Assembly (NCBI GenBank): GCA_052034745.1 | Contig: JBPOIF010000030.1 | Location: forward strand, 1 to 42,583 | Length of the DNA: 42,583 nucleotides | Origin: Candidatus Nomurabacteria bacterium | GTDB taxonomy: Bacteria > Patescibacteriota > Minisyncoccia > Phycocordibacterales > UBA9973 | Direction of reading: 5' to 3' | Shown: positions 1 to 42,583 of the stretch, piece by piece | Layout: each line of letters opens with the position of its first letter | Numbering within the stretch: the stretch's first letter is position 1 | Position numbers and translations under genes: made by a program | The notes under the pieces: generated by a model | The model's input: only the letters and a program-made list of their open reading frames with translations | What the model was told of the DNA's origin: nothing | Databases searched by the model: none

Positions 1-1359
1 AAAAAGATTCTTGTAGAACACTCAAGCCCAAACTTGTTCAAACCATTTCATATAGGACACCTGATGAACAACACTATTGGTGAAGCGCTCTATCGTCTCG
101 CCAAGAGTTCTGGTGCGCAGGCGACCCCTATTTCTTTTCCATCTGACATCTCACTCGGTGTAGCAAAAGCGATATATATTCTTTTGGAAAAATTTGGAGA
201 AGATTTTGCACCTACCGATGTGTCAGTGCTTGGGGGCGCGTATGTAGAAGGGGTAAGAAAATATCAAGAAGCAGAAGAAGAGCAACCATGCGGAAGTATG
301 GTGTATCGAGTGAAAGAAATCGCTGACAATTTATACGCACAAAAAGATTCTCCAGAATGGCGACTGTTTGAGAAATGTAAAGTGTTCAATATCAACTATT
401 TTGAACAAGTAGTAAAAAATCTTGGTTCGCAGTTTGATAGTTATATTTATGAGAGTGAAGCAGGAGTAGAAGGAAAGAAGATAGTGTTAGAAAATACTCC
501 AAACGTATTCACTGAAAGTGAAGGAGCGGTTGTGTATATCCCAGAAGAGGGTAGTAAGCTCCACACCGCTGTCTTTATCAATAGCCAAGGCAATCCTACA
601 TATGAAGCAAAAGATATCGGCCTTCTTGATTTGAAGTTCTCTCGTTATCAACCAGATATTTCTATTACAGTCACTGACAATCAACAGGCTTCACACTTCC
701 AAGTAGTAGTAGATGCGGCTGGAAAAATAAATCCCGCATGGCAAAACAATAGTGTGCACCGAAGTCACGGTCGTATGAGTTTCAAGGGGGCCAAGATGTC
801 TTCTCGTTTGGGGAACGTTCCACTCGTTGAAGACATTCTCGCTACGATTGTAGAAGAAGTGAAAGTAAAAAACCCTGATGCAACTGATGAAGTAGCAAAA
901 CAGGTTGCTATCGCTGCGATTAAATTTGCCATTTTGCGTACACAGGCTGGCAAGGATATTAACTTTGATCCTGACACCTCACTTTCTTTTGAGGGCGATA
1001 GTGGACCATATCTGCAATACACCGCAGTGCGAGCAGGGGCACTGCTTGAGAAAGGGAGCGCCTTGGGTATTACTCCCAATATAGATACTCCTGTTGCAGG
1101 CACCGAGACCCTTGAACGGTTGGTTGCACGATTTCTAGAAGTAGCAGGGGAAGCGCAAGAGTCATGGGCACCGCACTCTGTGGTCTCATACCTCCTCGAG
1201 CTCTCACAAGCATTTAACTCTTGGTATGGACAAGGCAAGATTGTAGATGCGGAAGACGTGTCAGGTACAGCCTACCGTCTCTCGGTAGTTGCAGCCGTTC
1301 GTCAGACTATCATAAACGGCCTTTGGGTCCTCGGTATCGAAACTCCAGAGAAGATGTAA
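1..1359 (+). CDS. argS: Arginine--tRNA ligase (ArgRS), 5' end cut by window edge
   Basis: Frame 1 is open from nt 1 (KKILVEHSSPNLFKPFHIGH). It has SSPN plus a class I HIGH motif, the KMSSRLGN variant of KMSKS, a DALR-type anticodon-binding region (GDSGPYLQYTAVRA) and a typical ArgRS C-terminus ending PEKM. Confidence 0.9.
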   Translation, partial: KKILVEHSSPNLFKPFHIGHLMNNTIGEALYRLAKSSGAQATPISFPSDISLGVAKAIYILLEKFGEDFAPTDVSVLGGAYVEGVRKYQEAEEEQPCGSMVYRVKEIADNLYAQKDSPEWRLFEKCKVFNINYFEQVVKNLGSQFDSYIYESEAGVEGKKIVLENTPNVFTESEGAVVYIPEEGSKLHTAVFINSQGNPTYEAKDIGLLDLKFSRYQPDISITVTDNQQASHFQVVVDAAGKINPAWQNNSVHRSHGRMSFKGAKMSSRLGNVPLVEDILATIVEEVKVKNPDATDEVAKQVAIAAIKFAILRTQAGKDINFDPDTSLSFEGDSGPYLQYTAVRAGALLEKGSALGITPNIDTPVAGTETLERLVARFLEVAGEAQESWAPHSVVSYLLELSQAFNSWYGQGKIVDAEDVSGTAYRLSVVAAVRQTIINGLWVLGIETPEKM

Positions 1360-1393
1360 GGGGACACTTATCCTGAGCCTGCCGAAGGTCAGT

Positions 1394-1436
1394 TTGACTA
1401 TAATAGTTTTTCTTGTAGTATCAAGAAAAACTATTA
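1394..1436 (+). promoter_or_regulatory. Promoter-like element with a perfect 15-bp-arm palindrome (copy 1 of 2)
   Basis: TTGACT (1394-1399) is followed 15 nt later by TAGTAT (1415-1420). TAGTAT is the loop of the palindrome TAATAGTTTTTCTTG-TAGTAT-CAAGAAAAACTATTA (1401-1436). The 26-nt core AGTTTTTCTTGTAGTATCAAGAAAAA recurs identically at 1993-2018. Confidence 0.45.
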
Positions 1437-1440
1437 GTAA

Positions 1441-1923
1441 ATGAAAACATTAAAACAGGCGTTTCTTGTTCTTGTGAAAAAGTACAAGCCAAGAATTTCG
1501 GGGCGATTTATTTTTGGGTTTAATCTGCTCGATATAGATGCTCGGGTAATCCACACCAAAGAATGTTCCCTTTCAGTTTTTTTCTGCGAACTTTTTCTTC
1601 GTTCGGGAAACTATCCTGAAAACAGAGCATCAATTGTCATTTTCCGTGGCATTATTCCCAGCGGGTCAATTCTGAAGGATCCTGTTTTGGAAATAGAAGA
1701 TGTTCTCTGCTATGTGTACAAAAGTATGGATAATGAAAGTACGATCGATTGGTGCTCAAAGTCAGAGATACTCACTTTTTCTTTAAAAGATACTCCAACA
1801 AACCCCCGGGGCAGCCTCTCACAAAGAGAGGAGATCATCGTTTCCAGGATCATTGGGAAGCTCCAAAAACAGCTTTCAAATGAAAGGAAAGGAATAATGC
1901 ATTTCTTTAAGAGATTATTTTAA
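1441..1923 (+). CDS. Hypothetical protein (160 aa), no recognisable domain
   Basis: Only long ORF in this visibly AT-richer stretch. It is bracketed by its own promoter-like palindrome and an intrinsic terminator. I recognise no motif. Confidence 0.55.
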   Translation: MKTLKQAFLVLVKKYKPRISGRFIFGFNLLDIDARVIHTKECSLSVFFCELFLRSGNYPENRASIVIFRGIIPSGSILKDPVLEIEDVLCYVYKSMDNESTIDWCSKSEILTFSLKDTPTNPRGSLSQREEIIVSRIIGKLQKQLSNERKGIMHFFKRLF

Positions 1924-1929
1924 AGTTTT

Positions 1930-1957
1930 AAAAGCCGCAGCGTTGCGGCTTTTTTTT
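1930..1957 (+). terminator. Rho-independent terminator (copy 1 of near-identical pair)
   Basis: AAAAGCCGCAGCGTTGCGGCTTTTTTTT: a GC stem (GCCGCA/TGCGGC) followed by a T8 run, 7 nt after the stop codon. Confidence 0.8.
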
Positions 1958-1981
1958 CGAGATTCATCATATTAGATATGG

Positions 1982-2018
1982 TTGACTTACACAGTTTTTC
2001 TTGTAGTATCAAGAAAAA
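1982..2018 (+). promoter_or_regulatory. Promoter-like element with palindrome (copy 2 of 2)
   Basis: TTGACT (1982-1987) is followed 15 nt later by TAGTAT (2003-2008), inside TTTTTCTTG-TAGTAT-CAAGAAAAA. The 26-nt core is identical to 1405-1430. Confidence 0.45.
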
Positions 2019-2026
2019 AGTAAATC

Positions 2027-2575
2027 ATGATCTCTTTAAAAGAATGGCAAGATAATCCTCATTTGGGTTTGCATTATTATGCGCACTGGGATGAACAAAT
2101 GTTCAAAGCTTTGGAAAATGCCAAAAATCAACCAGGGCTTTTAGTAAAAATGAACGAGTCGCTGAATGTGGGTAAACGCTTATTAAAAAAATTACCCAGA
2201 AAGCTCGGTATTGTTTGTGGGCCTATTTCTACAGGTAAAAAAACAGTGCAAGAGAATTTAAAGGTTTTTGAGCTAACAGTTTTGAAAGTTTCAAATGAAA
2301 TGCCCATCTTCAACCAGATGCCGTTTGAACCAGTTTTTGAAACTGCCCACAGTTTAGCAATGGAAGACAAAGATCTTTGCCCATCGGGTAAAAGCTCAGA
2401 GTTTTTTATTAAATATTTCTATGAAGAGATATTTCTTTCAAACAAAGAATGGAACCCCCATTTTATTTATGGGTGGGAACATTCTGTCGGAGCGATAATG
2501 GAGCACGATATTTTTATTCAGCTGGGATTAGGAAAAGATATCGTTTATTTGTCGGAAGATTTTGTAACACCTTAA
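2027..2575 (+). CDS. DUF4406 / nucleoside 2-deoxyribosyltransferase-like protein with N-terminal extension
   Basis: IVCGPISTG (compare GPMTG of DUF4406) and C-terminal YGWEHSVGAIMEHDIFIQLGLGKDIVYL (compare GWE-S-GA--E---A--LG) fit the DUF4406 pattern. About 60 aa at the N-terminus are unassigned. Recognised by eye only. Confidence 0.5.
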   Translation: MISLKEWQDNPHLGLHYYAHWDEQMFKALENAKNQPGLLVKMNESLNVGKRLLKKLPRKLGIVCGPISTGKKTVQENLKVFELTVLKVSNEMPIFNQMPFEPVFETAHSLAMEDKDLCPSGKSSEFFIKYFYEEIFLSNKEWNPHFIYGWEHSVGAIMEHDIFIQLGLGKDIVYLSEDFVTP

Positions 2576-2576
2576 C

Positions 2577-2603
2577 AAAAGCCGCAACGTTGCGGCTTTT
2601 TTT
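2577..2603 (+). terminator. Rho-independent terminator (copy 2 of near-identical pair)
   Basis: AAAAGCCGCAACGTTGCGGCTTTTTTT; differs from the 1930-1957 copy by a single loop base. Confidence 0.8.
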
Positions 2604-2626
2604 GTTTGAGAGTAGGATAGAGTTCT

Positions 2627-3229
2627 ATGACACATCCTAAAAAAGAGCGATCATTTGTTATTATTAAACCAGACGGGGTGCAGCGTTCGTTGGTTGGCGA
2701 TATTATCTCTCGTTTTGAAAAAACGGGCCTTAAATTTATTGCCATGAAAATGATGCTTCCCACCAAAGAGCACTTATTTAAGCATTACAACAAAGATGAT
2801 GTTTGGTATGAAAGTAAAGGGAAGGTGACACTTGATGCAATTATCGCAAGAGGGGAAACTCCAACAAAAACTGCAACCGAATATGGTAAAGGCATTATTG
2901 AACAACTTGCAAATTTTATGTCAGCAAGTCCTGTTATCGCTATGGTTTTAGAGGGGAATAAGGCAGTTTCTGTTGTAAAGAAGATCGTGGGAGGGACTGA
3001 ACCAGCGACATCTGATGTCGGTACTATTCGAGGGGACTACACAATTGATTCATATAGTTTGGCAAATTTTGACAGTCGAGCAGTGCGTAATCTCATTCAT
3101 TGTTCTGACTCACCAGAAGAAGCAGTAAGGGAAATTTCACTTTGGTTTAATCCAAATGAGTTGATAGGCTATCGTCATATCAATGAAGGAATGCTTTACG
3201 ATGTAAACCTAGACGGTATTCTAGAATAG
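2627..3229 (+). CDS. ndk: Nucleoside diphosphate kinase (long form, 200 aa)
   Basis: ERSFVIIKPDGVQRSLVGDIISRFEKTGLKFIAMK, TIRGDY and NLIHCSDSPEEA (catalytic His present; Cys replaces the usual Gly of HGSDS). Confidence 0.92.
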   Translation: MTHPKKERSFVIIKPDGVQRSLVGDIISRFEKTGLKFIAMKMMLPTKEHLFKHYNKDDVWYESKGKVTLDAIIARGETPTKTATEYGKGIIEQLANFMSASPVIAMVLEGNKAVSVVKKIVGGTEPATSDVGTIRGDYTIDSYSLANFDSRAVRNLIHCSDSPEEAVREISLWFNPNELIGYRHINEGMLYDVNLDGILE

Positions 3230-3462
3230 GTAATCCTTATAGGCTCCTTCGACATTACATTTTGTCTCTGTCTATCTTGTTTCTCGGAACAGAGAACGTA
3301 TACTGAATATACGGCTATTTTAAAATAGTACTTAGAACGTAAGTTATCAGGGGCGCTGCGTGGTATCTGTATTGCCGAATTTTTTATGAGGCATTGCTGG
3401 TACCCAGGCATCCCACTTAGCATCTGCTAAGGATACTATTTTATAAATAGCCGTAATAAAAA

Positions 3463-3490
3463 ACTCTGTGTAAGCAGGGTTTTTTATTTT
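3463..3490 (+). terminator. Putative intrinsic terminator closing the hairpin-rich ndk-downstream spacer
   Basis: ACTCTG-TGTAAG-CAGGGT stem (one G-U pair) followed by TTTTTATTTTT. Confidence 0.45.
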
Positions 3491-3510
3491 TATGGCATAC
3501 TAGTGAGACT

Positions 3511-3909
3511 ATGCGCCGTCTTTTTCTCTTGGTAACTCTTGTTTCAATCCTAATTTTGGTTATTTTGCATTACGGGGCACTCATCTATGACCTTTATGGT
3601 ACGTTTTTCTGGTTCGATATGCTCACCCATACGCTCGGAGGATTTGTAGTGGTGTTCGTTGGAATTGTTTTTCTGGGTTCTCGGTCATCTCGACTCCTCA
3701 CACGGAGAAATCTTATTATCCTTGTTATAGGTATTGGTGTACTGTGGGAACTATACGAGTACTTAGTACAAACAATGATACCCGCAACCCCTTTTGTTAC
3801 TTTTGTTGATTCTTTGAGTGATATTCTCTTCGATGTTGTTGGGGGAGTTATCGGAATATGCTTTGTTCATTGGTTAAAAAAGAGGTACACTACAAGAGAT
3901 GGCAACTGA
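3511..3909 (+). CDS. Small integral membrane protein (about 4 TM), function unknown
   Basis: Hydrophobic segments carry conserved-looking polar residues (FDMLTHTLGG, WELYEY, DSLSDILFDVVGG). Its stop overlaps the next gene's start by 11 nt. Confidence 0.7.
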   Translation: MRRLFLLVTLVSILILVILHYGALIYDLYGTFFWFDMLTHTLGGFVVVFVGIVFLGSRSSRLLTRRNLIILVIGIGVLWELYEYLVQTMIPATPFVTFVDSLSDILFDVVGGVIGICFVHWLKKRYTTRDGN

Positions 3910-5269
3910 AAAAATTCTGAAACTTACTTTTGCAGGCGGAACCGGGAGTGTGACAGGAGCAAACTTTTTGCTCGAAGGCGAGGGGAAGCGCATCTTGATT
4001 GATTGTGGACTTTCACAGGGGACAAAGCTTGCTGATGATAAGAACTGGGAACCATTTCCCTACGATCCCGCATCGATCGATATACTGTTTATCACGCATG
4101 CACACATCGACCACATCGGTCGTATTCCAAAGCTCGTCTTCGAGGGGTTTAAGGGGGTGATCTATTCAACAACTCCGACAAAGGATATTACGGAGCTCAT
4201 GCTTGATGATACGGCAAATATCCTCTCTCATGGCGACAACGAACAGCTCGGCAAAATGTACAGCCCTGCAGTCCTCGAAAAAGTTTTTAAAAACTGGAAG
4301 ACAGTAGACTATCACGAACCGTTGGTGATCGACCAGTTTTCTTTTCGTTATCTTGATGCGGGGCACATCCTTGGTTCGGGAATGCTCGAGCTTACCTACA
4401 ACAAAAAAAAGATTCTCTTTACGGGAGATCTCGGCAACTCACCGTCACCACTCCTTCCTGACACGGAAGCGATTAAAGACATTGATTATATGCTCATGGA
4501 AAGTGTCTATGGAGATCGCAATCACACCGACCGCAATGAACGTCGCAACAAGCTCGAGGCGACCATTGAGGACAACTTCAAACGTAAGGGGACACTCGTC
4601 ATCCCTACCTTTTCTCTTGAGCGAAGTCAGGAACTCCTCTTTGAGATAGATCAGCTTGTTGAGAACGACCGCGTGCCTCAGATGCCTATCTTTTTTGATT
4701 CTCCGCTTGGAATCCGTCTTACCAAAGTCTATCGACAGTATTCGAAGTACTACAACCAATTTGCACAGCAACTGCTCAAAAACGGTGGAGACATCTTTAG
4801 TTTTCCAGGACTCAAGTCGACACTCCTCACTGAGGAATCAAAAGAGATTGTCCGTGCCCCAAATCCAAAGATAGTGATTGCCGGAAGTGGTATGTCAAAC
4901 GGGGGACGCATCCTCCATCACGAAGCGCATTATCTTCCTGATCCAAACAACACGATTCTCCTTACTGGATATCAATCCCAAGGTACGCTCGGTCGCCTCA
5001 TTCAAGAGGGGCAAAAAGAAGTACGTATCAATGGGCAAGAGATCCCTGTTCGTGCCAACGTCGTTTTTATCGACGGGTATTCAGGACATAAGGACTCGGA
5101 TCACTTGATTGATTTTGTTGCGCAAGTTTCTGACAACATCAAGCAAGTCTTTGTTGCAATGGGAGAGCCAAAGTCTTCACTCTTTTTGGCACAACGTCTT
5201 CGGGACTATCTCGGTGTCTATGCTTCAGCTCCACAAGAAGGGGATGTGATAGAATTGGATTGTAATTAA
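3899..5269 (+). CDS. MBL-fold beta-CASP ribonuclease (CPSF73/RNase J-like)
   Basis: HAHIDHIG (HxHxDH), DAGHILGS, ESVYGDRNH, a beta-CASP middle region and C-terminal GYSGHKD. Confidence 0.85.
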   Translation: MATEKILKLTFAGGTGSVTGANFLLEGEGKRILIDCGLSQGTKLADDKNWEPFPYDPASIDILFITHAHIDHIGRIPKLVFEGFKGVIYSTTPTKDITELMLDDTANILSHGDNEQLGKMYSPAVLEKVFKNWKTVDYHEPLVIDQFSFRYLDAGHILGSGMLELTYNKKKILFTGDLGNSPSPLLPDTEAIKDIDYMLMESVYGDRNHTDRNERRNKLEATIEDNFKRKGTLVIPTFSLERSQELLFEIDQLVENDRVPQMPIFFDSPLGIRLTKVYRQYSKYYNQFAQQLLKNGGDIFSFPGLKSTLLTEESKEIVRAPNPKIVIAGSGMSNGGRILHHEAHYLPDPNNTILLTGYQSQGTLGRLIQEGQKEVRINGQEIPVRANVVFIDGYSGHKDSDHLIDFVAQVSDNIKQVFVAMGEPKSSLFLAQRLRDYLGVYASAPQEGDVIELDCN

Positions 5270-5303
5270 ACAAATTTATTAGTACTCACTTTACGACATA
5301 TAC

Positions 5304-5939
5304 ATGCCTGATACGATTGCGCAAAAAAATACACCCATCTGTTATAACGGACCACTTGAAAATGGTGACAGACACGGCCACATCAAAATAAAGGTGGGCA
5401 TCTCTGGTGCTGCAGAGACAGGACACTGTGGGCTCGACGCACTCGATAAGGCAAAGGCACTCGGTGCTGAAGTGATTCGCCAGGGAGGTATCCTCGTTAC
5501 CGGAGCAACCACAGGGTTTCCTTTTTGGGCATCCATCGGTGCAAAAGAAGAGCACGGAGTTGTGATAGGGCTTTCTCCTGCATCGAGTCCAAAGGAACAC
5601 GTTGAGACATATCGACTCCCGCTCGATTACACTGACCTTATCATCTATACAGGGTTTGGTTTTCCTGGACGAGACCTTCTCTTTACGCGCAGTTGCGACG
5701 CACTCATCATCGGATGTGGTCGCATCGGAACGATTCATGAATTTACCATTGCGTATGAAGACGGCAAACCGATCGGTATCCTCGAAGGGTCATGGACGAT
5801 GGGGGATCAGATTAGAGATATGATTGCAAAAGGCAATCGTCCCGCTGACAAGATCATCTACGACAAGGATCCTCAGAAGCTCGTCGAGCGCGTGATGGCG
5901 ATGGTAGTCGCTGATCAGAAAGCGCTGGGCGCACACTAG
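5304..5939 (+). CDS. TIGR00725-family / SLOG (LOG-DprA-like Rossmann) protein
   Basis: VGISGAAETG, GGILVTGATTG, ALIIGCGRIGTIHEF: the pattern of the TIGR00725 LOG-like family. Confidence 0.7.
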   Translation: MPDTIAQKNTPICYNGPLENGDRHGHIKIKVGISGAAETGHCGLDALDKAKALGAEVIRQGGILVTGATTGFPFWASIGAKEEHGVVIGLSPASSPKEHVETYRLPLDYTDLIIYTGFGFPGRDLLFTRSCDALIIGCGRIGTIHEFTIAYEDGKPIGILEGSWTMGDQIRDMIAKGNRPADKIIYDKDPQKLVERVMAMVVADQKALGAH

Positions 5940-5974
5940 TGCCCCTTTGAGGGAATTGTGTTAGGATAGTTTCA

Positions 5975-6150
5975 TATGCGATGAAGGGGCGATCACCCTG
6001 GAGCTTTGGGGAGAAATTGGTAACAAGAGTAAATCCCAACGGGTAAGCCCGTTAGCGCTGTAATGAGTATAAGTAAGGTGGTACCACGAGAAAAACTCGT
6101 CCTTGCACTATGACTATATGTCGTAATGCGCGGACGAGTTTTATTTTTTC
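5975..6150 (+). promoter_or_regulatory. T-box riboswitch leader (Ile) with intrinsic terminator
   Basis: T-box sequence AAGGTGGTACCACGAG lies at 6075-6090. By-eye antiterminator: A1 helix AAGG(6075-78)/CCTT(6101-04), 7-nt bulge TGGTACC, A2 helix ACGAG(6086-90)/CTCGT(6096-6100). Competing terminator: AACTCGTCC(6094-6102)/GGACGAGTT(6132-40) followed by TTTTATTTTTT. A GCGATGA K-turn-like start sits at 5978-5984, and ATC-A (5992-5995) lies in a short apical loop. Confidence 0.85.
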
Positions 6151-6152
6151 AT

Positions 6153-9100
6153 ATGAATAACAATCAACAACAATCAAAATCAAATGCAGCACTCCGTCCC
6201 GCCGACGCAAAGTCTGCTATGGCGGGCAGGGAAGAGGCGGTACTTCAGTTTTGGAAAGAGCAAGACATTTTCAAAAAATCGGTTGAGAAAAGTAAGGAAG
6301 GGAAGGAATTCGTCTTTTATGAAGGCCCTCCAACTGCAAATGCAAAGCCAGCACTCCATCATCTTGAAGCCCGCGCATTCAAGGATGTGATTCCTCGCTA
6401 CAAAACAATGCAGGGGTACCATGTCGCACGTCGCGCAGGGTGGGATACTCACGGGCTTCCTGTTGAACTGCAGATAGAAAAAGCGCTCGGACTTCAGTCA
6501 AAGAAAGACATCGAAAACTACGGAGTCATGGAGTTCAACAAGGCATGTAAGGAAAGTGTCTTTACGTATATCAAAGACTGGGAAGTATTTACTGACCGTA
6601 TGGGGTACTGGGTCGACAAAAAGAGCGCGTACTATACCTTCAATGCTCCGTATATGGAGTCACTCTGGAACATCGTCGCGCAGGTAGAGAAAAAAGGATT
6701 GCTTTACAAAGACTACAAAGTTGTCCCATGGTGCCCTCGTTGTGGCACGACTCTTTCCTCGCATGAGCTTGCACAGGGATATCAAGACGTGAAAGATTTG
6801 TCAGTGTACGGGAAGTTTAAGATTGTTGGATTTGAAAATGCATATTTTCTCGCATGGACAACAACCCCATGGACACTCCCAGGAAATGTTGCGCTCGCAG
6901 TTGGTGCAACTATTGAGTACGTTGAAGCAAAAGTAGGAGAAGAAATTTTTGTCCTTGCAAAAGAACGACTCAGCATCCTTCCTGAAGGGTACGAAATAAT
7001 CGCAGAGCATAGTGGTTCTGAAATGGTGGGGATGAAGTACGAACCACTCTATCCATATCTGAAGACAGAAGCAGAGAAAAAACAGATCGATACAACAACT
7101 GCATTCCAAGTTTATGCTGCGGAATTTGTCACGACGACTGATGGTACTGGTATCGTCCACATCGCACCGATGTATGGAGCAGATGACTTTGAACTTGGTA
7201 CAAAGATGAGTCTCCCAAAGTTTCATACTGTCGATGAGCAAGGACGCTTTATCAAGAGTACTGAGTTTCTCGAGGGGCGTTTTGTAAAAGATGAAGAGGT
7301 TGCAGTTGATATCATCAAAGACCTTGCGGGGCGAGGTCAGCTTTTCAAAAAAGAAAAGTATGAGCACACCTACCCACACTGTTGGCGTTGCAAGACACCG
7401 CTTCTCTATTACGCGCGTGATAGTTGGTATATCGCAATGTCTAAACTTCGCGACGAACTTTTGAGCGCAAACAATGATATCAATTGGGAACCGCTCCATA
7501 TCAAAGAAGGTCGTTTTGGTGAATGGCTCCGTGATATCAAAGACTGGGCCATCTCTCGCGAGCGATACTGGGGCACACCACTTCCTATCTGGACAAATGT
7601 AAAAGGAGAGCGTCTCGTGGTTGATTCGGTAGAGACTATCAAGCAACATAGTCTTTCTTCAGGAAATCGATATTTTGCTATTCGTCATGGACAGGCAAAG
7701 CACAATCTCACTGATACGTGGAGTTGCACTCCTGGGGTAAACGATGAGCTTACCGAAGAGGGAGCTGCACAGATCCGTGCGGCGGTCACTCCGCTTGTCG
7801 GCTCGATTGATCGCATCATTGCATCACCATTTGTTCGAGGGCAAAAGTCAGCACAGGTTGCAGCCGAGGTGCTTGGTATTGACCCTGCTTCTATTATTAC
7901 AGACCCGAGAGTTGGGGAGTGGAATGTCGGTGCTGAGTTCAATGGCAAACCAATGGATGACTACTTTGTGCTTCGCAACAAAAGTGATGATCGGTATCAG
8001 TTCAAAACTTCTGATGGTGAATCATATGCAGATGTCTTTACTCGAAGCGGGGCATTTCTCTACGAACTCGAATCGACCTACAAAGGCGAGCGTATCTTGA
8101 TTGTGACGCATGGAGGATCTGCTCGAGCGATGGAGCTTGTTGCAAAAGGTTTTGCGTACGATACGCTCTTTGAGACTACTCGAGAGTATCGCAATTTTGA
8201 CAACGCAGAAATTCGCGAGATCAACTTTGTGCCGCTACCACACAATGATCAGTTTGAGCTTGATCTTCATAGACCATATATCGACGCCGTGACACTTTAT
8301 AAAGACGGGGAGGCATTTACGCGAGTCAAAGAGGTGGTGGACGTGTGGTTTGATAGTGGTGCGATGCCGTTTGCGCAAGACCATTATCCGTTTGAAAACA
8401 AATCATGGATTGAGACCACAGGATATCCTGCAGACTTTATCTCTGAAGCGATTGATCAGACACGTGGGTGGTTCTACACGCTCCTTGCGATCGGTGTGCT
8501 TATGGGACGAGGTACTCCCTACAAAAATGTCATCTGCCTTGGACACTTGCTCGATAAGGATGGCAAAAAGATGAGTAAGTCCATCGGCAATATCGTTGAA
8601 CCATTTGAGCAAATGGACAAATTTGGAGTGGATGCGGTGCGATTTTGGATGTATAGCGTGAACGCTCCAGGGGAGAGCAAGAACTACGACGAAAAGTCTG
8701 TGGCAGAGATAAACAACAAAGTGTTCAACCTCTTTGGAAACGTCCTCTCGTTTTATGAGCTCTACCGGGACAAAAAACTAGAAGCGAGAAGCCAGTCGCT
8801 AGAAGCTGATAATGTGCTTGATCAGTGGATCATGGCGCGACTCGCACAAATTACACAGGAGGTCACAAGCGCACTTGATGTCTACGATATTTTCCGTCCT
8901 ACACGAGTTCTTCGAGATTTTATCGATGATTTGTCGACGTGGTATTTGCGTCGTTCACGAGAGCGTCTCAAGGATGGGGATGCTGATGCAAAACGTACGC
9001 TCTATACAGTACTCAAAACAACTGCACAACTTATCGCACCGTTCGCACCGTTTTTTGCTGAGCATGTATGGCAGACACTCAAGACTGATGCCGATGAAGA

Positions 9101-9614
9101 GAGTGTGCATTTGAGCGTGTGGCCTGTTGAAAAACATAGTCTTCTCTTTGTTGAACTTTCTCAGGATATGCAAAAGGTTCGAGACATCTGCACTCAGGGA
9201 AATGCGCTTCGCAAGAAGTTAAATATCCCCGTGCGCCAACCGCTTCAAAAGCTGGTAGTAACCAATGATTTGGCGGTAGATGCAAAGTATCACCACCTCA
9301 TAAAAGAAGAGCTCAACGTAAAAGAGGTAACAGAAGGAAGTGAAATGTCTCTTGATACAGAAATCACTCCAGAGCTTAAAAAGGAAGGAATCGCACGTGA
9401 GCTTATGCGTATGATTCAAGATGCTCGAAAAGAGCGCGGACTCAAACCAGAAGATCGCATCACTCTTTCTCTTGGGACAAATGCAGAAGGGGAAGCGATA
9501 CTCGCGCAATTTGCCGAAGATATTAAAAAGACTGTGGGAGCAGATTCCCTTGTGTTTGTTGGTGCTTCCGAGGGGAGTACAATAGAAGGTATTCCATTTA
9601 GTATTAAGTTTTAG
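6153..9614 (+). CDS. ileS: Isoleucine--tRNA ligase, type 2 (eukaryote/Thermus-like), with embedded histidine-phosphatase domain
   Basis: YEGPPTANAKPALHH, RRAGWDTHGLPVE, the editing-domain blocks WTTTPWTLPGN and GTGIVHIAPMYGADDF, CxxC pairs (PWCPRCG, PHCWRCK), ISRERYWGTPLPIW, DVWFDSG and KMSKSIGN. Start placed at ATG 6153 because ATG 6126 lies inside the terminator hairpin; this start is uncertain. Confidence 0.95.
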   Translation: MNNNQQQSKSNAALRPADAKSAMAGREEAVLQFWKEQDIFKKSVEKSKEGKEFVFYEGPPTANAKPALHHLEARAFKDVIPRYKTMQGYHVARRAGWDTHGLPVELQIEKALGLQSKKDIENYGVMEFNKACKESVFTYIKDWEVFTDRMGYWVDKKSAYYTFNAPYMESLWNIVAQVEKKGLLYKDYKVVPWCPRCGTTLSSHELAQGYQDVKDLSVYGKFKIVGFENAYFLAWTTTPWTLPGNVALAVGATIEYVEAKVGEEIFVLAKERLSILPEGYEIIAEHSGSEMVGMKYEPLYPYLKTEAEKKQIDTTTAFQVYAAEFVTTTDGTGIVHIAPMYGADDFELGTKMSLPKFHTVDEQGRFIKSTEFLEGRFVKDEEVAVDIIKDLAGRGQLFKKEKYEHTYPHCWRCKTPLLYYARDSWYIAMSKLRDELLSANNDINWEPLHIKEGRFGEWLRDIKDWAISRERYWGTPLPIWTNVKGERLVVDSVETIKQHSLSSGNRYFAIRHGQAKHNLTDTWSCTPGVNDELTEEGAAQIRAAVTPLVGSIDRIIASPFVRGQKSAQVAAEVLGIDPASIITDPRVGEWNVGAEFNGKPMDDYFVLRNKSDDRYQFKTSDGESYADVFTRSGAFLYELESTYKGERILIVTHGGSARAMELVAKGFAYDTLFETTREYRNFDNAEIREINFVPLPHNDQFELDLHRPYIDAVTLYKDGEAFTRVKEVVDVWFDSGAMPFAQDHYPFENKSWIETTGYPADFISEAIDQTRGWFYTLLAIGVLMGRGTPYKNVICLGHLLDKDGKKMSKSIGNIVEPFEQMDKFGVDAVRFWMYSVNAPGESKNYDEKSVAEINNKVFNLFGNVLSFYELYRDKKLEARSQSLEADNVLDQWIMARLAQITQEVTSALDVYDIFRPTRVLRDFIDDLSTWYLRRSRERLKDGDADAKRTLYTVLKTTAQLIAPFAPFFAEHVWQTLKTDADEESVHLSVWPVEKHSLLFVELSQDMQKVRDICTQGNALRKKLNIPVRQPLQKLVVTNDLAVDAKYHHLIKEELNVKEVTEGSEMSLDTEITPELKKEGIARELMRMIQDARKERGLKPEDRITLSLGTNAEGEAILAQFAEDIKKTVGADSLVFVGASEGSTIEGIPFSIKF

Positions 9615-9618
9615 ATAT

Positions 9619-10260
9619 ATGCCGAAAAATATAGAAAACATGAACCCGGCTCACGAAGAAGTACATGAGGACGAGGCTCGTATTTATAAAAACGATCCTC
9701 AGCATCGTTTTGTTCCAAGTGAACAAATAAAAGATAACCAAGAGCACGACCCATTTGAAAAAGCCTCTGAAGAAGTAATAGAAGAAAACGAGATAGATCC
9801 AGACCACCGAGATCCAGAAATCGAAGAAGATGAGTGGGAGCGACGAAGAATCGAACAGCTGAGCAATGATATTAAATTTTCTTCATCAGAAGGGGTTGCT
9901 TCTGTCGGTCCTGATGTAGAGGGGGATATTGCACATGAAATTATTGAAACAACAAATCGAGATATTGAACCAATGATTGTTTCGAGAGGACTTGATTCAA
10001 TGAGTCATGCAAAAATTGCAGGGTGGGAATCAAGACGTCATAGAAAATTAAATAAAGATAAAGGTGCTGGACACGACAACTTCAAGAAACAAAAACGTTT
10101 TGGAGATTTTTTCAAAAACCTTTTTGGTATTACTAGCTCCCGTGAAGAAAACATGCAATCAATCCAAGACAGTATTGACCTTGATGAGGAAAAACCAATG
10201 CTCAACGGTAAATTGATAGACAAGAATTTTCTTGAAAAGGAGGATGATATTGCTGCCTAA
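9619..10260 (+). CDS. Highly acidic, probably disordered hypothetical protein
   Basis: 213-aa ORF starting 5 nt after the ileS stop. It is Glu/Asp-rich and low complexity, with a basic patch (RRHRKLNKDKGAGHDNFKKQKRF). Confidence 0.55.
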   Translation: MPKNIENMNPAHEEVHEDEARIYKNDPQHRFVPSEQIKDNQEHDPFEKASEEVIEENEIDPDHRDPEIEEDEWERRRIEQLSNDIKFSSSEGVASVGPDVEGDIAHEIIETTNRDIEPMIVSRGLDSMSHAKIAGWESRRHRKLNKDKGAGHDNFKKQKRFGDFFKNLFGITSSREENMQSIQDSIDLDEEKPMLNGKLIDKNFLEKEDDIAA

Positions 10261-10287
10261 GGTTTCTTTAGGTTACTAAACCTCTCT

Positions 10288-10863
10288 ATGCACACGATTC
10301 ATCATACACACGCATTTGTGCTTCGTCAGGCAGAAAGCGGAGAGGCGAATCGTCGCGTCTGGCTCTTTACCGAAGAGTTCGGTCTTGTCGTTGCAGTGGT
10401 CCAAGGGGTACGCAAGGTGGGCGCCAAGCTCCAGATGCAACTCGTCGACTACGCGTTTGTGTCTGTTGATCTCGTGCGAGGTAGAGATGTGTGGCGCCTC
10501 GTGAGCATCTCTTCTGCTCATGCGCCTTTGTTGCACGAACCGCGCAAGACACTCGCTCGGTCTTTTGTGCGCAGTCTTGGAGCAGTAGAGCGATTTTGTC
10601 ATGGTGAAGAGGCAAACCCTGCACTTTTTGCACATCTCGTAGCGTGTCAAAACCTTCTCGGAGAGAGTGGTCTCGATGAGCGAGCCTACGATACGGTCTC
10701 TTTGTGGAAGGTAATGACGATTCTCGGGTATGGCTCTGTCACTCCAGAAGTACAGCCATTGTTTGAAGCACCACTTCGCGAAGCGGTGCAGATGCTCACC
10801 GATACTGCTCGCAAACAGCTTGTGCGAGATATCAATGAGGTAATAGAGCATACACATCTGTAG
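10288..10863 (+). CDS. recO: DNA repair protein RecO (short form)
   Basis: N-terminal OB-fold pattern THAFVLRQAESGEANRRVWLFTEEFGLVVAVVQGVRK, and an overall length typical of compact RecO proteins. Confidence 0.65.
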   Translation: MHTIHHTHAFVLRQAESGEANRRVWLFTEEFGLVVAVVQGVRKVGAKLQMQLVDYAFVSVDLVRGRDVWRLVSISSAHAPLLHEPRKTLARSFVRSLGAVERFCHGEEANPALFAHLVACQNLLGESGLDERAYDTVSLWKVMTILGYGSVTPEVQPLFEAPLREAVQMLTDTARKQLVRDINEVIEHTHL

Positions 10864-10887
10864 TTCTACGGTATACTTTATATTGGT

Positions 10888-12774
10888 ATGCCTGAACAAA
10901 TAGACCATATAGAAGAATTGCAAAAACGCCTCTACGCGCGCGATCCTGAAAGTGTCCCAAAACAAAAGTTTGGGATACTTCGTCCGATGAAGCAGACGAT
11001 GGTGTCGACGTGGGGAGAAAAGGACATCCCAAAGGATAAGGGTCCACAAAAAGTCAGCACGACAGGATATAAGCGCTTTTTTATATTTTCTTTTATCTTT
11101 TTCTTGGTTGGGCTTGGTCTCGCCTCTTTTTCTGTTTTTCGTGGAGCGATTACTCTTTCGAGTAAAAATGTCGATCTCACTATTCTCGGCAACTCTTTTG
11201 TCGCAGGAGGGGAGGAGCTGCCTATTCAGGTCGAAATAGCAAACAAAAACTCGAGCGATCTCGTTGATGCAGTACTTACACTTGAGTATCCAAAAGGTGC
11301 GACGGACGAAACAGGGACAGAGATGGCACGACTTGCAGAACCACTCGGTACTATTGCTGCTGGAAAATCTCGAAGCGTTGGGTTCTCTACGGTGCTCTAT
11401 GGAGAACAAGGCCTTTCTCGTACTATTACTGCCACACTCTCGTACCATCTCGCAGGATCAACGGCGACGTTTGAAAAAGCGCAGTCATTCTCGGTGATGA
11501 TTAGTTCGAGTCCTATCACCCTTACGGTTGATGGTCCAACAGTTTCTGCAGCTGAGCAGCCTTTTACGATAACGATTCGAAGTGTATTCAATGGGGATCA
11601 ACCGTTGGTCAATCCGATTGTCCGCGTTGAATACCCGACAGGTTTTACCTTTTTATCTTCGACACCAGGGACTCTCTCTGGCAACAATGTGTGGGAGCTC
11701 GGTACTCTTGAAAAAGGACAAGAATTTGTCATCAGTCTTCGCGGCAAACTTTCTGCAATTGAAGGAGATGAACGTGCGTTTCGTGTCTATCTCGGTACTC
11801 CTGTTTCAGATATCGATACTCGCATTGCTGTCGCATATAACTCAGCGCTTCATTCGCTCCTTATCGAAAAGCCATTTATTGCAGCAGATGTTTCAGTAGA
11901 GGGGCAGTCATCCGATGTTGTTTCTCTGCCGATAGGCTCCTCTATAAGAGGTGCGATCGCGTGGCGCAATATGACAGGAGGCATAGTGACCAATCCAGTT
12001 TTTACACTGCTTCTGTCTGGAGAGGGACTTTCTGGTGCAACTGTTGAGCCGGTCAATGGGTATTATGATGAACTCCTTCGCGCTATCACTTGGACAGCAA
12101 CTTCTGACGAAGATATCGCGACGATCGATCCAGATGAATCAGGGACCCTTAACTTTTCAATCATTCCAGCGAGTCCAACAACAAAAGATGATATCAGGAC
12201 AACGCTTTCGGTACAGGGGACAATCGCAAACCTGCAAAATGAAATCAAGACAATCACAGGACTTGATGAACTGATGGTTCGGTATGCTGCACGTCTTCAG
12301 TTTGCCTCGCAAGCACTTTATTCGATTGGTCCTATCAAAAACAGCGGGCCATTTCCTCCAAAAGCGAACCAAGAGACAAGCTACACACTCACGTGGACGA
12401 TCAAACCGGCAGACAACCCTATCTCGGGTGCTGTTGCGACTGCGACGCTTCCGACAAACGTGACATGGGCCGGTGTTATCGTTCCTCAATCAGAGACGCT
12501 TTTGTACAACCAAGAAACACGCGAGATTCGATGGAATATCGGTTCTCTCCCCAAGGCGACCGCAACCCAGCTTTCAAAATCAGTTTCGTTCCAAATAAAG
12601 GCGCGACCGACACTTTCTGATGTCAGCCAGAGTCTCGATCTCCTATCGGAAACAGTCATTACTGCTCAAGATACCTCGGCAAATGCAGCGCTTCGTGTTA
12701 CTCGACCAGCACTTACGACGAGTCTGGCTACCGACCCTGCCTATAGCCCCGGAGAGGAGAAAGTGATACCATAG
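10888..12774 (+). CDS. Membrane-anchored extracytoplasmic protein with repeated beta-sandwich-like segments
   Basis: About 60 aa of cytoplasmic N-terminus, one TM (FFIFSFIFFLVGLGLASFSVF), then about 540 aa rich in T/S/V/G with recurring L-x-Y-P-x-G-like strands (LTLEYPKGA, VRVEYPTGF). Confidence 0.7.
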   Translation: MPEQIDHIEELQKRLYARDPESVPKQKFGILRPMKQTMVSTWGEKDIPKDKGPQKVSTTGYKRFFIFSFIFFLVGLGLASFSVFRGAITLSSKNVDLTILGNSFVAGGEELPIQVEIANKNSSDLVDAVLTLEYPKGATDETGTEMARLAEPLGTIAAGKSRSVGFSTVLYGEQGLSRTITATLSYHLAGSTATFEKAQSFSVMISSSPITLTVDGPTVSAAEQPFTITIRSVFNGDQPLVNPIVRVEYPTGFTFLSSTPGTLSGNNVWELGTLEKGQEFVISLRGKLSAIEGDERAFRVYLGTPVSDIDTRIAVAYNSALHSLLIEKPFIAADVSVEGQSSDVVSLPIGSSIRGAIAWRNMTGGIVTNPVFTLLLSGEGLSGATVEPVNGYYDELLRAITWTATSDEDIATIDPDESGTLNFSIIPASPTTKDDIRTTLSVQGTIANLQNEIKTITGLDELMVRYAARLQFASQALYSIGPIKNSGPFPPKANQETSYTLTWTIKPADNPISGAVATATLPTNVTWAGVIVPQSETLLYNQETREIRWNIGSLPKATATQLSKSVSFQIKARPTLSDVSQSLDLLSETVITAQDTSANAALRVTRPALTTSLATDPAYSPGEEKVIP

Positions 12775-12785
12775 GGCTTACTTCT

Positions 12786-14123
12786 ATGACCAATACTGCA
12801 TCAATGGAACAACTCGTTAGTCTCTGTAAGCGCCGGGGATTTATCTTTCAAGGGTCCGAAATCTATGGAGGACTCGCAGGGACATTTGACTATGGACCGC
12901 TCGGTGTTGCACTCAAAAACAACATCAAAAACCTCTGGTGGAAACAGTTTGTAGACAATCGTACCGATATGTATGGCGTCGACGCCGCTATCTTGATGAA
13001 TCAGAAAGTATGGCAGGCGAGCGGGCACGTCGGAGGGTTTAGCGATCCTCTCGTTGAATGTCGTGAATGTAAATCACGCTTTCGTGAAGACCAGATCGAT
13101 ACGTCAGAGTGTCCTACTTGTCACAAGAAGGGGACTTTTGGTGAGGCTCGACAGTTCAACATGATGTTCAAGACAACAGTTGGTGCTATTGAAAGCGATG
13201 ACTCTATTTCATACCTTCGTCCTGAGACTGCGCAGGGGATGTTTGTAAACTTCAAAAACATTCTTGATGCGTACCACCCAAAACTTCCGTTTGGTTTGGC
13301 ACAAATCGGAAAAGCATTTCGCAATGAGATTGCTCCTCGTGATTTTATCTTTCGCGTGCGAGAGTTTGAGCAGATGGAGATCGAGTACTTCGTTGATCCT
13401 CGAAATGCAGAAGCGGTGCAGACTATTTTTGAAACGCTCTTTCAAGAGCAGGTGCTGTTTTTGAAAACGATTGGGCTTGATTCAACAAAGGTACACAAGA
13501 TAGAAGTTCCCGCAGAAGACCGAGCACATTATTCAAAGCGAAGTGTTGATACAGAGTATGACTTTCCATTCGGACAAAAAGAACTTCTCGGACTTGCGTA
13601 CCGCACGGATTATGACTTGCAGGCACATGTCGCTTCGAGCGGAGTTGATTTGTCGTATTTTGATGAAGAATCAAAGGAGCGTTTTGTTCCGCACTGCATC
13701 GAGCCAACGTTTGGTGTTGACCGTCTCGTGCTCGCGGTTCTTTCAGATGCCTATCATGAGGATGGTGAAGGGGAGGACGCACGCGTCTTTTTGAAGCTTG
13801 CTCCTGCTGTTGCTCCTATCAAGGCATGTGTATCACCGCTTCTAAAAAATAAACCAGAACTTGTTGCAAAGGCGCAAGAAGTCCATGGACTCTTGAAGGC
13901 CCGCTTTGGTGCTGTTGCCTATGATGACAATGGCAATATCGGTAAGCGCTATCGTCGTCAGGATGAGATAGGGACACCGTTTTGTATTGTGGTGGATTTT
14001 GATACTCTCGGAGAACATGCAGAACTCAAAGACACCGTGACTGTTCGCAATCGTGACACAGGTGCACAAGAGAGAGTAGCGATTGGGAAGCTGGAAGATT
14101 TTATAGCAGAAGCGCTTCGATAG
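12786..14123 (+). CDS. glyQS: Glycine--tRNA ligase (dimeric class II type)
   Basis: RRGFIFQGSEIYGGLAGTFDYGPLG, YLRPETAQG, GKAFRNEIAPRDFIFRVREFEQMEIEYF, EPTFGVDRL and a C-terminal anticodon-binding domain. Confidence 0.93.
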   Translation: MTNTASMEQLVSLCKRRGFIFQGSEIYGGLAGTFDYGPLGVALKNNIKNLWWKQFVDNRTDMYGVDAAILMNQKVWQASGHVGGFSDPLVECRECKSRFREDQIDTSECPTCHKKGTFGEARQFNMMFKTTVGAIESDDSISYLRPETAQGMFVNFKNILDAYHPKLPFGLAQIGKAFRNEIAPRDFIFRVREFEQMEIEYFVDPRNAEAVQTIFETLFQEQVLFLKTIGLDSTKVHKIEVPAEDRAHYSKRSVDTEYDFPFGQKELLGLAYRTDYDLQAHVASSGVDLSYFDEESKERFVPHCIEPTFGVDRLVLAVLSDAYHEDGEGEDARVFLKLAPAVAPIKACVSPLLKNKPELVAKAQEVHGLLKARFGAVAYDDNGNIGKRYRRQDEIGTPFCIVVDFDTLGEHAELKDTVTVRNRDTGAQERVAIGKLEDFIAEALR

Positions 14124-14125
14124 AT

Positions 14126-15409
14126 ATGGCTACTCCACGTCTTGTCACAAAAACACTCTCAAACGGAGTTCGTGTTGCAGTTGTTCCTGATGCTCGTGCT
14201 TCAGCAGTCACGGCAATGGTACTCGTCAATGTCGGTTCTTCGTTTGAAACACGTGCTCAAAATGGTCTGTCGCACTTTTTGGAACATATGTGCTTTAAGG
14301 GGACCGTTCGACGTCCAAGCGCAAAAGTGATTGTCGAAGAGATCGAATCGCTCGGTGCGGTCACCAATGCGTTTACTGATCGAGAGCTTACGGGCTATTT
14401 TATAAAAGGAAACCCAGAACATGTCGACACATTTGTTGATATTCTTGCTGATATTTATCACCACTCAGTGTTTCCTCATCAAGAGATTGAAAAAGAAAAA
14501 GGGGTTGTAGTCGAAGAGATCAATATGTACGAAGATATGCCACAGTACAAAGTCTCTGAAATACTTTTTGAAATGCTTTATCCAGATGCTCCTGCGGGAC
14601 GTTCTGTTTTGGGAACGAAAGAGACGGTGCAGTCATTTTCACAAAAAGACTTTGTTGCATATAAAGGCAAGTGGTATACCGCAGCGAATACGTTGATTGT
14701 ATTTTCAGGCGCAATCACTCCTTCGAGCGCTACGACACTGACAAAAAAGTGGTTCAATATCTTACCTGCTTCTTCGAAGAACAAAAAACAAAAAGTTTCT
14801 GATCGCCAGTTGGTACCTGGAGTACAAATCTTTCGAAAAGAAACAGATCAGGCTCACATGATACTTGCATTTCGTTCGTTTGCACTTGGGCACAAAGATA
14901 TGCCGATTGTGAGGCTTCTCTCGACAATACTCGGTAGGGGAATGAGCTCGAGACTTTCTCTTATCATTCGAGAAGAGCTTGGTGCTGCATACTATATCCA
15001 CGCCTCTGGCGAAAGTTATACCGATCATGGGATTTTTTCGATTGCTTCAGGTATTGATAAGCGCAGGCTGGATGAGATACTTGAAAGAGTAGTCTTTGAA
15101 TGTGTACGTCTCAAAAAAGAGCCGCTTTCAAAGACAGAACTCAACAAGGCAAAGGAGTACACCATAGGGACGCTCCGCTTGTCCCTTGAGACATCTGACG
15201 CCGTCGCTGAATTTTATGGGGGACAGATGATTTTGGGTCAAAAAGTCCAAACCCCGGAACAGGTGATCTCGGCAATAAGGAAAATAACTCCTGCGGATAT
15301 CCTCCGTGTTGCGAAAGTGCTCTTCCAGACCAAAAGAGCAAATATCGCGTTGGTGGGCCCTTTTACAAAAGGGGATGTCTCTCTCAAGACGATACAAAAG
15401 CTCGGCTAA
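14126..15409 (+). CDS. M16-family zinc peptidase (insulinase/pitrilysin-like)
   Basis: Inverted zinc motif HFLEHMCFKGT (HxxEH) and the downstream E of the NAFT-type block; two-domain length. Confidence 0.85.
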   Translation: MATPRLVTKTLSNGVRVAVVPDARASAVTAMVLVNVGSSFETRAQNGLSHFLEHMCFKGTVRRPSAKVIVEEIESLGAVTNAFTDRELTGYFIKGNPEHVDTFVDILADIYHHSVFPHQEIEKEKGVVVEEINMYEDMPQYKVSEILFEMLYPDAPAGRSVLGTKETVQSFSQKDFVAYKGKWYTAANTLIVFSGAITPSSATTLTKKWFNILPASSKNKKQKVSDRQLVPGVQIFRKETDQAHMILAFRSFALGHKDMPIVRLLSTILGRGMSSRLSLIIREELGAAYYIHASGESYTDHGIFSIASGIDKRRLDEILERVVFECVRLKKEPLSKTELNKAKEYTIGTLRLSLETSDAVAEFYGGQMILGQKVQTPEQVISAIRKITPADILRVAKVLFQTKRANIALVGPFTKGDVSLKTIQKLG

Positions 15410-15425
15410 GTCTGTACGAGAGCCC

Positions 15426-16508
15426 ATGCAAGTGGTACCATACCAACGTATGTCATCGACTCCTGTGCGCATTTCAACCGGCTCAATCGTCAAGATCTTA
15501 CTTCTCCTTTTTCTTGCCTACCTTTTGTTTCATTTGGCAAATATCCTTCTTTTGGTATTGGTGGCTATTGTCATTGCCTCTTTTGTTGAGGCAGGTGTCC
15601 AGCTCTGTGCCAAGTACAATATCAGTCGTACACTTGCAGTCCCAGTGATTTTTGCTCTCGTGACAGCCATTTTGTTTGTCGTATTTTATGCGTTCATTCC
15701 TATTGTATTTCGTGAGCTTGCCGATGTTGTGTCGCTTTTGTCGACTTATTTTCCAAGTACCCAGTCCATTGATAGTCAGTCAATCGAAGGCGCAACCAAC
15801 TTTGTGAGTTCTCTCGCAAGCAATCCTTCTACAAGCGGCCTCCTCGAAAACATACAAAATGCTACGAGCGTTCTTTCTCAGGGAGCACTTTCGGTTATCG
15901 GATCTACGTTTGGGGGACTCCTCAACCTGATCCTTGTTGTCGTGATGTCATTTTATTTGTCTATTCAGGATAAAGGAATAGATACATTTCTTCGTATTCT
16001 TACTCCTGCAAGTAACGAAAAATACGTACTCAATCTTTGGGCGCGCACGCAGCGCAAGATAGGGTTGTGGTTTAAAGGGCAGCTCCTCCTCGGACTCCTC
16101 GTCGGGACGATTACGTTTGCAGTGCTCGCATTGCTTGGTGTGAAGTATGCATTTTTGATTGGTATCATCACTGGGATTGCAGAGCTCATTCCTTTTGGTG
16201 TTATCTTTGCAACTATTCCTGCGGTACTTTTTGCAGTGATTGACGGTGGTGTAGTGCTTGGACTCAAGGTGCTCATTTATTTTGTCATTATGCAACAAAT
16301 CGAAAACTACGTGCTCAACCCTGTGGTTTCTCGAAGGGTCGTGGGCATACCACCACTTGTCGTGCTTCTTGCGTTTATGATTGGGATTACGCTTGCTGGA
16401 TTTTGGGGAGCGATCATCGCAATCCCTGTCGCTGTCTTTGTCCTTGAGTATTTGAGTGATGTCGAAAAGAGCAAAATGATCCCTGTTACTACTCAGCCTT
16501 CTCTTTAA
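15426..16508 (+). CDS. AI-2E family transporter (PerM/YdiK-like permease)
   Basis: Multi-TM protein with the GIITGIAELIPFGVIFATIPAVL signature region. The ORF-track start 15306 overlaps the M16 gene by 104 nt, so the first non-overlapping ATG (15426) is used. Confidence 0.8.
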   Translation: MQVVPYQRMSSTPVRISTGSIVKILLLLFLAYLLFHLANILLLVLVAIVIASFVEAGVQLCAKYNISRTLAVPVIFALVTAILFVVFYAFIPIVFRELADVVSLLSTYFPSTQSIDSQSIEGATNFVSSLASNPSTSGLLENIQNATSVLSQGALSVIGSTFGGLLNLILVVVMSFYLSIQDKGIDTFLRILTPASNEKYVLNLWARTQRKIGLWFKGQLLLGLLVGTITFAVLALLGVKYAFLIGIITGIAELIPFGVIFATIPAVLFAVIDGGVVLGLKVLIYFVIMQQIENYVLNPVVSRRVVGIPPLVVLLAFMIGITLAGFWGAIIAIPVAVFVLEYLSDVEKSKMIPVTTQPSL

Positions 16509-16513
16509 TCTGT

Positions 16514-17953
16514 ATGTCTCGACCGTTTTATCTCACTACAACATTGCCGTACGTGAATGCACCACTCCATATGGGGCATGCACTTGAATTTATTCGTGCA
16601 GATGCCATCGCTCGTTACCACAATCTTATTGGAGACACGGTTTTTTTCAATACAGGAACCGATGAGCACGGACAAAAGATTTATACAAAGGCGCTTGAGG
16701 CAGGGAAGACGCCGCAGAGTTTTGTTGATGAGGCATTTGCTGTATTTCGAAAACAGGTCGAGGCGTTTGGCATCACGGAGGGTGCTCACTTTGTGCGTAC
16801 CACAGATACTCACCATATAACAGCAGCGCAAGAGCTCTGGAAGCGAGTTGCGGACAATGGGTATATCTATAAAAAGGCGTATCAGACCAAGTACTGTGTG
16901 GGGTGTGAAAGTGAAAAGACAGACTCGGATCTTGTCGATGGTTTCTGTCCGCTGCATCCTGGGGTCACCCTTGAGCATATCGATGAAGAAAATTACTTTT
17001 TTAAATTTTCTGCACTGCAAGAGCGACTGCTTGCGTTTTATGATGCAAACCCTACATTTATTGTTCCAGAGTTTCGGTTCAATGAGATGAAAGCCTTTGT
17101 CACAAGAGGGCTCGAAGACTTTTCTATTTCTCGTGTCAAAGAAAAGATGTCATGGGGGATCCCTGTGCCAGGTGATGAAAATCAGGTGATGTACGTATGG
17201 TTTGACGCGCTTACCAACTATATCTCGACGCTTGGGTGGCCTGAGGATACAGAGACGTTTACTATGTTTTGGAAAGAGGGGACACCAACGCAATACTGCG
17301 GGAAAGACAATACTCGTTTCCAGGGGGTGATGTGGCAGGCTATGCTGATGGCTGCAGATCTCCCAAACACTGCACGAGTCGTTGTGAACGGTTTTATCAC
17401 TGGAGAAGGTGGTGTGCGTATGAGCAAGACCCTTGGAAATGTTGTTGACCCTCTCGTGGTCGCACAAGAGTATGGCACTGATGCGCTCCGACTGTTTCTT
17501 CTCAAAGAAGTCTCAAGTTTCGAGGATAGTCCGTTTACGATTGAGCGCTTTCGTGATGCGTACAATGCAAATCTTGCAAATGGACTTGGGAATCTCGCGA
17601 GCCGTATTTTGACGCTTTCAGAAAAATACCTTGAGGCATGTCCTCCTCTCCCAGAGAAATCAATCCCGCAGACTTTTTTTGATTTTCTCGACGCATTTGA
17701 TATACAAGGTGCGTCAGAGTATGTCTGGAGTGAGATCAAAGAGCTCGACAAATACATCCAAGAGACAGAAGCGTTCAAGGTCATCAAGATAGATCAAGAA
17801 AAAGGAAAAGCTCTCATTGGTGAATATGTGCTTCGTCTCTATACAATCGCCCGAATGCTCAATCCACTTATGCCACAAACAAATGAAACACTGAAGAGTC
17901 TCATTAGACAAAACAAAAAGCCAGAAACGCCATTGTTCTCTCGACTTGTATGA
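16514..17953 (+). CDS. metG: Methionine--tRNA ligase (short form without C-terminal tRNA-binding domain)
   Basis: TTTLPYVNAPLHMGHA (HIGH), zinc knuckle CVGCESEK...CPLH, VWFDAL and RMSKTLGN (KMSKS). Confidence 0.93.
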   Translation: MSRPFYLTTTLPYVNAPLHMGHALEFIRADAIARYHNLIGDTVFFNTGTDEHGQKIYTKALEAGKTPQSFVDEAFAVFRKQVEAFGITEGAHFVRTTDTHHITAAQELWKRVADNGYIYKKAYQTKYCVGCESEKTDSDLVDGFCPLHPGVTLEHIDEENYFFKFSALQERLLAFYDANPTFIVPEFRFNEMKAFVTRGLEDFSISRVKEKMSWGIPVPGDENQVMYVWFDALTNYISTLGWPEDTETFTMFWKEGTPTQYCGKDNTRFQGVMWQAMLMAADLPNTARVVVNGFITGEGGVRMSKTLGNVVDPLVVAQEYGTDALRLFLLKEVSSFEDSPFTIERFRDAYNANLANGLGNLASRILTLSEKYLEACPPLPEKSIPQTFFDFLDAFDIQGASEYVWSEIKELDKYIQETEAFKVIKIDQEKGKALIGEYVLRLYTIARMLNPLMPQTNETLKSLIRQNKKPETPLFSRLV

Positions 17954-18741
17954 TGAAGTACACTGATACGCACTCCCATTTCAATCTCGCACAGTTTGAT
18001 TCTGATAGAGAAGAAGCAATAAATCGTATGGTTGCCGAAGAGGTGGGGACATTTTGTGTCGGTGTTGATGAAGAGACGAGCGTAAAAGCGGTCGACCTCG
18101 CACAAAAAAACGAAGCTATTTGGGCGATTGTAGGACAACATCCAACTGAGTGGCATCAAGTATTTAATCTTGATGCATTTATCTCGCTTGCGGGTGAGCC
18201 CAAGGTTTTGGCGATCGGGGAGTGTGGGCTTGATTATTATCGAGAACGAGAACGGGCGCATAAGGATGAGCAGAAAAAATTATTTCGACAACACATCGAG
18301 CTTGCTCTTGAGACGAAACTTCCGCTTATGCTTCATATCCGCCCCGCACAGGCGAGTATGGATGCATATGAAGATGCTCTCGATATTTTGAATGAATACA
18401 AAAGCACAAACCAGGAGCTCACGGGGACCGCGCATTTTTTTGTAGGGGATACAGATATTGCCCAGAGGTTTCTCGATCTCGGGTTTTATATTTCATTTTC
18501 GGGAGTTATCACGATATTTCCAGAATATGAAGCAGTGGTTCGGTTTGTTCCTCTCGATCACATCCTCCCTGAGACCGACGCGCCCTTTGCTGCCCCTTTG
18601 CCGTATCGAGGTTCCCGTTGTGAACCGGCATACATCAAAGAGGTAGTCAAAAAGATCGCCGAAATCAAAAATCTCCCGCTTGAAGAGGTAGAAAAAGCCT
18701 TAATTTTGAACACAAAAAACCTATTTTACAAATGGGGGTAA
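17950..18741 (+). CDS. tatD: TatD-family metal-dependent hydrolase/DNase
   Basis: DTHSHFN, IGECGLDYY, LMLHIR, HFFVGD and ETDAPF. Overlaps the metG stop by 4 nt. Confidence 0.88.
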   Translation: MMKYTDTHSHFNLAQFDSDREEAINRMVAEEVGTFCVGVDEETSVKAVDLAQKNEAIWAIVGQHPTEWHQVFNLDAFISLAGEPKVLAIGECGLDYYRERERAHKDEQKKLFRQHIELALETKLPLMLHIRPAQASMDAYEDALDILNEYKSTNQELTGTAHFFVGDTDIAQRFLDLGFYISFSGVITIFPEYEAVVRFVPLDHILPETDAPFAAPLPYRGSRCEPAYIKEVVKKIAEIKNLPLEEVEKALILNTKNLFYKWG

Positions 18742-18868
18742 ATACGGTAGTATCTACCCCGTAGCCCCCGTTTGTCCTTGCGCCATCGTGCCTTGGATAC
18801 ATGGTCCGAAGCGGGCTCATTTTAGTAAATAACAATAGCTTAAAAGCTCAACTTTTAAGCGAATATAT

Positions 18869-19387
18869 ATGTCAGAAGCGCACACACGTACATACGAAGT
18901 GGGGTTTATACTTGCTCCGTCAGTTGCAGATGCAGATGTTCTCTCTTCAGTAGATACTCTCAAAGCTGTCATTACAAAGGCAGAGGGGACTGTTGGAGCA
19001 GAACAAGCACCTGAATTCATCGACCTTGCGTACACGATGGAAAAGTCGATTGCAAGTAAAAAGATGAAATACAGTCAAGGATATTTTGGATGGATTAAGT
19101 TCGACGCTTCACCAGAGGCAGTTGAAGGGATAAAAAAGGTACTTGACGGTATGACTGATATCGTTCGTTACCTTATCACCAAATCAAACCTTGAAAATGC
19201 TGTTGTTTTTCGAAAGCCAAAAATAGAAGCAATCCGAGCATTGTCAGAAGAGGCGCTCGATGATATGGAGGAAGTCATCGACGAAGACATCAAGGAGGAT
19301 CATGAGATGCTTCCTGATGTTGCTTCAGATATCGAAGAATTGGCCGTACCGGTGGCAGAGGAGCAAGAAACGGAAAGCAAGGAGTAG
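18869..19387 (+). CDS. rpsF: 30S ribosomal protein bS6 with acidic C-terminal tail
   Basis: YEVGFILAPS, IDLAYTMEK, GYFGWIKF and IVRYLI, in the conserved rpsF-ssb-rpsR order. Confidence 0.85.
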   Translation: MSEAHTRTYEVGFILAPSVADADVLSSVDTLKAVITKAEGTVGAEQAPEFIDLAYTMEKSIASKKMKYSQGYFGWIKFDASPEAVEGIKKVLDGMTDIVRYLITKSNLENAVVFRKPKIEAIRALSEEALDDMEEVIDEDIKEDHEMLPDVASDIEELAVPVAEEQETESKE

Positions 19388-19448
19388 AGTGCTATACTTT
19401 ATAGAGTCGGTTCTCTCTTACTAGCTTATTACGTATCACTTCACTTAT

Positions 19449-19919
19449 ATGTATCTCAACAAAGTATTTCTCATCGGTAACCTTACTCGTGACCCAGAGC
19501 TCCGTGCTATCCCAAGTGGAACAAAAGTAGTACAGCTCGGCCTTGCAACAAATCGTGTCTGGAAAGACCAATCAGGTGCTCGCAAAGAAGCAACTGAATA
19601 CCACAATGTCGTCGCATTTGGTCGACAAGCAGAGAACCTCGCACAATATTGTCGCAAGGGATCATCACTGTATGTTGAAGGACGACTTCAGACTCGAAGT
19701 TGGGATGGGCAAGATGGAAAAAAGAATTATCGAACTGAGATCGTTCTTGATTCATTCCAGTTCGGTCCAAAAGCATCGGGGATAGGGGGTGCAACACCAG
19801 CACAGAATAGTCCACAAGGAGTAAGCGACGCTGAGGCTCCACAGAAAAATGCACCAGCAGATCTCGATACTATCGAGTATCCTGATGAAGAAATCAACCT
19901 AGAAGATATTCCGTTCTAA
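19449..19919 (+). CDS. ssb: Single-stranded DNA-binding protein
   Basis: NKVFLIGNLTRDPELR OB fold, a Gly/Pro-rich linker and the C-terminal acidic tip EEINLEDIPF. Confidence 0.93.
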   Translation: MYLNKVFLIGNLTRDPELRAIPSGTKVVQLGLATNRVWKDQSGARKEATEYHNVVAFGRQAENLAQYCRKGSSLYVEGRLQTRSWDGQDGKKNYRTEIVLDSFQFGPKASGIGGATPAQNSPQGVSDAEAPQKNAPADLDTIEYPDEEINLEDIPF

Positions 19920-19942
19920 ATTATTTAATTAATCATTATTGT

Positions 19943-20143
19943 ATGAAACAAGATTACTTCAACGCAAACAACATTCGTTTTGTTGACTACAAGGACATCG
20001 ACAACCTGAAGCGGTTTTTGAACCCAAACGGTCGCATCCTTGCTCGAAAGCGCACAGGGCTCACTGCAAAGAACCAACGTTCTCTCGCAGAAGCAATCAA
20101 ACGATCTCGATTTATGGGTCTTCTCCCGTTTGTCGCGAACTAA
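19943..20143 (+). CDS. rpsR: 30S ribosomal protein bS18
   Basis: VDYKDIDNLKRFLNPNGRILARKRTGLTAKNQRSLAEAIKRSRFMGLLPF. Confidence 0.93.
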   Translation: MKQDYFNANNIRFVDYKDIDNLKRFLNPNGRILARKRTGLTAKNQRSLAEAIKRSRFMGLLPFVAN

Positions 20144-20150
20144 TGTTATA

Positions 20151-20180
20151 AGCAAAACCGCCCAATAGGGCGGTTTTGCT
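20151..20180. terminator. Bidirectional intrinsic terminator between convergent rpsR and efp
   Basis: AGCAAAACCGCCC-AATA-GGGCGGTTTTGCT: a perfect hairpin with an A-run on the 5' side and a T-run on the 3' side. Confidence 0.8.
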
Positions 20181-20196
20181 TATGGATAGAGAGACG

Positions 20197-20781
20197 TTAG
20201 TTTGCTCGTTCCGCGTATTCTCCGGTGTCTGTGTTGATACGAATCGTCTCCCCGATGTTGATAAAGAGGGGGACGTTTACTGTTGCTCCTGTCTCGAGTG
20301 TGGCAACTTTGTTCCCGCCAGTGACGGTGCTGCCTTTGATTGAAGGAGGAGCATCAGTTACCTTGAGCTCTACCTTCACAGGGATTTTGACTCCAACAAC
20401 GAGTTCCTCTTCGTCGTCGTTGATAAAGATAATTTGTTCAAGTTCAGTATTTGTTTTTACAAACTTTATTTTATCTCCCACCACTTCTTCTTTGAGGGCA
20501 AAGCGCTTGCTCGGGTCTTTTGGATCACAGAACCACACTTCACCTTTTGCGAGATAGAGGTATTTTGCGGGGCGGGTGATGATATCTGCTTCTTCTACTT
20601 TATCCGAAGAGGCAAAGGATACTTCTGCGACACGTCCAGTAATGAGGTTCTTGAGTTTTGTTGCGTTGACTGGTTTGCGCTGTTGTTTGCGAAAGACATG
20701 TGAATGGATCACTTCAAAGGGCTGTCCTTCCCAGAGGATTATTTTTCGTTCTTTTACTTCGCTGTATTCGAGCATTGACAT
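20197..20781 (-). CDS. efp: Elongation factor P
   Basis: Three-domain length. N-terminal KOW-like region ILWEGQPFEVIHSHVF...TKLKNLITGRVAEVSF, and the C-terminal blocks VPLFINIGETIRINTDTGEY. Confidence 0.88.
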   Translation of the reverse strand: MSMLEYSEVKERKIILWEGQPFEVIHSHVFRKQQRKPVNATKLKNLITGRVAEVSFASSDKVEEADIITRPAKYLYLAKGEVWFCDPKDPSKRFALKEEVVGDKIKFVKTNTELEQIIFINDDEEELVVGVKIPVKVELKVTDAPPSIKGSTVTGGNKVATLETGATVNVPLFINIGETIRINTDTGEYAERAN

Positions 20782-20849
20782 AAATAGTATCGGTTTAATC
20801 GCAAATGAATAACGGGTGGGATTGTAGCGGAAAGGGGAAAGAGGCGCAA

Positions 20850-21899
20850 CTATTCGCTCGCGCTTTCCATGACGACTTCTTTCATGCGCTTGCGCACGTC
20901 TTTCATAATAGCGTCACGAACTTTTGGATTTTCTCTCATAAAGATACGAGTTGAATCATATCCTCGGCCGAGCTTGACCTCTTCTTTGCCTTCGGGGATA
21001 TAGCTGTAGGATGTGCCACTTTTTGTCATTACCCCAAGCTTTTCTCCAAGAGCGATAAGTTCTCCTTCGAGGGAGATGCCTTCGCCGTAGATGATATCGA
21101 ACTCTGTTTGTTTAAATGGTGCAGCCACCTTGTTTTTTACTACTTTGACCCGGGTGCGACTCCCGACCACTTCTTCACCTTTTTTGATTTGAGCGATGCG
21201 TCTGATGTCGAGGCGAACTGAGGTATAGAATTTGAGCGCTTTTCCTCCTGGGGTAGTCTCTGGGTTACCAAACATAACACCGATCTGCATTCGAATCTGG
21301 TTGATGAAAATGACGATCGTCTTTGATCGGTGGACAATAGCGGTGAGTTTTCGGAGCGCTTGGGACATGAGGCGAGCTTGTTTGCCCATGTGTTGTTGCC
21401 CCATATCTCCTTCGATTTCATCTTTTGGAGTCAGTGCTGCAACAGAGTCCACGACGACAACATCTATTTTACCGCTTCGAACGAGAGATTCGGTGATCTC
21501 GAGTCCTTGCTCTCCTGTATCAGGCTGAGAGATGAGGAGTTGGTTGATGTTGACTCCTATTTTCCCTGCGTAGTCTGGGTCCATGGCATGTTCAGCATCG
21601 ATATAGGCACAGACACCCCCAAGTTTTTGTGCTTCGGCGACAACATGAAGGGCAAGAGTCGTTTTTCCTGAAGATTCAGGACCAAAGATTTCGATGATAC
21701 GTCCGCGGGGGAGTCCTCCAATTCCGAGCGCTATATCAAGCCCGATTGACCCAGTAGGAACCGTGCTGATATCTACCTTTGGGGCTTCACCAAGTTTCAT
21801 GATTGCTCCTTCTCCAAACTTTGTTTGGATCGAGCGTATGGTCTCATCGATCGATGCGTTGTCTTCTTTTTTTGGTTTTGCTACTTTTTTTACTGCCAT
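20850..21899 (-). CDS. recA: Recombinase RecA
   Basis: [19 protein letters not shown] (Walker A), VVVDSVAAL, and the L2 region [28 protein letters not shown]. Confidence 0.97.
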
Positions 21900-21909
21900 A
21901 GAATTGTCG

Positions 21910-22311
21910 TTATTGTTGGTAATGTATCGTACTCGTCTGTGCCACCGATTCTTCTGGTTCGAGGACGAGGTGATATGTTTTTATTTTTTCTTTTCCAAAC
22001 TGGTCACGAAGGGTGACTTCGAGCACGTTGTATCCTGGAGACAAGAGCACACCGTCAGTAAAATTTCCTGCCCGATCAGTCATGACACTTCTTCCGTTGA
22101 TAAGCACATTTCGGGCGTGTCGAGCGTTTCCAGAAACGGGAAGGAACCCATCAGTAAGAGTTGCTCCATCTGTTGCAGTATGAATATCAAGCGGTGTTCC
22201 AAAGATGAGGTCTCTGATATTGAAAAAGACAAATCCGAGCACCCCAACTATCGCTACGCTGAGTATGACAGTAGAGAAGGGGAACCGAAGTTGTTTGCGA
22301 GTGTTTCCCAT
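21910..22311 (-). CDS. Small membrane-anchored protein with Ig-like/beta-sandwich ectodomain
   Basis: N-terminal TM ([16 protein letters not shown]) followed by [20 protein letters not shown]...[11 protein letters not shown]. Tightly packed between ftsK and recA. Confidence 0.6.
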
Positions 22312-22316
22312 ATGTT

Positions 22317-24494
22317 TTATAGCCCCATATCTTTTGCTACCTCATCGACCACTGATTGTTTTGGTCCTCCGGTAAGTACATCGCGAGGTTTTGCTCCATC
22401 TGCCGGTCCAATCACTCCTCGTTGTTCGAGGATGTCCATGATGCGCGCTGCCCGGGCATATCCTACCTTGAGCTTACGTTGGATAAAGGTGGTAGACGCA
22501 CGACCTGTTTCAACGACGATCTGACGTGCTTCTTCGTAGAGGTCATCATCGTCATCACTGTCGATATTGTCTGAGAACATTGCCTTGTCACCGCTCACTG
22601 AGCCGGTGAGCTCTATCGAATCTCGAATATCATCCTTAAAGGCTTCCTTGAAGTATTTTACCACGCCTTTCACTTCATCTTCACTAATAAAGGCACTCTG
22701 GAGTCGTTCAGGTTGGTTTTCACCCATGATTGCGAGCATGTCTCCTTGCCCGAGAAGTTTCTCAGCACCGGCTCCGTCGAGGATAGTACGAGAGTCAATC
22801 TGTGTCGGTACGCGAAGCGCGATACGGCTCGGAATGTTTGCCTTGATGAGACCAGTGATGACGTTTACTTCAGGTCGTTGGGTCGAAAGGATGAGGTGTA
22901 TTCCAACTGCTCGAGACATCTGGGCGAGGCGAACGATTGCCGACTCGAGTTCTCGAGGATATGCCTGCATGATATCAGCAAGCTCATCGATGATGATGAC
23001 GATATAGGGCATCCGGTCAGGGTCGCCACCACCCGAAGGGGTCACTTTTCCACTGGCGAGTTTCTTGTGGTACGAATCAATATCGCGAACACTCTCTGCT
23101 TCCATGATATCGTAGCGACGATTCATCTCTGTTGCTGCCCATTTGAGTGAAAGGATGGTCTTTTTTGGTTCGGTGATGACAGGGCACAGGAGGTGCGGAA
23201 TAGAGTTGTAGAGAGTGAGTTCCACACGTTTTGGGTCGACAAATATGAAGCGTAGATCATCAGGGCTATGACGGTACAAGAGGGAGGTAATGATCGCATG
23301 AATGGTCACCGACTTACCAGAGCCCGTAGTACCCGCGATCAAGAGGTGAGGCATTTTTGCGATACTCTTAAGTACTGGCTTGCCAGCGATATTTCGTCCG
23401 ATTGCTGCCAAAAGAGGCGTATGTGTTCCAGAAAATGCAGGATCCGCAAGCAGGTTTGCAAGGCCGACAGTCGATTTGGTTTTGTTCGGAATTTCGATAC
23501 CGACGAGAGACTTTCCGGGGATAGGAGCTTCAATACGGATAGGGTGAGCGGCGAGTGCGAGGGCTAGATCGCTCTGGAGGCCGACAATACGAGAGAGTTT
23601 TACTCCTTGGGCTGGTTTGAGCGCATAACGGGTGACGGTTGGTCCGATCGTTACTTCGTCCATCTCAACTTCGATGCCAAAGTTTGCCAAGGTTCGTCTG
23701 ATGATGTTTGCATTTGCCTTTACATCACCCACGTTTGCTTTTCCGCGGTCGCTTTCAAGGAGTGACAGTGGGGGTGGGGTGTAGGCGCCAAATCGGACAC
23801 GTTTGGTATCGATCGCAAACTCTCCCGAAGATGCGGCATCGGTTACTTTCATCTCTTTTGGAAGCGCTGGTTTTCCGTCGGAAGGTTGGGAGGGGTCAAC
23901 TTCGTGATCGTTGTTTTCTACAACGGGTGCAAGAGGGATACTTTCGAGTCCTTCAAATTCCTCTTCTTGATTCATTGGTTTTTGAAAGAGGCGCATTCCA
24001 AACAGGGCGCGTACCTTTGCCCAAAGTGATGCAAAAAATGGAAAGAGGTTTGGAGTCCGATCAAAGAATATGACAAATGACCCGACGGCAACAAACGTCA
24101 TAATAATCGATGCGAAGAGCGCGTCAAATGCAGATACAATAGGCAGTGCCAGTATCCTTCCGATGATGCCTCCATGGGGCGTTGTTCCTGTTGATATGAG
24201 ACCAAGGAGAGACCCTACTCCGACAATACCCGCGACCCATTGTCGTACTGTTGCGTCGAGCTTTGTCTTTCTAATAGTGAGAATACCCGCAGTGAGGAAT
24301 CCTACCGGGAAAATGATTGATCCAGCACCAAGGAGCCATGTTGCAAGGTTTGAAAACAGATGCCCTCCTGCTCCTGCTTTACCGAGCATCCCTGCTCCAG
24401 ATAGTAGAGCAAGGAGTACAAAGACGAGCCCAAATATGACATGGTTTGTCTTGCCTTTCACATCCTTTTTTGAGGTGGTCGATTTTTTTGCCAT
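22317..24494 (-). CDS. ftsK: DNA translocase FtsK/SpoIIIE
   Basis: N-terminal TM segments, motor domain with HLLIAGTTGSGKS (Walker A) and IIIDELADIM (Walker B), and a C-terminal gamma winged helix (STTFIQRKLKVGYARAARIMDILEQRGVIG). Confidence 0.93.
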   Translation of the reverse strand: MAKKSTTSKKDVKGKTNHVIFGLVFVLLALLSGAGMLGKAGAGGHLFSNLATWLLGAGSIIFPVGFLTAGILTIRKTKLDATVRQWVAGIVGVGSLLGLISTGTTPHGGIIGRILALPIVSAFDALFASIIMTFVAVGSFVIFFDRTPNLFPFFASLWAKVRALFGMRLFQKPMNQEEEFEGLESIPLAPVVENNDHEVDPSQPSDGKPALPKEMKVTDAASSGEFAIDTKRVRFGAYTPPPLSLLESDRGKANVGDVKANANIIRRTLANFGIEVEMDEVTIGPTVTRYALKPAQGVKLSRIVGLQSDLALALAAHPIRIEAPIPGKSLVGIEIPNKTKSTVGLANLLADPAFSGTHTPLLAAIGRNIAGKPVLKSIAKMPHLLIAGTTGSGKSVTIHAIITSLLYRHSPDDLRFIFVDPKRVELTLYNSIPHLLCPVITEPKKTILSLKWAATEMNRRYDIMEAESVRDIDSYHKKLASGKVTPSGGGDPDRMPYIVIIIDELADIMQAYPRELESAIVRLAQMSRAVGIHLILSTQRPEVNVITGLIKANIPSRIALRVPTQIDSRTILDGAGAEKLLGQGDMLAIMGENQPERLQSAFISEDEVKGVVKYFKEAFKDDIRDSIELTGSVSGDKAMFSDNIDSDDDDDLYEEARQIVVETGRASTTFIQRKLKVGYARAARIMDILEQRGVIGPADGAKPRDVLTGGPKQSVVDEVAKDMGL

Positions 24495-24637
24495 ATAACG
24501 TTATGTAGCAATAGTATATCAATCATTGCAATGAAAAACCATTGCAACATAAGGATTATTTCAACACACCCGTGTGTTGCATGTCCCATAGAGTGTCGTT
24601 TATACTGTCCGTAATATATTTCTTTAGGACTTCTCTA

Positions 24638-24666
24638 TTGGACATTTTTTAAAAGACACTTAATAT
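24638..24666 (+). promoter_or_regulatory. Sigma70-like promoter giving a near-leaderless transcript
   Basis: TTGGAC (24638-43), 17-nt spacer, TAATAT (24661-66). The ATG at 24677 is only 10 nt past the -10 box. Confidence 0.4.
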
Positions 24667-24676
24667 CCTTATTACT

Positions 24677-25330
24677 ATGATAAAAGCAGTTGCTCTCGAC
24701 ACTCGGCAAACCACCTCTAAAGGACAAAAAATAATTGCCGCCCTATTTTTGGTCACGGAGCATCTCCCTGAGCAAGACCCTTTTCGAGGAAAGGTCCGAA
24801 CACTTGCCATGTCGCTTCTTGATGTTTCGACGAACCAACGTGTCGCCACTTCTGCTCTCATCCAAACACTTCTCGGATCTGCAGTAATCGCAAAGCTTAT
24901 CAACGAAAAAAACGCTGAGATCCTTCATATGGAACTCGGGCTTTTTGTTCAGCTATTGTCTGCTGAACAGGCAAGCATCGGAGAGTTGTTCCCAGGGCTC
25001 GATACTGATAAAGGACATATAGGACAGAAAAGGACACTAGATACAGATATGTCTTTTATATTAAACAAGAAGCATAGTGTTGTCCAATATAGCCATCAAG
25101 GGATAGATAAGGATATAGCTTTAAAATCAAAAGAAAACAAATCAATACGACATGAAAAGATTTTGTCTTATATAAATACACGCAAGTCCGCAAACATAAA
25201 GGACATTTCTCTTCTGTTCCCTGACGTCAGTGAAAAGACAATCCAGCGTGAGCTCGGATGGCTCGTCGCATCAGGCAAAATAACGAAAAGAGGGGACAAG
25301 CGCTGGAGCCTCTACCTCGCTCTTTCATAG
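24677..25330 (+). CDS. Hypothetical protein with C-terminal DeoR/winged-helix-type HTH
   Basis: The C-terminal 55 aa (ILSYINTRKSANIKDISLLFPDVSEKTIQRELGWLVASGKITKRGDKRWSLY) read as a wHTH. The N-terminal domain is unassigned. Confidence 0.55.
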   Translation: MIKAVALDTRQTTSKGQKIIAALFLVTEHLPEQDPFRGKVRTLAMSLLDVSTNQRVATSALIQTLLGSAVIAKLINEKNAEILHMELGLFVQLLSAEQASIGELFPGLDTDKGHIGQKRTLDTDMSFILNKKHSVVQYSHQGIDKDIALKSKENKSIRHEKILSYINTRKSANIKDISLLFPDVSEKTIQRELGWLVASGKITKRGDKRWSLYLALS

Positions 25331-25865
25331 AGCAACTGTGTTGTAATACTTGGCTTTCGTATTCGTCTCTATACTGCGTGGAAAATCCCGCGTTTATTTT
25401 GCACTATAAAACAAAAGGTTTTATACTGTATCCATCATAATGCACTGGTCCATTTCGGACTTTTGTGTTATTATGGTACCGTCTTTTGTTTTACGCAGAA
25501 GACAAACGTGGGAAACCACGACAGGAGTTTGATCGTTGAAAACAACATAGCGAATCCGCTGAAAGGGCCCCTCAAAAGACCCTTTCGCAAAACCGTTATT
25601 AGCTTTCGACGGTCGACTCTTTTTGTTTTTTGCAATCCTTTCTTTAGCGATAAAGGGAGGAAGTAGAAGACACGATATCGGCCCTGTCGACACGGCAGAT
25701 ACCATCTGGGTAGCACCAGGTGCATTCTGCGTTCTTACTTTTGTTTGTCATAGAGGATGATAAAGACCCTCTATGCGGACACAACGTCGTATTTCAGTAG
25801 TTTTGTCGAACTGCCCATACTGCCAAGTGTGGAAACGATACGTACGCATTAAAAACGATAAACAT

Positions 25866-27689
25866 ATGTCTATTAAAAATAAATTTTTCGTAGGCGCATT
25901 CGTTGCAGCTTTTGCTCTCGTAGCAAGCTCAGCTTCTGCTGCTTACATGCATTCTGTAACCCTTAAACAAGGTTCATCAGGTGCTCAAGTTACTTCACTC
26001 CAGACCACTCTTAACATGACTTCATGTAAAGTTGGTGCTGGTCTTGCAACTGGATACTTTGGTTCAATGACCAAGTCAGCTGTAATGTGTTTCCAAGCAC
26101 AAAATGGTCTCACTGCAGACGGCGTTGTTGGTCCTATGACCGGCATGAAGCTTGCAGGTGTTACCGGTTCAACTGGTTCAACCGGCGGATCAACTGGCGG
26201 TTCAACTGGATCATCAGTAACTCTCGCAGGAACTGATGGAACAATCTCAGATGTTAACGAACTTTCTACCTACAACAACGAAGAAGTTGGAGAAGGTCAG
26301 AGTGATGTAAAGGTTGCTGGATTTGAAGTTGAAGCTTCAAACGATGGTGACGTTCAAATCATTTCTGGAAAGGTCAGTTTTGCGCTTTCAAACGCATCAG
26401 GATCTGTTAAGCTCGATGACTATGTAGATTCTATTAAGGTATGGCACGGTTCAACCGAAATCGGTTCAGCTGATGCAGATGACTTTAACAAGGATTCAAC
26501 TGGTAACTACAGTAAGACAATCTCATTCTCAAACGCAGTTGTTAAGGCTGACGATACTGAGAAGTTTTATGTTTCTGTAGATGCTGTTAATACTTTTGAC
26601 AGTGGAGACATTGATTCAGAAGCTGTTACTATCGACGTTGAAAACCTCCGCTACAAGGATGGTTCAGGCGTTGTTACTACAGAGACTGGATATGACCTCG
26701 ACGGAATGGATGTTTCTATTGCCTTCGAATCATTCAGTACTGCTGCTGACACCGAACTTAAGGTCTCAGCTGCAACTGACAGTCCAGACGCTGGAATCGT
26801 AATGGTTGACGACAACGGAAGTACAACAGATGACGTTTCACTCCTTAAGGGTAAACTCAAGCTCGACGGTACTTCAGATGCTGTTCTTAACGAATTCCCT
26901 GTAACCTTCACCACCACCGGTACTGCAAGTATCGTTGCTGCAACAGGTTCAGTGAAGCTTGTTATTGACGGAGAAGACTACTCAGAGTCTGTTTCAGTTG
27001 GAGGTCAGACAGGTACTATCGTCTTCGATAACCTTGATCTCGATCTCTCAGCTGGTGACACCGTAAACTTCGAAGTTTTTGCTGATATCAATGATATCGA
27101 CGCATCAACTCTCGTTGCTGGTGACACTATCAAGGCTTCTGTGACTTCAACAAACGTAAGTCACATGGACATTGAGAACGAAGAAGGGGATCAGCTTGCT
27201 GATTCAACTGAAAAGTCAGGTTCTGCTACTGGTGAGGCACAAGAACTCCGCGCAAGTGGAATCTCTCTTACCCTCGTAAGTACAGATGAAGCTGCTTCAA
27301 CAGGAAGTAGTTCAAACGATGATTCAGGAACATTTACTCTCAAGTTCAAAGTAACTGCAGTAGGAGATGACGTATACCTCGGAACAACTGTTTCTCAAGG
27401 ATTCACATACGCTGTTGACGCTTCAGGTACTGCAACTACATTCAACGTTTCAGCTGTTGTTGTAAACAACACTGACACTGATGTAACTTCACAAGGTAAC
27501 TACCTTATCGAAGACGGACAAAGTGAAACATTTACTTTGACTGTTGTTCGAAATGCTGGTGCTGCTGGACTCTTCCGAGCTAGCCTCACAGGCGTGAAGT
27601 GGGATACAAGTGATGCAGACACAACCATGTCTAACACTTACTCTTCAAACCTTGATACATTCAAGACTGATTACCTCAACTTGAACTAA
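25866..27689 (+). CDS. Secreted surface (S-layer-like) protein with N-terminal peptidoglycan-binding domain
   Basis: Signal peptide MSIKNKFFVGAFVAAFALVASSASA; PG_binding_1-like LKQGSSGAQVTSLQTTLN...GYFGSMTKSAVMCFQAQNGLTADGVVGPMT; a (GST)n linker. About 450 aa of acidic S/T/D/V/G-rich sequence follows, with no Cys and very few basic residues, and with strongly biased codon use (Ser almost always TCA). Start moved from 25773 to ATG 25866 at the signal peptide. Confidence 0.8.
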   Translation: MSIKNKFFVGAFVAAFALVASSASAAYMHSVTLKQGSSGAQVTSLQTTLNMTSCKVGAGLATGYFGSMTKSAVMCFQAQNGLTADGVVGPMTGMKLAGVTGSTGSTGGSTGGSTGSSVTLAGTDGTISDVNELSTYNNEEVGEGQSDVKVAGFEVEASNDGDVQIISGKVSFALSNASGSVKLDDYVDSIKVWHGSTEIGSADADDFNKDSTGNYSKTISFSNAVVKADDTEKFYVSVDAVNTFDSGDIDSEAVTIDVENLRYKDGSGVVTTETGYDLDGMDVSIAFESFSTAADTELKVSAATDSPDAGIVMVDDNGSTTDDVSLLKGKLKLDGTSDAVLNEFPVTFTTTGTASIVAATGSVKLVIDGEDYSESVSVGGQTGTIVFDNLDLDLSAGDTVNFEVFADINDIDASTLVAGDTIKASVTSTNVSHMDIENEEGDQLADSTEKSGSATGEAQELRASGISLTLVSTDEAASTGSSSNDDSGTFTLKFKVTAVGDDVYLGTTVSQGFTYAVDASGTATTFNVSAVVVNNTDTDVTSQGNYLIEDGQSETFTLTVVRNAGAAGLFRASLTGVKWDTSDADTTMSNTYSSNLDTFKTDYLNLN

Positions 27690-27726
27690 CCTCGGTTTGA
27701 CAGCTTCGGCTGTTACCCAAGCAATG

Positions 27727-27755
27727 ACCGCCCCGAAAGGGGCGGTTTTGCTTTG
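27727..27755 (+). terminator. Rho-independent terminator after the surface-protein gene
   Basis: ACCGCCCC-GAAA-GGGGCGGT followed by TTTGCTTTG. Confidence 0.8.
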
Positions 27756-27781
27756 TCTGGTTTTCTCCGTATAATCTAGGA

Positions 27782-29803
27782 ATGTTTTTAACCATACAAA
27801 AAAGCACTTTTTTGAAGGTACTTGAATGGGGGCTGTATATATTTATCGCGCTATTTCCGTTTATTCTGTATCCAGGGTATGTGTTCAATGGGACATCTAC
27901 TCGGGCAATAAATCTGATAATTTTTGTTGAGATTTTTGCGGTTGCACTGGGGGCTCTCTTGTTTCAAAAGAGTTCAAAGTTCAGTGTCGCAAAATCACCA
28001 ATCACTATCGGACTGCTCTCTCTCCTTGTTGTTCTGTTCGCTACGTCTTTTTTTGGGGTTGATTTTGCGACCTCGTTCTGGTCAAAAGCAACACGAATGT
28101 CGGGGTTGTTTTATCTCCTCCATCTCGGAATTTTCTATTTGTTTTTGATGATGGTCTTTCGAGATGAAAAGAAGCAGAGAAATTTTATAAAAGTCTTTCT
28201 CTTTTCGACCGCTCTCTTTTCGATCGGAGCACTTCTTTCAAAAGAGGGGTGGGGTATGTTGTTTACAACGAAGCCTTGGGTAGGGCTCACTTTCGGAAAC
28301 TCAACGTTCGCCGCGATGTATCTTTTTGCGGGATTTCTTTTGTCGATCTACTATGTCTCGTCTCTTCCACAAGAGAAAAAAGTTTGGTGGAACTATCTGT
28401 TTCCTGTTGTTTTTGTGCTCAATCCATTTATTATCAGCCAGGATGCTCTCCTTGGGAAAGTAAATCTGTTCCAAAACCCAATTGGATTTATTGGAAGTGC
28501 GAACGCAACATCTCTCACGGTACTCTTTTCAGTAGTACTTTTGTTTGGTTTTTGGCTTCTTTCAAAGATAAAGAGTGCGACTTTTCGAAGAGGTGTTGTC
28601 CGAGGAAGCGTGGTCCTTGGTTTTGTGGGGGCGTATGTTGTCTTTCACTCCCTTCTTTCTCCTGGTGGGGCACTTCGAGATCTTTATCTGAAACAGGCGA
28701 CAGAAGCTCGTCCTATTCTTTGGAGTCTTTCTCAGAAAGCAATTGAGAGCCGACCATTATTTGGATGGGGTGGCGATAACTTTGATCGCGCACTGAACGC
28801 GTACTACGACAATAGACTCCTTGAGGATGCAAAAGGAGGTGAGGGGTGGTTCGACAGAGCGCACAATATCTTTATCGACCAGACGGTTGATTCGGGGTAT
28901 ATGGGTGTGACAGTGTATCTTTTGGTGTATATCGTTGTCTTTCTTTCTTTGGTATCAGTTATTTTGCATGCTCGGGAAAGGAAGGATCAGATACTCGCAG
29001 TTATTCTCATTACTTATTTTGGGGGGCACCTCCTTGAGCTTCAGACCGCATTTGAAACTACTATTTCATATGTCGCATTGGTTGTGATGGCGGCACTTTC
29101 GGCAACGCTTTACCACAAGGTTCGACAGCAGCGTGTTGGTCAAAGTGGGGAGTGGGAAGTTCCTCTTTTTGTGAAATATGCTTTCGGCATCGTTTTGGTG
29201 GGGCTTTTCGGAGCGTTGTTTTTTATCGGCACTGTTCCTCTTGTGAGATCTCAAAATGCTCATGGTGCGCTTGCAATTGCAGGGACGAGTACAAAGCGTC
29301 TTCCCTTGTATGAAAAGCTTTTTTCTTCGCCACTTGATGAGGCGGCGCTTCTCCATCGAATCTTTTTTGGACTTCAAGAGGGGATATCGATGAAGCCCTC
29401 AATCATAGAAGACGCGAAGAGGAGAGAGGGGTTTGTAAAAGAGTTTGAAGGGCTTGTTGGTTATTACAGTGACTATATAGCAAAAAATCCTGAAGATTAT
29501 CGCGCTCACCTTGAATTTGCGGAACTTTGTATCTATATACGGCTGTTTGATGTTGATCGTCTTACGCAGGCACATACGATCCTCGACGAAGCTATCTCTA
29601 TTGTTCCACAAGCACCACAGGCACATTGGCTCAAGTCGGTCGCATATCTGTACCAAGGTAAATTTAAAGACGCTCGTGAGTCCGCAAAGCGCGCGTATGA
29701 TATCAATCCAAACATAGAAGAGAGCAAACGCGTCGTCGACTATATTGACCGTTCGATTCGAGATTTTCCAGAGATTGATTTGTTTGCGTTCAAAAAGATA
29801 TAG
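27782..29803 (+). CDS. Wzy_C / O-antigen ligase-like polytopic membrane protein with C-terminal TPR domain
   Basis: More than 10 TM segments; periplasmic-loop signature WGGDNFDRALNAYYD...RAHNIFIDQTVDSGYMGV; C-terminal soluble TPR-like repeats (EDYRAHLEFAELCIY, AHWLKSVAYLYQGKFKDARESAKRAYDINP). Confidence 0.8.
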   Translation: MFLTIQKSTFLKVLEWGLYIFIALFPFILYPGYVFNGTSTRAINLIIFVEIFAVALGALLFQKSSKFSVAKSPITIGLLSLLVVLFATSFFGVDFATSFWSKATRMSGLFYLLHLGIFYLFLMMVFRDEKKQRNFIKVFLFSTALFSIGALLSKEGWGMLFTTKPWVGLTFGNSTFAAMYLFAGFLLSIYYVSSLPQEKKVWWNYLFPVVFVLNPFIISQDALLGKVNLFQNPIGFIGSANATSLTVLFSVVLLFGFWLLSKIKSATFRRGVVRGSVVLGFVGAYVVFHSLLSPGGALRDLYLKQATEARPILWSLSQKAIESRPLFGWGGDNFDRALNAYYDNRLLEDAKGGEGWFDRAHNIFIDQTVDSGYMGVTVYLLVYIVVFLSLVSVILHARERKDQILAVILITYFGGHLLELQTAFETTISYVALVVMAALSATLYHKVRQQRVGQSGEWEVPLFVKYAFGIVLVGLFGALFFIGTVPLVRSQNAHGALAIAGTSTKRLPLYEKLFSSPLDEAALLHRIFFGLQEGISMKPSIIEDAKRREGFVKEFEGLVGYYSDYIAKNPEDYRAHLEFAELCIYIRLFDVDRLTQAHTILDEAISIVPQAPQAHWLKSVAYLYQGKFKDARESAKRAYDINPNIEESKRVVDYIDRSIRDFPEIDLFAFKKI

Positions 29804-29810
29804 CACTTGT

Positions 29811-30779
29811 ATGGAAAAACAAACAACATATCTCGTAACAGGATCGGCAGGGTTTATAGGGTTTCATACTGCAAAAAAGATGCTCGAAAAAGGAGCTCGT
29901 GTTATTGGGGTTGATAACTTCAATAGTTATTATGATGTTGCTTTAAAAGAAGCGCGAAATGGTGAACTCGAAAAGTTCCCACATTTTACGCTCTATAGAG
30001 GTACTATTGCCGATGTTGATTTTGTGAGAAAAGTTTTTTCAGAAAATACAATAGATACAGTGTGTCACCTTGCCGCGCAGGCGGGTGTTCGCTACAGCAT
30101 CAAAGAGCCTTATCGGTATGTCGAAACCAATCTTGTGGGGTTTGTAAATGTATTGAATGAGGCAAAAGAAAAAGGAGTAAAGAATTTTGTCTTTGCCTCT
30201 TCGAGTTCTGTGTATGGACAGGCAGAGGCCGCTCCTTTTTTGGAGACTGCTTCTTGTGACAAACCGCTTTCTCTCTATGCTGCAACAAAGAAATCAAATG
30301 AGCTCATGGCATATACGTATCATCATCTTTTCGGGATGAATTGCATGGGGCTTCGGTTCTTCACAGTGTATGGTCCATGGGGCAGGCCCGATATGGCGAT
30401 GGTTTCATTTACCAAAGCCATTTATGAGGGCTCTTCTATCGGTGTATTTAACAATGGGGATATGAAGCGCGACTTTACCTACATTGATGACATTGTCGAT
30501 GGTGTTATTGCTGCATGTGAGCATCCTTTCCCATTTGAAATAATAAATCTCGGAAACAACAATCCTGTGCAACTCGCAGCCATGATAGAGACTCTCGAAA
30601 AGGAAATTGGAAAATCTGCAGTAAAAGAATTTTTGCCTATGCAGCCAGGAGATGTACTGGAGACGTATGCCGATAGTACAAAAGCTCAGGAAAAGCTTGG
30701 GTGGACACCAAAGACGAACCTCGAAGAGGGGGTGAGAAAATTTGTTGCATGGTATCGCCTCTATTATGGAGAAAAATAA
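29811..30779 (+). CDS. NAD-dependent sugar-nucleotide epimerase (UDP-glucuronate 4-epimerase-like SDR)
   Basis: VTGSAGFIGFH (GxxGxxG), DNFNSYYDVALKEAR, ASSSSVYG and YAATKKSNE (YxxxK). Start set at ATG 29811 (MEKQTTYLVTG). Confidence 0.85.
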   Translation: MEKQTTYLVTGSAGFIGFHTAKKMLEKGARVIGVDNFNSYYDVALKEARNGELEKFPHFTLYRGTIADVDFVRKVFSENTIDTVCHLAAQAGVRYSIKEPYRYVETNLVGFVNVLNEAKEKGVKNFVFASSSSVYGQAEAAPFLETASCDKPLSLYAATKKSNELMAYTYHHLFGMNCMGLRFFTVYGPWGRPDMAMVSFTKAIYEGSSIGVFNNGDMKRDFTYIDDIVDGVIAACEHPFPFEIINLGNNNPVQLAAMIETLEKEIGKSAVKEFLPMQPGDVLETYADSTKAQEKLGWTPKTNLEEGVRKFVAWYRLYYGEK

Positions 30780-30786
30780 TCAAATC

Positions 30787-31902
30787 ATGACAATGCTCGC
30801 CAATCATAATTTTGCCTTCTTTTTTACTCGAGGACTTTCTCTGTCTCGATGGGAAAAGCTCGGGATGCTCCAGCGTGAAATCAAGCTATATCAAAAACTC
30901 GCAGAGGTATTTCATACGGTATATCTTTTTACGTATGGCGTGAGTGAGGCTGCTTTGTATCAAAAGTATTTTCCGGAGAACGTCGTTATTGTCTCAAGGC
31001 CGTCGTATATCCCCGTGCTGCTTTATAGTTTTCTCCTCCCTCTTTTACACCGAAAGAAGCTCCGGAACGTTTCTTTTTTGAAAACAAATCAAATGGATGG
31101 AAGTTGGACTGCGGTTATTGCAAAAAAGATATCCAAAGCAAAACTTATTGTTCGCTGTGGGTACGAATGGCTCTTTACGCTTGAAAACCTCAAAAAGTCA
31201 TACTTCAAAAGAAAAATAGCTTTTTGGGTAGAGCGATGTGCATATCGAAATGCGGATACAATCGTCATGACGGCAGAGCCTGCCGTGAATTTTGTGCACG
31301 ATCGTTTTGGGATACCGTTTGAAAAAATGAGGATCATTCCAAACTACGTTGACACAGAACTTTTTAAACCAGCGGATAATGTATCGAAAGAAAAACAAGT
31401 TCTTTTTGTGGGGAGATTTGAAAAAGAAAAAAACATCTTGGCGCTTGTGGATGCGATGCAGGATATCGGCGCACCACTTGTTCTTGTTGGTGCGGGGAGT
31501 ATGAAAGAAATTATCGCTCATCGAGCAGAGGAAAGAGGAGTTACTGTTTTGTTTCGAGGTACTATTGCTCACCAAGCACTTGTTTCTGAGATGCAAAAAA
31601 CAGCTGTTTTTGTCCTCCTTTCACTGTACGAAGGAAATCCAAAGGTCTTGCTTGAGGCGATGGCGTGCGGTGCGCCATGTGTCGGGTCGAATGTTTCTGG
31701 GATAAGAGAGATTATTACTGATGGGGACGACGGATTTTTGTCGGGTACGGATAGTCAATCAATCCACAGAGTACTGAGTCTTCTTGTTAACAACACCGCA
31801 CTACAGGCTACGCTTGGGAAAAATGCTCGAGAAAAAGTACTCGCTACATACAGCCTCGAAAGGATTTTACAATCTGAGCTTTCAGTCTATAATGCACTTT
31901 AA
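30787..31902 (+). CDS. Glycosyltransferase family 4 (GT-B)
   Basis: C-terminal GT1/GT4 signature FVLLSLYEGNPKVLLEAMACGAPCVGSNVSGIREII. Start set at ATG 30787; ATG 30766 is also possible. Confidence 0.8.
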   Translation: MTMLANHNFAFFFTRGLSLSRWEKLGMLQREIKLYQKLAEVFHTVYLFTYGVSEAALYQKYFPENVVIVSRPSYIPVLLYSFLLPLLHRKKLRNVSFLKTNQMDGSWTAVIAKKISKAKLIVRCGYEWLFTLENLKKSYFKRKIAFWVERCAYRNADTIVMTAEPAVNFVHDRFGIPFEKMRIIPNYVDTELFKPADNVSKEKQVLFVGRFEKEKNILALVDAMQDIGAPLVLVGAGSMKEIIAHRAEERGVTVLFRGTIAHQALVSEMQKTAVFVLLSLYEGNPKVLLEAMACGAPCVGSNVSGIREIITDGDDGFLSGTDSQSIHRVLSLLVNNTALQATLGKNAREKVLATYSLERILQSELSVYNAL

Positions 31903-32540
31903 TGAAGAAAAACATATATAAAATACTATTACGATATTCTCTAAAGCTCAGCAATTTCCTCTACAAATTGATTAGTTTTCTTGCAATAAAATACGAAGGA
32001 GGAATTCACCCCAAACATCGACTGCTCGGATATCATGATTTTTTTATCAACAATATCCGCAATGGAGATACTGTTCTTGATATTGGTTGTGGAAATGGAG
32101 CGCTTTCTTTTGACATAGCGAAAAAGGCAAAAGAAGTGACAGGGATAGATATAGAAGAAAAGAATATTAAAGAGGCAAAAAAGAAACATAGCCTTACAAA
32201 TCTTACCTATATAGTTGGTGACGCAACAAAGGATTTGGGAGAAAAAAAGTTTGATGTTATTACGCTCTCAAATGTTTTAGAGCATATAGAATATCGCGTC
32301 GATTTTTTAAAGAGCATTAAAGGGCTTGCGAGCACGTACTTGATCAGGGTTCCTATGTTTGATCGTGACTGGATACCACTGTATAAGAAGGAGTTGGGTA
32401 TCGAATGGCGACTTGATCTTACTCACTATACAGAGTTTACGAAGCAGACATTTGAGAAAGAAGTTACTGAAGCAGGGTACACTATCAATAGTCTGAGTGT
32501 GCAGTTTGGTGAGATTTGGGCGGTGATTACTGTTCAATAG
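31902..32540 (+). CDS. Class I SAM-dependent methyltransferase
   Basis: VLDIGCGNGALS (motif I), GIDIEE, FDVITLSNVLEHIE. Confidence 0.8.
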   Translation: MKKNIYKILLRYSLKLSNFLYKLISFLAIKYEGGIHPKHRLLGYHDFFINNIRNGDTVLDIGCGNGALSFDIAKKAKEVTGIDIEEKNIKEAKKKHSLTNLTYIVGDATKDLGEKKFDVITLSNVLEHIEYRVDFLKSIKGLASTYLIRVPMFDRDWIPLYKKELGIEWRLDLTHYTEFTKQTFEKEVTEAGYTINSLSVQFGEIWAVITVQ

Positions 32541-32545
32541 AAATT

Positions 32546-33508
32546 ATGAAAACATACCGTTTTATCATTGCATTGTTCGGGAACAAGCATGTAGGGATGC
32601 TTCTTACCAACCTGTACTCGATTAAGGAAAATGCACCAAGAGCTTCTGTCACTGTCTTGTGGCAAGACGTTGACCCCAAAACGAAAGAAGACCTTCAAAA
32701 AGTATTTCCGGAGGTAGATTTTCAGGAGATCAACTTTGATATATCTTCAGACAAAATCAAAAGAATTTCTAGCAAGATGTTATTTTGGAATTATGCAGTT
32801 TCCAAGTTTAAAGGCGAACAACTTTGCCTCGTCGATGTCGACACATTGATCTTAAAAGACATCGGCGATTTTTTTGAGGAAGATTTTGATATTTTGTTCA
32901 CCGATAAAAAAGAAGAGATATTCCCATTGAACACAGGGGTTATGCTTTGTAAGGGTGAAAAAAGTCACATTTTTTTTGAAAAATGGATGCAAACAACAAT
33001 TGAAATCCTAAGCGATGAAACACTGATTCATCAAGCCATGAGTACGCAGTATCCTTTTGGTGGTGGGGATCAAATGTCGTTTTATAACCTCGTAGAATAT
33101 ACAAAAGAAAAAAGTACGTTTGAAGTGACCATAGGTGATCAGCCGATTCGGCTGGTTTCAAAGCCGTGCGCGCTCCTCAACGAAACTCGATCAACAATTA
33201 TATCCCCAATGACTCATATCGTTCACTATAAAGGTGGGTGGCAGATGGTAATGCTTGAAGGTGAAGATTTTACGAGGAATCGGTCAAAAAAAGACTCTTG
33301 GGAGATGTATCTGCTCTATCTCAATACTCACAAACAAGCACTCAATTATTTAAATACTCACGCAAAAACTCATTATGAGTTTGGTTCATTTGGTATACAG
33401 ATTCCTTGCTATCTCGACAAAATACACCTAAAAGAAAACAAGGTTCGTTATTTCTTTTTTCATATGTATTCGTTGATAAAAAGAATTATCAAATTTTTAA
33501 AAATATGA
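32546..33508 (+). CDS. GT-A fold glycosyltransferase, GT8-like (DxD)
   Basis: LCLVDVDTLILKD (DxD) and LNTGVMLCKG resemble GT8 / nucleotide-diphospho-sugar transferases. Start set at ATG 32546. Confidence 0.55.
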   Translation: MKTYRFIIALFGNKHVGMLLTNLYSIKENAPRASVTVLWQDVDPKTKEDLQKVFPEVDFQEINFDISSDKIKRISSKMLFWNYAVSKFKGEQLCLVDVDTLILKDIGDFFEEDFDILFTDKKEEIFPLNTGVMLCKGEKSHIFFEKWMQTTIEILSDETLIHQAMSTQYPFGGGDQMSFYNLVEYTKEKSTFEVTIGDQPIRLVSKPCALLNETRSTIISPMTHIVHYKGGWQMVMLEGEDFTRNRSKKDSWEMYLLYLNTHKQALNYLNTHAKTHYEFGSFGIQIPCYLDKIHLKENKVRYFFFHMYSLIKRIIKFLKI

Positions 33509-34419
33509 AAATTTTTATTTCACAAAAAGTGCAATCTGGTCCTTGGGGTGGGGGAAACCAATTTTTGAAAGCATTGAGAGGAGGATTTGCCAAGAAAAAC
33601 GTGCATACCGAATCTTTTACTGAGGCAACCGTTGTATTGTTTGATAGTTATCAAAATATCTTTGGGTTGTTACAATGTTGGTTTTTCAATAACAAAAAGA
33701 TACGAGTGTATCGTCTCGGCCCGATATTCCACCTCCACAGGAGTTGGAAGTGGAGGATCATTGATGTAGCAGTTGTTATTGTTGCAAATATTTGTGCTGA
33801 TGTGGTTATTTTCCAGTCGCAGTGGTCATACCAACAAACCCAGAAACTTGGCTTTTGGAAAGGTAAGAAAAAGCACGTCATTACAAATGCTGTCGATACT
33901 GCAGTCTTTTTTGAGAAAGCGCATGTTGGTGGGGATACGGTAGGGCCAATACAGTTGGTATATACCAGTTGGTCATCAAACAAAAATAAAGGCTTTGAAT
34001 ATTTGAGCTTCTTAGACGAACGCCTTGATTTTCAAAAGTACCAGTTTACTTTTATAGGAAATACTTCAATCATATTTAAAAACATTAAAACGATACCACC
34101 GCTGTCGAGCGGTGAACTTGCTGATGAACTGCGAAAAAGAGATATCTTTGTTTCTCCGGTAAAAGATGATGCATGTTCAAATGCTATTTTAGAAGCACTC
34201 GCGTGCGGACTTCCTGTTGTCGCTCTCAATAGTGGAGGAAACCCTGAGATTGTTGGGGAAGGTGGGGCATTATTTGATAACGAACAGGAAATGCTAGAAA
34301 AGATCGATACGGTAGCGAAAGATATTTCATCTTATCGGAATAAGATTAGTGTTAAAAATATCGATACGGTAGCGCAAGAGTATGTAGATGCTATCCGTGC
34401 TAGTATCAAAAATGTATGA
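33505..34419 (+). CDS. Glycosyltransferase, GT-B (GT4-like)
   Basis: C-terminal CSNAILEALACGLPVVALNSGGNPEIVGEGG. An ATGA start/stop overlap with the upstream gene supports the start at 33505. Confidence 0.7.
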   Translation: MKIFISQKVQSGPWGGGNQFLKALRGGFAKKNVHTESFTEATVVLFDSYQNIFGLLQCWFFNNKKIRVYRLGPIFHLHRSWKWRIIDVAVVIVANICADVVIFQSQWSYQQTQKLGFWKGKKKHVITNAVDTAVFFEKAHVGGDTVGPIQLVYTSWSSNKNKGFEYLSFLDERLDFQKYQFTFIGNTSIIFKNIKTIPPLSSGELADELRKRDIFVSPVKDDACSNAILEALACGLPVVALNSGGNPEIVGEGGALFDNEQEMLEKIDTVAKDISSYRNKISVKNIDTVAQEYVDAIRASIKNV

Positions 34420-35039
34420 CGACCATTCTTGATCATATTAAAAAATCCCCCCACCGGAACCGTCTTGAAGGATATCTCAAGACGATACTTCCGACTCTCC
34501 AGGGACCGATTCTTGATATTGGCTCAAGGAACAGACGATACGATGCGCTGATGCCTGAGACACCCACCGCAATCGATATTGTTGAGCAGAAAGAAAAGAA
34601 TGTGCTCTATGGTGACGTGATGAACCTTTCTTTTCCTGAGGGTTCATTTCAATCTGTCACGTGTCTTGAAGTGCTTGAGTATGTCGATAATCCACAGCAA
34701 GCAATCGATGAGATGCGTCGTGTTATGAAAAAAGGGGGAGTGCTTGTACTTTCAGTCCCATTTTTGTTTCGAGCTCATGATGACAAGTTCCGGTATACCG
34801 CATCCCAGTTAAAAGGAATGCTTCACCGTTTTGAGATAAACTCTTTTGATTCTGTCGGAGGAGGTTTTGTTGTGATACTCACGGTCCTTTGGAATAAGAT
34901 AAAAAAGATTGGCTTTGCGCCATTTCGATATGGAGGCCTTTTGCTTTTGTTGCCAGCGCTTTTGTGCATTCGAAAGACAACAATCAAGAGTGAAGAGTAC
35001 GCGTCTGGATATATTGTTGTTGCTAAAAAAAGAGTATGA
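34416..35039 (+). CDS. Class I SAM-dependent methyltransferase (Methyltransf_11-like) with C-terminal hydrophobic tail
   Basis: ILDIGSRN, FQSVTCLEVLEYVDNPQQAIDEMRRVMKKGGVLVLSVP. Confidence 0.75.
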   Translation: MTTILDHIKKSPHRNRLEGYLKTILPTLQGPILDIGSRNRRYDALMPETPTAIDIVEQKEKNVLYGDVMNLSFPEGSFQSVTCLEVLEYVDNPQQAIDEMRRVMKKGGVLVLSVPFLFRAHDDKFRYTASQLKGMLHRFEINSFDSVGGGFVVILTVLWNKIKKIGFAPFRYGGLLLLLPALLCIRKTTIKSEEYASGYIVVAKKRV

Positions 35040-35785
35040 CAAAGATTTTTCGCATAGACGACATCGGGGCTTCAACCAAGCACTTCAATCAGCATGGGAA
35101 AAAGAGAGTGCGATTGTTTGGGTGTATCCCATTTTATTTTCCATTTGCGAATGTTTGGTTTTTTAAACGAATGGAACCATTTCGTGGATGGGCAGTGTAT
35201 GATGAGCTGACAAAAGATGAATGGGGTTCAGTTCTTGCTGTTTTTGCAAAGCACAGTATTGTTCCTGTTGTTGCGATCACTGCGACATGGGTTGAGCGAG
35301 AGGGAACACTTGTTCCTTTTCATGAAAAATTTCCAGAAGAAGCGCAACTCTTGAAACGAGCATTTATGGAGGGGAAGATAATTGTTGCAAACCATGGACT
35401 GACACATTGTGTTGTCGGGAAGCATCACCCGCGATTTTGGTCTTCGAATCGGAAGTTTCATAGAGAGTTTCTTCCTGATTTGGATGAGTTTTGGCATCGT
35501 GAGCATATAGCGAAATCGCAGGAAATTTTAGAAAACTTCTTTGAGAAACCTGTTGAAATATTGGTACCACCTGGTAATATGTGGAGCGTAAAGACCTATA
35601 AGGCAATTCACGGGTCACATCTGAAAAAAGTGATGTGTAGTACCCCTATGCTCGACTCAGATGCGCCTTTGGAAGGGGTACAGTTTATCAAAGACAATAA
35701 CGAGGTAGTAGCATTTCATGATAGAGAGCTCAAGCTGTATGGAGTACAATGGCTCGAGCAGTTAATCAAAAAACACCATGACTGA
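35036..35785 (+). CDS. Polysaccharide deacetylase-like (DUF2334/CE4-like) protein
   Basis: FRIDDIG, ANHGLTHC and LVPPGNMW resemble the DUF2334 / carbohydrate-esterase pattern. Weak, by eye only. Confidence 0.45.
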   Translation: MTKIFRIDDIGASTKHFNQHGKKRVRLFGCIPFYFPFANVWFFKRMEPFRGWAVYDELTKDEWGSVLAVFAKHSIVPVVAITATWVEREGTLVPFHEKFPEEAQLLKRAFMEGKIIVANHGLTHCVVGKHHPRFWSSNRKFHREFLPDLDEFWHREHIAKSQEILENFFEKPVEILVPPGNMWSVKTYKAIHGSHLKKVMCSTPMLDSDAPLEGVQFIKDNNEVVAFHDRELKLYGVQWLEQLIKKHHD

Positions 35786-36566
35786 TCAATTAAGGGAAAA
35801 AATTATAGCCTACTACACGACATACTATCGAGATGAGTGCTCATTGCCTGATTGGGAAGCTCGGGCCCATGCTCGTCTTACAGAAGAAGAAACTGAAAAA
35901 GTGCGCATGCATACGCTTGTTCAAGATTTTGGTTTTGATATGCGTGGCAAGAAACATCTCCTGGTAGGGGCGGGGACAGGGGGGCTCGCGGTCACTCTCA
36001 AAAACGAGTATGGTGCGTATCCATATGGAGTAGAACCAGAGACTCGAGAGCATGAAATTATTCTTCTCAAATGCCAGGAACACGGTATCGATCCTACTCA
36101 CTTCAAACTTGCCTATGGAGAAGCACTTCCTTTTGAAAACGAAACGTTTGATTTTGTGCACTGTTTTACAGTGCTTGAGCATGTGCGTGATGTAGAAAAG
36201 TGTATTGATGAAATGATTCGCGTGGTACGCCCTACCGGGAGAATCATTATCAATACTCCCAACTATGCTTACCCGTATGAAAAGCATTACAAGATATATT
36301 TCCCTACATTTCTCCCAAAGTTTTTGGGGTATGTCTACCTCTTCCTTCTTGGAAAAAACAGAAAATTCTACGCATCCATCAATACATTTACTGAGAGAGA
36401 TCTTAACAAGATTTTTGTAAAAAAGCAGGGAATACGGTGGTATCGAATATATGATGCAAAGAAAAGAGAGAAAGGAAAGGTGGGTTTTTTGGTCAATTAC
36501 TTATTTTTCAAAAGATTTGTGTACCCACAGCAAAATATAGTTATCTTAAAAGTTTTACCGGAATGA
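35778..36566 (+). CDS. Class I SAM-dependent methyltransferase
   Basis: LLVGAGTGGLA, FDFVHCFTVLEHVRDVEKCIDEMIRVVRPTGRIIINTPN. Confidence 0.78.
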   Translation: MTDQLREKIIAYYTTYYRDECSLPDWEARAHARLTEEETEKVRMHTLVQDFGFDMRGKKHLLVGAGTGGLAVTLKNEYGAYPYGVEPETREHEIILLKCQEHGIDPTHFKLAYGEALPFENETFDFVHCFTVLEHVRDVEKCIDEMIRVVRPTGRIIINTPNYAYPYEKHYKIYFPTFLPKFLGYVYLFLLGKNRKFYASINTFTERDLNKIFVKKQGIRWYRIYDAKKREKGKVGFLVNYLFFKRFVYPQQNIVILKVLPE

Positions 36567-37363
36567 AACCAAAAATATCATTAATAATAGGTGTCTATAA
36601 TGGTGCAGGAAAACTTCGTGAATCATTGGACAGTATCCTCTCACAGACCTTTTCTGATTTTGAAATAGTTATTGTTAACGATGCTTCTACTGACGAAACA
36701 GCTACTGTACTTAGCGAGTATGCTGTACGTGATACCCGAATAAAGATAATCATAAACGAGAAAAATTTTGGGCTTACAAAATCTCTCAACCGAGGAATTA
36801 TTGCATCTTCAGGCGACTACATTGCTCGCATGGATAATGGAGATATTTCATATCCTGCACGTTTTGAAAAACAGGTAGCGTTTCTTGATACTCACAAAGA
36901 GTATTGTATGGTTGGCTCATTTGCTAATCTTACAAACGATGCATCTGTTGTTATCGGAGTATTACAATATCCAGCAACAAATGAAGAGATTGTTAGAAAA
37001 TTGATACGACACAATTTATTTGTTCACTCTTCAGTAATGATGCGCCGAAGCATTCTTGAAGAAGTGGGATTTTATAATGAAGCTTGGAGGTACGCTCAGG
37101 ATTACGAACTTTTTTTTCGTATGATTCAAAAAGGAAAGGTTGCAAATATAGCAGAACCGCTTGTCTCATATCGAATATCTGAAGAATCTATTACGAAAAG
37201 CAAAAACAAGAAACAAGTTATGTTTGCCATTCGAGCTCGGCAAGAGGCGATTCGAAGGGGGCAGTATAGTATCTTTACTACCATATTCCTTATCCCTCCG
37301 TTTATAGGGTATTTGCTTCCCTATGGAGTCAAAGGAAAGATAAAAAAGATTTTCCATATATGA
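36563..37363 (+). CDS. Glycosyltransferase family 2
   Basis: ISLIIGVYNGAGKLRESLDSILSQTFSDFEIVIVNDASTDET and ARMDNGDIS (DxD-type). Confidence 0.88.
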   Translation: MKPKISLIIGVYNGAGKLRESLDSILSQTFSDFEIVIVNDASTDETATVLSEYAVRDTRIKIIINEKNFGLTKSLNRGIIASSGDYIARMDNGDISYPARFEKQVAFLDTHKEYCMVGSFANLTNDASVVIGVLQYPATNEEIVRKLIRHNLFVHSSVMMRRSILEEVGFYNEAWRYAQDYELFFRMIQKGKVANIAEPLVSYRISEESITKSKNKKQVMFAIRARQEAIRRGQYSIFTTIFLIPPFIGYLLPYGVKGKIKKIFHI

Positions 37364-38460
37364 AGATACTCTATACGATAACAAAAGCAGAAATAGGTGG
37401 TGCACAAACACACACCCTCCACCTTATGAGAGCAATGGTTGAGAAAGGGGATCAGGTAGCGCTCATGACACAGCCAAATGGATGGCTTGTTGATGAAGCA
37501 AAAAAAATAGGAGTTCATGTTTTTTCAAACCCTTACCTAACCAACAGAATTACTCTATGGTCAGTTATAAGGGCCTTTGGTGTAGTTCGCACCACAGTAA
37601 AAAAATGGAATCCTGACATAGTTTCTTGTCATAGTAGTGTAGCGGGAGCGATTACCCGTCTTGCTGTTGGTAGGTGTGTTCCTACTGTCTATACAGCTCA
37701 CGGATGGGCATTTACTGAGAAAGCACCTTTCTTAAGAAGAGTACTCGCTGTCATTTCTGAAACAATACTCGCTTTTTTTACGAATGAAATAATCTGTGTT
37801 TCTGAGTGTGATCGAACGCTTGCCCTTAAGTATAAAATCGTAAAAAAAGAAAAGATAACGGTTATTTATAATGCAGTACCTTCTCGCGGAGTAGTAAGTA
37901 CTCATCAAAATGAGCGAGTTCAGTTTATAAGTCTAGGGAGACTCGCATACCCAAAAGAGTGTCTTTTGTTAGCTGAGGTATTTGCAGGGCTTTCTGCTGC
38001 ATATAAAAAACAGGCACAGTTGCTGTTTGTTGGGGATGGTCCTCTTAGAGAAAATTTGGAACGTATAGTAGAGAGGACTAATTCTAAAGATAGTATTACG
38101 ATAGCAGGTACCATTCCTTATGATCGGATAAGTGAAGTGTTGGGGCGGTCAGATTGTCTTGTTCTTGTTTCAAAACATGAAGGGTTTCCAATGGTTATTT
38201 TGGAGGCAATGGATGCACACCTTCCAGTGATCGCTTCTCTTGTGGGCGGTATTCCAGAAATTGTTACCTCTGAAAATGGTATTTTAGTTGAAAATACTAA
38301 GGTTTCTTTGCAAAACGCGTTAGAACAACTCATTGCTAATAAAACAAAAATATCAGGACTTGGTGCACGTGCGTTTAATACGGTTTCAACAAAGTTTTCT
38401 TTTGATACTTTTGTACAAAAAACACAAGAAGTCTACCAAAGGGTTACTCTTGGATCTTGA
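37360..38460 (+). CDS. Glycosyltransferase family 4
   Basis: N-terminal GGAQTH and C-terminal LVLVSKHEGFPMVILEAMDAHLPVIASLVGGIPEIV. Confidence 0.85.
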   Translation: MKILYTITKAEIGGAQTHTLHLMRAMVEKGDQVALMTQPNGWLVDEAKKIGVHVFSNPYLTNRITLWSVIRAFGVVRTTVKKWNPDIVSCHSSVAGAITRLAVGRCVPTVYTAHGWAFTEKAPFLRRVLAVISETILAFFTNEIICVSECDRTLALKYKIVKKEKITVIYNAVPSRGVVSTHQNERVQFISLGRLAYPKECLLLAEVFAGLSAAYKKQAQLLFVGDGPLRENLERIVERTNSKDSITIAGTIPYDRISEVLGRSDCLVLVSKHEGFPMVILEAMDAHLPVIASLVGGIPEIVTSENGILVENTKVSLQNALEQLIANKTKISGLGARAFNTVSTKFSFDTFVQKTQEVYQRVTLGS

Positions 38461-39898
38461 GTGATTTTCTTAGTTCAATAACGGTGTTTTCTTTTTGTAT
38501 AAAGAGGAGTGTGACGTAGATACAACACGAAACGATGATAATCAGAATAAGAGGGGTAGAAACATGAAGCATGCTCGTAGTGGCTATACCCATGATTAAA
38601 ACAGCAAAAAGAGGTTTGTAAGGTTTTGTGATAATAGGAACTTTTTGTGTTTTTCTCATTTCGATATAAAAGATGAACATTAGAACTGCCTGGGCAATTA
38701 TTGTTGCTATTGCGGAACCACTAATTCCAAATTTTGGAATGAGTAGAAAGTTAAGCCCTACATTTAAGAATGCCCCAATAATTCCTGTAAGAATAAAAAT
38801 TTTTTGTTTATTTTCTGCAAGGAGAACTTCTGCATATATTGTTGCGGGAAACAGAAACAAAGCTGTAATTAAGAGTAGTTGAAATGCTGGGATTGCTTCT
38901 CTGTAGGAACTTCCAAAGACGGTAAAGATGATTGATGGCGCGGTAATGATACCACCAACCACAAGAGGGAGTGCTACAACAAGAGATGCGGTCGATGCAG
39001 TACTTACGATGTGTTTGATAGATTGTTTGTTTTTTATGAACGCACTCATCACAGGAAGTAGTCCTGATGCGAGAAAATTGGGGAGTATGTAAATGATACT
39101 TATTGGTTTTTGAGCAGCTCCGTAAAGCCCAACAAAATGTTCGTTGGTGAGCCATCCAACCATAATAGAATCAATATTTGTCATAAAAATTCCAAAAATA
39201 CTAAGTATTGCAAAAGGAAGCACTAGTTTTATTAATGGAATAACGAGGGTCTTTGAAAAGAATCTGTGTATTGAAACAATGTATTTTCTCGTTGTAAAAA
39301 GAGCGATTAACAATCCGAGACCGTTTCCTATGGTAAATGAATATACCAGAGTTTGAGCAGAGGGGTCCCTAAGAAAGAGGATGATAATAAGAGCGACACA
39401 AAACATCTCGTTTAAGAGTCCGATTCCTGCTTCAGTTTCCATTTTGTTTTTTGATCGAGGTATCGAGTATAGGAAACTTCGAAGGCTATCAAAAAAAATA
39501 GATAGAGCCACAATAGGAATAAGTGTTGTCGATGCTTCAAATTTTGAAACAAAAGGGCCGATGCTGAGTATAAGAAGTACTGTTGTTATTAAAAAGCCGA
39601 TTTTGATAATAAAGGCTGTTGAAAAATATTCTTTTGTTTTGTCAGAGTTTTTTGAAAGCTCTCGAACAAGAATACTCGAAATGCCCATGTCTGAAAACAC
39701 AGCAAAAAGGGCTGCGATACTCATCGCGTAAGTAAAAATACCATATGATTCTGTACCCAAGAGCCGTGCCGCGTACATAATAATAACCGCTCGGATAATT
39801 TTTATAAGTGTTGTACTTACGCCAATCCAGAGCGTGTTTTTAATAACAATTTGTCTTGTTGAGATATTATTAAAAAGAAATTTTTTAATTGTCGACAT
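38444..39898 (-). CDS. wzx: Wzx-type polysaccharide flippase (MOP superfamily)
   Basis: 484 aa, about 12-14 TM, with a typical N-terminus (NTLWIGVSTTLIKIIRAVIIMYAARLLGTESYGIF). Its 3' end overlaps the convergent GT4 gene by 17 nt. Confidence 0.82.
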   Translation of the reverse strand: MSTIKKFLFNNISTRQIVIKNTLWIGVSTTLIKIIRAVIIMYAARLLGTESYGIFTYAMSIAALFAVFSDMGISSILVRELSKNSDKTKEYFSTAFIIKIGFLITTVLLILSIGPFVSKFEASTTLIPIVALSIFFDSLRSFLYSIPRSKNKMETEAGIGLLNEMFCVALIIILFLRDPSAQTLVYSFTIGNGLGLLIALFTTRKYIVSIHRFFSKTLVIPLIKLVLPFAILSIFGIFMTNIDSIMVGWLTNEHFVGLYGAAQKPISIIYILPNFLASGLLPVMSAFIKNKQSIKHIVSTASTASLVVALPLVVGGIITAPSIIFTVFGSSYREAIPAFQLLLITALFLFPATIYAEVLLAENKQKIFILTGIIGAFLNVGLNFLLIPKFGISGSAIATIIAQAVLMFIFYIEMRKTQKVPIITKPYKPLFAVLIMGIATTSMLHVSTPLILIIIVSCCIYVTLLFIQKENTVIELRKSLKIQE

Positions 39899-39904
39899 AG
39901 ATAC

Positions 39905-41200
39905 TTAGTGTGTGAAAATAATCTGTACGGTTTTTAGTAAGATACCAAGATCAAGAAGAGGGTTTTTATGAGCGATGTAGTAGAGATCGTATTCGAGTTT
40001 TTCTTTTGAGTCGAGTACAGTGCGTGCATACCGAAACTTGATCTGTGCCCATCCGGTAAATCCAGGACGGACGCTATGTCTGAGGTTGTAGTAGGGGATC
40101 TGCGTTTCGAGATCGCGGACAATTTCTGGTCGTTCTGGCCGAGGTCCAACGAGTGCGATGTCTCCACGGATAATGTTCCACATCTGGGGAATCTCGTCGA
40201 GATGGAGTTTTCGGATAATTTTTCCTACTCTTGTGGTGCGATTGTCGTTTTGAGTTGCCCATTGAGCGCCGTTTTTCTCTGCATCGGTGCGCATTGAACG
40301 AAGTTTCAAGATATTGAATTGTTTCCCGTTTTTTCCGGTGCGTATCTGCCGGTAGAAAAAAGGTCTCCCATCTTCGAGGGCAATCGCAATGATTGCAATC
40401 AAAAGAAATGGCGAAGCAAGAAGAAGGATGAGGTAGGCGATGAGTATTTCAAACAGGCGGCCAAGACGCTGCCCGCCTATCGAAGGCTGGCGATTGAGGA
40501 GGGTGATGGCTTGAGTATCATTTATAAGAGAAAGTGGAATCTTTCCAAAAAGCTCTTCGTACGCGCCTGAGAGGGACAGTGTCTGTGCTCCGATAGTATT
40601 GCGAAGAAGGAGGAGTGTTTCAAGAGGGAGCCCATCAGTGATCACGAGATGGACAGGGGGAATAGCTGTTTCTTTGGTATAGGTGTCCTGGTGAAAAACA
40701 ACAGTGCCGATATGAGGATTGCGAGCAAGGTCCTCAAGCAGGTGGGTGACAGTTTCTCCGTGTCCAATGACGGCGATGTGTTGTCGATACAGTGATGCAA
40801 AGAGTTTATAAAATGCTCGACGCCATAGTACCAAAAGTGCAAAAGATGACACCGCGATAATAAGGAGGTTTGTCTTTGGAGTAATTCCGTTGTTCGGGAA
40901 GAGGTAAAAAAGAATAATAGAGACAACAGTACTCGTTCCAATTGCTAGTGCAAGACGTCCGATATTGCGAGGGTTTGGGTTGATACGTCTGAGGTTATAA
41001 AGTTCAAAAATAAAAAAGAGGACAAACCAGAGTGTAAAAATAGGCACAAATACTCGTGCTTGTGTGCGGACGAAAGAACCATTTGCATACGGTGCAAATC
41101 GAATGAGCACCATTATCCAAAATGATGCTGCGACTGCGAGGATATCCCCGACAAGGAGGGCGAGTGCACGGTCTTTGAGCATGGGAAAATTATATAACAT
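39905..41200 (-). CDS. Polyprenyl-phosphate hexose-1-phosphate transferase (WbaP/WsaP-like initiating sugar transferase)
   Basis: N-terminal TM segments plus the C-terminal Bac_transf signature KFRSMR...DEIPQMWNIIRGDIALVGPRPERPE...RPGFTGWAQI. Confidence 0.9.
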   Translation of the reverse strand: MLYNFPMLKDRALALLVGDILAVAASFWIMVLIRFAPYANGSFVRTQARVFVPIFTLWFVLFFIFELYNLRRINPNPRNIGRLALAIGTSTVVSIILFYLFPNNGITPKTNLLIIAVSSFALLVLWRRAFYKLFASLYRQHIAVIGHGETVTHLLEDLARNPHIGTVVFHQDTYTKETAIPPVHLVITDGLPLETLLLLRNTIGAQTLSLSGAYEELFGKIPLSLINDTQAITLLNRQPSIGGQRLGRLFEILIAYLILLLASPFLLIAIIAIALEDGRPFFYRQIRTGKNGKQFNILKLRSMRTDAEKNGAQWATQNDNRTTRVGKIIRKLHLDEIPQMWNIIRGDIALVGPRPERPEIVRDLETQIPYYNLRHSVRPGFTGWAQIKFRYARTVLDSKEKLEYDLYYIAHKNPLLDLGILLKTVQIIFTH

Positions 41201-41278
41201 TTTTGTAATTTGTAAATCATTTTGAGATGGTACACTACGTTCTATATGCAGAATAATAATAACAACGGAACGAACACA

Positions 41279-41707
41279 ATGAACAAAAAGAACATGGTTA
41301 TTTCAGGAGCGCTTATTGTTGTCGTGCTTGCGGCGCTTATCGTAGCACCACGACTTCGCAACAGTGCAAAAGATGAGGTTGTTGAACAGGAAGTGGCAGC
41401 ACTTGCAAGTACTGCAAATGTTGAAACAGTCGCGCTTTCTCGTGCTGATGCACAAGTAAAGTATGCAAATGCGACACTTCGTTTTTCTGGAGAGACCTGT
41501 ACGCTCCAAGGAGAAGAAATGACTCAGCCAAAATACACAACCATTATGATAGACAACGACACTGACGCTCGTCGTACTATTGGAGTCGGAGCAAAGTCTT
41601 ACAACGTTGGACCACGTCGCTACACGCTCTCGTGGCTCAATGCGGACTCTGGTGAGCTTGCCGTTACTTGTGACGGAAAGGAGGTAGGAACTGTTGTTGT
41701 TCAATAA
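41279..41707 (+). CDS. Small membrane-anchored/secreted hypothetical protein
   Basis: N-terminal TM/signal anchor MVISGALIVVVLAALIVAP followed by a roughly 110-aa soluble domain with two Cys. Start uncertain (TTG 41222, ATG 41246, ATG 41279). Confidence 0.55.
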   Translation: MNKKNMVISGALIVVVLAALIVAPRLRNSAKDEVVEQEVAALASTANVETVALSRADAQVKYANATLRFSGETCTLQGEEMTQPKYTTIMIDNDTDARRTIGVGAKSYNVGPRRYTLSWLNADSGELAVTCDGKEVGTVVVQ

Positions 41708-41720
41708 ATAAAGCAGGAAA

Positions 41721-41750
41721 AGGCAACCCTTTCAGGGGTTGCCTTTTTGT
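41721..41750 (+). terminator. Rho-independent terminator
   Basis: AGGCAACCC-TTTCA-GGGGTTGCCT followed by TTTTGTGTT. Confidence 0.8.
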
Positions 41751-41906
41751 GTTCTTGTGATAGAGTATCTGACGTGTAGATCAAAGACAGTAAGCAGTCT
41801 CTCCAAGAGGGAAGACATGAGCCTTACCGAGATCACCATATCTCTCTTTTGCTACACACCATCACGCCACTACGGTGTGTTGGATACAAATTAACAACAA
41901 AACATT

Positions 41907-42395
41907 ATGGCAATCAAAAAAGATAAGAAGCGCGAAATCGTTTCGTCTTTTGCTGAAATCCTCTCTGGTGCACAGTCTGTTGTCTTCGTGAAGTTTGATA
42001 AACTCACGGTGAAAGAAGCGCAAGCGCTTCGTCGACAACTTCGTGCCTCTGGTGTGGGGTACAAGGTAGGAAAGAAAACTCTCTTGAAGCGCGCGCTCGA
42101 TGAGCACGGTTATCAAGGAGACCTCCCTGAACTCCCTGGAGAAATTGCTGTTGCGTATGGCACTGACCCACTTGCTCCTGCTCGAGAAGTTTACGACTTC
42201 CAAAAAGGACACAAGGATCAGATTGCAATCGTTGGCGGTATTTTTGAAGGATCATACAAAGACCAAACAACCATGCTCTCTCTTGCTACTATTCCGTCAC
42301 GTGAAGTATTGCTCTCTCAGATCGCATTTTTGCTCAAGAGTCCAATGCAGCGTCTCGCTATCGCAGTGAACGAGGTTGCAAAGCAGAAAAATTAA
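41907..42395 (+). CDS. rplJ: 50S ribosomal protein uL10
   Basis: KKREIVSSFAEILSGAQSVVFVKFDKLTVKEAQALRRQLRASGVGYKVGKKTL, followed by rplL. Confidence 0.93.
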   Translation: MAIKKDKKREIVSSFAEILSGAQSVVFVKFDKLTVKEAQALRRQLRASGVGYKVGKKTLLKRALDEHGYQGDLPELPGEIAVAYGTDPLAPAREVYDFQKGHKDQIAIVGGIFEGSYKDQTTMLSLATIPSREVLLSQIAFLLKSPMQRLAIAVNEVAKQKN

Positions 42396-42417
42396 TTAGT
42401 ACTAATTCATTATATTT

Positions 42418-42583
42418 ATGGCAAAATTTGATTCATTTCTCACTGAGCTCGAAGGAGCTTCAGTGATCGAACTCAACGATCTCGTCAAAGCGATCGAAGA
42501 AAAATTTGGCGTTTCAGCAGCTGCTGTTGCAGCAGCACCTGCAGCAGGAGCTGCAGCAGGAGGCGCAGAAGAAAAGGATGCAT
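42418..42583 (+). CDS. rplL: 50S ribosomal protein bL12 (L7/L12), 3' end cut by window edge
   Basis: My translation from ATG 42418 is [55 protein letters not shown]: the dimerisation helix plus Ala-rich hinge typical of L7/L12. It is not in the ORF track because it is truncated. Confidence 0.9.

Follow-up and report, generated by a model that had tools for sequence, protein, structure and literature searches.

Aminoacyl-tRNA synthetases (aaRSs) are among the best-studied enzymes, and to our knowledge their nested catalytic modules are editing domains. The CP1 editing domain of the isoleucyl-, valyl- and leucyl-tRNA synthetases (IleRS, ValRS and LeuRS) is a hydrolase inserted into the Rossmann fold's connective polypeptide and acts in cis on the synthetase's own product; it is regarded as the standard case of a functionally coupled insertion into an aaRS host (PMC13114784). 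Here we describe an IleRS, encoded on a stretch of 42,583 nucleotides from a Candidatus Nomurabacteria bacterium (the window), whose connective polypeptide likewise harbors a nested hydrolytic domain, a histidine phosphatase. While CP1 has another fold, hydrolyzes the ester of mischarged tRNA and is universal in these enzymes, the phosphatase is lineage-restricted.

The closest described host is the IleRS2 of Priestia megaterium (PmIleRS2; PDB accession codes 8C8V and 8C8W), with which the window protein shares the domain order, the type-2 C-terminus, the zinc site of the editing domain, the KMSKS loop and an A/GxHH-type motif. PmIleRS2 possesses an intact CxxC...CxxC knuckle with few residues between positions 477 and 483, whereas in the window protein this stretch is longer by about 200 residues and the knuckle cysteines are missing; none of the solved IleRS structures carries the insert, as judged by a Foldseek/PDB comparison. 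An IleRS with an extra enzymatic domain has already been curated (ileS_w_GNAT; NF040702), a family for which no functional account was found in the literature. The window protein does not belong to it (334 bits versus a cutoff of 1999) and has no GNAT match in Pfam.

On the side of the phosphatases, the insert shares fold, size and the catalytic RHG, N, R, E and H residues with five small enzymes: PspA (4IJ5/4IJ6), PhoE (1H2E/1EBB), CobC (6NRU/6E4B), the GpgP protein Rv2419c (4QIH) and a riboflavin-pathway HFP (9MMH). These are free-standing enzymes with defined metabolite substrates, whereas the insert lies within another enzyme and is tethered at both ends to a hairpin. Its identity to these enzymes is about 20%, and it stays below every curated subfamily cutoff. 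A branch-1 phosphatase that is covalently joined to a nucleic-acid enzyme is found in the RNase H/CobC-type acid phosphatases (Rv2228c type; NF005567), but these are end-to-end fusions with RNase H rather than nested domains, and the insert reaches 56 bits versus a cutoff of 326. A functional analogy only is offered by the small alarmone hydrolases ATfaRel and MESH1, which remove the 3'-pyrophosphate placed by toxSAS toxins on tRNA CCA ends and thereby restore aminoacylation; in contrast to the nested phosphatase, they are free-standing HD-domain proteins of an unrelated fold. A literature search found no paper describing a phosphatase within IleRS, in keeping with a preliminary description of the window, whose author knew of no aaRS with an internal histidine phosphatase.

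The host synthetase and its nested domain

6126..9614, + strand: ileS, type-2 isoleucyl-tRNA synthetase with nested phosphatase (1162 aa, uninterrupted ORF)
6351..6362, + strand: ALHH (aa 76-79), non-canonical class I signature in place of HxGH, from the alignment to PmIleRS2 and relatives
8568..8582, + strand: KMSKS loop (aa 815-819); K/RKMSKS in 121/121 close relatives

The window ORF, for which Met10 at 6153 is a possible alternative start, is a type-2 IleRS by its equivalog score (872 bits on the TIGR00392 ileS profile, cutoff 621), its KMSKS loop and its C-terminal domains, in which Pfam finds Anticodon_1 and DUF5915 without the IleRS1 zinc-binding domain. PmIleRS2 is the top PDB sequence match (8c8w, E=5.5e-240), and the best structural match is again an IleRS2 (AF2 model with pTM 0.74; Foldseek TMt 0.78 to 8c8v). 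The canonical HxGH signature is missing; the protein reads P-A-L-H-H at aa 75-79, and PALHHL is present in 119 of the 121 close relatives. This is no argument against membership in the IleRS family, because A/GxHH is the documented mupirocin-hyper-resistance variant of IleRS2, the only IleRS type that tolerates it (Brkic et al. 2023, PMC10485003). Profiles of the acquired mupirocin-resistance synthetases MupA/MupB (NF000257/NF000258) scored 790-797 bits versus a cutoff of 1900. Of the synthetase motifs that the preliminary description had called intact, KMSKS and the first zinc site (PWCPRCG / PHCWRCK) are so, while its HIGH motif reads ALHH.

7656..8258, + strand: inserted block (aa 511-711), whole small histidine phosphatase plus short return linker, from alignment gaps
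7677..8171, + strand: Pfam His_Phos_1 (PF00300) profile match, aa 518-682
7683..7691, + strand: R520-H521-G522, phosphate-binding Arg and nucleophilic His; R and H invariant (121/121, 61/61, 81/81)
7836..7838, + strand: R571, second Arg of the phosphate pocket (S-P-x-x-R motif); invariant in the same three sets
7917..7919, + strand: E598, predicted general acid (L-x-E-x-x-x-G motif), from conservation
8109..8114, + strand: H662-G663, distal catalytic His; H invariant in the same three sets
8226..8261, + strand: return linker F-V-P-L-P-H-N-D-Q-F-E-L (aa 701-712), missing from standalone phosphatases

The insert is a complete branch-1 histidine phosphatase of about 190 aa and of the small PhoE/PspA/CobC-like type. 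Its boundaries (about aa 511-711) were set by alignment gaps relative to PmIleRS2 and five insert-less IleRSs of the Candidate Phyla Radiation (CPR), and standalone proteins from neighboring genes of relatives align with the block end to end. The PGAM-type domain reported at 7668-8234 (aa 515-703) was confirmed by Pfam, AF2 and Foldseek, and all the strings quoted for it and its host are present (RYFAIRHGQAKHN at aa 515-527, LTEEGAAQ, ASPFVRGQKSA, GEWNVG, GESYADV and ILIVTHGGSARA; PWCPRCG, PHCWRCK, ISRERYWGTPLPIW, LHRPYID, DVWFDSG and KMSKS). The His_Phos_1 and ileS profiles both scored above their cutoffs, PF00300 with 82.7 bits (E=3.6e-23) in the full protein and 88 bits (E=8.6e-25; cutoff 21.7) on the insert alone. 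As had been proposed, the structure of the insert was predicted: it folds confidently by itself (AF2 pLDDT 93.2, pTM 0.90) into an alpha/beta/alpha PGM-type fold that Foldseek matches with a probability of 1.00 to about 50 solved histidine phosphatases (TM 0.71-0.77, rmsd 2.6-3.1 Å to 4ij6, 6s2q, 4qih, 9mmh, 6e4b and 1h2e); profile matches among structures were 4ij5, 1h2e and 6nru.

The top NCBIfam matches are CobC, RNase H/acid phosphatase (second best) and archaeal dPGM. A phosphoglycerate mutase proper was rejected (dPGM_arch 46 bits versus 225; PRK14120 17.5 versus 366; PRK01295 27.7 versus 316), as were CobC (TIGR03162, 65.5 bits versus 162.9) and PspA (NF045917, 31.4 bits versus 350); the respective score ranges are 46-88 versus 225 for dPGM_arch, 65-89 versus 163 for CobC and 31-80 versus 350 for PspA. 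Canonical dPGM structures align to the insert over its N-terminal ~110 residues only.

Eight residues of the insert (R520, H521, N527, S567, R571, E598, E632, H662) are identical in all 121 close relatives, and five of them (R520, H521, R571, E632, H662) are so in 61/61 divergent relatives and in 81/81 sequences from species-representative genomes. E598 is found in 121/121, in 58 of the 61 divergent proteins (the other three have D) and in 80/81, respectively. In the divergent set (n=61), the inserts are only 23-36% identical, with IleRS cores that are 34-64% identical; even among close relatives, the insert is the least conserved region of the protein (mean top-residue frequency 0.64 versus 0.82 in the core). 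R571, E598, H662, N527 and E632 align to catalytic positions of 4ij5. The catalytic set is under purifying selection, and its invariance within a drifting remainder indicates selection on catalysis or phosphate binding. A decayed domain is thereby ruled out, as the preliminary description had judged from the window protein, and with the catalytic set intact across the 121, 61 and 81 sequences we predict with high confidence that the insert is a catalytically competent histidine phosphatase. Both enzymes, IleRS and phosphatase, keep their catalytic residues.

A split zinc knuckle and other sites of insertion

6732..6743, + strand: zinc site 1, first half, C203-P-R-C206, located at the editing-domain hinge; CxxC in 121/121
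7380..7391, + strand: zinc site 1, second half, C419-W-R-C422; PHCWRCK in 121/121
7590..7619, + strand: former Cys4 knuckle, degenerate first half WTNVKGERLV (aa 489-498), cysteines lost
8280..8324, + strand: former Cys4 knuckle, degenerate second half IDAVTLYKDGEAFTR (aa 719-733), C-x-x-C in relatives

The phosphatase sits between two CxxC half-sites in a surface beta-hairpin, the former Cys4 knuckle, which is the last element of the connective peptide between the two Rossmann-fold halves. A statement placing this second zinc knuckle relative to the tRNA acceptor arm was not found in the literature. Alignment to type-2 IleRSs bore out the insertion itself and moved its boundaries to about aa 511-711, between the knuckle halves: the Cys4 connector is not replaced, as had been proposed, but split, and about 50 aa of its ~60 aa still flank the insert. 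Both halves keep the hairpin in the AF2 model (strands at 488-490 and 496-498, and at 723-726 and 729-733). The junctions read ...KQHSLSSGN and ...PHNDQFELDLH; pLDDT values of 92-97 and conserved junction residues at both, with P705 and H706 of the return linker (near-)invariant in close relatives and modeled with pLDDT >90, suggest a fixed orientation of the domain in the predicted structure.

All four knuckle cysteines are missing in the window IleRS and its close relatives, and the AF2 model packs the domain with confident junctions; both features would fit a structural module that replaces the lost zinc-knuckle scaffold and has no catalytic role. This is highly improbable. The cysteine loss is limited to some insert-bearing lineages, the window's among them, whereas all four cysteines are kept together with the insert in about 40 of the 61 divergent IleRSs, which read W-x-C-x-x-C at the first knuckle half just as the insert-less relatives do; moreover, catalytic positions do not vary even where identity across the domain has fallen to 23-36%.

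The phosphatase appears to have been recruited into IleRS more than once. It follows DxWFxSG and KMSKS in one relative (P0236), lies within the second half of the knuckle in another (P0247), and occurs twice in some IleRSs; these multi-site cases are each known from one representative metagenomic protein. Further domains accompany the phosphatase in P0255, which has GNAT domains (241 bits on NF040702) and whose cluster is found on contigs as long as 2.1 Mb, and in P0252, which has a P-loop kinase-like AAA_33/AAA_18 domain. A pairing of kinase and phosphatase is reminiscent of RNA end-healing enzymes of the Pnkp-like type; the window protein contains no kinase domain, and AAA_33/AAA_18 was seen only in the distant P0252.

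Insertion sites that flank the KMSKS loop in other relatives would fit a protein phosphatase that guards the synthetase by removing inhibitory phosphorylation from IleRS or nearby translation factors, placed, for instance, by HipA-like kinase toxins. Kinases of the HipA type target active-site loops of aaRSs, branch 1 includes the protein and phospho-His phosphatases SixA, Sts-1 and PGAM5, and the insert matches the SixA profile weakly (20-43 bits). However, the examined loci revealed no kinase toxin and the closest structures are metabolite phosphatases, not SixA or Sts-1, so that we consider such a guard very unlikely.

Distribution and gene neighborhood

The PF00300 insert is present in all 120 closest relatives of the window IleRS, and insert-bearing IleRSs fall into at least 166 clusters at 50% identity. 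A GTDB scan with a single window segment as query yielded 463 loci in species-representative Patescibacteria/Parcubacteria genomes; the best 80 of these 463, which were inspected, all carry the insert and span junction, insert and junction. The nested architecture is clade-wide in Parcubacteria/Paceibacteria-type Patescibacteria and not rare. A survey of related genomes, as recommended in the preliminary description, thus recovered the same insertion; it also revealed a common architecture, one that the source annotations name only 'isoleucyl-tRNA synthetase' or 'class I tRNA ligase family protein'.

Given this spread, the chance that the architecture is an assembly chimera, an intein or another mobile insertion is practically negligible; its unusual nature is all that speaks for such an origin. 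An independent assembly encodes a protein with 98% identity, the architecture occurs in independent ENA, NCBI, JGI and Logan assemblies as well as in all of the best 80 of 463 GTDB loci, and composition is even across both junctions. Pfam finds only synthetase domains and His_Phos_1, and no Hint, intein or endonuclease domain, in an uninterrupted ORF, which agrees with the earlier reading that there is neither a frameshift nor an intein.

1..1359, + strand: argS, cut by the window start; upstream end of the backbone argS-(phosphatase)-ileS-x-recO
10288..10863, + strand: recO (RecO_N match); downstream end of the conserved backbone

In 64/80 related loci, argS precedes ileS on the same strand, and in 68/80, recO follows downstream on that strand; L081, L083 and L084 have the same order. 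In related genomes whose IleRS lacks the insert, the phosphatase is a separate gene of ~190 aa; of the six best standalone relatives, five lie between argS and ileS, with start and stop codons that overlap or nearly abut. In alignments, the standalone proteins share the N-terminal NNKYYxMRHGQA and the C-terminal AEIRE with the insert, and in 88/88 loci the nested and the standalone form do not occur together. The nested domain is the fused form of a separate ORF of related genomes. Both forms occur in both IleRS clades of neighbor-joining trees; the domain tree is star-like, both trees lack support values, and the direction and number of fusions are not settled by them. Nor can the direction be set on the ground that lost cysteines are never regained, because many insert-bearing IleRSs keep the Cys4 knuckle. 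The adjacency of argS, phosphatase and ileS may in part reflect inheritance, since gene order is well conserved in small genomes. Also located in the window are the nucleotide-metabolism genes NDK (2627-3229) and a SLOG-family gene (5304-5939); searches against the defense-system library PADLOC and against Rfam gave no match.

ArgRS and IleRS, which flank the standalone phosphatase, share the chemistry of ATP, AMP and PPi, and this, with the nearby NDK and SLOG-family genes, might speak for a domain that strips a terminal phosphate from adenine-nucleotide species which class I synthetases produce or bind (PPi, AMP, and pAp-like or alarmone-like nucleotides) and so clears by-products, which would pull the reaction forward or supply nucleotide salvage. 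We regard this as quite unlikely. Branch-1 histidine phosphatases do not typically hydrolyze PPi or AMP, splitting AMP would cost the cell adenylate, and the role would serve all twenty synthetases, yet an association was seen with IleRS only, a specificity that rests on a flank-anchored exhaustive search biased towards IleRS. A word-indexed search with the insert alone returned five standalone phosphatases and no fusions, which the full-length query exposes as a false negative, and a profile search likewise had only short proteins among the matches listed.

Role of the phosphatase at the charging step

In our best reading, to which we give slightly better than even chances, the insert is an active phosphatase functionally coupled to IleRS and acting at the charging step; functional coupling as such we hold to be probable. 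The coupling is suggested, from sequence comparison and structural models, by the placement of the standalone gene between argS and ileS, the full-length alignment of the standalone proteins with the insert, the local exclusivity of the two forms, the multiple insertion sites and the confidence of the junctions. IleRS would charge tRNA-Ile as usual with its A/GxHH active-site variant, and the nested domain would be an active phosphomonoesterase working via a phospho-His521 intermediate. Selection would keep the phosphatase physically joined to IleRS, and its target is probably some phosphorylated species encountered during charging.

The main competitor is a metabolic phosphatase or short phosphoglycerate mutase that is merely co-expressed with IleRS and has a substrate such as phosphoserine, 3-PGA/2,3-BPG or a sugar phosphate; we consider it possible but on the whole doubtful. 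The nearest relatives in sequence and structure are all small-molecule enzymes, the solved ones acting on phosphoserine, glucosyl-3-phosphoglycerate, alpha-ribazole phosphate, fructose-2,6-bisphosphate and a riboflavin intermediate, and the best NCBIfam matches point the same way. The AF2 model of the insert is compact, with no added nucleic-acid-binding element visible, synteny in small genomes can persist without function, and where the genome is reduced, a domain could become fused to an essential gene with constitutive expression without any mechanistic link to charging. However, no cutoff of a curated metabolic family is reached (dPGM_arch, CobC, PspA), and canonical dPGMs match the N-terminal half only. 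Furthermore, nesting recurs at several IleRS sites and in tandem and persists across cores that are only 34-64% identical, and insertion into an essential enzyme carries a risk without a benefit, because the operon already provided co-expression.

For the phosphatase coupled to charging, the substrate that we favor is a tRNA acceptor end whose aminoacylation is blocked by a phosphate or pyrophosphate. The nested domain would then be an in-cis end-clearing activity that would have arisen from a partner in the operon and entered IleRS repeatedly within the CPR. As a specific assignment, such an acceptor-end phosphate is tentative and rather unlikely; none of the branch-1 histidine phosphatases known to us acts on RNA ends. 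Ap4A, suggested earlier as a substrate, is chemically unlikely: branch-1 enzymes are phosphomonoesterases, and Ap4A has no terminal phosphomonoester. Unlikely as well, though worth stating, is the idea that the synthetase has a second quality-control site in cis, the nested phosphatase, which would clear the tRNA-Ile acceptor end or the synthetase itself just before charging.

Should the substrate be a metabolite, metabolic reconstructions of these bacteria would overlook the enzyme, since the protein's annotation mentions IleRS alone. A conserved, apparently active predicted phosphatase inside IleRS points to an undescribed step tied to tRNA charging, in a nested design common to hundreds of uncultured species with small genomes and with a separate-gene counterpart beside ileS in relatives. 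If the substrate is indeed a tRNA end or the synthetase, this would be a new layer of translational maintenance in minimal-genome bacteria and, in the case of end-clearing, a previously unknown class of aaRS domain.

An intact histidine phosphatase within the isoleucyl-tRNA synthetase

The ileS reading frame of the window stays open across 1162 codons and contains all the peptide strings that had been quoted in the preliminary description. Its product is recognized by the NCBIfam isoleucine--tRNA ligase equivalog (872 bits vs. 621), and Pfam detects tRNA-synt_1 (E=5e-115, split in two), Anticodon_1 and DUF5915, together with His_Phos_1 at residues 518-682 of the full protein (E=3.6e-23). The following features are discussed here.

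6126..9614, + strand: ileS, encoding a type-2 IleRS
6351-6362: signature motif of IleRS (aa 76-79)
7656-8258: the extra block (residues ~511-711), referred to as the insert

The nearest solved protein, Priestia megaterium IleRS2 (E=5.5e-240), aligns with a clean break between query residues 508 and 709, which lies opposite residues 477 and 483 of its chain. The boundaries listed here result from an alignment with five insert-less relatives, IleRS proteins that lack the phosphatase; the span first proposed for the insert, nt 7668-8234 (residues 515-703), was therefore essentially right. Base composition shows no discontinuity at either junction; both junctions are conserved, and they are modelled with pLDDT values of 92-97 in the full-length AF2 structure (pTM 0.74).

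Within the protein, conservation is lowest in the insert (mean top-residue frequency of 0.64 vs. 0.82 for the synthetase core among 121 close relatives), whose identity to that of the window is only 23-36% in 60 divergent full-length representatives. Residues R520, H521, N527, S567, R571, E598, E632, S633, R640, H662 and G663 are invariant in the alignment of the close relatives. Five of them (R520, H521, R571, E632, H662) are found in 61 of 61 sequences when the divergent representatives are combined with the window protein, a set in which the position of E598 is always occupied by E or D, and again in 81 of 81 sequences from an independent data source, 80 species-representative genomes and the window. 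These positions correspond to the nucleophilic His, both Arg residues of the phosphate pocket, the acidic residue and the distal His that characterize branch-1 histidine phosphatases, as an alignment to 4IJ5 also indicates. Modelled alone (pLDDT 93.2, pTM 0.90), the insert superposes on solved histidine phosphatases with TM scores of 0.71-0.77 and rmsd values of 2.6-3.1 Å; these matches are the phosphoserine phosphatase PspA, the glucosyl-3-phosphoglycerate phosphatase Rv2419c, TIGAR, the riboflavin-pathway histidine phosphatase 9MMH, CobC and PhoE. The initial recognition of a histidine phosphatase inside IleRS is borne out by this fold and by the His_Phos_1 score of the excised domain (88 bits vs. 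a gathering score of 21.7), and its apparent catalytic competence is supported, at the level of conserved residues, by a catalytic set retained in 121 of 121 close relatives. Profile scoring of the insert reached none of the curated functional subfamilies, and canonical dPGMs are matched only across their N-terminal half; this places the insert among PhoE/PspA/CobC-like phosphatases and does not allow it to be called a phosphoglycerate mutase.

The split zinc knuckle and the altered signature motif

Insert-less relatives carry at the insertion point the sequence W-x-C-x-x-C ... C-x-x-C, the Cys4 zinc knuckle of the connective peptide, and the insert is positioned exactly between its two half-sites. 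The connector is thus split and not, as had originally been proposed, replaced, and in about 40 of 61 divergent insert-bearing proteins all four cysteines are kept on either side of the phosphatase. In the sublineage of the window, knuckle cysteines are absent (WTNVKGER ... LYKDGE), and the strands of the hairpin are still present in the AF2 model. The catalytic core of P. megaterium IleRS2 comprises residues 40-168 and 513-632 (PMC10485003). Because residues 477-483 fall outside these ranges, the insertion site would belong to the last connective-peptide element and not to the Rossmann core proper.

The preliminary description had the HIGH motif as intact; it reads ALHH instead of HxGH, as it does in 119 of the 121 close relatives, so that ALHH is nearly fixed in the clade of the window, while many more distant insert-bearing IleRSs possess the canonical HYGH. 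A/GxHH is a published non-canonical IleRS2 signature that confers mupirocin hyper-resistance at little cost in activity (PMC10485003). The other zinc site (zinc site 1) and KMSKS are intact, as first reported, and so is the type-2 C-terminus. In the full-length AF2 model the catalytic core is confident other than in the region of aa 59-98 (nt ~6300-6420), where pLDDT drops below 50 at residues 59-63, 70-72 and 90-98, around the signature-motif helix; the cause may be an alignment that is shallow and made up of close relatives, or the changed motif may truly be mobile.

Distribution, standalone relatives and gene neighbourhood

The 120 best relatives retrieved in a full-length search (98% to 61% identity, 1056-1187 aa) belong to Candidatus Nomurabacteria, Paceibacterota, Minisyncoccia or the Patescibacteria group. 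All 120 carry a precomputed PF00300 match, and their source names are 'isoleucyl-tRNA synthetase' or 'class I tRNA ligase family protein', none of which mentions a phosphatase. With the insert and about 45-50 aa of flanking IleRS sequence at either end as the query, 1.84 billion representatives were searched exhaustively by HMMER; 166 clusters reached E<=1e-30, and of the 150 best, nearly all matched flank, insert and flank as a single stretch, at identities down to about 32%. Scanning a single genome for each GTDB species gave 463 loci that belong, according to their genome labels, to the Parcubacteria/Patescibacteria group; the label 'uncultured Candidatus Saccharibacteria', attached to many MAGs, was treated as generic. 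An assembly artefact is ruled out by the occurrence of the nested form in all 120 relatives across ENA, NCBI, JGI and Logan assemblies, and by the best 80 of the 463 loci, all of which span both junctions. A word-indexed protein search with insert-only queries returned only short standalone phosphatases and missed hundreds of IleRS fusions, including one that is 98% identical; the lack of long matches in such a search is no evidence of absence.

The rarity that had been presumed thus does not hold in view of these clusters and loci: the nested form is a common IleRS subtype, but not one annotated as such. The core of the preliminary reading stood, while the replaced connector, the intact HIGH motif and the rarity did not. 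We found no description of this architecture in the accessible full-text literature, from which most subscription journals are excluded so that a prior mention is possible, and which includes a 2026 preprint annotating the domain architectures of 96,219 IleRS sequences and a 2026 survey of domain insertions. The co-occurrence of IleRS and His_Phos_1 Pfam matches is visible in public databases. Synthetases with nested hydrolytic domains and histidine phosphatases fused to nucleic-acid enzymes are already known; the combination of IleRS with a nested phosphatase, and its operon-to-nested history, are described in none of the literature covered.

With a profile built from diverse inserts, standalone proteins some 190 aa long score around 200 bits, and the genomic context of six of these was examined.

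Position of six standalone phosphatases relative to ileS
L081: argS, phosphatase and ileS in this order, with a 1-nt overlap and a 2-nt gap
L083, L085: phosphatase directly adjoins ileS
L084, L087: phosphatase 0.9-1.7 kb from ileS
L086: phosphatase unlinked; the context looks archaeal

Five of the six are thus found in an argS-phosphatase-ileS neighbourhood, and in all five linked cases IleRS is insert-less with an intact Cys4 knuckle. Alignment of the standalone proteins with the insert begins at residue two or three of the former (NNKYYxMRHGQA with SGNxYFxxRHG) and runs through to their last residues (AEIRE-I/L-K with NAEIREI); the sole addition of the nested forms is a return linker, F-x-P-L-P-H-N. 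Across 88 loci, exactly one copy of the phosphatase is present per locus, either nested or standalone. A reverse transcriptase (RVT_1) and a bAvd-type accessory gene are located at 2351-3730 of L081, a few kb upstream of its argS-phosphatase-ileS operon; this pairing in an insert-less relative suggests a diversity-generating retroelement.

The common backbone, argS ... ileS - small ORF - recO - DUF11 protein - class II aaRS, is also that of the window. Among 80 nested loci, argS lies upstream in 64 and recO downstream in 68. The spacing between argS and ileS varies in those 64: in 12 the genes overlap or are no more than 150 nt apart, in 18 more the distance is 151-700 nt, and in most of the remainder, as in the window, they are separated by larger gaps with other genes; one locus is arranged differently.

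Other features of the window
1-17953: four aminoacyl-tRNA synthetase genes within 18 kb, namely argS (cut by the window start), ileS, a class II synthetase (12786-14123) and metG (16514-17953), interspersed with NDK, a beta-CASP RNase, a SLOG-family gene, recO and tatD
3230-3898: a stretch of ~670 nt separating ndk from the beta-CASP RNase gene, with no ORF >=150 aa, tRNA or Rfam family at the gathering threshold
9619-10260: acidic 213-aa ORF between ileS and recO, with no Pfam match
29745-38460: glycosyltransferase, NAD-dependent epimerase/dehydratase, three SAM-methyltransferase and polysaccharide deacetylase genes, following an O-antigen-ligase-like membrane protein; the run looks like a surface-glycan cluster

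The slot between ileS and recO is also filled in relatives (99-291 aa) by a sequence that is barely conserved (1 of 80 loci matched).

A tree of the IleRS core, with the insert masked, separates an A/GxHH clade, which includes the window, from a canonical HxGH clade. Since both contain nested forms as well as insert-less forms with a neighbouring phosphatase gene, the sequences would imply at least two transitions between the nested and standalone states, in either direction, or lateral replacement.

Recruitment of enzymatic domains and proposed function

Four unusually long IleRS relatives carry further domains.

Domain architectures of long IleRS relatives
P0236: knuckle kept; one phosphatase after DxWFxSG, another after KMSKS
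P0247: one phosphatase at the site used in the window, a second in the other knuckle half
P0252: phosphatase and a P-loop kinase-like AAA_33/AAA_18 domain after DxWFxSG
P0255: phosphatase and GNAT domains; contigs of its cluster reach 2.1 Mb, larger than typical CPR genomes

Neither these proteins nor that of the window are members of the NCBI-curated 'ileS_w_GNAT' family. From their architectures it follows that the IleRS of these lineages gathers enzymatic domains of the small-molecule type around the region of its active site, the phosphatase being the commonest.

The phosphatase of the window IleRS is complete, keeps a conserved catalytic set and is covalently joined to the synthetase. We infer that the predicted phosphatase is active and selected to remain physically with IleRS, because the operon already provided co-expression, because nesting within an essential enzyme is risky and yet recurs at several sites, and because it has persisted across deep divergence. 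The main rival explanation, a metabolite phosphatase that has no mechanistic link to IleRS, draws on the fact that the nearest characterised relatives all act on metabolites; we consider it possible, albeit on the unlikely side.

The common ground of ArgRS and IleRS is tRNA and adenine-nucleotide chemistry. Histidine phosphatases require a terminal phosphoryl group, which leaves as candidate substrates a phosphorylated tRNA acceptor end, a nucleotide formed as a by-product, or phosphorylated synthetase. Of these we favour the first, very tentatively and at a low probability, because (pyro)phosphorylation of the 3'-CCA end is documented to block aminoacylation, a block that hydrolases reverse. 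With the phosphatase attached to the synthetase, the tRNA end would be cleared at the very place where this is required.

Follow-up and report, generated by a model that had tools for sequence, protein, structure and literature searches.

The locus at positions 25866-41200 of a 42,583-nt contig from an uncultured, ultra-small Candidatus Nomurabacteria bacterium (JBPOIF010000030.1, assembly GCA_052034745.1; the whole contig is the window in the following) raises the question whether a secreted surface protein (SURF), the adjacent Wzy_C/TPR membrane protein (WZYC) and the glycan genes downstream of them cooperate in protein O-glycosylation, as the first-pass annotation had proposed. All open reading frames of that annotation were recovered with unchanged coordinates (Table 1), and the assumed CPR origin was confirmed, as every close homologue stems from MAGs of Patescibacteria/Paceibacterota. 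It is quite possible that the genes form a module for protein O-glycosylation by block transfer, the type known from PglL and WsfB, with SURF as the main acceptor, and this reading is tentatively favoured here.

Table 1. Features of the locus and their basis (positions refer to the window; aa, amino acid residues of the respective protein).
Feature	Position	Strand	Basis or remark
DeoR-type HTH protein; candidate regulator	24677..25330	+	Pfam HTH_DeoR aa 158-204; directly upstream of SURF
26-bp near-palindrome TATCGGCCCTGTCGACACGGCAGATA; candidate operator or 5'-UTR element	25676..25701	.	165 nt upstream of SURF start
SURF: secreted, peptidoglycan-anchored, acidic; candidate glycan acceptor	25866..27689	+	Pfam, codon usage, AF2
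SURF signal peptide (Sec-type)	aa 1-25, 25866-25940	+	
SURF PG_binding_1 helical domain	aa 30-101, 25953-26168	+	
SURF disordered G/S/T linker	aa 102-117, 26169-26216	+	
SURF three beta-sandwich domains	aa 120-607, 26223-27686	+	
Intrinsic terminator after SURF	27726..27747	+	GACCGCCCC-GAAA-GGGGCGGTT then T tract; terminator scan
WZYC: WaaL/PglL-superfamily membrane glycan transferase	27782..29803	+	Wzy_C + TPR by Pfam; AF2; topology
WZYC extracytoplasmic catalytic loop	aa 293-372, 28658-28897	+	H361 codon 28862-28864
WZYC extracytoplasmic TPR domain	aa ~500-673, 29279-29800	+	
NAD-dependent nucleotide-sugar epimerase/dehydratase	29811..30779	+	Pfam Epimerase 5.7e-56; nearest NCBIfam GalE, below cut-off
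GT4 glycosyltransferase	30787..31902	+	Glycos_transf_1 3.3e-31; start codon checked
SAM methyltransferase 1	31902..32540	+	Methyltransf_31/11
Soluble protein, possibly GT-A glycosyltransferase	32546..33508	+	DxD/NTGVM-like motif
GT1-family glycosyltransferase	33505..34419	+	Glyco_trans_1_4 3.9e-14, C-terminal half
SAM methyltransferase 2	34416..35039	+	Methyltransf_11 2.4e-13
Polysaccharide-deacetylase-like protein	35036..35785	+	Polysacc_deac_1 28.5 bits vs cut-off 23.1 (weak)
SAM methyltransferase 3	35778..36566	+	Methyltransf_11 8.7e-17
GT2 glycosyltransferase	36563..37363	+	Glycos_transf_2 8.3e-31
GT4 glycosyltransferase, second	37360..38460	+	Glycos_transf_1 1e-29; Glyco_transf_4 7e-24
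Wzx/MOP-family flippase, lipid-linked oligosaccharide	38444..39898	-	Polysacc_synt 2.9e-31; ~12-14 TM helices
WbaP-like polyprenyl-phosphate hexose-1-phosphate transferase, initiating enzyme	39905..41200	-	Bac_transf 1.2e-62; NCBIfam TIGR03025 320 bits, above cut-off

The gene for SURF is more codon-biased than any other in the window (effective number of codons, Nc, 38.5; 44-60 in all other genes >150 aa), and its product is acidic (pI 4.05; K+R 4.9%) and rich in serine and threonine (S+T 24.5%), which bears out its earlier description as strongly codon-biased, acidic and S/T-rich. Beside the PG_binding_1 match (aa 38-92, 45.9 bits), a Pfam search with the remaining ~500 aa matched no family. 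The AF2 model (mean pLDDT 83) contains three beta-sandwich domains. For this model, Foldseek retrieved only generic strings of Ig-like domains, and searches of Pfam, NCBIfam and PDB assigned SURF to no described family of S-layer proteins. The low-complexity linker is hypervariable among 38 homologues (S+T median ~40%); in some of them it is N/D- or P/N-rich, and S/T richness is not universal. Codon bias, acidic S/T-rich composition, the linker and an own terminator in 40/40 loci make SURF a candidate for a major, highly expressed wall protein, of which glycan carriage and an S-layer lattice are putative properties.

An equivalent of the SURF terminator, a hairpin with a dG of -14 to -26 kcal/mol and a T-rich tail, is present in all 40 loci in which SURF and WZYC are separated by a short gap. 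Because this strong, conserved terminator lies between them, the two genes are transcribed separately and do not form an operon. Upstream of SURF, a DeoR homologue occupies the equivalent position in ~45/54 loci of the first locus set and recurs in the second, and the near-palindrome is conserved, with 1-5 substitutions, in 11 related loci, each of which has a single copy at the matching relative position.

WZYC scores marginally against Wzy_C in this copy (33.1 bits; Pfam cut-off 31.7), but the domain was matched by 35/35 aligned family members (best 3e-17), and TPR repeats follow at the C-terminus; none of the 35 matched PglL_A (PF15864). The GxG pair of the catalytic loop is described as PglL-specific (PMC3643930). 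In WZYC, the loop motifs are R310, GWG328-330 and DRAHN358-362, and R310, P325, G328, G330, H361 and N362 are invariant, even in homologues with 21-30% identity. The first five of these residues are spaced identically to R298, P313, G316, G318 and H349 of PglL. In the hhalign comparison, RAHN (H361) pairs with HLHN of E. coli WaaL, which contains the catalytic H338, at a marginal overall sequence similarity. Judged from these alignments, WZYC retains the Arg/Pro/GxG/His set common to WaaL and PglL. A structural search of the PDB returned the O-antigen ligase WaaL (7TPG; E 2.3e-5, TM 0.57, membrane core only) as top fold for the AF2 model of WZYC (pLDDT 87, pTM 0.88). According to the positive-inside rule (K+R in short loops 30% inside and 8% outside), WZYC has a cytoplasmic N-terminus and 13 TM helices. 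A WaaL-like fold, with catalytic loop and TPR domain facing outward, can thus be predicted confidently.

The Pfam family Wzy_C also spans many polymerases. This speaks for a reading in which the downstream locus makes a surface polysaccharide by the Wzx/Wzy pathway, WZYC is its Wzy-type polymerase and another enzyme attaches the product to the cell, and so do the presence of Wzx and a WbaP-like initiator and the topology check of the locus, in which no other polytopic protein fit for a separate Wzy polymerase was found. Furthermore, four distant WZYC paralogues lie beside Wzz/PCP chain-length genes, and WZYC identity is somewhat higher between loci sharing a cluster type (48% versus 42% in small samples of comparable RecA identity). 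However, the WZYC family matches no polymerase-specific family of Pfam or NCBIfam, the His and Arg set of ligases and OTases is retained, and Pfam detected no Wzz gene in the window. A polymerase usually moves together with its cluster and varies along with it, whereas the length and sequence of WZYC are conserved beside unrelated glycan clusters and also where no cluster adjoins (40-50% identity), its fixed partner being SURF and not the glycan genes. A polymerase function is therefore quite improbable.

SURF and WZYC are same-strand neighbours in ~80 species-level genomes of Paceibacteria. In all 54 loci of the first set, WZYC is directly preceded by SURF in the same orientation (40 with gaps of 33-202 nt, 12 with one inserted gene, two truncated or broken); in the second, this applies to 19 of the 22 closer loci having upstream DNA and also to six very divergent orthologues (WZYC identity 23-30%). 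The occurrence of WZYC in relatives without a neighbouring surface protein, which the first-pass annotation would have taken as a refutation, is not observed for the orthologous group, because WZYC almost never occurs without SURF upstream.

In both sets, the pair is part of a syntenic block with the order FtsK (minus strand), DeoR, SURF, WZYC, a variable interval and rplJ. As this block is deeply conserved, inherited gene order alone could explain the adjacency; a correlated divergence of SURF and WZYC was not found (Spearman -0.18). Synteny of the entire block also favours WZYC as a general O-oligosaccharyltransferase for many secreted proteins, with SURF as one substrate or none; the two genes would then have stayed neighbours only because gene order is frozen in a reduced genome. 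Such generality is known from PglL systems (PMC3643930), and in loci free of glycan genes the slot 3' of WZYC carries other secreted proteins (PKD, LTD, beta-helix, PsbP-like and PG_binding_1). On the other hand, PglL/PilO-type genes usually adjoin their principal target (21/31 beside pilin genes), as WZYC adjoins SURF, and such a general enzyme appears unlikely. Except for the status of SURF, it is compatible with the favoured reading.

About 50 distant WZYC paralogues of the same architecture, sometimes arranged in tandem triplets, are found without SURF and neighbour WbaP (16), murB (12), Wzz (4) and sugar-nucleotide genes, so that dedication to SURF is not a trait of the entire WZYC family.

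The complete glycan locus, which had been regarded as part of the unit, turned out to be a variable cassette. In relatives, the interval between WZYC and rplJ is either empty or occupied by glycan clusters of differing kinds or by genes for other surface proteins; roughly a third of the loci in the first set have a cassette beside WZYC, with a content differing by lineage, and glycan genes are absent beside WZYC in 11 loci (counted at the locus only). The conserved core is the SURF-WZYC pair, and the cassette is exchangeable. Retention of WZYC independent of the cassette type fits a donor-tolerant transferase. In the present genome, the central glycan genes have a lower G+C content (0.36-0.42) than the flanks (0.44-0.50), which agrees with the description of slg clusters. 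Homologues of the deacetylase-like protein recur in related clusters, and in a 583-kb contig the WbaP-like gene has the same distal position, beside a small secreted protein and rplJ. Four of the five glycosyltransferases annotated earlier have family support; the fifth (32546-33508) matched no Pfam, NCBIfam or PDB entry and is possibly a GT-A enzyme, its motif being the sole indication.

For a CPR bacterium, the missing lipid A had been taken to make a protein or cell-wall acceptor more likely. Castelle et al. reported that a Parcubacterium lacked genes for lipid A or LPS and called the envelope unclear for all CPR studied up to then (PMC5220378). The argument for a protein acceptor overlooks a precedent in monoderms: the lipoteichoic-acid ligase TacL of Streptococcus pneumoniae belongs to the O-antigen-ligase family, acts outside the membrane, as is predicted for WZYC, and uses glycolipid acceptors (PMC5727136). 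WZYC might likewise be a ligase to a membrane glycolipid or a cell-wall polymer, producing a lipoglycan or wall polysaccharide, with SURF as a neighbouring envelope protein that is possibly polymer- or wall-binding. To our knowledge, TacL has neither a TPR domain nor an adjacent surface-protein gene. A non-protein acceptor would be in line with the best structural match, WaaL, being a lipid-acceptor ligase (lipid A-core), with the paralogues adjoining WbaP, murB and Wzz genes rather than SURF-like proteins, with a teichoic-acid-type Glyphos_transf gene in one related cluster, and with the separate transcription and lacking co-divergence of SURF and WZYC. Against it stands the outward TPR domain, which is conserved as strongly as the catalytic core. 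Such a domain has been reported for WsfB and PglL, both of them protein O-OTases, whereas the compared WaaL sequences (E. coli, 419 aa; 7TPG chain, 403 residues) have neither such an extension nor a 13th helix. In addition, the GxG motif has PglL spacing, the SURF adjacency persists in the ~80 genomes despite free rearrangement downstream, and Pfam identified no glycolipid-anchor or teichoic-acid genes in the window. We consider this alternative rather unlikely.

Among the known systems, the WsfB/SpaA slg locus of Paenibacillus alvei CCM 2051T resembles the present one in its described architecture, with a Wzy_C transferase carrying C-terminal TPR repeats (PMC2943079). It likewise belongs to a monoderm host, targets an abundant secreted wall-associated protein (here the candidate SURF), starts its lipid-carrier glycan with a WbaP-type Gal-1-P transferase and consists of genes of low G+C. 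Unlike here, WsfB glycosylates Tyr (Ser/Thr is proposed for WZYC), the PG_binding_1-anchored SURF stands outside the described S-layer families, and slg systems of Firmicutes export long polymers by ABC transporters, whereas here a Wzx flippase is encoded and a candidate polymerase is missing. A similar gene set occurs in the WsaB/SgsE slg cluster of Geobacillus stearothermophilus NRS 2004/3a (WbaP-like WsaP, Wzy_C transferase and O-methyltransferase activity, mapped with sgsE), but there export is ABC-transporter dependent and the cluster is polycistronic, while here SURF is terminated on its own and the cassette varies. Moreover, the TPR repeats fused to WZYC, as in WsfB and PglL, are in the case of WsaB encoded separately by the adjoining gene for the 168-aa WsaA (PMC2943079). 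PglL/PilO-type enzymes transfer glycans en bloc from Und-PP after Wzx flipping, as is proposed here; WZYC differs from them in the unmatched PglL_A HMM, the non-pilin candidate acceptor, the monoderm CPR host and the 13 TM helices combined with a large TPR domain of 170 aa.

Taken together, the proposed O-glycosylation is supported by the adjacency, the WaaL-like fold, the outward TPR domain, the Wzy_C-TPR architecture shared with WsfB and the missing polymerase family, but not by the unconserved cassette, the separate transcription and the paralogues without a surface protein. In the favoured module, synthesis of an oligosaccharide would begin at the inner membrane face, where the WbaP-like enzyme acts on undecaprenyl phosphate. 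Four or five glycosyltransferases would lengthen the chain, and the methyltransferases and the deacetylase would decorate it before Wzx flips it outward. WZYC would then detach it from its lipid carrier and transfer it en bloc to Ser or Thr residues of a secreted protein, which the TPR domain would hold. The main acceptor would be the adjacent, highly expressed, peptidoglycan-anchored SURF, with the disordered S/T/G/P linker that joins its wall anchor to the beta-sandwich domains as the likeliest target site. Targets of PglL/PilO-type enzymes are low-complexity S/A/P-rich segments. If this reading is true, the exchangeable cassette would provide these bacteria with lineage-specific surface glycans.

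The ORF listing and the Pfam and NCBIfam scans bore out every gene which the first-pass annotation had claimed for the region from 25866 to 41200, i.e. the gene of a secreted, peptidoglycan-anchored surface protein (SURF), that of a Wzy_C-TPR membrane protein of the WaaL/PglL superfamily (WZYC) and a subsequent glycan locus. The latter encodes an epimerase, four glycosyltransferases, one unassigned ORF, three methyltransferases and a protein with a weak deacetylase match, as well as a Wzx flippase and a WbaP-like initiating phosphotransferase, both on the minus strand. With regard to the five glycosyltransferases originally proposed, four possess family support, and one ORF (32546-33508) had no match in Pfam, NCBIfam or PDB searches. 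The G+C content of the central glycan genes is below that of their flanks; for Firmicute S-layer glycosylation (slg) clusters, the central strain-specific genes are reported to be of low G+C. The close homologues all derive from MAGs of Patescibacteria/Paceibacterota, in agreement with the presumed CPR origin. SURF, WZYC and the glycan cassette may form a module for block-transfer protein O-glycosylation; we favor this reading tentatively, with slightly less than even confidence, because of adjacency, architecture, topology and conserved residues. The second acidic protein of the window (Table) may likewise be exposed on the surface and is a possible additional target of glycosylation.

Table. 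Positions of the features in the window and in homologous loci (L numbers).
Sequence	Feature	Coordinates	Strand	Remarks
Window	Isoleucyl-tRNA synthetase	6126-9614		His_Phos_1 (histidine-phosphatase) insert, aa 518-682, within the catalytic domain
Window	Second acidic, S/T-rich (20%) protein	10888-12774		Weak DUF11 repeat match
Window	DeoR-like protein	24677-25330		
Window	Conserved 26-bp near-palindrome	25676-25701		TATCGGCCCTGTCGACACGGCAGATA; the SURF start codon follows after 165 nt
Window	SURF	25866-27689	+	
Window	Intrinsic terminator	27726-27747		Strong
Window	Perfect TATAAT box	27770-27784		End 6 nt before the WZYC ATG
Window	WZYC	27782-29803	+	
Window	Glycan locus	29811-41200		Between WZYC and rplJ
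Window	Unassigned ORF	32546-33508		
Window	WbaP-like phosphotransferase	39905-41200	-	
Window	Small secreted/membrane-anchored protein	41279-41707		142 aa, between WbaP and rplJ; no family match; Nc 37.9, codon bias on par with SURF
L014	Wzy_C paralogue	4022-5866		614 aa, between SURF and WZYC; 23% identity to WZYC over ~600 aa; one lineage
L050	Broken SURF and WZYC	6651-11431		SURF in fragments; WZYC with a stop at aa 476, ahead of the TPR; neighboring FtsK intact
L058 (583-kb relative)	Similar-sized protein in the slot of 41279-41707	5391-5900		
L217	Tandem Wzy_C-TPR array	5263-11301		

A profile scan of species-representative genomes yielded a first set of 54 loci with a WZYC orthologue (39-51% identity), and SURF was located directly upstream on the same strand in 54/54. 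The gap between both genes amounted to 33-202 nt in 40 loci, one gene was inserted in 12 (the inserted genes include an IS200 transposase and another Wzy_C paralogue), and two loci are truncated or broken. The second scan was seeded with one sub-cluster of distant homologues, since the diversity in an alignment of all distant homologues was too high for such a scan. It revealed 23 further loci with cluster-B relatives of WZYC from Kaiser-, Adler-, Wolfe- and Harrisonbacteria lineages, and SURF adjoined WZYC in 19 of the 22 loci with upstream DNA and lay 3.5 kb upstream in one more. Six very divergent orthologues (23-30% identity) were detected in the same FtsK-DeoR context. With regard to the co-occurrence of the surface protein with Wzy_C-TPR, which had been proposed for testing, SURF directly precedes WZYC in ~80 genomes. 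The double break in L050 (Table) could mean that both genes decayed together, or it could stem from indel errors of the assembly.

The pair is embedded in a larger syntenic block consisting of EF-P, RecA, FtsK (minus strand), the DeoR-like gene, SURF, WZYC, a variable part and rplJ. That this block is frozen is a weakness of reading SURF as the glycosylated protein, as is the lack of correlated divergence of SURF and WZYC in a mirror-tree style test (rho -0.18; uninformative). Alternatively, WZYC could be a general oligosaccharyltransferase to which SURF is incidental. We consider this distinctly unlikely. In ~50 loci with relatives of WZYC at 22-29% identity, SURF is absent, and only the orthologous group of the window's WZYC is tied to SURF.

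Glycan genes are clustered with the pair in some of the loci only. They adjoin the pair in the window and in 17 loci of the first set, and they are absent from 11 loci, in which rplJ follows within ~0.3-1.1 kb after WZYC without adjacent glycan genes. Contigs on which rplJ comes directly after WZYC include JAXLZT010000001.1 (562 kb) and CAYOUG010000001.1. In ~19 loci of this set, the slot after WZYC is occupied by genes of other surface proteins, the secreted products of which contain PKD, LTD, beta-helix, LCAT-like, PsbP-like or PG_binding_1 domains. Homologues of the GT4 and methyltransferase genes of the window follow WZYC in the nearest relatives only; the sets of other lineages are unrelated and consist of GT1/GT4, methyltransferase, epimerase and deacetylase genes, and a Glyphos_transf gene is present in one related cluster. 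On a 583-kb contig, the cassette comprises ~19 kb, and its end is again formed by WbaP, a small secreted protein and rplJ/rplL. In the glycan locus, a fixed site holds a variable cassette.

The match of the window's WZYC to Wzy_C (PF04932) is marginal (33.1 bits, gathering cut-off 31.7); the domain was matched by 35/35 family members (best 3e-17), and TPR_16/TPR_2 repeats were found C-terminally besides it in Pfam. The AF2 model of WZYC (pLDDT 87, pTM 0.88) supported the relationship to O-antigen ligases put forward earlier, as the top Foldseek match was the O-antigen ligase WaaL (7TPG, E 2.3e-5, TM 0.57), followed by TPR proteins and then by FtsW. In a PDB profile search with an alignment of the TM domain only, the weak match to WaaL was lost; it was recovered by the full-length profile only (E 0.064) and by the fold search. 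Membership of WZYC in the SEDS family (FtsW/RodA), to which the FtsW match had pointed, was rejected because of the Wzy_C assignment in Pfam and a catalytic His loop resembling that of WaaL.

For WZYC, an N-in topology with 13 TM segments was predicted, by which the positive-inside rule is cleanly obeyed. A loop (aa 293-372) and the TPR domain (aa ~500-673) are predicted to lie outside the membrane. E. coli WaaL carries its catalytic residues H338 and R288 in a loop, and putative counterparts are present in WZYC: hhalign paired the DRAHN motif (H361) with HLHN (H338) in a short, weak alignment (probability 1%), and the correspondence of R310 rests on its spacing, with 51 residues to H361 in comparison to 50 between R288 and H338. 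R310, P325, G328, G330 and H361 are invariant across homologues at 21-30% identity, and they are spaced as R298, P313, G316, G318 and H349 of PglL from N. meningitidis, which is a likeness of spacing and not of sequence alignment. Judged in the same manner, H416/E419 resemble H400/E404 of PglL (spacing 3 vs 4). The GxG pair (G316, G318) and H400, E404 and P406 are described as PglL-specific (PMC3643930). PglL_A (PF15864), the HMM by which PglL is separated from WaaL, was matched by none of the 35 members at E ≤ 1. WZYC might also be regarded as a ligase of the TacL or WaaL kind, acting on a lipid or on the wall (TacL, a ligase of LTA: PMC5727136), which we consider unlikely. In the Pfam scan of the window, genes for teichoic acid or glycolipid synthesis did not appear.

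Besides WZYC and Wzx, the glycan locus encodes nothing polytopic enough to qualify as a polymerase candidate. That WZYC itself is the Wzy polymerase is very unlikely, since it matched no polymerase family in Pfam or NCBIfam, is kept beside unrelated clusters or none, so that it does not co-vary with a cluster of its own, and has no Wzz partner in the window, where the Pfam scan detected no Wzz/PCP chain-length regulator.

SURF, the candidate acceptor, possesses a Sec signal peptide and a PG_binding_1 domain, and the other ~500 residues have no family match. Its anchor is neither SLH nor CWB2. Together with signal peptide and anchor, the composition (pI 4.05, S+T 24.5%, K+R 4.9%) and the strongest codon bias among the long genes of the window (Nc 38.5 vs 44-60 elsewhere) characterize SURF as a secreted, acidic, wall-anchored protein with S-layer-type traits, the abundance of which we infer from codon bias and terminator. 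In the AF2 monomer model (pLDDT 83), the PG-binding domain is helical and is joined by a disordered linker (aa 102-117) to three beta-sandwich domains. The structural matches were only generic (Ig-like domains, integrin legs and Gram-positive adhesins). Among 38 homologues the linker is hypervariable, consisting of poly-T, G/S/T, P/N or N/D stretches or carrying short Cys-loop modules, and its median S+T content is ~40%. In SURF, D(S/T)(A/I/L/V/M/T), the sequon of Bacteroidota, shows no enrichment (6 observed vs 6.4 expected). In many homologues, the linker contains short modules bounded by Cys, either one or two of them (e.g. PGCTAGAMFSSTTGQSC, CPAGYTC), located in columns ~200-290 of alignment A2. 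These may form disulfide mini-loops; SURF of the window lacks them.

The terminator behind SURF has an equivalent in 40/40 loci with a short gap. SURF and WZYC are separate transcription units, which counts as a further weakness of reading SURF as the glycosylated protein. In 11 related loci, the near-palindrome occurs once each and is placed alike; it may serve as operator for the DeoR-like protein, the gene of which lies just upstream, or as a 5'-UTR element. Rfam gave no match anywhere in the window, the 535 nt ahead of SURF included. The TATAAT box leaves no room for a Shine-Dalgarno sequence at usable spacing; translation of WZYC may start on a leaderless mRNA or depend on read-through of the terminator.

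An exhaustive profile search assigned 1,175 clusters (50% identity, E ≤ 1e-30) to the WZYC family, most of them full length (~650-700 aa). Neighbors of the SURF-less paralogues are Bac_transf (16), murB (12), Wzz/PCP (4), sugar-nucleotide enzymes and glycosyltransferases, and Wzz was found only beside these four. We conclude that the family at large acts on lipid-linked glycans. Bac_transf is located directly upstream of the paralogue in 16 loci, often on the opposite strand, and murB directly downstream in 12 loci among L162-L217, a recurrent association with a gene of peptidoglycan-precursor synthesis. In some Patescibacteria, tandem arrays of two or three distant Wzy_C-TPR paralogues (L174, L213, L215, L217) suggest several transferases of different donor or acceptor specificity.

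By analogy, the mechanism would be of a known kind. According to a review on S-layer glycosylation, WsfB of Paenibacillus alvei and PglL carry a C-terminal TPR, and for WsaB of Geobacillus stearothermophilus a TPR protein is encoded just upstream (PMC2943079); WZYC shares the combination of Wzy_C with TPR known from these transferases. Firmicute slg systems export the finished chain by an ABC transporter, whereas the window contains a Wzx/MOP flippase and, according to the Pfam scan, no Wzm/Wzt genes. PglL-type enzymes, which transfer glycan to Ser/Thr of proteins, are usually encoded beside their principal acceptor, and WZYC adjoins SURF, its candidate acceptor, here inside a syntenic block. 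In the O-glycosylation reading, the WbaP-like enzyme would start a lipid-linked glycan, which glycosyltransferases, methyltransferases and the deacetylase would build and decorate and Wzx would turn outward. WZYC would then pass the oligosaccharide to SURF, probably at the linker, and its external TPR domain may bind the acceptor; donor, acceptor and site of this transfer are what we infer. What is new concerns the subfamily of the enzyme, the family of the acceptor and the radiation of the host, as well as the layout of a conserved core with a swappable cassette at a fixed site. A literature search revealed nothing specific on the SURF-WZYC pair or on such a system in Patescibacteria/Parcubacteria.

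According to Castelle et al., formation and structure of the CPR envelope "remain unclear", and a glycosylated S-layer of a Parcubacterium was only speculated on from glycosyltransferase counts (PMC5220378). A broader interpretation, which we regard as somewhat unlikely, is a vertically inherited, Paceibacteria-wide "surface glycoprotein core" with a swap slot, serotype-like variation and paralogue expansion. The core would consist of an abundant PG-anchored wall or S-layer protein with three beta-sandwiches and its own TPR-bearing O-oligosaccharyltransferase. The slot between WZYC and rplJ would be a hot spot swapping glycan cassettes or extra surface proteins, and the paralogues of Wzy_C-TPR, largely expanded and specific to the CPR, would act on other glycoconjugates of the envelope. 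The locus supplies class-wide candidates for a major wall protein, its glycosylating enzyme and a variable site diversifying the surface, which are directly testable in existing metaproteomes, by cryo-ET and in E. coli glyco-engineering strains. If confirmed, block-transfer O-glycosylation would be extended to a new phylum-level radiation, with a new, possibly donor-tolerant O-oligosaccharyltransferase family possessing a built-in acceptor-binding domain. If the class-wide interpretation is true, the CPR surface would vary in a serotype-like manner, and this variation could determine how cells attach to hosts and how phages or hosts are recognized.
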